This document shows positions 1-64,000 of a stretch of 64,000 bases of DNA, in pieces (the stretch's first letter is position 1; every line of letters starts with the position of its first letter). The DNA comes from Anolis carolinensis (Eukaryota). The stretch is from positions 9,175,256 through 9,239,255 of the forward strand of contig NC_085842.1 of NCBI RefSeq assembly GCF_035594765.1. The letters are read 5' to 3'. The notes under the pieces are model-generated. The model was not told where the DNA came from. It did not search any database and saw nothing but the letters and a program-made list of their open reading frames with translations. Position numbers and translations under genes: made by a program.

Positions 1-693
1 TTCTTGGCCTTTGTTTCCTGTGCGGCATTCAGCATTTGCTTCAGAGGTCTGAACAACCTGTGTCTCCTTGTATATTCCAACTCTTTTTGAAGAGATTTGG
101 TTTGGCCTCTTCTTCTGGCCCCAGATCTCTTCTGTGGTATCTCCCAACTAAATTGGAGGCTTCTCTTGTTCCACCTATAATAATAATAATAATAAACAAC
201 TTTATTTTTATATCCCGCCCCATCTCCCCAAAGGGACCACAACAGGAACAAGCCCAAAACAACAACACAACATATTTGACAGAAAAAACATTCCAACAAT
301 ACACAAAATAAAATATGGACAATACATTAAAATCCAAGCAGATAAAATCAGAGTAATTAAAAGCAAACCAGTGGGGACAGGTTTCATAAAATGGTGTATC
401 ATGGAAATAAGTAACGGCGATAAAGTGCCATATGCTTTTAAAACATAAAGAAGTATTCTAATAGCAGCTCTATTGGGCCTATTTATTCAAATGCGCTCCG
501 GAACAACCATGTTTTCAATTCCCGGCGGAAAATGGGCAGGGAAGGAGCTAACCTGATCTCCTTAGGGAGAGAGTTCCAGAGCCGGGATGGGGGCCACTGC
601 CGAGAAGGCCCTCTCTCTCCCTCGTCCCCACCAGCCGCATTTGAGACAAAGGCGGGGGCGAGAGGAGCGCCTCCCCGGATGATCTTAGGGGGT

Positions 694-856
694 CCCCGGA
701 CTGTGGTAGAGGTTCCTTCTTTGGAGGCTTTTAAGCAGAGGCTGGATGGCCATCTGTCGGGGTGCTTTGAATGAGATTTCCTGCTTCTTAGCGGGAGGTT
801 GGACTGGATGGCCCATGAGGTCTCTTCCAACTCTATTATTCTATGATTCTATGATT
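694..856 (+). mobile_element. CR1 LINE 3' end fragment
   Basis: Encodes [16 protein letters not shown], has the CR1 3'UTR and an (ATTCTATG)n tail; matches the 3' end of the CR1 at 42240-47367. Confidence 0.85.
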
Positions 857-929
857 CGCGTTGGTTCGTAGGAGAGGAAGCGATCACGTAGATAGGCAGG
901 TCCTGAACCGTTTAAGGCTTTATAGGTAA

Positions 930-1406
930 CTAGCTGTGCCCGGCCATGCGTTGCTGTGGCAAAGTGGTGGTAGTATTGGTTAAGATTTGTTGTGTAATTT
1001 TTATTTGACGTTACTTGTATTTTGTAATTAATTTTATTGTAAGTTATCTTTTTATTTTTTATATTTTATTATTTTCTTGTATAATTTTTAGTTATTTTTT
1101 GTTATTATGGTATTTTATTATATTAATTTTTTAGTGTTTTTAATTATTTTTTAATGTTTTTTATTATTTTTTATTGGGTTGCTAGGAGACCAAGTAGGAG
1201 GAGCTTAGCCTTCTAACGGGCAGCAATTGGATAAAAGCAATTATTCCTCTCTCTCTCTAATTAGGACTTTATTTTTCTTTTCTTTTTGTTGTATCAACCT
1301 AGAGGCGTGGATGATGGGTTGTGTCGTCAAATTTCGAGGTTGGGGGGCCTGTAGTTTTGTTGTTTTGTGGGTCGCCGTGATGCCATTACTCTTTTATATA
1401 TATAGA
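930..1406 (-). mobile_element. Non-autonomous Helitron
   Basis: On the minus strand it starts TCTATATATATAAAAG and ends with a GC-rich hairpin (GCCACAGCAACGCATGGC) then CTAG. It sits between host A and T with no TSD. Confidence 0.85.
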
Positions 1407-2021
1407 TAACCTGCACCTTTAATTTGGCCCAGAAACTTTTGGAAACTTTTTCAGTTTCAATTGTCCTTCTTTGGGGGCCACTAGAGAATTCTTCATGATA
1501 GTATTCACTTGATCTAGCTTGTTGTTGGCACTATCGATTAATCCATTCAAAATTTCCACTGGTTTCATAACTTCTATATGTTTATCCAATATCTTATTAT
1601 GTTGTTTTCCTTTCTCCATTTTAGGAGTTTTCAACTGAACATTGGATTTGTTATGTAACCACTTTCATCCAATAGATGTCATATTGTGATAAGTTTTCAA
1701 ATAAATGTCTTTTCTAAACAAGCTCCTCTATTTGGCAATGCTTCAGGAAGATGTTTTGACTTCTGTTCAATTCAAGGTCTCACTGAAAAATCTTCCTTAT
1801 TTCCTTTCTCTTTTCTCTCTAATCCAGAACATTACAAATCACGATTGCATTGGGACTGTACCTATTTCGTCACAAGAAGAACTTCACTTTATCTTCGATT
1901 TCAAAATTTGAGCTTCCCCATTCATTCTTGTTTCTCCTCTTTCTTCCTTTTCTGTTTTCAGAGTTACCTCTTTGTCTTTGTCTATAACAGATTTCATATG
2001 CAATAGGGTAACAGTGTAAAT

Positions 2022-2140
2022 CAATGTTTCTCAACCAGGGGGTCGGGACCCCTGGGTAGGTCACCAGGGGGATGTCAGAGGTGTTGTCAAAGACCATCAG
2101 AAAACACATATTTCTGATGGTCTTAGGAACCCCTTTGGCA
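2022..2140 (+). mobile_element. hAT-type MITE left-end fragment (paralog at ~28700-28820)
   Basis: CAATGTTTCTCAACC terminus resembles the CAGTGG..CTCAACC TIRs of other MITEs here; contains a 14-bp internal palindrome AAGACCATCAGAAA...TTTCTGATGGTCTT. Confidence 0.5.
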
Positions 2141-2187
2141 GTCCTTGTGAATGTGATCAACAAATTCTCTGGTTAATTGGGGGACTA

Positions 2188-3868
2188 ATTATTTATTTAT
2201 TTATTTATTTATTTTATCAGACTTGTATACCGCTACTCCCAGTTTGGCTCAGAGCGGTTTAAATTAAATTAAATAAATTAAAACAATACACTTAGCTTTA
2301 AAATAACAATAAAAACAGACATAGCCCCATGTTTTTCACCCATCGAAAGCTTGTCGGAAGAGCAAGGTTTTGCAGGCTTTCCAAAAGGCAAGTAGGCCTC
2401 GGATAGTTCGAGTTTCAACTGGCAAGGCATTCTATAAATGAGGGGCTACAATCGAGAAGGCTCTCTGCCTAGTAGAAGACAAATGATAAGTCCGTATGTT
2501 AGGGACTTCAAGCAAATTTTGGTCTTTGGACCGAAGTAATCTCTGGGGTTGGTAGGGGGATAAGCGGGCCCTCAGGTACGCCGGCCCCAAACCATGTAAG
2601 GCCTTAAAGGTTAGTACCAGTATCTTGAAAGTAATCCGGTACTCAATCGGTAGCCAGTGCAGCTGTTGTAGAATTGGGGTGATACGCCACCTCGCCGGCA
2701 CCCCGGCGAGAAGACGGAGCCGCCGCGTTTTGCACCAGCTTTAGTTTCCGGATCACTGACAGAGGAAGGCCAATGTAGAGGGCGTTACAGTAGCCGAGCC
2801 TCAAGATGACCGTCGCCTGGATCACCGTAGCCAGGTCGTTCCTAGATAGGTAGGGAGCCAGTCGCCTAGCCTGACGTAGATGGAAAAACGCAGATCTGCT
2901 CACAGCAGAGACCTGGGCCTCCATTGTGAGCAGAGGGTCCAATAAGACACCAAGACTTTTTACAGAAGATGACGGACGCAGTGTCTCGCCATCCAGGGTA
3001 GGCAGCTGCATCTCCCCCCCACCCGGACGGCCCAGCCAAAGGATCTCCGTCTTCGCTGGATTCACCCTCAACCTGCTGGCACGCAATCATCCAGTAACGG
3101 CCTCAAGGCACTGATGGAAACTATCGGGTACGGAGTCCGGCTGGCCCTCCATCCTCAGAATAAGCTGAGTGTCATCAGCGTACTGGTGGCACTCGAGCCC
3201 AAAACTCTGCACCAGTCAGGCAAGCGGTCGCATATAGATGATAAATAATAGAGGAGAGAGAATAGCTCCCTGTGGGACCCCACAAGTTAGCGGAGACCAC
3301 GCGGAAACCATCCCTCCCCTCACCACCCGCTGTCCCTGATTCTGGAGGAAGGAGGACACCCATTTAAGGGGTATCCCCCTAACCCCCGTCATGGCTAGGC
3401 AGTGGGTCAATAGATTGTGATCGACCGTATCAAATGCTGCTGTGAGATCCAATAACACAAGCAGCGCTGATCCGCCTTGATCCCTTTGGCAGCGAAGCTG
3501 ATCTGTGATGGCAACTAGCACAGTCTCCGTCCCGTGCCCCCTACGGAAGCCGGACTGGAAGGGATCAAGTCCGGCTGTACGATTGAGGAACTGCTGCAAC
3601 TGTTCCGCTGCTGCCCTCTCAACCACCTTGTCCAGAAACGGAAGATTCGAGACTGGGCGGTAGCTAGGGGAACCGAACGATCCAAGTCTGGGCTCTTCAG
3701 CAGCGGAGATACCATCGCCTCTTTTAAACCCTCTGGAAAAACTCCTTGCTCAAGGGAGCTATTTATTATATTCAACAGAGGTTCCCGTAATCCCTCCAGG
3801 CAAGATTTTACTAGCCAGGAGGGACACGGATCGAGGGAGCAGGTGGTCGGCCTAGTTGCAGTCATCTG
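2188..3868 (-). mobile_element. L2 LINE, 5'-truncated, frameshifted RT
   Basis: RT motifs in shifted frames (FQSGFRRGHGTET, LDLTAAFDTV, GVPQGAILSPLLF, LHWLPIEYRITFK) and a (TAAA)n tail. Confidence 0.9.
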
Positions 3869-5144
3869 GTGGCACAAGCTATACCTGGTACTACCCAGAT
3901 GACAGAAGCATCATCTTTAGCACATAATTTTAGTTCGAGCCACAACATTGTCTCCTGTGCAAAAGCAAACTTTTGCCTTTATTTTTCCTTCATTTACAAT
4001 GTAATGTCTTCCTGTCCTTGTTGCCTTTCTATGAATCCGCTGCAGTTTGCCAATGTCCTTTCTAAAATGGACTGAACTGAGCAGAACTGGGCAGGAATCA
4101 TGTCTCCCACCCAAGGGTGCTGTTGGAGTGCAGAAGGATCTGGAGGGCAGCAGGATTCCCACTCACCCTGGGGGTCTGTCCATCTGTCTCCTCGATACCG
4201 CCTTCTCTCATGTACTGCTGCTAGTCTGAGTGCCTTCCACCCTGTGCTTCTGCATCAGTGTAGAAGTTTGAATTTTCCTTGGTTTTTCTCTTTGCCTTGG
4301 TTCTGCCTGAAGTTACATACCTTTGTGGTATAGGTTTTGTAAGAATGCAGTATGTCAAGGAACTTTGTGGCCTAATGTGCTCTCAGTGTCTCCAGGCGCC
4401 TTGCTTTAGAAACGTGGGGCAGGGATCACGCTGCAGGGAAAGAGAGGATCAGGAAAATATCTCTCCCCCAAGTTGGAGGAAGTATTTTTCTCCCAAGACT
4501 GATCACTTGGGATAGTCTGTCCATACAGATGGCCACTCAGGTTTTGAGTGGAGATGTGAAGAAGCGGGATCTAGGTAGGAAATGCTTTGCATCGTTAGCC
4601 CCTTTCCGTGTTGACCATATTATTAGAGGCCTTCCTTTACCAAGGTTGGATTAGACACAGGATCTTAGGCCGCTATCCCCTTTGCAGGGATTGTTCTTTG
4701 TTGGGCAAGTGTTAAAGTGCTTCTCAGGAGGCAACGGGCTCTTACCAGTTGGGCCAGTCTTTCTCCCCTCTTCCCCTGTGATTGCTACAGCACTAGGCTA
4801 TTGTTCAATGAGATCTTTCTGTACTCTGCTCCTAATAAGATTTTCCTCTTATTCATCTCGCAGGTAACCTCTAAACGAACCTTATGAAGAAAACATTGCC
4901 CTTTGCCTTTCGTCTGAAATGAAAGTACGCAGGATTAACAAGAACAAGAAATGAATTGGAGAAATTATATTTCAAGCTACATAACTTTAAATGTAAGGAA
5001 AGGGAGGATTGTGCTGTAAAAAGAGGGGTTGGTAAAGAGAAAATAAGGCTACAGCAATACAGAGACTGGGAAGAGGAAATGTCCTATTCAGGAGTCCATA
5101 TCTGTGAACTTCAGGCATAATATTAGAATAATAAATGTTAAAAA

Positions 5145-6791
5145 ATGGAAAATTCATTGTCAAAATCACACACAGGGGAGAAGCGACATAATTGTAAGGA
5201 CTGTGGGAAATGTTTCATTGAGAGAAGTTCTCTTGCTAAACATCAACGAACTCACACAGGAGAGAAGCCATATAAATGCATGGAATGTGGAAAGAGCTTC
5301 AGTGAGAGTGGAAATCTACGCGCCCATCAAAGGACTCACACAGGGGAGAAGCCACATACATGCATGGAATGTGGAAAGAGCTTCAGTGAGAGTGGAAATC
5401 TACGCGCCCATCAAAGGACTCACACAGGGGAGAAGCCATATAAATGCATGGAATGTGGAAAGAGCTTCAGTCGGAGTGGAGATCTACGCACCCATCAAAG
5501 GACTCACACAGGGGAGAAGCCACATACATGCATGGAATGTGGAAAGAGATTCAGTCAGAGTGGACATCTGCATATCCATCAAAGGACTCACACAGGGGAG
5601 AAGCCACATACATGCATGGAATGTGGAAAGAGCTTCAGTAAGAGTGGACATCTGCGTATCCATCAAAGGACTCACACAGGGGAGAAGCCACATACATGCA
5701 TGGAATGTGGAAAGAGCTTCAGTCAGAGTGGACATCTGCGTATCCATCAAAGGATGCACACAGGAGAGAAGCCACATACATGCATGGAATGTGGAAAGAG
5801 CTTCAGTCATAGTGGAAGTCTACGCACCCATCAAAGGATTCACACAGGGGAGAAGCCACATACATGCAGGGAATGTGGAAAGAGCTTCAGTAAGAGTGGA
5901 CATCTGCGCACCCATCAAAGGACTCACACAGGGGAGAAGCCACATACATGCATGGAATGTGGAAAGAGATTCAGTGAGAGTGGACATCTGCGCACCCATC
6001 AAAGGACTCACACAGGGGAGAAGCCACATACATGCATGGAATGTGGAAAGAGATTCAGTGAGAGTGGACATCTGCGCACCCATCAAAGGACTCACACAGG
6101 GGAGAAGCCACATACATGCAGGGAATGTGGAAAGAGCTTCAGTAAGAGTGGAAATCTACACACCCATCAAAGGACCCACACAAGGGAGAAGCCACATACA
6201 TGCATGGAATGTGGAAAGAGCTTCAGTCAGAGTGGAAATCTACACACCCATCAAAGGACTCACACAGGAGAGAAGCCACATACATGCATGGAATGTGGAA
6301 AGAGCTTCAGTCGGAGTGACTATCTACGTTCCCATCAAAGGACTCACACAGGAGAGAAGCCACATACATGCATGGAATGTGGAAAGAGCTTCAGTGGGAG
6401 TGGAGATCTGCGTATCCATCAAAGGATTCACACAGGGGAGAAGCCACATACATGCATGGAATGTGGAAAGAGCTTCAGTAAGAGTGGACATCTGCGTATC
6501 CATCAAAGGACTCACACAGGAGAGAAGCCACATACATGCATGGAATGTGGAAAGAGATTCAGTGAGAGTGGACATCTGCGTATCCATCAAAGGACTCACA
6601 CAGGAGAGAAGCCACATACATGCATGGAATGTGGAAAGAGCTTCAGTCAGAGTGGACATCTGCGTATCCATCAAAGGATCCACACAGGGGAGAAGCCACA
6701 TAAATGCATGGAATGTGGAAACAGCTTCAGTAAGAGTGGACATCTGCGTACCCATCAAAGGATGCACACAGGAGAGAAGCCACATAAATAG
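5145..6791 (+). CDS. Gene A1: C2H2 zinc-finger-only protein, 548 aa, 19 tandem fingers
   Basis: Uninterrupted ORF of 28-aa C2H2 repeats with TGEKP linkers and all Cys/His intact. ATG in good Kozak context (aaaATGg). Upstream acceptor ttttcctcttattcatctcgcag at 4863 is followed by in-frame stops, so no effector exon can be fused. Confidence 0.85.
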
Positions 6792-6892
6792 GACAAGTGC
6801 AAAGAAGCCAGAATGTTTGTCCAAAGAACTTCTAATGACTATGACTTAAAATAGACATGAACAGGAAGTGGAAGGGGAAGAAATCACAAAAT

Positions 6893-7340
6893 CATATAAC
6901 CATAGAGTTGGAAGAGACCTCATGGGTCATCTAGTCCAACCCCCTGCCAAGAAGCAGGAAATTCCATTCAAAGCACCCCGGACAGATGGCCATCCAGCCT
7001 CTGCTTAAAAGCCTCCAAAGAAGGTTCCACAGCTGAACTGCTCTCACAGTGAGGAAGTTCTTCCTTATGTTCAGGTGGAATCAGAATAATGGCTTCAAAA
7101 TACAGGAAAGGAGATTCCAACTGAACATCAGGAAGAACTTCCTCACTGTGAGAGCTGTTCGGCAGTGGAACTCTCTCCCCCGGACTGTGGTGGAGGCTCC
7201 TTCTTTGGAGGCTTTGAGGCAGAGGCTGGATGACCATCTGTCGGGGGTGCTTTGAATGCGATTTCCTGCTTCTTGGCAGGGGGTTGGACTGGATGGCCCA
7301 TGAGGTCTCTTCCAACTCTGGGATTCAATGATTCTATGAT
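6893..7340. mobile_element. Two CR1 3' ends in inverted orientation (6893-7081 minus; ~7083-7340 plus)
   Basis: Both arms match the CR1 3' terminus and are mutually complementary. Confidence 0.85.
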
Positions 7341-7499
7341 TTAAAGTGAGTAAATCGAGATAAAAATCAGCATGCAGCAAGAGTTTTGTAGATTGGTTTT
7401 TCTATTAGTTTTGTTCTTTTTATGTAGGTTATGTGTCCTTGAAGCTTTAATGTTTCTTATGTAGTCCTTTCCTTAAAAATGCCAAAATTGTAATTTATA

Positions 7500-9830
7500 T
7501 TAAGAATTATCAGAACAACCTATTAAGAGGACAGAAATAAAGCCAGGAAAGCTCCAGGTCTGGACGGATTGGGAACAGAATATTACAAAAGTATTAGAGA
7601 AATACTGACTGCAACAATATTAGAATTGTATATTGGAATAATGATTGTGGAGAAAATACCAGAATCGTGGAGGAAGTCATTCATAATATTAATATGAAAA
7701 GATTTAACAGACCCAGGGTCTTACAGGCCCACATCATTAGTTAATCAGGATGAAAGGTTTTTATCAGTTATAATAGCCAATAGAATGAATAAATGCATGT
7801 ACAAGTATATATAAAAAGATCAATCTGGGTTTGTAAAAGGAAGACAAATGTTACTAGCATTAGATATATTTAATGCTTTGATTGTGTAGCATGGCAGATA
7901 ATAAGTGAGATTATGAATTAATTTGGAATGGGACGTAGAATAAAAGGATGATTAAAACAATTTTATTTGCTATGGTGATAGAATTATGTGCAAACGCCAT
8001 CCAAAAAGGTAAGAATGTAGAAGGTGTAGGAATAAAGGAAAAGCAGAAGGTGAGCTTATTTGCTGATGACACATTGTTATTGATTAAATATCTGGGTAGG
8101 TCAAATTGATAGGAGAGAGGATCATTAAAAGATATTTGGGAAAACAACGGGTTTATATTATACAAAGAAAAAAGAAAAAGACTTTATAGAACAGAGCCAT
8201 ACGGGAATTAGAATCAAGAACAAATTAATATACCTGGGAGTAAGTATAACAAAGGACTTAAAAGAAATAGAAGAGGTAAATGTAGTAGCATTGAGGAAAA
8301 TAGTTCAAAAAAAATTAATACACATCTATCTTGGTTTGGAAAGACAGCAATACTAAAAATGAAAATGCTTCTGAGGATAAACTTTATACTTACATATACC
8401 TTATATTTATAATGCCATTTCAGATTACAGAAGAAGAGTTGAATACATTATTTCTTTGCAACATTTCTACCCCACCTTTCTCCACCCCAAAGGAGACTCA
8501 TTTGGACAAATGATAAATACTGTAATGGCAGTCAAAGAAATTGACGAAACAAGTTACAGAACAGATCTCAAAAAGAAGAAGGATTAGCGCTTCCTCATAT
8601 GAAAAAATATTATAAAGCAAACAGACTGAGATCGGTTATACAAGGAATGATGAAAAGGAGGATGTAGAATAGTTAATAATGGATTCAGGAAAAGTGGAAG
8701 AAGAAATTCGGAATATGTTTTAAAATAGTTTATGAGAAAAAAAATAAGGTAAACTGGGAACCCAATGTTGAGTAATGCATTAGAAATATGGAACAAATAC
8801 AGGAGAAAGTTAATAACAGATGGCTCAATAATAACCCCAATTATAATGGAAAAGACATTTCCAAAAAATAAAAAATATATATGATGGATAAAAAAATTAA
8901 GGGGAAAAACTTAGATAAAATAGGGGATTGGCTAAAGGTTGGAATGAAGAAAGAAAAGATCAGGAACATAAAAATTTGAAAGGAATATCCAGTAAAATTT
9001 CTAAAATATTAATTGAAAAAAACAAAGGAAAAGTAAAGAATAACACCTTCAAGAAGATTTGGAAAGAAGATATAGGAATGAAAATCAATGAAACAGAGGG
9101 GTTACAATTATGGGCACAAAGACACTTGAAAAATATATCCATATGTGTTAAAGAAAATTATTATTTAGTTGATATGGAAATGGTACCTCACATCCATAAG
9201 AATAGGAAATATAAATAAAAACTACTCAAACAATTGCTGGAGAGGATGCCAAGAATCGGGAACATACATACATATGTGGTGGCTGTGTCAATATGTAAAT
9301 AATTTCTGGGGAAAGGTATTAAGAGAGATAGAAGACACAATGAACATTCAAATAGAAAGCAGTCTTAGCATGGCTTTATTCTCATTATATAATAATAAAC
9401 AGTTGGAAAAAGAGGACAAAGATGCGATAACAAACGCATTAACAATTGCAAGACAGCTTATAGCAAGGAATTGGAAAAGGGAAATAAATATAGAGATAGA
9501 AGAATGGTATAAGGAAGTATGGAAACTGGGAAGAAATGATAGGTTGACGTGGAGAGGGATTTAGAAACAAAGTGGTTGTGATGATGTCTGGAGAAAATGT
9601 ATTGGAAGAGGATTCGAAAAGAAAGACAGAATTACCTCCTCAAGAGGGAATGAAAAGGAATTTTGGACAGATGATAAATAAAAAAAGTGACTTGGGGGAG
9701 GGTAAGAAATCTGTATAAGCGTGAAAATAACAGTAGATGCCAAATGTTAATGTATTGTAGATTGTACTGAATATTATGTGGCTGCTGTAAAAGGATGTAC
9801 GATTTTCTTTAAAAAAATTAATAAATGTAT
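7500..9830 (+). mobile_element. Degenerate L1-clade LINE ORF2 remnant (paralog 34411-36520)
   Basis: A-rich strand; residual motifs KAPGLDG, LFADD, GGLALP and C-terminal CWRGCQESGTYIHMWW; many stops and frameshifts. Confidence 0.75.
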
Positions 9831-11599
9831 TTGTAATTTGTATAAATATGCATTTGTTTTTCTTTCTTGTCTTTGAATATAAATTATTTTTAAAAACAGA
9901 TTATGATGTAGCAGCTATAAAAGCCAATGTGATTCTAGGCTGCCCCGATAGGAGGATTCTGTCTATATCCAAGGAAGTCACGGCCTCCTTTCTTCCGCTT
10001 TGTTCAGACTCACCTGGAATGACCCTGTCTCCAGGTCTCAGTCCCACAATTCAAGACGGATATTGACAGGTCAGAATATCTCCAGAGACGGGATGTAGAG
10101 AAGGGCGGAGAGAGACAGCTGGGTATGTTTCACTTGGAGGAAAGAAGGAAGGGCTTCTCCCTCGGCAGGAAGGAAATGTTGGATCCCAAAAGGGTTGGCC
10201 GTGGTCAGGATGAGAGGTGGACGGAGAGGAAAGGCGTGTCCATGAGACCCCGTGTTGCCTCCTCCTGGAATGGACTCCTAGGACCCTAGAGCCGGAAGAG
10301 ACCCCCAAGGGCCACCCCGTCCTGCCCCTGCCATGCAGGAAGGCACAATCAAAGCACTCCCGATAGATAGCCTCTGCAGAGAAGCCTCCAGAGAAGGACA
10401 CTCCACCACACTCTGAGGCAGCCTAGGCCACTCTCCAACAGCCCTTACTCATTCTTAATGTGTATCTTTGTATATTAAGAGAAGACCTGTAAATAGTTAT
10501 AAGTAGTGAATAAATCAAGAATAAAACCTCCAAGGACTTTGGATGAAAGTCAGAACTCAAGAGTGTTTATTCAAAGAGACGAACTACTTTACAAGGCCAG
10601 AGGCTGTGAAACTGTGACCAGGACTCTGCAGTGTTTTGGGGGTTGGAATCCACTCCTTGCCTATGAGACAGTTTGTCCCATTGTATAGCTGGAGGAGGCC
10701 GTGAGAGGACTGAATTCACCTGCCTGTCTAGCAGGGGTCTTGTGTGTGTGTTTTCCTCTGCTTCTCCTTTCCTTCCATCACTCATTAACACTGACTAGTT
10801 GTGCAGGCCTCACCTACACAACAGAAAGCATTTCCTGAAGGTCAGAGCTGTTCAGTAGTGGAGTCTGCTCCTATCGGGAGTCCATAAGAGTCTCCTTTGG
10901 AGGTTTGTAAGCAGAGACGGCATGCCCATCTGTTGGGGGTGCTTTGGTGGTTTATTCCTGCGTGGTCTGAAGATGATTAGCCCCTCAGCACACAACCCAA
11001 ACTGACTGGGAGGAAGAGATGTGTGTTCTTTCGCCATGAAACCACTGATCCCGTGGGTCGTGGAGTCCAGCCCCATTCTCTCCAAGCAGCGTCACCAGCC
11101 AGACCATCCTCCGCAGGTCGCTCTCCAGCCCCTTTTTGGGGTCACCCAGAGAGAGGACTCCCTCCCCCCCCCACTTCTCTAGGCCCTTGCCTTCTTACCC
11201 AAATCAGAGATTCACAGAATAGTATATTTGGAAGAGACCACGAGGGCCATCTAGTCCAACCCCCTTCTGCCAGGCAGGAAAAGCAGAATCCCTTGCCAGA
11301 ATCCCCGCAGGGTTCAATACTGTCTCCCACGCTGTGTAACATCTACATGAAGCCGTTGGGAGAGATCATCTGAAGTTTTGGAGTTCAATGTCATCTGTAC
11401 GCAGAGGTCTTCCTTGTCAGTCGCAAGGCCAAACAGGGCACAGGGTCACAGCCTGTGTTGGATGGGTTACCTGTCCAAACGTCTCTCCCCTTATGAACCA
11501 TCTCGGAGTCTAAGACCGTCTGGAGAGGCCCTGCTCTCAATCCCGCCCTCTTCGCTGGCATGATTGGCAGGGATGAGAGACAGGGCCTTCCTTCTCGGT

Positions 11600-12600
11600 A
11601 GTGGAAAGGATGGGAAGAGAAGAGAAAAAGGAAGGAAGGGCAAGAGAAAAGAAGGCAAAGGAAGGGAAGGAAGGAAGGGGAAGAGAAAATAAGGCAAAGA
11701 GAAATATGGGAAGAGAAGAGAAAAAGGAAGGAAGGGCAAGAGAAAAGAAGACAAAGGAAGGGAAGGAAGGAAGGGGAAGAGAAAATAAGGCAAAGGAAAA
11801 TATGGGAAGAGAAGAGAAAAAGGAAGGGAGGACAAGAGAAAAGAAGACAAAGGAAGGGAAGGGAAGGAAGGAAGGGGAAGAGAAAATAAGGCAAAGGAAA
11901 ATATGGGAAGAGAAGAGAAAAAGGAAGGAAGGGCAAGAGAAAAGAAGGGAAGGGAAGGTAAAGCAAGGAAAGAAGGAAGGAAGGGCAAGGGAAAAGAGGG
12001 CAAAGGGATGGAAGGGAAGAGAAAAAGGGAAGTAAAGAATGGCAAGAGAAAATAATAATAATGATGATGATGATGATGAATCTTTATTTATATCCTGCTT
12101 TTCTCCCTCACTGGACCCAAAGAGGCTTACGACATATTAAACTCACATAAACAACAATCAGAGTACATCAATAATATAATATAATAGGATAAACAGATTA
12201 ATAAAAACAATTATAGTTTGCATTCAAGTTCATAAGGCATCAAATGAGACATATATTGTACTCTACTCCAGTCCATAACATATGATAGGCAAAGGAAGGG
12301 AAGGCAAGCGAAGAGCAAGAAAAAGCAAGGAAAGAAGGCAAAGGAAGGGAAGAGGAGAGAAGAGAAAAAGGAAGGAAGGGCAAGAGAAAAGAAGGAAAAG
12401 GAAGGGAAGTGAAGGGAAGAAAAAAAGGAAAGAAGGGCAAGAGAAAAGGCAAAGGGGAGAAAAGGGAGGGAAGAGAAAAAGGAAGGAATGAAGGGCAAGA
12501 GAAAAGGCAAAGGAAGGGACAAGAAGACAAGGATAGAAGGAAAGAAGGAAGAAAGGGGAAGGAAGGGCTAGAAAAAAGAAAGCAAAGGAAGGGAAGGTTA
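11600..12600 (+). repeat. Polypurine tandem repeat (~98-103 bp unit, ~3-4 copies plus degenerate units; interrupted at ~12050-12285)
   Basis: Unit aaaataaggcaaaggaaaatatgggaagagaagagaaaaaggaaggaagg... Confidence 0.9.
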
Positions 12601-12916
12601 GAAGCCAGAACGTATTTTAGTTCTTGCGAACCACTGGTAGTCCGTGGACCACTGGTTGAGAGCCACTGTCTGAAAGGGAAGGGGCTAACTCTGGATCCCT
12701 CCCATAACGGCCATTTACAATATTCAAGCTGACCAGTCCTGACTAAAGAGGAAAACAGAGGATGTGTCTGTAGGGGCACAACGTTCACAAACTGGACATT
12801 TAAACCAAGGTGGAAATGGAGCTGGAAACTAAGACCAGAGGAACAAGTGATGGAATCACATATGGTTTATTTCTTTTCAGACGAGGTGACAAGACAATCA
12901 TATTTAACTCTCTGAA

Positions 12917-13252
12917 TGTCAGGATGCAAAAAGATCAGCATTCTCCAAGCTGTTCTTTTCACACCTGACTACAACAAATCGGATAAAGAAGACCATTTGG
13001 CTGGGAAGGCTGATTTATGACAGGGTCTGGTCTTCAGACGTGGGAAAGGACAAAAGGAAAGGGAGGTGTGAATGGAGAAGAAGAGACGTGAAGGGAGGAG
13101 GGAAGCAACCACCCAATATACTGAGGGGAAAGAGCGGAAGACGGGCAGTAGAAGCTTTGCGGCCATTTTGGCAAGGCGGATTCAATAAAGTTTTCCATGG
13201 CTACAAGCTGTGTGAGCCTATCTTTGTCTCCTACACCTTCCAGGAACTGACA
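12917..13252 (+). mobile_element. Solo LTR (Gypsy-like), unit 1 only
   Basis: TGTCAG...CTGACA termini, 5-bp TSD CTGAA, internal AATAAA; the site is empty in unit 2 at ~39705. Confidence 0.85.
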
Positions 13253-13258
13253 CTGAAG

Positions 13259-13393
13259 CAGTGGTCCTCAACCTGTGGGTCCCCGGGTGTTTTGGCCTAC
13301 AACTCCCAGAAATCCCAGCCAGTTTACCAGCTGTTAGGATTTAGGGGAGTTGAAGGCCAAAACATCTGTGGACCCACAGGTTGAGAACCACTG
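13259..13393. mobile_element. hAT MITE (135 bp)
   Basis: TIRs CAGTGGTCCTCAACCTGTGGGTCC / GGACCCACAGGTTGAGAACCACTG; 8-bp TSD CTCTGAAG with the left copy split by the solo LTR. Confidence 0.9.
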
Positions 13394-13546
13394 CTCTGAA
13401 GGATTGTCACACAGAGCTTGCTTTCTGCTGCTCCAGAGAACAGACCTCCAACTTACAGGTTCAAATGACAAGAACGGGACTCCACCAAATCTGACGCAGA
13501 ACTTCTCAAAGTTTGAAATCAGACATTTACCCACAATGGCTGTTTT

Positions 13547-14677
<1,131 letters not shown>

Positions 14678-15904
14678 TCATTCCTCAGTGTGCGTCATAA
14701 AGACTCAAAGGAAGTGGGATAAGGAGTGGATTGAAATGATCCTTAAGACAACATAAACATGGAGGAAAAGAAGATATGCCTGTTGTCCTTTCCCCTCCCC
14801 TTGTTCAGTGAAGATGGACCCTGGTTGTCTGCCTGGAGCCTCTAAGAGAGAGATGAGTAACATACGCTCCAGAGGCTCCCTGTTGCTCAGCCCAGCCCGG
14901 TTGTTTATTCCGTCTCCTTCTCTCTGGGGAATGGATGCCTTTTCCCTTCACATCCAAATGCTTGCCTTTTTCTCTAGCTTTAGACTTTACCCATTTCACC
15001 ATCCTTCTCTCCTTTTTATTTCTCTCCCCCAATCCCAGTTCTCTTTTCCCATGCTCCCTGAAGGTTGGATTTTTCCGCTCCAACGTACAAGATCCCATAC
15101 CTAATTTCAGAGAACAGCAGAGTCTCGCTTATCCAACATAAACTGACCAGGAGAACACTGGATAAGTGAAAATGTTGGATAATGAGGGATTAAGGAAAAG
15201 CCTATTAAAGGTCAAATTGCATTATGATTTTACAAATTAAGCACCAAAACATCATGTTTTACAACAAATCAACAGAAAAAGCAGTTCAATACACGGTAAC
15301 ATGATGGAGAAATCACTGTATTTACGAATTTAGCACCAAAACATCGCAATGTATTGAAAGCATTGACTACAAACAATATTTATTACTAAAAACTTGACTA
15401 TAAATATAGAATTGCATAAAACAACACTGTTGGAAGTTAAATCCATAAAAAGTTCAGTCTTGTGAAGATTTTTTAAAATCTGTGACCCTTGCCTGCTTTT
15501 CCAACTATTGCCATTTCTCCGCTGACAAGTCTCGCCATCTTTGCGGCATCTTTATGTCCATCCCCGTAGCTTCTTCTTGTTGCTTGATGTGTGTCATTGC
15601 GGTTTCTAGAGCCCAAACCCTATCCTTGTGTGAGATCCTGAGAGGCCTAACAACTTATTCCATTTCTTCTATCCTTGCCGAGAATAGCTTCCTGCAATAG
15701 TTCCTTTTGAGCTCTTCCAAAACGCCCTGATCCATCGGTTGGCATATGACGGTTACATTCGGTGGCAGAAACATCGCCTTCATGTCCCCCTCTTGAAGCT
15801 CCTCTGCATCAGGGTGTGTTGGGGCATTGTCTAGCAACAAAACCGCTTTCCTGGGCAGGTAAATTTCCTTCAAAAATTCCTCCGTGGAAGGAACAAGTTC
15901 CTTA

Positions 15905-16367
15905 GGGCTGGGCTGTAGCAGTAATAAGATCTACCAACCGAAAGGTGGCCAGTTCGAAGCCCGGTCGGGGGTGAGCGCTCGACCTCAAGCCCAGCTCACT
16001 GTTTACCTGAGCAGTTCGAAAAGAGTTTATAAGCTGTAAATAGAGAAATGAGGCAACGCAAATTGCGGGGGAGGTATTTTAAAACACCATAAAGAACAAG
16101 ACCAGAAATGCGGTGACCAAGAGGAAGGTGGAAGGAGGAAGTTCTGATGGCTCTTCGTCATAGAGAATGAAGCAACAGCACCCCCATGACTGAATCTGAG
16201 CAGAACATCAGCCTCCAAGGCACCCAAAAACTGGACTTCCAGACCACATACCTCCTTCTGTTTGTCTTATTCTGTTCTGTCCAAACGGTATTGAATGTTT
16301 GCCGTGTATGTGTATTGTGATCCGCCCTGAGTCTCCTTGGGGAGATAGAGCGGAATATAAATAACGG

Positions 16368-16419
<52 letters not shown>

Positions 16420-16428
16420 TAATAATAA
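15905..16428 (+). mobile_element. Sauria-type SINE
   Basis: tRNA-like head gggctgggctgtagc..., B-box-like AGTTCGAAGCCC, 3' tgatccgccctgagtc and a (TAA)n tail. Confidence 0.8.
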
Positions 16429-16452
16429 TTAGTCTTTGAACATTTCACTGGT

Positions 16453-16542
16453 GGGGGACATGGAAAGAGCCTCCTCGAAGACTGAGTAAATCCAGTCGGG
16501 CGTCCCCTGGGCAACATTTCTTGTAAACGGCTGATCTTTCCA
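16453..16542 (+). ncRNA. HDV-like self-cleaving ribozyme at the Vingi 5' end
   Basis: P1 GGGGGAC/GTCCCCT, P2 TGGAAAGA/TCTTTCCA, P3 GCC/GGC, L3 TCCTCG, P1.1 CC/GG, GCAA-P4-GC with candidate catalytic C16531. G1 coincides exactly with the TSD boundary. Confidence 0.8.
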
Positions 16543-19500
16543 ATCCAAAAGCATTGCATTGCTTTTAAACATTTTTTTAAACATTTTAAATGTGTTTTAT
16601 CTCTCCACAAATGGATGAACACTAAAGGTCTTCATCAAGACCATTGCTGACAATTATGTCTATTAATATAGAAGGTTTGTCACTTGCTAAGGAAGAGCTA
16701 TTAGCCAAAATGTCCGAGGACATCTCGTGTGACATTTTATGTATACAGGAAACACACAGAGACATCACAATGAGAAGACCAAAAATTCTCGGAATGCAAC
16801 TGGCAGTGGAATGACCTCACAGACAATATGGTAGTGCCATTTTTGTACGATCTGGTATAGCAATATCTGCAACCTCTCTCACAGAAGTGAACAACATTGA
16901 AATCCTATCTGTGGAACTGGATAGTTGCAGTGTATCTTCACTCTACAAACCTGGGGCTGATTTCTATTTTACGCCCCCAACCAATTGTCACAATCATGAA
17001 GCCCATTTTATTGTGGGAGATTTCAATAGCCATAATTGTGTCTGGGGCTATGACGAAGATGATAGAAATGGTGAAGCAGTTCTAACATGGGCCGATAATA
17101 GTAGAATGAGCCTCCTTCATGAGAGTAAATTACCACCATCATGTAATAGCGGCCGATGGAAGCGTGGTTATAACCCTGATCTGATTTTTGTAATTGAAAG
17201 CATAATCCACCAATGCATTAAAAGGGTATTAAACCTGATACCTAATACTCAGCACAGACCAATATGCTGCGTAATATATGCAGCTGTAAGACCAAAGTGT
17301 CCCATTCCGCAGAAGATATAACTTCAATAAAGCTAACTGGTCAAAGTTTACAGAGACCTTGGAAGCAGCTATTTCTGATATAGAACCTTCTATAGAAAAT
17401 TATGACCTGTTTGTAGAAGCTGTGAAAAGATTTTCGAGGCTCTCAATCCCTAGAGGCTGTCACACAAGCTACCTACCAGGCCTAAATGAAGAATCACTAA
17501 ATCAGCTACAGGAATATCTCAGACTCTTTCAAGAGAATCCATACAGTGATGGGACTATAGCAGCAGCCCAAAAACTATCTACAGCCATAGCTAATGCTAA
17601 GAAAGACCGCTGGATAGAGCTGCTTGAGAACCTTGACATGTCCAAGAGTTGCCAAAAAGCCTGGCAATTGCTGAGACGCTTGGATAGTGACCCTCTGGTC
17701 AACCATGGACATGCAAACTTAACACCAGACCAGATAGCTCACCAGCTAATTCAGAATGGGAAAACCAACCGCAGCAGAGTAAAGATGAAAATCAACAGGG
17801 TGCCAGAACTTGAAACCCACCCGTTGTCTTCTCCTCTAAACCTGAAAGAACTCAAAGAAGCCATCAAGCGATGTAAGACTGGTAAAGCACCTGGCCTAGA
17901 TGACCTGATGATGGAGCAAATCAAACACTTGGGCCCCAAAGCTGAAAACTGGCTTTTGAAATTCTACAATCAGTGCCTGGCACACAAACAGATTCCCAGA
18001 GTATGGAGGAAAACTAAGATCATTGCCATCTTAAAACCTGGTAAAGATGCCTCCAATGCCAGGAACTATCGACCAATCTCCCTCTTATGTCATCTATATA
18101 AAGTCTATGAGAGGATGCTATTAAATCGACTAGGACCTGTTATCGAACCCAAGCTTATTGCACAACAAGCAGGTTTCAGACCAGGGAAAAACTGTACAGG
18201 TCAAATTCTTCATCTGACTGAGCATATCGAGGAAGGCTACGAGAAAGGCTGCATCACGGGAACAGTTTTTGTGGACCTTACGGCAGCCTATGACACGGTG
18301 CAACATAGAAAAATGCTGCATAAAGTCTACCATATCACCCGGGACTTTGACTATACAAAAACTGTCCAGACCCTCCTGGAAAACTGCAGCTTCTATGTGG
18401 AGTTTCAGGGCCAGAAAAGCAGATGGAGGAGGCAAAAGAATGGTTTACCCCAAGGAAGCGTTCTTGCACCAACCTTATTTAATATCTTCACGAACAATCA
18501 GCCACAACCACCACTCAGAAAGAGCTTTATATATGCTGATGACCTTGGCCTTACAACACAAGCAAAAGATTTTGAAACAGTTGAAAACCAGCTCACTAAT
18601 GCCTTGAAAGATCTCCCCAGCTACCACAAAGAGAACAACCTGAAGCCTAACCCTTCCAAGACACAAGTGTGTGCTTTCCACCTACGTAACCGTGAAGCCA
18701 ACAGGAAACTGAAAGTTACTTGGGAAGGCCAAGAGCTCGAACACTGTTTCCATCCTAAATACCTTGGTGTCACCTTAGACCGAACACTAACATATAGGAA
18801 ACACCGCATGAACACCAAGCACAAAGTAGCTGCACGCAACAACATCCTGCGGAAACTGACTGGCAGCTCATGGGGAGCAGACCCACAAGTAATAAGAACA
18901 TCAGCCCTGGCCTTGTCTTTCTCAACTGCAGAGTCTGCCTGTCCTGTCTGGCACAAGTCTGCCCATGCAAAGCAGGTGGACATAGCACTGAATGAAACAT
19001 GCAGAATCATCACGGGATGCCTTAAACCGACACCTGTTGATAAACTCTACAAGTTAGCTGGCATTGCCCCTCCTGACGTGCGACGGGAAGTTGCTGCTAA
19101 CGGTGAGAGAAAAAAGGTCGAACATTGTGAAGGCCACCCACTGCATGGCTATCACCCTCCTCCCACCAGACTCAAATCAAGGAAGGGCTTCATGAGAACC
19201 ACCACTCCCTCCTCTTGATGTTCCTCCAGCAGCAACAAGGGTGTCCCTCTGGGCAGCTAAACCTGGCAATTCCAACTGGATGGCCCCCCCATGAGGGTCT
19301 TCCTTCCTTCAGGGCAAACCAAGAATGGGCAACTTGGAAGTCCCTGAACAGACTCAGAAGCGGAGTGGGCAGATCTAAAGACAACTTGGCAAGGTGGCAC
19401 TACCTGGAGGAATCCTCCACCTTGTGTGACTGTGGAGCAGAACAAACAACTCCTCATATGTATGCTTGCCCACAATGCCCTGCCTCATGCACGGAGGAGG

Positions 19501-19635
19501 AGCTGTTTAAAGCTACGAACAATGCGATTGCTGTTGCCCGCTTTTGGTCCAAAACTATTTAGCTGTTTGTGATTCCTCTATTTTACCACTTTTAAACTTA
19601 TTTATTATGCAATGCTTTTGACACGAAATAAATAA
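16453..19635 (+). mobile_element. Full-length Vingi (Ingi-clade) non-LTR retrotransposon with decayed single APE-RT ORF; unit 1 only
   Basis: APE motifs (DILCIQETH, GDFNSH, NPDL), RT motifs (GLPQGSVLAPTLFN, YADD) and C-terminal CDCG..H...C. One stop and two frameshifts. (TAAA)n tail; TSD ATTTCACTGGT at 16442-52 and 19636-46; empty site at ~54212. Confidence 0.85.
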
Positions 19636-22492
19636 ATTTCACTGGTCATCAACAAACTTTTTTGATTGTAGTATTTTACAGGAAGAGCGTTTTTTGAAAC
19701 TGTTTTAAAGGCTCTTGGATTTTTGGGCTTCCCAATCATTGCGAGGCCCATTTTGTGGATTTCTGTAGCACTGCTGCCTGCTAACATTGTCAGCCTTTCT
19801 TTACTACGCTTATAGCCAGGGGCTGCTGCTTCAGTTCTGGCTGCAAGACTCCTACTTGGTAACATTTTGCAATTAAACATCTGATCGCCTGTTAGGCTTT
19901 GAGTTTCAACAAAGTCTTGTACGTTTTTCTTGAATGCCTCTATTTCTTGATCATTTGATGACAGCTTCTCACCACAAACACTTAACCGACTGATTCCATA
20001 ACGCTTCTTCCACCTGTCGAGCCAACCAATGCTTGCTGTAAAATCTGGTTCCCCTTCATTAAATTCCTTTCGAAAACACGACTTTTGCTGTAAAATAGGC
20101 CCGGAAATAGGCACGCCTTTGTCTCTGGACTACACAAACCAAACATACAAAGCTTCACTAACTTTTTCATAGTCAAACCTTTTCATCATTTTCCTCTTTC
20201 AGCACACCATTGGTAACTTTGGAGGTACACCATTCTTCCATCTCCAGTCGATTCCTTTTCCAGTCTCCTACTCTTACCTGTTGGACATATTAGTCGTCGG
20301 CTACTTTCTGTATTGTTCCTCCTTTGTCCAGTCTCTTGATTGCCTCAAGTTTCTGTTCCATGGATAAAACAAACTTCTTTCTCTTCGTAGCCATTCTCGT
20401 GCAGAAGAAAGGGCATGCACAGATCAGTGGCGGAAAGGGTCTGCCACTTGTTTGGGAGCGTGGCTGCACTTGTATTGTTTTTGGGCGTGTTGTTGTTTTT
20501 CTGGGCAGCAACACGCTGTTTGTTATTCTATGTGTAGAAACTATGGGTTCCCACAGGGGTCCTGGTGGGAGGGAAATGTGAACAGCACAAGAGCATTATT
20601 GAAGAAGAGGCCATAGCTCAAAGGGAGGGCCCCTGCTGCACTTCACTTCCTGGTATCGCTCGTGAACAGAGTCAAGAAAATAGGATGACAACCATTGTGT
20701 CTGAAAATCTGGAGAGCTGCCACTGGGTCAGAGTACATGATACAGGCCAGACAGACAAAGTTTGTCATTCTGGGAGGGGCGAGACGCAGCCGGTACAGGT
20801 CGGACGCTGTCTGCGCTGACTACGTCTCACCCCTCCTGGCAGGCGACTAGTGCGCAGAGAGACGTGTTGCTGCCGAGAGAAACAGCTGTGGATCCCGGCG
20901 GGAGGCAGACTGCATTGGATGATACAGAACGTTGGATGAGCTAAGGTTGGATAAGCAAGACTCTACCGTATTGCAGAGATTCTTACCCTTTTACCACCAA
21001 CTACCAAATGGGACTTTTACAGTTTTTGGAAGTTGGCTGTAAATATGAGTTGCAAAGGGATAGATTTGCCTGACAAAGCTGTGAATGTGCAAAACCGTGA
21101 CTGTAAAGAAAAAGTGGAGAACAATGATGAAGGCAGAGAAGGACCAAAAAAGGGATGTCTGTAGGACTCGGCCAGATAGAGTGGCATCCACGTAACATCC
21201 CACGTGAGAGAGAAGAGACTGCCTCCACACCATCCCAGTTTGGGAGGAAGGACAAGACTGGACCAGAGGAAAGAGCTGGTGATCCATCCGTTGTGATTCA
21301 ACCCCACGCGGCTCAAGTCTGCAGTCCCCAATGAGAAACAGGGAGCTAGTTTCAGAAGAGGCTGAGGGAATCCCTCCCCCTTGTCTCCTGATTGACAGTT
21401 GGGATGTATCTAGTTGTTATCTTCTCTGTTTCTTTCTCTCATTCTGATTGGTTTTGTAGAATGGTGCATGCTTTTGCTTCAGATTTCTGACTTATATCTC
21501 AGTGTGTACTTTGTGTATTAAGACCTCTCTCTGCTTGTGTCAGGAGAGATGTGGGGCTTGGAGTTTTTCCCTCTCTTTTAAACCCGAGAAGAGATGGAAA
21601 TAGAGAGCAGCTCAGATCCAGTCCTTTACTATTAAAAAATGTAGTTATTAATTTTTTTGTAATTTTAAAGACTGAACTCTGCAGCTTTGCTTCCAAAGTT
21701 CTTGATTTTTTACAGCTACATCATTTCATGCTCTGCTTGTTGTGACCTGGATGCTCAACTATAAGTATCCTGTTGGTAATTATAGGTGGTCTGCTTTTTG
21801 TGGGGTAATTTTCCCCAACAAAATCCTGATGCCGCAGAAACAGAGACTTCTTGGAAATACCATTCTGTCGACTGTCCCTTTGTTCAGCTCTGATTCCAAT
21901 AACTGTCTAATTCTGCACACCTTTTATCCGGAAGCTGCAACCTCTTCACATACAAGAATTTAGGAAAGTGGCTGCGGATAATTTGGGATTTTCTAACATT
22001 TAGGATGAAATAAATATACAGAGTGTTTCAAAAAGATGCACTCAATTGGAAAGAGCTAGATTTCTGCAGATGTGAAACTACCATGAGTGACACTCTTACC
22101 ACTTGAAGGAGAGGGGCAGAGAGTGTGACAGCTGCTCTATGCCTCTCCCAGTGCACAAAAGGCCCCGAGCCCCAATCATTCACAAGCACAGAACACATAA
22201 CACATGATATTACAAGTCACCGTCTTGTGAATGAATGAGGCTGGGGGCTGTTTGTGTGCTGGGAGAGGCAGCGTAGAGAGAGAGAGCTGAGCCTTCAGAC
22301 ACGCAAAGGCTAGCCTGCCTGGTTGGGAGGAAAAACAAGGTTGAATACCACACCAATCATAAGGTGTATAGCCGCCTATGCGTATCTGATGCTACGGGAA
22401 GTTTTTTTTTTTTCATGATCCATTCTCCGGCCCCTCTCTCCAGCCAATCTGCTCCCTCCCTCTATTTTCTTCTCACACAAACACTCAGAGAG

Positions 22493-22495
<3 letters not shown>

Positions 22496-22560
<65 letters not shown>
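22496..22560 (+). repeat. (GA)n microsatellite (shorter and interrupted in the paralog at ~55999-56035)
   Basis: Direct inspection. Confidence 0.95.
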
Positions 22561-22564
<4 letters not shown>

Positions 22565-22765
22565 ACTGACTTTGACTTGACTCCAGTTATGGAAATCTTC
22601 CCACTTGAGTCTGAATTGGTGCTTATTATTATTATTATTATTATTATTACTCTTATGTCATATATTTCTAACACAAGCCCTGCCTTGCGGACCCTCAGTG
22701 ACTGTGACGATTTAGGCTAATACTGCCTTTTGAAACAGAAATCCCCATCAGTGAGGGAGCCTTAC

Positions 22766-22846
22766 CAAGAGAGTCCACAATCCCATTCATCTCCTCCATG
22801 ACCTGCTTGTGCAAGGCTTTCTGGTCCGGATTCAGGAGAACCCACT
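22766..22846 (-). pseudogene. Gene B1 KRAB-A exon remnant; acceptor and 5' part deleted
   Basis: [26 protein letters not shown] with donor |gtaagg retained. The 539 bp present in unit 2 (56320-56858) are missing at junction 22846/22847. Confidence 0.85.
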
Positions 22847-22956
22847 GCCTAAGTGTACTATTCTACATATATTCTTGTTGACATTAAGTGGGTTAGTTTT
22901 GGCCCAGCTCTCCACCATGTTCAGGCCATTTTGAATTCTGATCCTATCTTCTAGAC

Positions 22957-23197
22957 CAGGGGTCCCCAAACTTTTAAAACAGGGGGCCAGTTCACGATCC
23001 TTCAGACCGATGGAGGGCTGGACTATAGTTGGCCACCAAGCAATAATAATTAATAATAATTAATAACAACAACAACAACAACAACAACAAAGAGGGTTTG
23101 AAGAGACCCTTTGGGCCAATTAGTCCAACCCCCTTCTGCCTCTGTGCACCAAAAGCACAAGCAAAGCACCCCTGACAGATGGCCACCCAGCCTCAAT

Positions 23198-23250
<53 letters not shown>

Positions 23251-23381
23251 GGGTTGTAAGAGAAGAAGAGACCCCCTTCTGTCATTTAGCCCAACCCACT
23301 TCTGCTCTTGTGCCGTGGGGGCCGGATAAATAGCTTCGATGGGCCGCATCTGGCCCCCAGGCCTTAGTTTGGGGACCCCTG
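22957..23381. mobile_element. hAT MITE, unit 1 only
   Basis: TIRs CAGGGGTCCCCAAACT / AGTTTGGGGACCCCTG; 8-bp TSD TTCTAGAC; empty site at 56961. Confidence 0.9.
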
Positions 23382-23712
23382 TTCTAGACTGTGAGCTATC
23401 CCTGCTAATTTGGTTTCATCTGAAAACATGATACGCATATTAAGCAGCACCCTCTTCCCATGTCTTGTACCCTTTTGAATCTTAGTTCCATTCAAAGTTC
23501 TTTGAACATCCATTCTGATTTATTTAGTTTTCTCTTCATTTCCCCCCCCCCCCCACCCCTTATAGCAAATGTTTGCAATTGTGCCTTCAGTATTTCACTT
23601 CTAAGGAAAGGCATTCTATCTTGTCTGTTTCAACAGATGTTGATAATTAAGCCTGGAGCAAAAGGCACCCCGGCAGGCCCAGTCCTCCTCTCCCAGGAAC
23701 CCTTCTGCTTAC

Positions 23713-23783
23713 CTGACTCAGTCCCACTCCATCGCAAAGGGGGAGAAACGGCTGAGGATTCGGCAACAGCATCATTCCAGACC
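23713..23783 (-). CDS. Gene B1 71-bp linker exon
   Basis: ctctctctccag|...cag|gtaagc; phase 1 to 0; conserved with 57611-57681. Confidence 0.7.
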
Positions 23784-24523
23784 CTGGAGAGAGAGCAAGG
23801 GGTGGAAAGCTGGTCACAGAAACAGGCCTCAGAGGTGACCATTGCAGTCCTATAAAGAAACCGGTGAGGAAACGACCCTAAGAACACAGGCACATTCAAC
23901 AGCCAATGAAGATGTACAATGTGAGGGTTTAGGACTTTATCTCGCAAGCAGGGCTGTGTTTGAGTGAAACTAGCACTGGGCTTTGTGTTTCAATTGACAA
24001 AAGTGATTCTTTGCTGTCTGTTTGTCTTCCAGCTCAGTTTCAGGGCTCAGCTCAGCTTAGGGTCCCACCTGGGAAGACACTGAAGGGCTGCATTGTCAGT
24101 CCTATTGCAAGAAAGAAAACTGCAAATCAAACTGAAATGACACCTCTAGCAACCCTATGCCTACATATAACAATTTATTTTATTTTTATTATTATTATTA
24201 TTATTTTATTTTTTTACTCGCCTCTTCTTGCAGTTCCAGGCAGGTTACCACAAAATTTTAAAAACACAACCTTTGTCAAAATTCAACAAAGATACATATT
24301 TCTATAAAAGATCCACATTAAAACTGCCTTTCTATAAAATACATATTAAAGTACATAAAACATCACAGAAAAGACATGAGTTTAAGATATATACCCATCT
24401 CAAGGCCAAATGATCCGGCATGTTCACCTTCTGAAGCTCCAACTGTGGGTGTGCACTCATCCCCCCAAAGCGGGATTTCCACTGGCACAAAACCCCAAAA
24501 CTCCCAGAAGAGTCCCTTCTCAC

Positions 24524-24641
24524 CCTGCAAGGCGGCAGCCCCGTCTCCTTCCCGCTTCAGCTCCTTCTGCCTGAGACTCTGGGTGGTGTCTGGTGGAGAT
24601 TCCTCTGGTGCAGGGACTTCCATGGAGTTATTATTATGGGC
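24524..24641 (-). CDS. Gene B1 post-SCAN linker exon (118 bp)
   Basis: ctcttccag|AHNNNSMEVPAPEESPP...ALQG|gtgaga; phase 0 to 1; differs from the paralog by an in-frame 3-bp indel. Confidence 0.75.
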
Positions 24642-24977
24642 CTGGAAGAGCACAGAGCATTCCAGAAGGAGTTTGGGAAATGTTCAGAAACATCACAGAC
24701 CTATAGACCTTTTTTGGAAAGAATAACTCTGAGATGGCAACCTAGTTTGGAACCAATGCCCCCCTCCCCCTCCCACCATTGTCTATGTTCTATCTTGAGC
24801 AGAGCATCAACCAAGCTGAGGGTAGAGATGGAGGGGCAGAGCAGGTGGGGAAAGAGGCCAAGGGAGCAGGGCCTTGCTTATCCACCACATCGGTCCCATC
24901 TTGGAAGAAAGGCAGGATGTACGTTCAACCTGTCCATCAGTCCCCAGGTTAGTGAAACCCAGAGGGAATGCTCTCAC

Positions 24978-25361
24978 CTGTCCTTCCTGCTCCTTGTCCT
25001 CGGCCCGACTCAGGAGGAAGCCTTCCGCCAGGGCCACCGCCTGGGAACAGGTCTCTGCCCCACACTCTCGGACCCAGCTCCCCATTTCTGGGGGCAGGAT
25101 GCTCAGGAACTGCTCCAGGGTCACCAGGTCCAGCACCTCGGCCTTGGTGTGCTGCTCTGGCTTCAGCCACTGGCGGCACAGATCGTGGAGACGACTGCAA
25201 ACCCCTCTGGGTCCTTCACCCTCTTGGTAGGAGGACTGCCTGAAGCGCTGGCGCTGTGTGTCCGAGCTGTCAAGGTCCACACTCAGGGGCTCATGTCTTT
25301 CCCAGGATTCCCCACTGCCCCCAGGTCCTGCTTCAGGTCCATGTGAGTTGGGTCTCTCCAT
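24978..25361 (-). CDS. Gene B1 SCAN-domain exon
   Basis: [53 protein letters not shown] is a SCAN domain; donor CAG|gtgaga; upstream acceptor at 25489. Confidence 0.9.
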
Positions 25362-26510
25362 GTTGGAACCACCCTGGTGAAGAACCCAACCGTATCCAAG
25401 ATGCTTTTCCTCCTCTTCTTTCTTTCAAGGGAAAGAAATCCCTCCACAGGCTCTACTCCGAAATTCTCAGCCAAAAATCACATTTCCTCTGTGAAAGAAA
25501 GGCAGAAAGGTTGTGGGACCAGGCTTTTGAGCAATAGTAGCAGCAGAAATGGCAACTATATGATCCAAGGTATAATGACAGACCCGGTTTGTACTTGAAA
25601 TGCACCTTGAATTTTTATTTAAATGTACATTTATGAAGGTCTGAATGTAACTTAATTTAAATGGAATTTTGAAATGTGACTGTAATTATTTGATATATGT
25701 TTTTTATGCTGTAAGCCACCCTGAGTCCCCTTGATGGGTGAGAAGGGCGGGGTAGAAATGTTGTAATATTGTAATTTTGTTCGTTTGTAATAAATAAACA
25801 TAAAGAAGACTCAACAATGACATGGTTTCATTATATAACTGACTCCAACAGAGACTCCGTCTAGACAACAAAATGGGTAGACAAGAATCGGAGAATCATC
25901 GGAACCAACTGCTACAGACAAAAAAACAAGCCAACTGGGAAGCTGCATCAATTTCTTCTGAAAGATTTTACAATTGATGGAGAAATAAAAGAACCTATGA
26001 GTCAGTGGGTGAAAAGTCTAGGCTGGGCAATAAGTCCATGAGAATGGGAAGAACTCTGGTAAAAATGACTAAAATTTACAAGGAGTCACACAATTAAATA
26101 AAATTTCTACAAAATGATACATAGATGGTACATAACTCCAGAAAAACTCTCAAACACACACACACGCACAGAGATATATGATATGTTGGGACTTGTCCAA
26201 AAGCTAACGAATTCTGAATAAAAATCCACAGAGACATGGAAACTATTCTAGAGTACAAAATCCCATTAAGACCAGAACTTTTTCTACTGGGAAACATCAA
26301 GAAAGACTCTTTCTTTATATGACAACAGAAGCAAGAACTGAATACGCAAAACTATGGAAACAACAAGACATGCCAACACCAGAAAACTGGACGACAAAAG
26401 GTTTCGAAATGGCCAAAAAGGACAAACTAACTTCAGCTGCACAACAAACAAATACACAGAAACTTCCAAGAAGAATGGAAGCCCTTCATTGAATTCACAA
26501 AGAAGCAAAG

Positions 26511-26980
26511 GGGCCGGGCTGTGGCGCAGCTGGGTAGTAACCAGCTGCTATAAATCACTACTGACCGAGAGGCCATGAGTCCGAAGCCCGGGTCGGGTTA
26601 AGCCTCCGACCATAAAAAAAAAAAATAGCCCTGGCTTGCTGTTGACCTAGCAGCCCCGAAAGACAGTTGCATCTGTCAAGTAGGGAAAATTTAGGGACGC
26701 TTTATGCGGGAGGCTAATTTAACTAATCTACAACACCATAAAACTGCTCACGAGGAAAAGAAGAGGAAGAACAGCCACCAATGGACGGTGAAGCAACAGC
26801 TCCCCCTGTGGCCGGAAATCGTGAAGCTGGAAAGATGTTAAAAAATGCCTCTGTGTCTGTCTAAAACTGAATGTTGTTTGTCTGTTGGCATTGAATGTTT
26901 GCCATATATGTGTTCATTGTAATCCGCCCTGAGTCCCCTTCGGGGTGAGAAAGAAGGGCGGAATATAAATACTGTAAATA
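26511..26980 (+). mobile_element. Sauria-type SINE, unit 1 only
   Basis: gggccgggctgtggcgcagctgg head and taatccgccctgagtcccc...gtaaata tail; empty site caaaggaagatg at ~60355. Confidence 0.8.
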
Positions 26981-27299
26981 AAGGAAGATGACCACGGCAG
27001 GATCTGTTGAGTAAAATATTATTAATAGTATACAGTTACATTTTGTACTATTTTTGAACTCTTTATTCAAGAGACTTTGAATAACTGACCTATCAACACT
27101 CTTTGATTAGAATATAGAAGGTGGCAAGCCTCGTTAATTAGATATTTTAGAGCGACACATATATAGAAACACATATTTGTGTAGTGTTTAAAGAAGAAAA
27201 GATGAAAATCTAACATAGTGAATTATCATCCAGACAATCCTAATTGACTAACCAATGGAGCGGATATTTGGGATCCATCTGGCAGTCGTGATGATGAGA

Positions 27300-28330
27300 T
27301 GAAATGCCTGCAAAGAACGGGAAGAGGAGGCGGGAAGGAGGCCGGATCTCCTGGGAAGGCCAGAAGGTCCTGAGGAGAAGAGGGCGTTCGCTTCTGTCTC
27401 CGAGGCCCTGTGGATCTCCCCAACCCCGAGGCCATGTCTCTCATCCCGGGGCCTGGGCTGAAGAGAGGGACGTGAAGCCAAAACCAAGGCCAGGCCTCTC
27501 TCCCCCCCCCCCGCCCCCCCGGGGAGATTCTGCCCGGAGACGGATGACGTCAGGGAGGGAGGCGGATTCCCATTGGCGGACCCTGGGCGTTGGGAAGAAA
27601 AGAAAGGAGGAGCGTCTCTCTCTGTCTAGAGCTCCGTTCGACGGCCGAGAAGCCCCGCCCCTCTCTGGGCATCGTGCCCGCGGCTGCCATGTTGAGCCCG
27701 GGCGGAAGTCCACCGAGGAGGGAGGCGTCTTCCTAGAGAGACTCAGGACGAGAGGCGCCTTTTCCTGTCAGAGCGAGCGCGGGAGGGAGAGGAAGGAGGA
27801 AGCGGAGGAGGAGGAGGAGGAGGAGGGGTGAGTGTGCGTGTGTGTGTTGGGGGGGGGGGGGCTGAGTGGGTCCCCGAGTCTCCCCCCGCGCCCCCCTCCG
27901 GCCTTGGCCTGCCTGGCCCTTCGCCTCAAGGCCTCCCTTCCGGCCTCCCTTCCTGGCCCGGCCTTCCTGCCTCCCCCCCCCGCCCATCTCCATCTCCACG
28001 CAGAGGCGCCTCCCGCTCCTTGGCCTGGCCCCCCCTTCCCCGCTTCACCCGGCGCTTCCTCGGGCAGCCTGCCTGCGATGAGGAGCGGGCCAGGAGAGTC
28101 CGGCCCAGGGCGAGTCTGCCCGGAGACGGGTGACGCGGAGAGACGAGGCCGATTCCCATTGGCCGATTCCTGGAGTGACCGTTAACGGCAGAAGGGTGCA
28201 GCGGGGGGCGGGGCGGGGGCGTTCCTGCCCGGAGACCGATGACGCCAGAGAGGAAGGCGGATTCTCATTGGGCGTTGGGAGGAAAGGAAACAAGGGGCGT
28301 GTCTGCCCATTTTCCGCCGGGAATTAAAAA
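27300..28330. promoter_or_regulatory. CpG island, probable bidirectional promoter for B1 (-) and A2 (+)
   Basis: Very GC- and CpG-rich. Contains GC boxes, YY1-like GCTGCCATGTT (~27683), ETS CGGAAGT (~27703), three CRE+CCAAT modules and a + strand donor GG|GTGAGT at 27828. Confidence 0.75.
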
Positions 28331-28660
28331 CACGGATGTTCCAGAGCGCGTTTGAATGAACAGGCCCAATACAGCTGGCATTAGAATGCTTCTCTCTGTT
28401 TTAAGGGCATACGGCACTTTATCACTCATTTCCATGACACAGCACTTTATGAAACCTGTCCCTGCTGGTTGTTTTTAATTCTATGATTTTATTGCTTGGA
28501 TTTTAATGTATTTATTATTTATTTTGTGAATCGTTGGAATGTTTTTGGTCAAATGTCTTGTGTTGTTGTTTTCGGGCTTGTCCCTGTTGTAAGCCACCCC
28601 GGGTCCCTTTGGGGAGATGGGGCGGGATATAAAAATAAAGTTTATTATTATTATTTATAT
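28300..28660 (+). mobile_element. L2 LINE 3' end, same family as 176-590
   Basis: LPIFRRELKT..FQSAFE* followed by the 3'UTR and a (TTA)n tail that abuts the start of unit 2. Confidence 0.75.
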
Positions 28661-28864
28661 TATAACAGATTTCATATGCAATAGGGTAACAGTGTAAATC
28701 AATGTTTCTCAACCAGGGGGTCGGGACCCCTGGGTAGGTCACGAAGGGGATGTCAGAGGTGTTGTCAAAGACCATCAGAAATACATATTTCTGATGGTCT
28801 TAGGAACCCCTTTGGCAGTCCTTGTGAATGTGATCAACAAATTCTCTGGTTAATTGGGGACCAT

Positions 28865-30548
28865 TTTATTTATTTATTTATTTATTTTATTAGACTTGTA
28901 TACCGCTACTCCCAGTTTGGCTCGGAGCGGTTTACAGAAATAGATTAAAACAATACACTTAGCTTTAAATAAACAATAACAACAATAAAAACAACAATAA
29001 AAACAGACATAGCCCCGAGTTTTTCACCCATCGAAAGCTTGTTGGAAGAGCAAGGTTTTGCAGGCTTTCCGAAAGGCAAGTAGGTCTCGGATAGTTCGAG
29101 TTTCAACTGGCAAGGCATTCCATAAATGAGGGGCTACAATCAAGAAGGCATTCTTCCTAGTAGAAGACAAATGATAAGTCCGTATGTTAGGGATTTCAAG
29201 CAAATTTTGGTCTTCGGACCGAAGTAATCTCTGGGGTTGGTAGGGGGATAAGCGGGCCCTCAGGTACGCCGGCCCTAAACCATGTAAGGCCTTAAAGGTT
29301 AGTACCAGTATCTTGAAAGTAATCCGGTACTCAATCGGTAGCCAGTGCAGCTGTTGTGGAATTGGGGTGATACGCCACCTCACCGGCACCCTGGCGAGAA
29401 GACGAGCTGCCGCATTTTGCACCAGCTTCAGTTTCCGGATCACTGACATAGGAAGGCCAATGTAGAGGGCGTTACAGTAGCCGAGCCTCAAGATGACCGT
29501 CGCCTGGATCACCGTAGCCAGGTCGTTCCTAGATAGGTAGGGAGCCAGTCGCCTAGCCTGACGTAGATGGAAAAACGCAGATCTGCTCACAGCAGAGACC
29601 TGGGCCTCCATTGTGAGCAGAGGGTCCAATAAGACACCAAGACTTTTTACAGAAGATGACGGACGTAGTGTCTCGCCATCCAGGGTAGGCAGCTGCATCT
29701 CCCCCCCACCCGGACGGCCCAGCCAAAGGATCTCCGTCTTCGCTGGATTCACCCTCAACCTGCTGGCACGCAATCATCCAGTAACGGCCTCAAGGCACTG
29801 ATGGAAACTATCGGGTACGGAGTCCGGCTGGCCCTCCATCCTCAGAATGAGCTGAGTGTCATCAGCGTACTGGTGGCACTCGAGCCCAAAGCTCCACACC
29901 AGTCGGGCAAGCGGTCGCAAATAGATGTTAAATAATAGAGGAGAGAGAATAGCTCCCTGTGGGACCCCACAAGTTAGTGGAGACCACGCGGAAACCATCC
30001 CTCCCCTCACCACCCGCTGTCCCTGATTCTGGAGGAAGGAGGACACCCATTTAAGGGGTATCTCCCTAACCCCCATCATGGCTAGGCGATGGGTCAATAG
30101 ATTGTGATTGACCGTATCAAATGCTGCTGTGAGATCCAATAACACGAGCAGCGCTGATCCGCCTTGATCCCTTTGGCAGCGAAGCTGATCTGTGATGGCA
30201 ACTAGCACAGTCTCCGTCCCGTGCCCCCTACGGAAGCCGGACTGGAAGGGATCAAGTCCGGCTGTGCGATTGAGGAACTGCTGCAACTGTTCTGCTGCTG
30301 CCCTCTCAACCACCTTGCCCAGAAACGGAAGATTCGAGACTGGGCGGTAGCTAGAGGAAACCGAACGATCTAAGTCTGGTTTCTTCAGCAGCGGAGAGAC
30401 CATCGCCTCTTTTAAACCCTCTGGAAAAACTCCTCAAGGGAGCTATTTATTATATTCAACAGAGGTTCACGTAATCCCTCCAGGCAAGATTTTACTAGCC
30501 AGGAGGGACACGGATCGAGGGAGCAGGTGGTCGGCCTAGTTGCAGTCA
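28865..30548 (-). mobile_element. L2 LINE, 5'-truncated (duplicate of 2188-3868)
   Basis: RT ORFs 29774-30403 (YADD) and 29024-29773. Confidence 0.9.
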
Positions 30549-31801
30549 TCTGGTGGCACAAGCTATACCTGGTACTACCCAGATGACAGTCAGAAGCATC
30601 ATCTTTAGCACATAATTTTAGTTCGAGCCACAACATTGTCTCCTGTGCAAAAGCAAACTTTTGCCTTTATTTTTCCTTCATTTACAATGTAATGTCTTCC
30701 TGTCCTTGTTGCCTTTCTATGAATCCGCTGCAGTTTGCCAATGTCCTTTCTAAAATGGACTGAACTGAGCAGAACTGGGCAGGAATCATGATGTCTCCCA
30801 CCCAAGGGTGCTGTTGGAGTGCAGAAGGATCTGGAGGGCAGCAGGATTCCCACTCACCCTGGGGGTCTATCCATCTGTCTCCTCTATACCGCCTTCTCTC
30901 ATGTACTGCTGCTAGGCTGAGTGCCTTGGCTCTGGCTGAAGTTACATACCTTTGTGGTATAGGTTTTGTAAGAATGCAGTATGTCAAGGAACTTTGTGGC
31001 CTAATGTGCTCTCAGTGTCTCCAGGCGCCTTGCTTTAGAAACGTGGGGCAGGGATCACGCTGCAGGGAAAGAGAGGATCAGGAAAATATCTTTTTCCCGA
31101 GTTGGGAGAAATCTACACAAGAAAATGAAGTATTTTTCTCCCAAGACTGATCACTTGGGATAGTCTGTCCATACAGATGGCCACTCAGATTTTGAGTGGA
31201 GATGTGAAGAAGCGGGATCTAGGTAGGAAATGCTTTGCATCGTTAGCCCCTTTCCGTGTTGACCATATTATTAGAGGCCTTCCTTTACCAAGGTTGGATT
31301 AGACACAGGATCTTAGGCCGCTATCCCCTTTGCAGGGATTGTTCTTTGTTGGGCAAGTGTTAAAGTGCTTCTCAGCAGGCAACGGGCTCTTACCAGTTGG
31401 GCCAGTCTTTCTCCCCTCTTCCCCTGTGATTGCTACAGCACTAGGCTATTGTTCTTCATGTTCAATGAGATCTTTCTGTACTCTGCTCCTGATAAGATTT
31501 TCCTCTTATTCATCTCGCAGGTAACCTCTAAACGAACCTTATGAAGAAAACATTGCCCTTTGCCTTACGTCTGAAAGGAAAGTACGCAGGATTAACAAGA
31601 ACAAGAAATAAATTGGAGAAATTATATTTCAAGCTACATACCTTTGAATGTAAGGAAAGGAAGGATTGTGCTGTAAAAAGAGGGGTTGGTAAAGAGAAAA
31701 TAAGGCTACAGCAATACAGAGACTGGGAAGAGGAAATGTCCTATTCAGGAGTCCATATCTGTGAACTTCAGGCATAATATTAGAATAATAAATGTTAAAA
31801 A

Positions 31802-33784
31802 ATGGAAACTTCATTGTCAAAATCACACACAGGGGAGAAGCGACATAATTGTAAGGACTGTGGGAAATGTTTCATTAGGAGAAGTTCTCTTGCTAAACAT
31901 CAACTAACTCACACAGGAGAGAAGCCATATAAATGTGTGGAATGTGGAAAGAGCTTCAGTCAGAGTGGAAATCTACACACCCATCAAAGGACTCACACAG
32001 GGGAGAAGCCACATACATGCATGGAATGTGGAAAGAGCTTCAGTCAGAGTGGAGATCTACGCACCCATCAAAGGACTCACACAGGGGAGAAGCCACATAC
32101 ATGCATGGAATGTGGAAAGAGCTTCAGTCAGAGTGGACATCTGCGTATCCATCAAAGGATGCACACAGGAGAGAAGCCACATAAATGCATGGAATGTGGA
32201 AAGAGCTTCTGTCAGAGTGGAGATCTGCGTATCCATCAAAGGATACACACAGGAGAGAAGCCACATACATGCATGGAATGTGGAAAGAGCTTCAGTCAGA
32301 GTGGAGATCTACGCACCCATCAAAGGATCCACACAGGGGAGAAGCCACATAAATGCATGGAATGTGGAAAGAGATTCAGTAAGAGTGGAAATCTACGCAC
32401 CCATCAAAGGATCCACACAGGGGAGAAGCCACATACATGCAGGGAATGTGGAAAGAGATTCAGTGAGAGTGGACATCTGTGTATCCATCAAAGGATGCAC
32501 ACAGGAGAGAGGCCACATACATGCATGGAATGTGGAAAGAGATTCAGTCAGAGTGGAGATCTACGCACCCATCAAAGGATCCACACAGGGGAGAAGCCAC
32601 ATACATGCATGGAATGTGGAAAGAGCTTCAGTAAGAGTGGACATCTGCGTATCCATCAAAGGATACACACAGGAGAGAAGCCACATAAATGCATGGAATG
32701 TGGAAAGAGCTTCAGTGAGAGTGGAGATCTACGCACCCATCAAAGGATCCACACAGGGGAGAAGCCACATACATGCATGGAATGTGGAAAGAGCTTCAGT
32801 AAGAGTGGACATCTGCGTATCCATCAAAGGATACACACAGGAGAGAAGCCACATACATGCATGGAATGTGGAAAGAGCTTCAGTCAGAGTGGAGATCTAC
32901 GCACCCATCAAAGGATCCACACAGGGGAGAAGCCACATACATGCATGGAATGTGGAAAGAGCTTCAGTAAGAGTGGACATCTGCGTATCCATCAAAGGAT
33001 ACACACAGGAGAGAAGCCACATACATGCATGGAATGTGGAAAGAGCTTCAGTCAGAGTGGAGATCTACGCACCCATCAAAGGATCCACACAGGGGAGAAG
33101 CCACATAAATGCATGGAATGTGGAAAGAGCTTCAGTCAGAGTGGAAATCTACGCACCCATCAAAGGACTCACACAGGAGAGAAGCCACATACATGCATGG
33201 AATGTGGAAAGAGCTTCAGTCAGAGTGGAGATCTACGCACCCATCAAAGGATACACACAGGAGAGAAGCCACATACATGCATGGAATGTGGAAAGAGCTT
33301 CAGTCAGAGTGGAAATCTACGCACCCATCAAAGGACTCACACAGGGGAGAAGCCACATAAATGCATGGAATGTGGAAAGAGCTTCAGTCAGAGTGGAGAT
33401 CTACGCACCCATCAAAGGATTCACACAGGAGAGAAGCCACATAAATGCATGGAATGTGGAAACAGCTTCAGTGAGAGTGGACATCTGCGTATCCATCAAA
33501 GGACTCACACAGGGGAGAAGCCACATACATGCATGGAATGTGGAAAGAGCTTCAGTCAGAGTGGAAATCTACACACCCATCAAAGGACTCACACAGGGGA
33601 GAAGCCACATAAATGCATGGAATGTGGAAAGAGCTTCAGTCAGAGTGGAAGTCTACGCACCCATCAAAGGATGCACACAGGAGAGAAGCCACATACATGC
33701 ATGGAATGTGGAAAGAACTTCAGTAACAGTTCGAATCTTCGTACCCATCAAAAGATTCACACAGGAGAGAAGCCACATAAATAG
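31802..33784 (+). CDS. Gene A2: C2H2 zinc-finger-only protein, 660 aa, 23 tandem fingers
   Basis: Uninterrupted C2H2 array with all zinc ligands intact and a Kozak ATG. Acceptor at 31520 is followed by stops in all three frames. Confidence 0.85.
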
Positions 33785-33877
33785 GACAAGTGCAAAGAAG
33801 CAGAATGGTTGTCCAAAGAACTTCTAACGACTATGACTCAAAAGAGACATGAACAGGAAGTGGAAGGGGAAGAAATC

Positions 33878-34410
33878 ATATAACCATAGAGTTGGAAGAG
33901 ACCTCATGGGCCATCTAGTCCAACCCCCTGCCATGAAGCAGGAAATTGCATTCAAAGCACCCCGGACAGATGGCCATCCAGCCTCTGCTTAAAAGCCTCC
34001 ACAGAAGGTTCCACAGCTGAACTGCTCTCACAGTGAGGAACTTCTTCCTTATGTTCAGGTGGAATCCCCTTTCCTGTAGTTTGAAGCCATTATTCTGCAT
34101 CCTAGTTTGCAGAGCAGCAGACAACAAGTTTGCTCCCTCCTCCTTATGGGATTTTGGCCTGCATAAATAGGGGCAGAGTGTCTAGATCCAGGGAAGTCAT
34201 GCTCCCCCTCTATTCTGCCTTGGTCAGACCACTTTACCTGGAATCACACTGTGTCTAATTCTGGGCACTGCAATTGAAAGGAGACGTTGAAAAGCTGGAA
34301 GGTGTCCAGAGGAGGGCGACTAAAATGATCAAGGGTCTGGAGAACAAGCCCCATGGGGAGCGGCTTAAAGACCTGGGCATCTTTAGCCTGCAGAAGAGTA
34401 GGCTGAGACA
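33878..34410. mobile_element. CR1 fragments (33878-34147 minus 3' end; ~34148-34410 plus internal piece)
   Basis: Both match the ORF2 C-terminus or 3'UTR of the CR1 at 42240-47367. Confidence 0.8.
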
Positions 34411-37400
34411 AGAATGAATAAATGCATGTACAAGTATATATGAAAATATCAATCTGGGTTTGTAAAAGGAAGGCAAATGTCACGTTTGATAGGAAGAGTA
34501 TTAAACAAAATATGTCTGTCTCAAGAGAGGAAGTTAAAAGTGGGGATACTAGCATTAGATATATTTAATGCTTTGATTGTGTAGCATGGCAGATAATAAG
34601 TGAGATTATGAATTAATTTGGAATGGGAAGTAGAATAAAAGGATGATTAGAACCATTTTATTTGCTATGGTGATAGAATTATGTGCAAACGCCATCCAAA
34701 AAGGTAAGAATGTAGAAGGTGTAGGAATAAAGGAAAAGCAGAAGGTGAGCTTATTTGCTGATGACACATTGTTATTGATTAAATATCTGGGTAGGTCAAA
34801 TGGATAGGAGAGAGGATCATTGAAAGATATTTGGGAAAACAGTGGGTTTATATTATACAAAGAAAGAAGAAAAAAACTTTATAGAACAGAGCCATACGGG
34901 AATTAGAATCAAGAACAAATTAATATACCTGGGAGTAAGTATAACAAAGGACTTAAAAGAAATAGAAGAGGTAAATGTAGTAGCATTGAGGAAAATAGTT
35001 CAAAAAAATTAATACACATCTATCTTGTTTGGAAAGACAGCAATACTAAAAATGAAAATGCTTCTGAGGATAAACTTTATACTTACATATACCTTATATT
35101 TATAATGCCATTTCAGATTACAGAAGAAGAGGTGAATACATTATTTCTTTGCAACATTTCTACCCCACCTTTCTCCACCCCAAAGGAGACTCATTTGGAC
35201 AAATGATAAATACTGTAATGGCAGTCAAAGAAATTGCCGAAACAAGTTACAGAACAGATCTCAAAAAGAAGAAGGATTAGCGCTTCCTCATATGAAAAAA
35301 TATTATAAAGCAAACAGACTGAGATTGGTTATACAAGGAATGATGAAAAGGAGGATGTAGAATAGTTAATAATGGATTCAGGAAAAGTGGAGGAAGAAAT
35401 TCGTAATATGTTTTAAAATAGTTTATGAGAAAAAAAATAAGGTAAACTGGGAACCCAATGTTGAGTAATGCATTAGAAATATGGAACAAATACAGGAGAA
35501 AGTTAATAACAGATGGCTCAATAATAACCCCAATTATAATGGAAAAGACATTTCCAAAAAATAAAAAATATATATGATGGATAAAAAAATTAAGGGGAAA
35601 AACTTAGATAAAATAGGGGATTGACCAAAGGTTGGAATGAAGAAAGAAAAGATTAGGAACATAAAAATTTGAAAGGAATATCCAGTAAAATTTCTAAAAT
35701 ATTAATTGAAAAAAACAAAGGAAAAGTAAAGAATAACACAGAGGGGTTATAATTATGGGCACAAAGACACTTGAAAAATATATCCATATGTGTTAAAGAA
35801 AATTATTATTTAGTTGATATGGAAATGGTACCTCACACCCATAAGAATAGGAAATATAAATAAAAACTACTCAAACAATTGCTGGAGAGGATGCCAAGAA
35901 TCGGGAACATACATACATATGTGGTGGCAGTGTCAATATATAAATAATTTCTGGGGAAAAGTATTAAGAGAGATAGACACAATGAACATTCAAATAGAAA
36001 GAAGTCTTAGCATGGCTTTATTCTCATTATATAATAATAAACAGTTGGAAAAAGAGGACAAAGATGCGATAACAAACGCATTAACAATTGCAAGACTGCT
36101 TATAGCAAGGAATTGGAAAAGGGAAATAAATATAGAGATAGAAGAATGGTATAAGGAAGTATGGAAACTGGGAAGAAATGATAGGTTGACGTGGAGAGGG
36201 ATTTAGAAACAAAGTGGTTGTGATGATGTCTGGAGAAAATGTATTGGAAGAGGATTCAATAAGAAAAACGGAATTACCTCCTCAAGAGGGAATGAAAAGG
36301 AATTTTGGACAGATGATAAATAAAAAAAGTGACTTGGGGGAGGGTAAGAAATCTGTATAAGCGTGAAAATAACAGTAGATGCCAAATGTTAATGTATTGT
36401 AGATTGTACTGAATATAATGTGGCTGCTGTAAAAGGATGTACGATTTTTTTTAAAAAAAAATTAATAAATGTATTTGTAATTTGTATAAATATGCATTTG
36501 TTTTTCTTTCTTGTATTTGAATATAAATTATTTTTAAAAACAGATTATGATGTAGCAGCTATAAAAGCCAATGTGATTCCAGGCTGTCCCGATAGGAGGA
36601 TTCTGTCTATATCCAAGGAAGTCACGGCCTCCTTTCTTCCGCTTTGGTCAGACTCACCTGGAATGACCCTGTCTCCAGGTCTCGGTCCCACAATTCAAGA
36701 CGGATATTGACAGGTCAGAATATCTCCAGAGACGGGATGTAGAGAAGGGCGGAGAGAGACAGCTGGGTATGTTTCACTTGGAGGAAAGAAGGAAGGGCTT
36801 CTCCCTCGGCAGGAAGGAAATGTTGGATCCCAAAAGGGTTGGCCGTGGTCAGGATGAGAGGTGGACGGAGAGGAAAGGCGTGTCCATGAGACCCCGTGTT
36901 GCCTCCTCCTGGAATGGACTCCTAGGACCCTAGAGCCGGAAGAGACCCCCAAGGGCCACCCCGTCCTGCCCCTGCCATGCAGGAAGGCACAATCAAAGCA
37001 CTCCAGGTAGATAGCAACTGCAGAGAAGCCTCCAGAGAAGGAGACTCCACCACACTCTGAGGCAGCCTAGGCCACTCTCCAACAGCCCTTACTCATTCTT
37101 ATTGTGTATCTTTGTATATTAAGAGAAGACCTGTAAATAGTTATAAGTAGTGAATAAATCAAGAATAAAACCTCCAAGGACTTTGGATGAAAGTCAGAAC
37201 TCAAGAGTGTTTATTCAAAGAGACGAACTAGTTTACAAGGCCAGAGGCTGTGAAACTGTGACCAGGACTCTGCAGTGTTTTGGGGGTTGGAATCCACTCC
37301 TTGCCTATGAGACAGTCTGTCCCATTGTATAGCTGGAGGAGGCCGTGAGAGGACTGAATTCACCTGCCTGTCTAGCAGGGGTGTTGTGTGTGTTTTACTC

Positions 37401-38109
37401 CGCTTCTCCTTTCCTTCCATCACTCATTAACACTGACTAGTTGTGCAGGCCTCACCTACACAACAGAAAGCATTTCCTGAAGGTAAGAGCTGTTCAGTAG
37501 TGGAGTCTGCTCCTATCGGGAGGAAGAGGAGATGTGTGTTCTTTCGCCATGAAACCACTGATCCCGTGGGTCTGGAGTCCAGCCCCATTCTCTCCAAGCA
37601 GCGTCACCATCCAGACCATCCTCTGCAGGTCGCTCTCCAGCCCCTTTTTGGGGTCATCCAGAGAGAGGAACCCGCACTTCTCTAGGCCCTTGCCTTCTTA
37701 CCCAAATCAGAGATTCACAGAATAGTATATTTGGAAGAGACCACGAGGGCCATCTAGTCCAACCCCCTTCTGCCAGGCAGGAAAAGCAGAATCCCTTGCC
37801 AGAATCCCCGCAGGGTTCAATACTGTCTCCCACGCTGTGTAACATCTACATGAAGCCGTTGGGAGAGATCATCTGAAGTTTTGGAGTTCAATGTCATCTG
37901 TACGCAGAGGTCTTCCTTGTCAGTCGCAAGGCCAAACAGGGCACAGGGTCACAGCCTGTGTTGGATGGGTTACCTGTCCAAACGTCTCTCCCCTTATGAA
38001 CCATCTCGGAGTCTAAGACCGTCTGGAGAGGCCCTGCTCTCAATCCCGCCCTCTTCGCTGGCATGATTGGCAGGGATGAGAGACAGGGCCTTCCTTCTCG
38101 GTAGTGGAA

Positions 38110-39390
38110 AGGATGGGAAGAGAAGAGAAAAAGGAAGGAAGGGCAAGAGAAAAGAAGACAAAGGAAGGGAAGGAAGGAAGGGGAAGAGAAAATAAGGCAA
38201 AGGAAAATATGGGAAGAGAAGAGAAAAAGGAAGGAAGGACAAGAGAAAAGAAGACAAAGGAAGGGAAGGAAGGAAGGGGAAGAGAAAATAAGGCAAAGGA
38301 AAATATGGGAAGAGAAGAGAAAAAGGAAGGAAGGGCAAGAGAAAAGAAGACAAGGGAAGGGAAAGGAAGGAAGGAAGGGGAAGAGAAAATAAGGCAAAAG
38401 AAAATATGGGAAGAGAAGAGAAAAAGGAAGGAAGGACAAGAGAAAAGAAGACAAAGGAAGAGAAGGGAAGGAAGGAAGAGGAAGAGAAAATAAGGCAAAG
38501 GAAAATATGGGAAGAGAAGAGAAAAAGGAAGGAAGGACAAGAGAAAAGAAGACAAAGGAAGAGAAGGGAAGGAAGGAAGGAAGGACAAGAGAAAAGAAGA
38601 CAAAGGAATATATGGGAAGAGAAGAGAAAAAGGAAGGAAGGACAAGAGAAAAGAAGACAAGGGAAGGGAAGGGAAGGAAGGAAGAGGAAGAGAAAATAAG
38701 GCAAAGGAAAATATGGGAAGAGAAGAGAAAAAGGAAGGAAGGACAAGAGAAAAGAAGACAAAGGAAGAGAAGGGAAGGAAGGAAGAGGAAGAGAAAATAA
38801 GGCAAAGGAAAATATGGGAAGAGAAGAGAAAAAGGAAGGAAGGACAAGAGAAAAGAAGACAAAGGAAGAGAAGGGAAGGAAGGAAGGAAGGACAAGAGAA
38901 AAGAAGACAAAGGAATATATGGGAAGAGAAGAGAAAAAGGAAGGAAGGACAAGAGAAAAGAAGACAAGGGAAGGGAAGGGAAGGAAGGAAGAGGAAGAGA
39001 AAATAAGGCAAAGGAAAATATGGGAAGAGAAGAGAAAAGGGAAGAAAGGGCAAAAGAAAAGAAGACAAAGGAAGGGAAGGGAAGGAAGGAAGGGGAAGAG
39101 AAAATAAGGCAAAGGAAAATATGGGAAGAGAAGAGAAAAAGGAAGGAAGGACAAGAGAAAAGAAGACAAAGGAAGGGAAGGAAGGAAGGGGAAGAGAAAA
39201 TAAGGCAAAGGAAAATATGGGAAGAGAAGAGAAAAAGGAAGGAAGGGCAAGAGAAAAGAAGACAAAGGAAGAGAAGGGAAGGAAGGAAGGGGAAGAGAAA
39301 AAGGAAGGGCAAGGGAAAAGAGGGTAAAGGGAAGGAAGGGAAGAGAAAAAGGAAGGGCAAGAAAAAAGAAAGCAAAGGAAGGGAAGGTTA
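38110..39390 (+). repeat. Expanded polypurine tandem repeat (~12 units of ~100 bp)
   Basis: Same unit as 11600-12600, with a ~307-bp higher-order repetition visible as identical ORFs at 38406/38713. Confidence 0.92.
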
Positions 39391-39710
39391 GAAGGCAGAC
39401 CCTGTATTTTAGTTCTTGTGAACCACTGGTAGTTCGTGGACCACTGGTTGAGAGCCACTGTCTGAAAGGGAAGGGGCTAACTCTGGATCCCTCCCATAAC
39501 GGCTATTTACAATATGCAAACTAACCACTCCCGACTAAAGAGGAAAACAGAGGATGTTTCTGTAGGGGCACAACGTTCACAAACTTGACATTTGCAACCA
39601 AGGTGGAAATGGAGCTGGAAACTAAGCCCAAAGGAACAAGTGATGGAATTACATATGGTTTATTTCTTTTCAGATGAGGTGACATGACAATCATATTTAA
39701 CCCTCTGAAG

Positions 39711-39845
39711 CAGTGGTCCTCAAGCTGTGGGTCCCCGGGTGTTTTGGCCTACAACTCCCAGAAATCCCAGCCAGTTTACCAGCTGTTAGGCTTTATGGAA
39801 GTTGAAGGCCAAAACATCTGGGGACCCACAGGTTGAGAACCACTG
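39711..39845. mobile_element. hAT MITE (paralog of 13259-13393)
   Basis: Same TIRs; TSD CTCTGAAG / CTCTGAGG. Confidence 0.88.
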
Positions 39846-40006
39846 CTCTGAGGGATTGTCAAACAGAGCTTGCTTTCTGCTATTCCAGAGAACAGGACCT
39901 CCAACTTAGGGATTCAAATGACAAGAACGGGACTCCACCAAATCTGACGCAGAACTTCTCAAAGGGTCCTGTTTGAAATCAGACATTTTCCCACAATGGC
40001 TGTTTT

Positions 40007-41112
40007 TTAGCCTGTATGTGTTCTCTGGTGCTGGTTAAGGGCTGAACTCTGAGTAAAACATTTCCCACACTCCTGGCATTGGTATGGCTTCTCTCCTGTG
40101 TGGAGTCTTTTGTGGCTCACCAAGGCTGTACTGGTAGTAAAACATTTCCCACACTCCTGGCATTGGTATGGCTTCTCTCCTGTGTGGAGTCTTTTGTGTT
40201 TCACCAAGTTTGAACTGGAAGCAAAACATTTCCCACACTCCTGGCATTCGTATGGCTTCTCCCTCGTGTGGAGTCTTTTGTGTTTCACCAAGTTTGAACT
40301 GGAAGCAAAACATTTCCCACACTCCTGGCATTCGTATGGCTTCTCCCTCGTGTGGAGTCTTTTGTGTTTCACCAAGTTTGAACTGGAAGCAAAACATTTC
40401 CCACACTCCTGGCATTCGTATGGCTTCTCCCTCGTGTGGAGTCTTTTGTGGCTCACCAAGTCTGAACTGTAAGCAAAACATTTCCCACACTCCTGGCATT
40501 GGTATGGCTTCTCTCCTGTGTGGAGTCTTTTGTGCCTCACCAAGGCTGAACTGGTAGTAAAACATTTCCCACACTCCTGGCATTCGTATGGCTTCTCCCT
40601 CGTGTGGAGTCTTTTGTGTTTCACCAAGTTTGAACTGGAAGCAAAACATTTCCCACACTCCTGGCATTTGTATGGCTTCTCTCCTGTGTGGAGTCTTTTG
40701 TGGCTCACCAAGGCTGAACTGAAAGCAAAACATTTCCCACACTCCTGGCATTGGTGTGGCTTCTTTCCTGTGTGGAGTCTTTTGTGGCTCAACAAGGCTG
40801 AACTGGAAGCAAAATACTTCCCACACTCTTGGCATCTGTATGGTTCCTGACCTGTGTGAAATTTCTTGTGTTTCACCACACATTTTGCAGATACTTTCCC
40901 TTTAAGATGGCTTTTCCCAGCATCGGGTGTCTTGTGAAGCACAAGTGCCATATTTTGGGTAAAACACTGCCCACATACATTGCATTTGTCGGGCCTTTCT
41001 CTGGCAGAACCTCCATCTTCTCTGTGGGCTTGCTGGTCTCGACGAAAGGCCCAGTTGTGTCCCAAATGCTTCCTGTACTTGGTGCATACATGGCTCTTCT
41101 CCCCATTATCTA
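40007..41112 (-). CDS. Gene B2 terminal exon: 10 intact C2H2 fingers
   Basis: Acceptor ttcttcttcacag|, phase 1. The five exons sum to 1809 nt = 602 aa plus stop. Confidence 0.9.
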
Positions 41113-42336
41113 CTGTGAAGAAGAACAGAAACAATCATTCCTCAGTGTGAGTGATAAGGAAGTGGGATAAGAAGTGGACTGAAATGAGCCTCAAAACAAC
41201 ACAGACATGGAGGAAAAGAAGATATGCCTGTTGTCCTTTCCCCTCCCCTTCTTCAGTAAAGATGGACCCTGGTTGTCTGCCTGGAGCCTCTAAGAGAGAG
41301 ATGAGTAACATACGCTCCTGAGGCTCCCTGTTGCTCATTCCAGCCCGGTTTTTTATTCCGTCTCCTTCTCTCTGGGGAATGGATGCCTTTTCCCTTCACA
41401 TCCAAATGCTTGCCTTTTTCTCTAGCTTTAGACTTTACCAACTACCACCCATTTCACCATCCTTCCCTCCTTTTTCTTTCTCTCCCCCAATCCCAGTTCT
41501 CTCTTCCCATGCTCCCTTAAGGTTGTATTTTTCCGCTCCAACGTAGAAGATCCCATACCTAATTTCAGAGAACAGCAGAGTCTCGCTTATCCAACATAAA
41601 CTGGCTGGCAAAACATTGGATAAGTGAAAATGTTGGATAACAAGGAGGGATTAAGGAAAAGCCTATCAAAGGTCAAATTACATTATGATTTTAGAAATTA
41701 AGCACCAAAACATCATGTTTTACAACAAATTGACAGAAAAAGCGGTTCAATACATGGTAACATTATGGAGAAATCACTGTATTTACTAATTTAGCACCAA
41801 AACATCGCAATGTATTGAAACCATTGACTACAAAAGTGTTTACTACTAAAATTGACTATATAGAATTGCATAAACTAACACTGTTGGAAGTTAAATCCGT
41901 AAAAAGTTCAGTCTTGTGAAGATTTTTTTTAAAAAATCTGTGATCCTTGCCTGCTTTTCTGACAATTGCTGTTTCTCCGCTGCCAAGTCTCGCCATCTTT
42001 GCAGCATAATTTTGTCAGTCCCTGTCGCTTCTTGTTGTTGCTCGATGTGTGTCATTGTGGTTTCTAGAACCCTAACCCTATCCTTGTGCAACATTCGGAG
42101 AGGCTTGACAGTTGATGCCTGATCATCAGTTTTTGTCGCCATCGTTACTGATAAGAGCAACAATTTCTTCATCCGTTATTTCATACTGATCGTCTTCGTT
42201 CATCCAACTTCCAACTTCTTACGAAGACGCATTCTCACATAGAATCATAGAATCATAGAATCATAGAATAGTAGAGTTGGAAGAGACCTCAAGGGCCATC
42301 TAGTCCAACCCCCCGCTAAGAAGCAGGAAATTGCAT

Positions 42337-45072
42337 TCAAAGCACCCCCGACAGATGGCCATCCAGCCTCTGCTTAAAAGCCTCCAAAGAAGGAGCCTCC
42401 ACCACGGCCCGGGGGAGAGAGTTCCACTGCCGAACAGCCCTCACAGTGAGGAAGTTCTTCCTGATGTTCAGGTGGAATCTCCTTTCCTGTAGTTTGAAGC
42501 CATTGTTCCGTGTCCTAGTCTGCAGGGCAGCAGAAAATAAGCTTGCTCCCTCCTCCCTATGACTTCCCCTCACATATTTGTACATGGCTATCATGTCTCC
42601 TCTCAGCCTTCTCTTCTGCAGGCTAAACATGCCCAGCTCTTTAAGCCTCTCCTCATAGGGCTTGTTCTCCAGACCCTTAATCATTTTAGTTGCCCTCCTC
42701 TGGACGCTTTCCAGCTTGTCAGCATCTCCCTTCATCTGCGGTGCCCAAAACTGGACACAGTATTCCAGGTGTGGTCTGACCAAGGCAGAATAGAGGGGGA
42801 GCATGACTTCCCTGGATCTAGACGTTATTCCCCTATTGATGCAGGCCAAAATCCCATTGGCTTTTTTAGCTGCCGCATCACATTGTAGGCTCATGTTTAA
42901 CTTGTTGTCCACGAGGACTCCAAGATCTTTTTCGCACACACTGCTGTCAAGCCAGGCGTCCCCCATTCTGTATCTTTGATTTCCATTTTTTCTGCCGAAG
43001 TGAAGTATCTTGCATTTGTCCCTGTTGAACTTCATTTTGTTAGTTTTGGCCCATCTCTCTAGTCTGTCAAGATCGTTTTGAATTCTGCTCCTGTCTTCTG
43101 GAGTGTTAGCTATCCCTCCCAGTTTTGTGTCGTCTGCAAACTTGATGATCGTGCCTTCTAACCCTTCGTCTAAGTCATTAATAAAGATGTTGAACAGAAC
43201 CGGGCCCAGGACGGAGCCCTGCGGCACTCCACTTGTCACTTCTTTCCATGATGAAGACGACGCATTGGTGAGCACCCTTTGGGTTCGTTCGCTTAGCCAA
43301 TTACAGATCCACCTAACCGTAGTTTTGTCTAGCCCACATTTTACTAGTTTGTTTGCCAGAAGGTCGTGGGGGACTTTGTCGAAGGCCTTACTGAAATCTA
43401 GATATGCTACATCCACGGCATTCCCTGTATCGACCCAACTCGTAACTCTATCGAAAAAAGAGATCAGATTAGTCTGGCATGACTTGTTTTTGGTAAATCC
43501 GTGTTGACTATTAGCAATGACCGCATTTGTTTCTAAGTGTTTGCAGACCACTTCCTTAATGATCTTTTCCAGAATCTTGCCTGGTATTGATGTGAGGCTG
43601 ACCGGACGGTAATTGTTTGGGTCGTTCTTTTTTCCCTTCTTGAAGATAGGGACCACATTCGCCCTCCTCCAATCTGCTGGGACTTCTCCTGTTCTCCAAG
43701 AACTCTCGAAGATGATTGCCAGTGGTTCTGAAATAACTTCCGCTAGTTCCTTCAATACTCTTGGATGTAGCTGATCTGGCCCTGGGGACTTGAATTCGTT
43801 TAGAGTGGCCAGGTGTTCCTGGACAACTTGTTTCCCTATTTGGGGTTGGATTTCCCCCAATCCTTCGTCCATTCCATGTTGCTGAGGTTGAAGATGGCTT
43901 TGTTTTTGTGAGAAGACCGAGGCAAAGAAGGCATTAAGCAGTTCTGCCTTTTCCCTATCCCCTGTCACCATCACCCCATCTACTCCTTGCAGTGGCCCTA
44001 TCGCCTCCTTTTTCTTCCTTTTTCTACCAACATAAGCAAAAAAGCCTTTTTTGTTGTTTTTTATGTCCCTGGCAAGCCTGAGCTCATTTTGCGCTTTAGC
44101 CTTGCGAACCTTTTCCCTACAGGAGTTGGCTATACGTTTGAATTCTTCTTTGGTGATTTCTCCCCTTTTCCACTTCTTGTGCATGTCACTTTTGAGCTTT
44201 AGCTCAGTTAGAAGTTCTTTGGACATCCATTCTGGCTTCTTTGCACTTGTCTTATTTTTCTTCTTTGTTGGCACTGTTTGCATTTGCGCCTTGAGTATTT
44301 CACTTTTGAAAAACTCCCATCCATCCTTAACTCCCTTGTTTTTTAATATCGGCGTCCATGGAATGCCGCTCAGTAATTCCTTCATTTTTTGGAAGTCAGC
44401 TCTCTTAAAGTCCAGAATGCGTGTTTGACTTGTCTTAGTTTCAGCATTCCTTTGTATTGCAAACTGCAGGAGCACATGGTCACTTGCCCCTAAGGATCCA
44501 ACCACTTCAACTGTATTGATCAGGTCTTCCACATTTGTTAAGATTAGATCAAGAGTTGCTGATCCCCTTGTTGCCTCTTCTACCTTCTGGACCATAAAAT
44601 TATCTGCAAGGCAAGTGAGGAATTTGTTGGACTTTGTACTCTTGGCTGAGTTTGTTTTCCAGCAGATATCGGGATAATTGAAATCGCCCATGACTACTAT
44701 ATCTCTTCTTTGTGCCTGTTTGGTCAGCTGTTGACAGAAGGCTTCATCAAGTCCTTCATCCTGACTCGGAGGTCTGTAGTAGACACCCACGACAAGATCT
44801 TTTTGAGTCCCGGTTCCCTTGATTCTTATCCAGATGCTTTCAAGCTGGTTTCCCGGATTACAGTCTTGCATTTCTTCTGCAACGTAACTGTTTTTGACAT
44901 ATAAAGCTACTCCCCCTCCTCTCCCCTTTGTTCTATTTCTGTGAAAGAGGTTATAGCCCTCAATGGTTAAATTCCAGTGATGGGAGTCATCCCACCAGGT
45001 TTCAGTGATGCCTATGACATCGTATGTGTGGTGCTGTGCTAGGAGTTGGAGTTCGTCTTGCTTATTTCCCAT
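42337..45072 (-). CDS. CR1 ORF2: APE endonuclease + reverse transcriptase (frame is open upstream to at least 45273)
   Basis: [36 protein letters not shown]; 911 aa from the first Met with no stops. Confidence 0.95.
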
Positions 45073-45263
45073 GCTCTGAGCATTAGTGTAAAGACATGTA
45101 AGCCCCTGTGACCTCCCCTCGAACTGTTTATTTGGGATTATTGTGCTCTCTGTACTTGGTCCTTGCTGTGTTTGTGCAGCCCTCCGTTTAGCCTTACGGC
45201 GGTTCCCTGTGGTCGTGGGTAATATAGTGTTCGCCAGGCTGTTGTTCCCCTCCCCCAGTGGAT

Positions 45264-46535
45264 TTAGTTTAAAGTGCGCCTGATGAGGTTTGTGAGTCTG
45301 TGTGCAAAAAGATGTTTTCCTACTTGTGTGAGATGCACCCCATCGCTTGCCAGTAGTCCATCCTCTTGGAAGAGTAGACCATGGTCAAGGAAGCCAAAAT
45401 GCTCCTCTTGACACCATTTTCTGAGCCAGTTATTGACCTGTACTATTTTTCCGGCCCTTGTAGAGCCATGTCCTACAACGGGGAGGAGGGATGAAAAGAT
45501 CACATGTACATTATACAGTTTTAGCTTTGTTCCCAGAGCTCGAAAATCATTTGTGATCTTTTGAAAAGTATGCCTAGCGGTGTCATTGGTACCTACATGA
45601 ATCAACATAAGGTGGGGAGGGTGATGGGGCTTTAGGAGCCTGCTGAGCCTCTGAGTGATATGGTGTATTTTTGCCCCCGGGAGGCAGCATGTTTCTCGAG
45701 CCATCCCATCCGGTCTGGAAATGATGGCTTCCGTTCCTCTAAGGAGGGAGTCACCTACTACCAAGACCTGTTTCCTTTGAGGATTGACAGGGTCCCTTTT
45801 GTGCAAGACAGTGTGTATGTCCCCTGAAGAGTGTTCCTGTTGAAGTGAATCATGTAGGTGTAAAGTGTTGTCCTCCTCCTCAACATCCCCAGTGCATTCA
45901 TCAATGACAATCCATTGAGATACATCCGAGAGCCCATTACTCTCCCAAGGATGTTCCTGTTGCTCCTGGTCTATGATTGGGGATGGAGCATTTGCATGAT
46001 TACATAAGTGTGACTGTGGTGATGCACTGTCCCTGTCAGGGCTATCCCCTGCGCATTGATCCAGGATGGTCCACTGAGTGGTATCTAAGAAACTGTGGTC
46101 CTCCACAAGATGTGTTTCCTGATTGTATGTTAATGATGTAAGAATTTCAAATCTGTTGTGTAAATGCAGCTGAGCAGAGGAGTTCTGCGGAGGCTGCCTG
46201 GTCCTGCGTCTCCTTCTATGGGTGACCTCCTTCCAAGCCTGAGGGTTGTCTACCTTTGAGTTGATCTCCCCATAAGGTTCCTGATCATGGTCTTGGTGGT
46301 GTTGGTGTGATGCAGGCTGCTGATCTACAGCAGCGTGTTGTGCAGTGTCCAAGAAGAGCTCGAGTGCCTGAATGTCCTTAAGGGTCTTAATACGGTGCTC
46401 GAGCTGTTGGATCCTCTGCTCCATCAGAGTCATCTGTTTGCATTTGGAGCAGATGTAGTTGTCTAGTTTTTGTGTGAAAAAGCGGAACATGCGACAGCTG
46501 GTGCATGTGATGGGAATGTTTTGCTTTTGTTGCAT
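45264..46535 (-). CDS. CR1 ORF1: N-terminal Cys motif/coiled coil + SGNH esterase-like domain
   Basis: CTSC...CSKC and heptad repeats; VVGDSLL, HVGTND, DGVHL. Confidence 0.92.
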
Positions 46536-46689
46536 CTCTTGGTGAGCGTGGTGGCCAAGTGGGATCTTTGTACAGTTAAGTAATATGCACGCACTTTATG
46601 TGCAGACTGCAACAAACCACGTCTTTGTGTATTTGTTTATGCTGCTTTGTTTCCTGTATGTACTGCAAAGGATAGTTAGTAAAGGTGCC

Positions 46690-47367
46690 TTTCCCAGAAA
46701 CTCAATTAACAGGGGACAATGCCTGCTGTCAATCAACTTAAGTACCTGGCTCTCTTTCAACACAACAGTCACACAACAGTTAGACTTTGACCACAGGAGC
46801 CAAGCCCAAACTCAGTTTAAAATCTTAGCCAAATCTTAGCCAAATCCTACCTGAAGCCAGGGAGCAAAAATGTCCTCCTGCTTCCTCTGCTTCTGCGAGA
46901 ACCAACTGCCCTTCTGGGATCAGGCTCTGGCAGAAACTCACACTGGCAAATAAAGCTTTCCCAGAAACTCAATTAACAGGGGACAATGCCTGCTGTCAAT
47001 CAACTTAAGTACCTGGCTCTCTTTCAACACAACAGTCACACAACAGTTAGACTTTGACCACAGGAGCCAAGCCCAAACTCAGTTTAAAATCTTAGCCAAA
47101 TCTTAGCCAAATCCTACCTGAAGCCAGGGAGCAAAAATGTCCTCCTGCTTCCTCTGCTTCTGCTAGAACCAACTGCCCTTCTGGGATCAGGCTCTGGCAG
47201 AAACTCACACTGGCAAATAAAGCTTTCCCAGAAACTCAATTAACAGGGGACAATGCCTGCTGTCAATCAACTTAAGTACCTGGCTCTCTTTCAACACAAC
47301 AGTCACACAACAGTTAGACTTTGACCACAGGAGCCAAGCCCAAACTCAGTTTAAAATCTTAGCCAAA
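46690..47367 (-). repeat. CR1 5'UTR tandem monomers, 267-bp period, ~2.5 copies
   Basis: cagaaactcaattaacagggg recurs at 46695, 46962 and 47229; copies nearly identical. Confidence 0.92.
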
Positions 47368-48003
47368 TCTCACACCGAGGGACACACTGTACTAAGGGTA
47401 GAATGCTTTCTTCGGTTTCATCTGTGCTTTTCCTTCCCATAATCTCATCCTTACCTTTTCCTTCCCATAATCTCATCCTTACCTTCGCCTAACAACTTCT
47501 TCCAAGACCTGGCAATTGTTGGAGCCCTAACGTCAGTCCATGCCCTTGCAACCCAAGAGGCAACTTCCTTTACATGGATGTGTTTCCATTTTTCAATCCT
47601 GTCTTGCCCTTATTCTATTTCTTCTATCATTGCCCACAATAGCTTCCTGCGATCCATCGGTTGTCATACGGCGGTTACATTATGTGGAAGAAACATCGCC
47701 TTCATGTCCCCCTCTTGAAGCTCCTCTGCATCAGGGGGTGTCGGGGCATTAACTAGCAACAAAACCGCATTTCTGGGCAGGTCATTTTCTTTTAAAAATT
47801 TATCCATGGAAGGAACAAATTCCTTAGGGCTGGGCTGTAGCACAGCTGGTAAATCACCAGCAGTACTAAGATCTACCAACCGAAAGGTGGCCAGTTCGAA
47901 GCCCGGTTGGGGGTGAGCGCTCGACCTCAAGCCCAGCTCACTGTTTACCTAAGCAGTTCGAAAACAGTCTATGAGCTGTAAGTAGAGAAATTAGGTACCA
48001 TAC

Positions 48004-51000
48004 TGTCAGAACCCTGCTACTAGAGCCTGGATGTGGCTCTGAGTTTCAGGGTCACTGACATTGATAAGACACCTGCGTCCCAGGACTCGGAGGAGAAACG
48101 GCTGATGGACTTGGCGGGGAATTTGCGCGGGGTTTTACTGAGCGGGAAGAGACTGTTCAAATGAGGGGGAGGGTATATAAAGGAGGGTTGGCCGGAGCCT
48201 CCCATTCTTGGCTTTTCTGATGTTCATGTTTCCTACAGTAAAAGTTCCTGGTGATACCACAGAGAGTCTCGTGTGTTCATTCAGGAGCGGCTGTGGTGAG
48301 CTGACACTAAGCCAAGAATACGGACACCATCCCGCTGTAGCGGTGAGGTGTAACATGCAAGTGGAGGATGAAGAGCTCTTGGGCGCCGGAGGAGGAAGGT
48401 CGGAAAGGGCCACTCCCGAGCCGGACGCTGAGTTCCACCAGCTGGCGGCCCTGGCGTCATCCACCGCTTATGCCCAGCCAAATGGGGTAACCCAGAGGCG
48501 CGGAGTGGTGCGGGGAGATAGCACCGGAGGAGAGGAAGGTTCACCTTCCCCAGGCCCGCAAAAGATGGTGTTTCTGGAGGAGAGGATGTCGGCGATGGAG
48601 ACCACCCTGGCAGTGATGTCGAGGGCGATGGAGCGCCTGGCGGTTTTGGCGGAGCCGGAGCGAGGAAGGGAACTCCGGGCTAGCTCAATGTGGGACGTGA
48701 GCATGGGAAGCAGCCAGGGCTTTGCAGACCTCCCAGCACCTAAGGGAAGGGAAATGCGAAAGGAGCCCGGTGCCCGGCCCAAGATCCAAACGAGCCTGAC
48801 GCGGGTGGAGGAGAGTGACGACGAAGGGGAAAAGCCTCCGAGAATCCCGGCTACGCTCCCAACTGAGACCCTGGTGCCCCTGGCGAATGCCGGGCGTGGC
48901 ACAGGACAAAGGGAAGCAGCAGCGGGGCCCACTGGCCCGCAAGGGGGCTTGCGACGGGCGGAGAATTGGGGATTGCCACCACAGGGACCCCTACCGAGAC
49001 GAGAGGAACTAAGGATCGAGTTTGGGGGAGAGTCCTCTGAACTGGATTTTTTCCTGACCACGGTGAGGGGCTATATGGAGGACAATGCCCACACTTTTAG
49101 AACGGAATCCAGCCGGGTACGGGCCATTGGTGCAGTGTTGAAGAGGGGAGCGGCCAGCTGGTACGTTCAACTACACGCGCGGCGCGACCCATGTCTGGGG
49201 TCACTCCGACGCTTTATGGGGGCCCTGGAGACCCGTTTCCGAGATCCACTGGAGCAGATCCGGGCGAGGGAGGAGTTGAAGACCGTCTCCCAGGGGCAGA
49301 GGTCGGTATCTGAGTATGCGGAGGAGTTCCAATGCCTCGCTGAAAAGGTGCCGGAATGGTCTGCAGTGACAAAGATAGAACTCTTCAAAGAGGGGCTCAG
49401 GCGGGAGATCCTCTCCTGGGCGGTGCATCGTGATGAGCCTGACACACTGCGCGGATGGATTCAGCTGGCGGGGCGCATCGAGACATCGCTGGCCCAGGCG
49501 AGGAGGCACCGAGGAGGGCTACAGCAGCGGCCGCAGATGAAAGAGGGGAGCCGGAAGGAGGGATCAACCCCAGCCGGGAGGAGAACGGAGCCGACAGGGA
49601 ACGTGAGCACCAGCAGGAGGGGCTGCTTCGTGTGCGGCCGTTTGGGCCACAGGGCTGCCGAGTGCTGGCAGAGAAAAGGGGAAGGCGGAGGCCCGCCCAA
49701 ACCAAGAGCCGTGGCAGGGAAACGCGCCGAGGAAGAACCACCGATGAGGCACCACTCGGGGGGGTTGGTAAGTCAGGACAAAGCCATGATAGTGGTCCCC
49801 ATTCAGCTGGAAAGTGGCAGCAAACAAGCAACCTGCAAAGCATTTGTGGATTGTGGATGTTCCAGGAACATCATCTCCCCTGAATTAGCCGAGGGATTGG
49901 GATGCGAAAGAACGAACCTAGAATCCCCAATAGCTTTTTCGCAGTTGGACGGATCCACAGCATCGGGATCATTAGCTAAGTACAGTGCCGAAGATGTAAA
50001 GTGTAAGATAGGGAGTTGGGAAGGAAAGGTGTCATTTGTGATATCACAAATAGCCAGCTATAATGTTATACTAGGCATGCCATGGCTGGGGCAGGCCAAC
50101 CCGCAAATCAACTGGGAGGATAAGAGCATGATCTTCAGGATGAAGTTGGAAGGAGGGAGCCAGGAAGTGGAAAGGGAGCCGGGGAAAAGGGGGGAGGAAG
50201 ACTCTATCAGGATAGCAGAACTGGCAGATAAATTACCCCCAGAGTATCGGGATTTTGTGGACGTATTTGATGAGAAGGAAGCAGACAGTTTCCCACCGAA
50301 GCGGAGAGTTGAAGTGAAGATAGAGCTAGTCCCAGGAGCAGAGCTTCCTAAGGCAAAAATATACCCAATGTCGGCTAGGGAAAAGGAGGAACTGAGAAAA
50401 TACATTGATAAAAACCTAGCGAGGGGTTTCATAGAGCCTTCAAATTCCCCTCTAGGGGCGCCTGTGTTGTTCAGGCGCAAAAAGGACCAAACGCTGAGGC
50501 TCTGCATTGACTACAGGGGCCTGAATGCAATCAGTTCTGGAAATAAATACCCCCTACCTTTAGTGAAGGACTTGATCGCCCAGTTATCGGAGGGACAGAT
50601 ATTCACTAAATTGGACTTAATTGAAGCGTACCATAAATTGCAGATTAAACCAGAGGACAGGTGGAAGACGGCCTTCTCCTGTGCATTCGGATTATTCAAT
50701 TATCGTGTGCTCCCTTTCGGTTTGTGCGGCGGAGGCGCCGCGTTCATGCAATTAATCAACGAAGTGTTGCATCCATTGTTGTACAAGGGAGTCTTTGTTT
50801 TTTTAGATGACATATTGTTAGTATCTCGGACTAAGGAGCAACACATAGAACTAGTCAGGGAAGTCCTGCAAAAGTTGAGAGAAGCAAAACTGTATGCGAA
50901 GCTTGCCAAGTGCGAGTTCAATAAAGACCAGATAGACTTTCTGGGGTATAGGATTTCCTCCCAGGGAGTGGCGATGGACCCTGCGAAGGTAGAAGACGTG

Positions 51001-62152: not shown

Positions 62153-63070
62153 GTGGTGGCCTGTGTTCCCAGGGAGAGAACGAGAGAGGAAGGCCCGCCT
62201 GGGAGTGGGCCAGGCCCGGGCCCTCCTCGGCCTCCCCTCCCTCCCTCCCTCCCTCCCTCCCTCCCTCCCTTGGGCCTTGGCTCCTCTTGGGCCCTCGGGA
62301 GGAGGCCTGGCAACGAGACTCACCAGGACTGACGAGGCGGAGGACGAGGCCNNNNNNNNNNNNNNNNNNNNNNNNNNNNNNNNNNNNNNNNNNNNNNNNN
62401 NNNNNNNNNNNNNNNNNNNNNNNNNNNNNNNNNNNNNNNNNNNNNNNNNNNNNNNNNNNNNNNNNNNNNNNNNNNNNNNNCAGGCCTCGGCCTTCCCAAC
62501 GGTCACTCAGCCCGTCACATGACCCGCGGGCGGGAAGGCCAGGGCGAGGCTGCCCGGAGACTGGTGACGCGGAGAGACCAGGCCGATCCCCATTGGCCCA
62601 TTTCTGGAAGGACCCTTCACGGCCCAAGGGCGAGGGGAGGGTCGGGGGCGTTCCTGCCCGGAGACCGATGACGCGCGAGAGGAAGGCGGGTTCCCATTGG
62701 CGGACCGTGAAGCGAAGGGGGGAAGGCGGGGGGGGGGGGGGAGAAGCGCCTAGTTCCCTCAGGCGAAGCCCCGCCTTCCACCCTTTCCTGTGAGCGCCCT
62801 TCGAGGAAGAGGGAGGAGGAGGAGGAGGAGGAGGAGGAGGAGGAGGCCTTTCGGGAGAGAGAGAGAGAGAGAGAGGAGCAGGTCAGGGGCAGCTGGGTGA
62901 GGGTTCGGGGTCCCTGCTGACGGGCCTCCCTTCCCCGTCCGGCCTTGGCCTGTCTGTCTGTCCCGGGGAGGCTGCGGCCTGCTCGGCCCTCCAGGCCCTC
63001 TGCGCATGCGCCTTCCAAAACGGGGCAGCCAGGTTGCTGACACCCCCCCCCCCCTCCACTGACTGACAGC
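61870..63070. promoter_or_regulatory. Second CpG island, probable promoter of B2 and of a further + strand transcript
   Basis: GC/CpG-rich. Minus-strand donor CTG|GTGAGT at 62323, plus-strand GG|GTGAGG at 62897, and two CRE+CCAAT modules homologous to 28110-28275. Confidence 0.65.
62352..62480. other. Assembly gap (N run)
   Basis: 129 N bases inside the GC-rich island. Confidence 1.
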
Positions 63071-63334
63071 CTGTCACTGGGCACAAGTCAAAGGGCTGGT
63101 GATGGCCTTTCAAGCCCTGGATGGTTCAGGTCCAGACTGTTTGGCTGATCCCATCTCATGGGCTACGCTTTTGGGATGTTGTGTTTTAGAGGCACTGATG
63201 TATTAATTCCTTGGGATTGGAATGCATTTGATTGTATATTGTTGGGATTGGTCCCCATAGAAACCACCCCAAGTCCCCTCGCAGAGATGGCGCGGGATAC
63301 AAAAATAAAGTTGTTGTTATTATTATTATTTGAA

Positions 63335-63940
63335 ACATAACAAGATGAGTCCACAGCAGACACTCTGCTGGCTGTCTTGGATCACACCTCGGACACTTCC
63401 CCAATGTCTAGGACTGTGTGATGTATCGGCGAGTAATGCGTGCCTCTCCCAATAAGGTGGCCTTCTGCAGCTGGCAGAGGGTAATTTTGTCAGCGCCGGT
63501 TGTGTTTAAGTGCAGGCCAAGGTTTTTAGCCACTGCACCCACTGGGACCACCTTGACTGGCTTGTGCCAGAGTCCTTGTAATTCGATCTTTAAATCCTCA
63601 TATCATGTCAGCTTTTCTAGTTGTTTCTCCTCAATCCTGCTGTCACCTGGGATGACAATATTGACAGTCCATACTTTTTTTTAACACGATCGTGAGGTCA
63701 GGGGTCTTGTGCTCCAAAACCCTGTCTGTCTGAATTCGGAAGTCCCAGAGTAGCTTGACATGTTCATTCTCTGTAACGTTTTCGGGCTTGTGATTCCACC
63801 AGTTCTTTGTTGCAGGCAGATGGTATTTGTGGCACAAGTACCAATTAATCATCTGAGCAACGGTGTTCTGCCTCTGCTTGTAGTCTGTCTGTGCAATCTT
63901 TCTGCAGCAGCTGAGGGTGTGATCTATTGTTTCATCTGTT
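63335..63940 (-). mobile_element. R4/Rex6-like (restriction-endonuclease-type) LINE 3' fragment
   Basis: WWNHKPENVTENEHVKLLWDFRIQTDRVLEHKTPDLTIV (PD motif region), frameshifted, with a (TAA)n tail. Confidence 0.7.
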
Positions 63941-64000
63941 TATTATTATTATTACTATTATTATGGAGCTCCTGATCTGCTGAACTGCTGTTGTTGCTGC

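What the first reader, a model, noticed from the sequence alone, without database searches (positions are those of the whole stretch)
5145..33784. PRDM9-style minisatellite zinc-finger arrays: variation concentrated at contact positions -1, 3, 6
Seen: 84-bp units are almost identical in the framework ([24 protein letters not shown]). A1 contact triplets: ENA, ENA, RDT, QHI, KHI, QHI, HST, KHT, EHT, EHT, KNT, QNT, RYS, GDI, KHI, EHI, QHI, KHT. A2: QNT, QDT, QHI, QDI, QDT, KNT, EHI, QDT, KHI, EDT, KHI, QDT, KHI, QDT, QNT, QDT, QNT, QDT, EHI, QNT, QST, NNT. The arrays (19 vs 23 fingers) cannot be aligned finger-for-finger although the flanks align base-for-base. Established: concerted evolution with diversity at contact residues is the hallmark of PRDM9. 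Inference: a specificity-shuffling system without the SET domain.
Basis: partly seen in the sequence, partly recalled or inferred. Interest (0 to 1): 0.72.

Follow-up and report, generated by a model that had tools for sequence, protein, structure and literature searches.

The report
Young lizard zinc-finger arrays, fast-evolving contacts
Two recently duplicated lizard genes each encode about 20 near-identical zinc fingers that differ mainly at the DNA-reading residues; the pattern is real and PRDM9-like, but it is the known way young zinc-finger gene clusters evolve and the neighbouring SCAN-KRAB genes show it too.

Summary
Positions -1/3/6 hold 47% of amino-acid entropy (11% expected). Their dN (0.39) exceeds synonymous divergence (0.15), while framework dN/dS is 0.25.

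The flanks differ by 2.1%, yet only fingers 1-3 remain colinear. In those three fingers, 10 of 11 differences are non-synonymous and 7 lie in contact codons.

By the Baker et al. 2017 statistic, A1 and A2 score 0.41-0.52, the range of squamate PRDM9. The two SCAN-KRAB arrays on the opposite strand (B1, B2) score 0.40-0.55, so this is not a special SET-less system.

It is a young, tandemly duplicated zinc-finger cluster. It is evolving by unit duplication, loss and conversion, with diversifying selection on DNA-contact residues, as described for vertebrate poly-ZNF genes.

The A genes appear to lack any effector domain: in-frame stops precede the ATG and no KRAB, SCAN or SET lies on the + strand. 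This scan noted the same pattern on other DNA of this genome.

The parts
5145..6791 (+). A1 open reading frame, 548 aa, 19 C2H2 fingers. It starts at an ATG in an AAAATGG context, preceded by in-frame stops at 5118 and 5139.
5241..6786 (+). A1 84-bp tandem repeat (18.4 units, 93% match)
31802..33784 (+). A2 open reading frame, 660 aa, 23 C2H2 fingers. It has the same start context and the same upstream stops as A1.
31909..33779 (+). A2 84-bp tandem repeat (22.3 units, 91% match). Fingers 10=12=14 and 6=13=15 are identical, indicating 168-bp two-finger duplications.
13547..14671 (-). B1 zinc-finger exon. It contains a different finger family (consensus [11 protein letters not shown]...) with the same contact-site diversity pattern.
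40007..41134 (-). B2 zinc-finger exon, paralogue of B1
24807..25361 (-). SCAN-domain exon of B1
   Evidence: PF02023, E 1.6e-35
58868..59542 (-). SCAN-domain exon of B2
   Evidence: PF02023, E 3.3e-35
56171..56392 (-). KRAB exon of B2
   Evidence: PF01352, E 3.3e-16
22764..22856 (-). Partial KRAB remnant of B1
27500..28300 (.). CpG island between the 5' end of B1 (-) and A2 (+). It is a candidate bidirectional promoter. No equivalent lies upstream of A1 inside the window.
1983..27518 (.). Segmental duplication unit 1 (A1 + B1). It is paralogous to 28661-60889 (A2 + B2, enlarged by CR1 and Gypsy insertions).
28661..60889 (.). Segmental duplication unit 2

Best explanation
A1 and A2 are two young paralogues of a squamate-specific poly-zinc-finger gene. 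Their flanks differ by 2.1%. Each copy was duplicated together with a head-to-head SCAN-KRAB-ZNF gene (B1, B2) as a unit of about 27 kb.

Shown: the arrays are coding minisatellites. Whole 84-bp fingers, and 168-bp finger pairs, are duplicated, deleted and overwritten by unequal recombination, slippage or conversion. The framework therefore stays nearly uniform and finger-for-finger order is lost within about 2% of neutral divergence. Non-synonymous changes at helix positions -1, 3 and 6 accumulate faster than synonymous ones, and the rest of the finger is under purifying selection.

Inferred: the proteins are sequence-specific DNA binders whose specificity is being driven to change, most probably through conflict with transposable elements or other fast-evolving repeats, as in other vertebrate poly-ZNF families. 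Also inferred: the A proteins are translated from the ATG at 5145 / 31802 as finger-only proteins without an effector domain. They would therefore act as blockers or competitors, or through an unknown partner.
For: Array anatomy and triplets.

Diversity at contact sites:
- 47% of entropy lies at -1/3/6; contact dN is 0.39, dS is 0.15, framework dN/dS is 0.25.
- Minimum-change counts are 13 N / 0 S in contact codons against 20 N / 9 S elsewhere (Fisher p = 0.04). Contact N density against synonymous density gives p = 0.008.
- In the only positionally homologous fingers (F1-F3), 10 of 11 differences are non-synonymous and 7 lie in contact codons, while flanks differ by 2.1%.

Turnover: the finger distance matrix, identical fingers and the 168-bp higher-order repeat are.

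Constraint: both ORFs are intact and all 168 zinc ligands are present. The flank rate of 2.0 frameshifting indels per kb (13 of 18 indels in 6.35 kb) predicts about 3.4 frameshifts between the copies if they were neutral.

Generality: B1/B2 give the same P statistic and the same contact excess.

No effector on the + strand.

Literature: PMC2604467 reports positive selection at -1/3/6 in young poly-ZF paralogues of many vertebrates. PMC10547256 reports the same across metazoan ZNF families. PMC3971581 counts 723 ZNF-only and 240 SCAN-KRAB models in Anolis carolinensis.
Against:
- Neither ORF is present as an exact protein in the 15-billion-protein collection, and no near-identical annotated protein was found.
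- A1 has no CpG island upstream within the window.
- 37 of 40 fingers carry His instead of the canonical aromatic residue before the first Cys.
- Much of the contact diversity comes from only a few single-nucleotide alleles and two old helix haplotypes that were amplified. Pairwise dN/dS among repeats therefore overstates the number of independent adaptive events.
- TE targeting is inferred, not tested.
Confidence: 0.78

Rival explanations
1. This is a dedicated PRDM9-like specifier. The A arrays would be hypervariable within populations and would serve a PRDM9-type role (fast-changing genome-wide targeting in the germline) in a lizard in which no PRDM9 was found, working through a partner rather than their own SET domain.
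For: The P statistic and inter-finger identity are in the PRDM9 range. Among 226 vertebrate poly-ZNF proteins only Podarcis PRDM9 ranks clearly higher. Baker et al. could not detect PRDM9 in Anolis carolinensis.
Against: - The same signature occurs in the neighbouring SCAN-KRAB arrays B1/B2 and, per notes of this scan, in other windows of this genome, so it does not single out one gene.
- No SET, SSXRD or KRAB lies on the + strand.
- The finger framework is not closer to PRDM9 than to other lizard ZNFs.
- There are two diverged copies rather than one locus.
- In snakes a few non-PRDM9 genes already outrank PRDM9 on this statistic (ranks 3 and 5).
Confidence: 0.05
2. These are non-functional relics. 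The A arrays would be 5'-truncated orphan finger exons, not expressed as protein. The contact-site pattern would be inherited from a once-functional ancestor and merely amplified by neutral unit duplication.
For: - The ORF begins inside a degenerate finger remnant directly after stop codons.
- No annotated protein exists.
- There is no promoter-like island upstream of A1.
- Most diversity traces to a few alleles and two old haplotypes.
- The canonical aromatic residue is replaced by His.
Against: - Both ORFs (3.6 kb in total) are free of stops and frameshifts, although flanks show 2.0 frameshifting indels per kb and 2.1% substitutions since the duplication. That predicts about 3.4 frameshifts and about 1.5 stops, a joint chance near 0.01 (the expectation is my inference).
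- All zinc ligands are intact, and framework dN/dS is 0.14-0.25.
- Post-duplication changes in F1-F3 are 10 non-synonymous to 1 synonymous, concentrated in contact codons.
Confidence: 0.13
3. This is an assembly artefact: the arrays or the 27-kb duplication come from mis-assembly of a repetitive ZNF cluster.
For: Three perfectly identical 168-bp blocks in A2. The region is repeat-rich with an N run at 62352-62480.
Against: The two units differ by 2.1% plus private TE insertions (CR1 and Gypsy only in unit 2). Each array has its own ordered set of variant fingers and an intact frame. No gaps lie inside or next to the arrays.
Confidence: 0.03

Closest known systems
Lineage-specific poly-ZNF expansions under positive selection at -1/3/6 (Emerson & Thomas 2009, PMC2604467; Wells et al. 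2023, PMC10547256)
   Same: Tandemly duplicated clustered genes, TGEKP-linked C2H2 arrays, an excess of non-synonymous change confined to -1/3/6, and finger gain and loss between young paralogues.
   Different: Inter-finger identity here (82-83% aa, about 92% nt) is far higher than in typical annotated poly-ZNFs. The median is 63% in 226 proteins and 52-62% in 11 Anolis proteins. The arrays therefore behave as minisatellites. The A genes show no N-terminal effector domain.
PRDM9 zinc-finger minisatellite (Oliver 2009; Baker et al. 2017, PMC5519329)
   Same: An 84-bp coding minisatellite with concerted evolution of the framework. Diversity is concentrated at the contact residues: P is 0.41-0.52, against 0.46-0.57 in squamate PRDM9 and 0.65 in Podarcis PRDM9.
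   Different: There is no KRAB, SSXRD or PR/SET. There are two paralogous copies next to SCAN-KRAB genes that show the same pattern. The finger framework is not PRDM9-like. Allelic hypervariability and meiotic expression are unknown.
Anolis ZNF-only and SCAN-KRAB-ZNF gene models (Liu et al. 2014, PMC3971581)
   Same: A matches the ZNF-only class (723 models). B matches the SCAN-KRAB class (240 models), which expanded independently in reptiles.
   Different: These particular genes were not found as annotated proteins. The head-to-head A/B pair duplicated as one unit is a local detail that, as far as I found, has not been described.

Membership tests
Tandem C2H2 (Krueppel-type) poly-zinc-finger proteins | Tandem 28-residue C-x2-C-x12-H-x3-H fingers joined by TGEKP linkers | tested here: met
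   19 and 23 fingers, all ligands intact. Pfam zf-C2H2 E 3.9e-110 and 9.1e-137; zf-H2C2_2 with 18 and 22 stretches.
KRAB-ZNF | KRAB A box encoded upstream on the same strand | tested here: not met
   For A1/A2: no KRAB motif or tblastn hit on the + strand anywhere in the window. KRAB is found only on the - strand (56171-56392, partial at 22764-22856), and it belongs to B.
SCAN-ZNF | SCAN domain exon upstream on the same strand | tested here: not met
   For A1/A2: SCAN is found only on the - strand (24807-25361, 58868-59542). It is met for B1/B2.
PRDM9 | PR/SET methyltransferase domain (with KRAB and SSXRD in complete orthologues) | tested here: not met
   tblastn of three PRDM9-type proteins (P0012, P0063, P0073), among 120 queries, gave no hit outside the finger arrays except the - strand KRAB.
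PRDM9 | [quoted passage not shown] | tested here: inconclusive
   P is 0.41-0.52, in the PRDM9 range, and ranks 4-23 of 227 in an ad hoc vertebrate sample. A genome-wide ranking in this species was not possible, and B1/B2 score the same.
PRDM9 | Allelic hypervariability of the array and meiotic expression | not testable with these tools
ZNF-only poly-ZNF genes (sensu Liu et al. 2014) | Finger array with no associated KRAB, SCAN or BTB exon | tested here: met
   In-frame stops at 5118 and 5139 precede the ATG. There is no effector exon on the + strand in the 3.5-5 kb upstream or elsewhere in the window. The transcript structure itself was not testable.

The most novel reading that the evidence does not exclude
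In a lizard lineage where PRDM9 was not detected, effector-less minisatellite finger genes such as A1/A2 are highly polymorphic between individuals. They act as fast-switching germline DNA-binding specifiers, for example marking or shielding repeats or influencing where chromatin is opened. This would be a functional analogue of the PRDM9 array, uncoupled from its methyltransferase.
Probability: 0.05. Interest if true: 0.75.

Novelty: new member of a known kind. Interest (0 to 1): 0.27.

Why it matters
The locus is a clean, quantifiable example of how zinc-finger specificity is remodelled. About 2% of neutral divergence was enough to scramble finger order and to replace contact residues at roughly 15 times the neutral rate, while the framework stayed fixed. 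It also shows that the Baker et al. 'PRDM9-like' statistic is reached by ordinary young SCAN-KRAB and finger-only genes in a squamate. That matters for anyone using the statistic to infer PRDM9-type function. It does not reveal a new mechanism.

Tried and rejected
- Effector exons for A. I looked for them by ORF listing, KRAB/SCAN motif scan and tblastn with 120 ZNF proteins, including PRDM9s. There are none on the + strand.
- N-terminus of the closest-framework protein. I searched the N-terminus of Zootoca P0018 against the window and got only noise.
- Annotated product. The exact look-up was negative. The whole-protein and N-terminal word searches were saturated by generic ZNFs with no near-identical hit. 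They also did not verify the species. The best SCAN match is 75% to an Anolis sagrei protein. 'Anole' therefore rests on earlier notes of this scan.
- PRDM9 origin of the A fingers, tested by framework identity. The result was not discriminating: PRDM9 scored 18.0 of 24 against 20.0 for a Zootoca ZNF.
The later protein search used residues 1-56 of A1 (window 5145-5312), a different place that is nevertheless about 95% identical to the start of A2.
- Target prediction. I did not attempt recognition-code motif prediction or TE scanning, because no TE library or validated code is available here.
Full report
**What is there**

The window is vertebrate DNA rich in LINE, CR1 and Gypsy elements. Earlier notes of this scan call it an anole lizard. 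I could not verify that directly: the best SCAN match is 75% to an Anolis sagrei protein.

A self-comparison shows a segmental duplication. Unit 1 (1983-27518) is paralogous to unit 2 (28661-60889), which is enlarged by CR1 and Gypsy insertions. Each unit carries two genes.
- An A array lies on the + strand. The A1 ORF is 5145-6791 (548 aa) and the A2 ORF is 31802-33784 (660 aa).
- A B array lies on the - strand (B1 13547-14671, B2 40007-41134).

Tandem Repeats Finder reports 84-bp periods for all four arrays. A1 has 18.4 copies at 93% match and A2 has 22.3 copies at 91%.

**Check of the observation**

Translation gives 19 and 23 C2H2 fingers, each array starting with one divergent finger.

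Over the 40 repeat fingers:
- Positions -1, 3 and 6 hold 47% of the amino-acid entropy, against 11% expected.
- Nei-Gojobori pN is 0.305 at these codons and 0.041 elsewhere.
- Contact dN (0.39) exceeds the overall dS (0.15).
- The framework has dN/dS of 0.25, or 0.14 without the four other variable positions 2, 9, 17 and 22.

Pairwise values among repeats are not independent, so I also counted minimum changes per codon column. This gave 13 non-synonymous and 0 synonymous changes in the three contact codons, against 20 and 9 in the other 25. That is 1.76 changes per non-synonymous site, against 0.33 in the framework and 0.57 per synonymous site.

Two details need correction. The flanks are 97.9% identical with 2.8 small indels per kb, not base-for-base identical. 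The framework has four further variable positions.

**Colinearity and turnover**

A finger-by-finger distance matrix shows that only fingers 1-3 are positional homologues. After that no register is preferred. The mean distance between fingers is the same within arrays (6.7-6.8 of 84 nt) as between them (7.1).

A2 contains three identical copies of a two-finger (168-bp) block: fingers 10=12=14 and 6=13=15. A1 has an identical adjacent pair (fingers 10=11). A1 finger 7 is identical to A2 finger 4.

The variable nucleotides reduce to 17 non-singleton columns. Helix codons 15-18 form two linked haplotypes:
- His3 with CTG, CGT and Ile6;
- Asn/Asp3 with CTA, CGC and Thr6.

A few recombinants exist (EHT, KHT, GDI, QDI). 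Q/K/E at -1 and the other sites occur on both backgrounds.

The apparent richness of triplets therefore comes from a handful of single-nucleotide alleles on two old finger lineages. These were reshuffled and amplified by unit-level recombination. This is ordinary minisatellite behaviour and needs no special machinery.

**Selection since the duplication**

The flanks give a local neutral yardstick: 135 substitutions in 6354 aligned bases (2.1%) and 18 small indels, 13 of them not multiples of three.

In fingers 1-3, where homology is positional, the copies differ at 11 nucleotides (4.4%). Ten of these are non-synonymous. Seven fall in the nine contact codons: E/R, E/Q and E/Q at -1, N/D at 3, and A/T twice at 6. 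That is roughly 15 times the flank rate at contact sites. Some of these changes may be one conversion event, because A1 fingers 2 and 3 are both ENA, but at least four events are independent.

Neutral drift would also be expected to break the frames. The flank rates predict about 3.4 frameshifts and about 1.5 stop codons between the two arrays. Both ORFs are intact and all 168 zinc ligands are present (the expectation is my inference). This argues that both copies have been under purifying selection for most of their history.

**Is it PRDM9-like?**

Baker et al. 2017 (PMC5519329) measure 'PRDM9-style' evolution as P, the share of amino-acid heterozygosity at the DNA-binding positions. Complete PRDM9 orthologues score 0.33-1.0. 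The squamate orthologues score 0.46-0.57, with ranks 1-5 of about 200 genes. Slowly evolving arrays score about 0.17-0.2.

The values here are:
- A1: 0.48 (0.52 without finger 1).
- A2: 0.41 (0.45 without finger 1).
- Podarcis PRDM9 (P0012), as a positive control: 0.65.

In 226 vertebrate poly-ZNF proteins retrieved here, the median P is 0.28 and the 95th percentile is 0.46. The 11 Anolis proteins in that set score 0.25-0.29, with only 52-62% inter-finger identity against 82-83% here. The A arrays are therefore real outliers by this measure.

The SCAN-KRAB arrays B1 and B2 are outliers too. They score P of 0.40-0.55, have 79-83% inter-finger identity, and show 13 non-synonymous and 0 synonymous minimum changes in their contact codons. 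First-stage notes report the same pattern in at least two other windows of this genome, and a follow-up on other DNA judged it ordinary. Those notes are leads, not evidence.

The signature therefore belongs to this young cluster, and probably to many such clusters in the genome. It is not specific to a particular SET-less gene.

**Gene structure**

B1 and B2 have SCAN exons (24807-25361 and 58868-59542) and a KRAB exon (56171-56392 in B2, with only a remnant at 22764-22856 in B1), all on the - strand.

For A, no KRAB, SCAN, BTB or SET is detectable on the + strand. The finger frame is closed by stops at 5118 and 5139, directly before an ATG in a good context. The first residues are the remnant of a degenerate finger linker. 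A2 is identical in all these respects. If expressed, A is most simply a finger-only protein.

A CpG island at 27500-28300 lies between B1 and A2 and could be a bidirectional promoter. A1 has no such island within the window.

Finger-only genes are the largest class of ZNF models in Anolis carolinensis (723), and SCAN-KRAB genes number 240 (PMC3971581).

One search used the first 56 residues of A1, which is a different place.

The exact ORFs are not in the protein collection, and no near-identical annotated protein was found.

**Comparison with what is known**

Positive selection confined to -1, 3 and 6 among recently duplicated poly-ZF genes was shown for human, mouse, cow, chicken, frog and fishes (PMC2604467). 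It was extended to other metazoan ZNF families and linked to transposable-element control (PMC10547256).

What is less usual here is the very high similarity between fingers, which makes these arrays true coding minisatellites, as in PRDM9. Baker et al.'s own tables show that a few non-PRDM9 genes outrank PRDM9 in snakes.

The A genes fail the defining PRDM9 features (SET, SSXRD, KRAB). Their finger framework is no closer to PRDM9 than to other lizard ZNFs.

**Verdict**

The inference of a distinct specificity-shuffling system is not supported.

This is a new member of a known kind: young, tandemly duplicated squamate zinc-finger genes. They evolve by finger-unit turnover plus diversifying selection on DNA-contact residues, probably in conflict with repeats.

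The one reading that would be exciting is allelic hypervariability with a germline specifier role in a lizard where PRDM9 was not detected. It remains possible but is made unlikely by the generality of the pattern. It needs population long-read and expression data.

Noticed in passing
window 5229-6780 and 31886-33773: 37 of 40 repeat fingers have His instead of the canonical Tyr/Phe two residues before the first Cys (HTC/HKC). Only A1 fingers 2 and 4 and A2 finger 2 keep YKC. A non-canonical framework variant has been spread through both arrays by concerted evolution.
   Followed up: partly
window 5229-6780 and 31886-33773 (codon 22 of each finger): The non-contact position between the two zinc-binding His (T/I/M) is as variable as contact position 6. 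It carries several synonymous Ile codons. Podarcis PRDM9 (P0012) varies M/T/I at the same position.
   Followed up: partly
window 11603-12550 and 38106-39400: A purine-rich minisatellite with a 96-101-bp unit (GGAAGG / AGAGAA-type) lies between the A and B genes in both duplication units. It has about 4 copies in unit 1 and about 12 in unit 2.
   Followed up: no
window 22764-22856 (-) versus 56171-56392 (-): B1 keeps only part of the KRAB exon that is complete in B2. This agrees with an earlier first-stage note on a KRAB deletion in B1.
   Followed up: partly
window 5104-6849 (+), 31935-33827 (+), 6324-6824 (-): The 84-bp unit is also open in a second + frame, and partly on the - strand. This produces long spurious ORFs overlapping the real finger frame.
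   Followed up: no
window 42337-46535 (-), 48208-52971 (+), 17359-19218 (+): Apparently intact retroelement ORFs are present. These are a CR1-type LINE (ORF1 with an esterase-like domain, plus EN-RT ORF2), a 1587-aa Gypsy gag-pol, and another LINE RT. The first two are private to duplication unit 2, so they inserted after the duplication.
   Followed up: no
window 1983-4236 versus 7852-10880 (and their unit-2 partners): Divergence between the two units is uneven: 2.7% upstream of the A arrays against 1.4-1.8% downstream. This could reflect conversion between units or different mutation rates.
   Followed up: no

Follow-up and report, generated by a model that had tools for sequence, protein, structure and literature searches.

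Local excesses of AT-to-GC substitution centered on CpG-rich promoters have been described in dogs (PMC3861134, PMC4350167) and birds (bioRxiv 10.1101/023101), which have no PRDM9. The locus described here, from the green anole Anolis carolinensis, is like them in each of these respects, and in both settings the excess fades within a few hundred base pairs. The dog and bird results come from genome-wide LD maps and many loci, whereas the anole result comes from one locus, polarized via paralogs and one transposon copy. The anole locus also displays a strand asymmetry, unlike the dog and bird cases.

PRDM9 was not found in A. carolinensis, either in the genome or in testis RNA, and the loss is common to Sceloporus (PMC5519329; bioRxiv 10.1101/2021.06.08.447603). 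The first-pass annotation of this DNA had called for a check on PRDM9 status, and the absence reported in these two sources agrees with the interpretation it offered. Recombination rate correlates with GC3 in A. carolinensis, and a broad-scale conversion bias has been inferred (bioRxiv 10.1101/352922). Such broad-scale work (bioRxiv 10.1101/352922, PMC4316630) concerns the same species and the same force as the present locus, at the coding-sequence or 5-kb scale. In the literature on recombination, PRDM9, and gene-conversion bias, our searches turned up no description of promoter hotspots mapped at fine scale in an anole.

Having no isochores, the green anole was long thought to be weak or lacking in conversion bias. 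Once moved into the pseudoautosomal region, the mouse Fxy gene reportedly acquired G/C many times faster than expected under neutrality, as did several human accelerated regions. Such gains affect coding and noncoding DNA alike. As in those cases, a short stretch at the anole locus appears to have gained G/C after a change of context; here the new context is closeness to a promoter island in a tandem family, whereas for Fxy it is a highly recombining chromosome end. Multigene families, such as the histone and Hsp70 genes, can also become GC enriched via conversion between paralogs. The anole locus likewise belongs to a tandem, highly similar family with signs of conversion (at 27110-27262). 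Unlike the histone and Hsp70 cases, however, only the island-adjacent anole copy is GC shifted, and the many exchanging AT-type copies are not.

Duplicated units and their CpG islands

The window, i.e., the whole 64,000-bp stretch of DNA analyzed, corresponds to ∼9.175 to 9.239 Mb of chromosome CM069368.1 (GCA_035594765.1), within a SCAN-zinc-finger cluster. It contains a tandem segmental duplication with units of 26 to 33 kb (unit 1, 1983-27517; unit 2, 28661-60889). Both units hold a plus-strand zinc-finger array with a period of 84 bp and a minus-strand gene with a SCAN exon and a zinc-finger exon (24810-25361 and 13547-14671, respectively, in unit 1). The SCAN open reading frame (ORF) of unit 1 is an exact match to an A. 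carolinensis protein (CM069368.1, 9,200,062-9,200,616). The ORF, the two islands, and the spacer of unit 2 are located as follows.

24810 to 25361, minus strand: SCAN-domain ORF of the minus-strand gene, its 5' end directed into island 1
27506 to 28302, no strand: CpG island 1, between the units (797 bp, GC 69.3%, CpG o/e 0.69)
60878 to 61859, no strand: unit 2 spacer (982 bp, GC 45%, CpG o/e 0.22), composed of an element, a (TA)n run, and SINE fragments
62482 to 63020, no strand: core of CpG island 2 (GC 69%, CpG o/e 0.64), with motif copies at 62550 and 62654

Within island 1, a 20-nt motif occurs three times (27530, 28116, and 28225), in each case ahead of a CCAAT box; there is also one CRE, at 27545. 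An exon-like stretch on the plus strand ends in a GTGAGT donor (27826). Island 1 is likely a bidirectional promoter. The focal segment of this study lies on the SCAN gene's side of island 1, just downstream of the expected start site of this minus-strand gene. The corresponding segment of unit 2 had been described in the first-pass annotation as ∼1 kb further from its own island, which matches the length of the spacer (982 bp); the spacer divides this segment from a GC-rich low-complexity block, and the true core of island 2 is at least 1.6 kb away. An N gap beside island 2 (62353-62481) was left unfilled.

The islands also differ in the order of their parts. Island 1 (27518-28302) is hybrid-like, with one motif and the exon-like stretch on the left and two further motifs on the right. 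Both island 2 (62539-62956) and the island of a paralog, L003 (4600-5146), have a simple order, in which two motifs are followed by the exon. The hybrid layout, set against the simple order elsewhere, suggests unequal exchange between motif repeats.

The GC-rich segment abutting island 1

Three stretches define the contrast between the units.

27301 to 27505, no strand: GC-type segment of unit 1 (GC 62.9%, CpG o/e 0.45), abutting island 1
60675 to 60877, no strand: AT-type segment of unit 2 (GC 42.9%), a type also found at no fewer than six other loci of the chromosome
26980 to 27300, no strand: graded flank of unit 1, along which divergence and GC excess drop with distance from the island; it holds the patch at 27110-27262

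In a global alignment, the two focal segments are colinear over 202 columns, with 74.3% identity and two 3-bp indels. G/C in unit 1 is paired with A/T in unit 2 at 43 sites, while the opposite is found at 3 sites; the remaining differences comprise four G/C-to-G/C and two A/T-to-A/T pairs. A manual count in the first-pass annotation (∼41 versus 2) is thus borne out. Over the other 14,178 aligned columns (unit 1, 1983-26511; unit 2, 28661-60360), the same comparison yields 269:228 at 95.7% identity. Relative to this background, the focal segment stands apart in both direction (43:3; binomial P = 5e-9) and divergence (26% versus 4.3%; Fisher P = 3e-25). Among 253 sliding windows, the focal extreme reaches +40, and the maximum elsewhere is +8.

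The 43 sites include 25 transitions and 18 transversions, and only 10 of the 43 fall within a CpG of unit 1 (7 of these 10 being transitions). These counts agree with the earlier remark that many of the differences are transversions and that CpG decay is not the whole explanation. Neither neutral decay nor CpG loss can account for a change this rapid and this lopsided. With a CpG o/e of 0.45, compared to 0.69 in the island, the segment has gained GC without acquiring full island character.

Moving off the island edge, the G/C excess per 50 bp is 9, 17, 8, 8, 6, 6, 4, 3, 2, 0, and 1; it is gone within ∼400 bp of island 1, in keeping with an effect graded by closeness to the island. At this one locus, ∼40% of A/T sites are now G/C across ∼350 bp of the island-adjoining copy. 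Divergence per 80 bp rises smoothly toward the island (5, 7.5, 14, 19, 22, 29, and 32%). A single ectopic conversion tract was rejected as the source of the focal contrast, given this smooth rise in place of sharp boundaries. Among the 12 sampled family loci (see below), no donor for the focal GC-type sequence was found other than a near-identical copy at 0.44 Mb (L005).

The graded flank includes a 150-bp patch (27110-27262) that differs from L005 (6110-6260) by 17 mismatches and 12 gap columns. The patch is flanked by 1.7 kb and 240 bp in which unit 1 and L005 do not differ at all; inside the patch, each matches the states of different paralogs. The patch, which is 250 to 400 bp from the island, looks like a short conversion tract between paralogs. 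Further out, a 468-bp insertion with a SINE tail at its end (26512-26979) is present in unit 1 and L005 and missing from unit 2; it therefore arrived later than the split of the two types.

Paralogs and the polarity of the changes

Relatives were found by a search with the SCAN protein (a single exon), which retrieved 14 loci, 12 of them from the family cluster of the same assembly. These 12 sampled loci (L001 to L007 and L010 to L014) are on the chromosome or on unplaced scaffolds and belong to a family of at least 40 members. Among them, the GC type is confined to unit 1 and L005. The latter copies window positions 15573-33162, with zero mismatches to unit 1 across 25400-27100. We dropped L005 as an independent GC-type copy, as this identical 1.7 kb indicates that it was duplicated very recently or is the same region assembled again. 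The AT type is shared by unit 2, the copies at 0.22, 0.29, 9.47, 9.79, and 9.96 Mb, and scaffolds, which are 95 to 99% identical to unit 2 and have nearly all A/T states in common. One intermediate, L003 (9.93 Mb), has a focal segment with 50% GC that is 81% identical to unit 1 and 86% identical to unit 2; its gene body groups with that of unit 2 (97% identity), and this grouping is lost near the island. About 14 of the 43 focal sites are common to L003.

Because the types recur at other loci, the two are older than the flanks of units 1 and 2 suggest. A reading of the contrast as a change in unit 1 after the duplication of these units fails, since the GC and AT types are older lineages and at least six loci carry the AT type. 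Exchange between copies has made a mosaic of the family.

Three near-identical locus pairs (L013/L014, L010/L011, and L005/window) lie ∼9 Mb apart on CM069368.1, at 0.2 to 0.45 Mb versus 9.2 to 9.8 Mb. In the first two pairs, both members encode the same SCAN protein and have almost equal segment-to-window identity. The AT-type copies L013 and L014 share a deletion of ∼137 bp in the element fragment (at ∼6449, equivalent to window positions 60992-61128). More near-identical copies are present on scaffolds JAWQEF010000029.1 and JAWQEF010000038.1. The pairs point to a recent, large-scale duplication of the cluster or, alternatively, to double assembly of one region. L005, identical to the window over long stretches, may thus be a second assembly of the region, which speaks for chance, misalignment, or an assembly artifact as the source of the focal contrast. 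We regard this as extremely unlikely: the alignment is colinear with only two short indels, the bias has the P value of 5e-9 given above, and both types recur in independent loci and scaffolds.

Two more distant relatives were considered as outgroups. For Anolis sagrei (L008), only the SCAN exon, other gene-body stretches, and repeats align, with no homology to the segment. The upstream sequence of a more distant A. carolinensis paralog (L009, 18.8 Mb) likewise has no homology to the segment. The changes were polarized with a transposable element; the first-pass annotation had proposed an outgroup or a repeat consensus.

60906 to 61142, no strand: transposable-element-derived stretch of unit 2, following the segment and a poly-C run; used for polarizing
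9628 to 9835, minus strand: outgroup, an old, dispersed copy of the same element, with a unit 2 duplicate at 36271-36479

The element stretch is deleted in unit 1 and kept, in GC-shifted form, in L005 (214 bp) and L003; the GC type in this adjoining stretch is accordingly L005, not unit 1. The outgroup is one old element copy, which spans the adjoining stretch and not the focal 205 bp, and the sample in effect consists of one GC-type lineage and one intermediate copy. When aligned via the GC type, the outgroup fitted poorly, with many ambiguous columns; we relied instead on independent pairwise alignments, by which identity to the outgroup is 87 to 88% for the AT type, 79% for L003, and 72% for the GC type.

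Across 119 outgroup-polarized columns, changes found in the GC type only are 11 A/T-to-G/C, 1 G/C-to-A/T, and 0 A/T-to-A/T, and those common to the GC type and L003 are 8, 0, and 6, respectively. L003 alone carries four A/T-to-G/C, four G/C-to-A/T, and one A/T-to-A/T, compared to one, one, and two for the AT type alone. The path from the outgroup to the GC type is thus 19 A/T-to-G/C to 1 G/C-to-A/T. With L003 in place of the outgroup, the GC-type branch of the adjoining stretch shows 19 A/T-to-G/C and 2 G/C-to-A/T changes. From the identities and polarized counts, the AT type is near the ancestor; L003 is sister to the GC type, which is derived. The identities (72% versus 87 to 88%) further indicate that the GC lineage evolved ∼6 times faster in the adjoining stretch.

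A three-way comparison of the focal segment with L003 gives 29 A/T-to-G/C changes and 1 G/C-to-A/T change on the unit 1 branch. The branch between the AT type and the other two, which is unrooted, carries 2 A/T-to-G/C and 14 G/C-to-A/T changes. L003 alone has three A/T-to-G/C and one G/C-to-A/T among seven changes in total, with no clear bias. Judged by contiguity with the polarized stretch, the ambiguous 14 probably stem mostly from early A/T-to-G/C changes that the GC type has in common with L003. The GC-rich state as derived and the AT-rich state as ancestral-like, both implied by the first-pass annotation, are upheld by the element outgroup (19:1, adjoining stretch) and the sister L003 (29:1, focal segment).

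These results bear directly on decay in unit 2, in which an ancestral GC-rich island shore would have lost G/C after insertions distanced the segment from its island. The unit 2 spacer does hold inserted repeats, unit 2 and its close relative L002 have undergone recent G/C-to-A/T changes at 27350 (CpG to TpG) and 27474, and, if L003 is the only reference, GC-to-AT change on the AT-type branch could underlie 14 of the 43 sites. The AT type is nonetheless nearest the outgroup and has only four changes of its own in the adjoining stretch, one of them GC to AT. At sites where the GC type and L003 have G/C and the AT type has A/T, the outgroup has A/T eight times and G/C once. CpG transitions account for only 7 of the 43 sites, unlike methylation-driven island loss, and neutral decay cannot outpace the neutral rate. 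The outgroup rules out a GC-rich ancestor for 60906-61048, and we consider decay in unit 2 as a whole very improbable.

L003 was also examined as a simple recombinant of both types. This was rejected, as its matches to the two are interleaved; they are slightly clustered (runs test, P = 0.03 only), and some mosaic exchange is possible.

Another explanation draws on older paralogy and ectopic exchange. The GC segment and the left part of island 1 would derive from a separate, older unit lineage that unequal crossing-over or conversion set beside unit 2. The divergence would then reflect age and blocked homogenization at the breakpoint, and the difference in composition would have built up slowly. 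Several observations are consistent with this: both types are found in other copies; by its gene body (97%), L003 falls with unit 2, but not near the island; the sequence to the right of island 1 matches the L003 locus at 99.2% identity, compared to a 19% difference on the left; the patch at 27110-27262 indicates conversion; and island 1 itself is hybrid-like, with one motif and the exon on its left and two motifs on its right. The higher divergence near the junction could partly stem from older coalescence instead of a faster rate. Older paralogy covers the amount of divergence but not its direction, given the 19:1 outgroup-polarized path to the GC type and the much shorter path to the AT type. 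We view it as unlikely, though credible, as a full account. Because it leaves the direction unexplained, a biased process near the island is needed anyway, and older paralogy complements GC-biased gene conversion more than it competes with it.

The copies also differ in their distance to the promoter. The focal segment lies 0 bp from the promoter in unit 1 and 214 bp from a promoter motif in L005. In L003, it is 1.17 kb from the island, behind a minisatellite with 72-bp units (L003 5258-6227; ∼13 units, 90 to 93% alike), which has grown from the end of the element fragment. In the AT type, ∼1 kb of element, (TA)n, and SINE fragments, followed by the low-complexity GC block, places it 1 to 1.7 kb from the island. 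Along this series, the near copy appears to have kept gaining G/C, the moved-away L003 to have stopped (own changes, 4:4), and the always-far AT type to have remained unchanged.

The other flank of island 1 involves two copies of a second element family.

28303 to 28664, plus strand: element X, cut off at the island 1 junction
176 to 667, minus strand: element Y, an older, separate copy of the same family, 83% identical to X

The first-pass annotation had noted that an L2 end at 28340-28420 is GC shifted relative to its relative at 420-490. The shift itself is confirmed, with a G/C excess of X over Y (176-539, reverse strand) of 21:8 overall and 9:0 in 28356-28415, but its attribution to island 1 did not stand. 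L003 contains a full-length X (490 bp), in no contact with an island, that is 99.2% identical to the X of the window; the junction of island 1 and X is thus young and uninformative. Compared to the L003 copy, X shows no GC shift on its flank of island 1, and the comparison of X and Y was dropped as polarized evidence for an island effect. In L003 (77-1053), X and Y form a head-to-head inverted pair of 490-bp elements; at the start of unit 1, X is replaced by ∼1.3 kb of other sequence (668-1982).

Strand asymmetry and probable GC-biased gene conversion

Pooled over 27301-27505 and L005 5640-5860, the A/T-to-G/C changes (n = 65) comprise 23 A>C, 22 T>C, 11 A>G, and 9 T>G. On the plus strand, C was gained 45 times and G 20 times (P = 0.003), departing from the strand neutrality expected of GC-biased gene conversion. 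The transition-to-transversion ratio is 1.03, compared to 2.17 in the background (P = 0.0075; P = 0.077 versus non-CpG sites). Gain of C on the plus strand equals gain of G on the sense strand of the minus-strand gene; the asymmetry fits a segment that would be transcribed on the minus strand from the island. Together with the low ratio, it suggests a transcription-linked or other promoter-proximal input acting alongside. Conversion bias by itself predicts neither the strand asymmetry nor the richness in transversions.

Seven GGCC words have been created in unit 1 (27340, 27358, 27404, 27430, 27450, 27488, and 27493), with none in unit 2 and about two expected (shuffle P ∼0.001 to 0.003 in a post hoc test). 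Several of them arose from the same GGAC/AGAC-to-GGCC change.

The spectrum raises the prospect of promoter-proximal mutation or selection without any conversion bias. Transcription or R loops could have caused strand-asymmetric mutation downstream of the minus-strand start, or selection could have favored G-rich 5' sequence or GGCC-type motifs. The 45:20 gain of C over G, the excess of A>C over A>G (23 versus 11), the transition-to-transversion ratio of ∼1, and the GGCC words (seven versus none, with the post hoc P value given above) all agree with such a process. Known transcription-linked asymmetries, however, are of modest size and comprise GC-to-AT changes as well; none is known to produce a bias of 19:1 or 29:1 or a rate excess of about sixfold. 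Some 40 selected changes within 200 bp in one copy of a fast-duplicating family are likewise unlikely. Mutation or selection acting on its own is, in our judgment, improbable.

We favor GC-biased gene conversion at a promoter hotspot as the driver of the GC burst, with a probability of roughly 55% as judged from the pattern at one locus. Raised recombination here, with conversion bias as the cause, is what we infer from the observed asymmetry, gradient, polarity, and rate excess. Conversion between paralogs is visible at this spot in the patch at 27110-27262, which is the only, and indirect, sign of raised recombination. A hotspot of this kind is consistent with changes that run one way and include transversions and non-CpG sites; it also fits the rate excess, the gradient, the partial island character, and the absence of PRDM9. 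This is also the mechanism proposed in the first-pass annotation, of which the derived GC state (19:1 and 29:1), the gradient, and the PRDM9 status have held up. Its use of the L2 end has not, the two types are older lineages than the unit 1/unit 2 contrast implies, and the spectrum is strand-asymmetric.

The sequence of events may have been as follows. A pair of SCAN-zinc-finger genes would have shared a bidirectional CpG-island promoter, with AT-rich, partly transposon-derived sequence beside it. In one lineage (unit 1 and the 0.44-Mb copy), a deletion or rearrangement would have brought this sequence within ∼0 to 400 bp of the promoter core. A dense, near one-way series of A/T-to-G/C changes would then have followed, several times faster than in the paralogs. 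L003 would share the early changes; later, it would have come to lie 1.2 kb off behind its minisatellite, with unbiased changes of its own. The common AT type, 1 to 1.7 kb from the island, would have stayed near the ancestral state. In this species, which lacks PRDM9, a stable recombination hotspot at the promoter would have driven the series through GC-biased gene conversion. This conversion would be allelic and possibly also between paralogs, and strand-asymmetric mutational input, as from transcription starting at the island, may feed into it. In the focal segment, no A/T-G/C differences were found between unit 1 and L005, and there is hence no sign of the process running now.

The locus would constitute a fine-scale anole example of a known phenomenon, with an added strand asymmetry. 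The change of ∼40% of A/T sites to G/C within ∼350 bp of the island, with paralogs at least 1 kb away unchanged, provides a concrete prediction for recombination maps and allele frequencies. It also suggests a genome-wide test, in which transposon-polarized changes would be compared with distance to CpG islands. For annotators, the locus illustrates that divergence between paralogs beside islands is not clock-like.

More generally, and tentatively, the CpG-island promoters of the PRDM9-less anole may be stable, self-extending conversion hotspots that recode neighboring AT-rich transposon DNA within the lifetime of a young gene family. The strength of this effect would be set by distance to the core, and transcription would add a strand component. 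If true, the copies at 0 to 0.2 kb, at 1.2 kb (once close), and at 1 to 1.7 kb would form a natural distance series by which the growth of an island can be measured.
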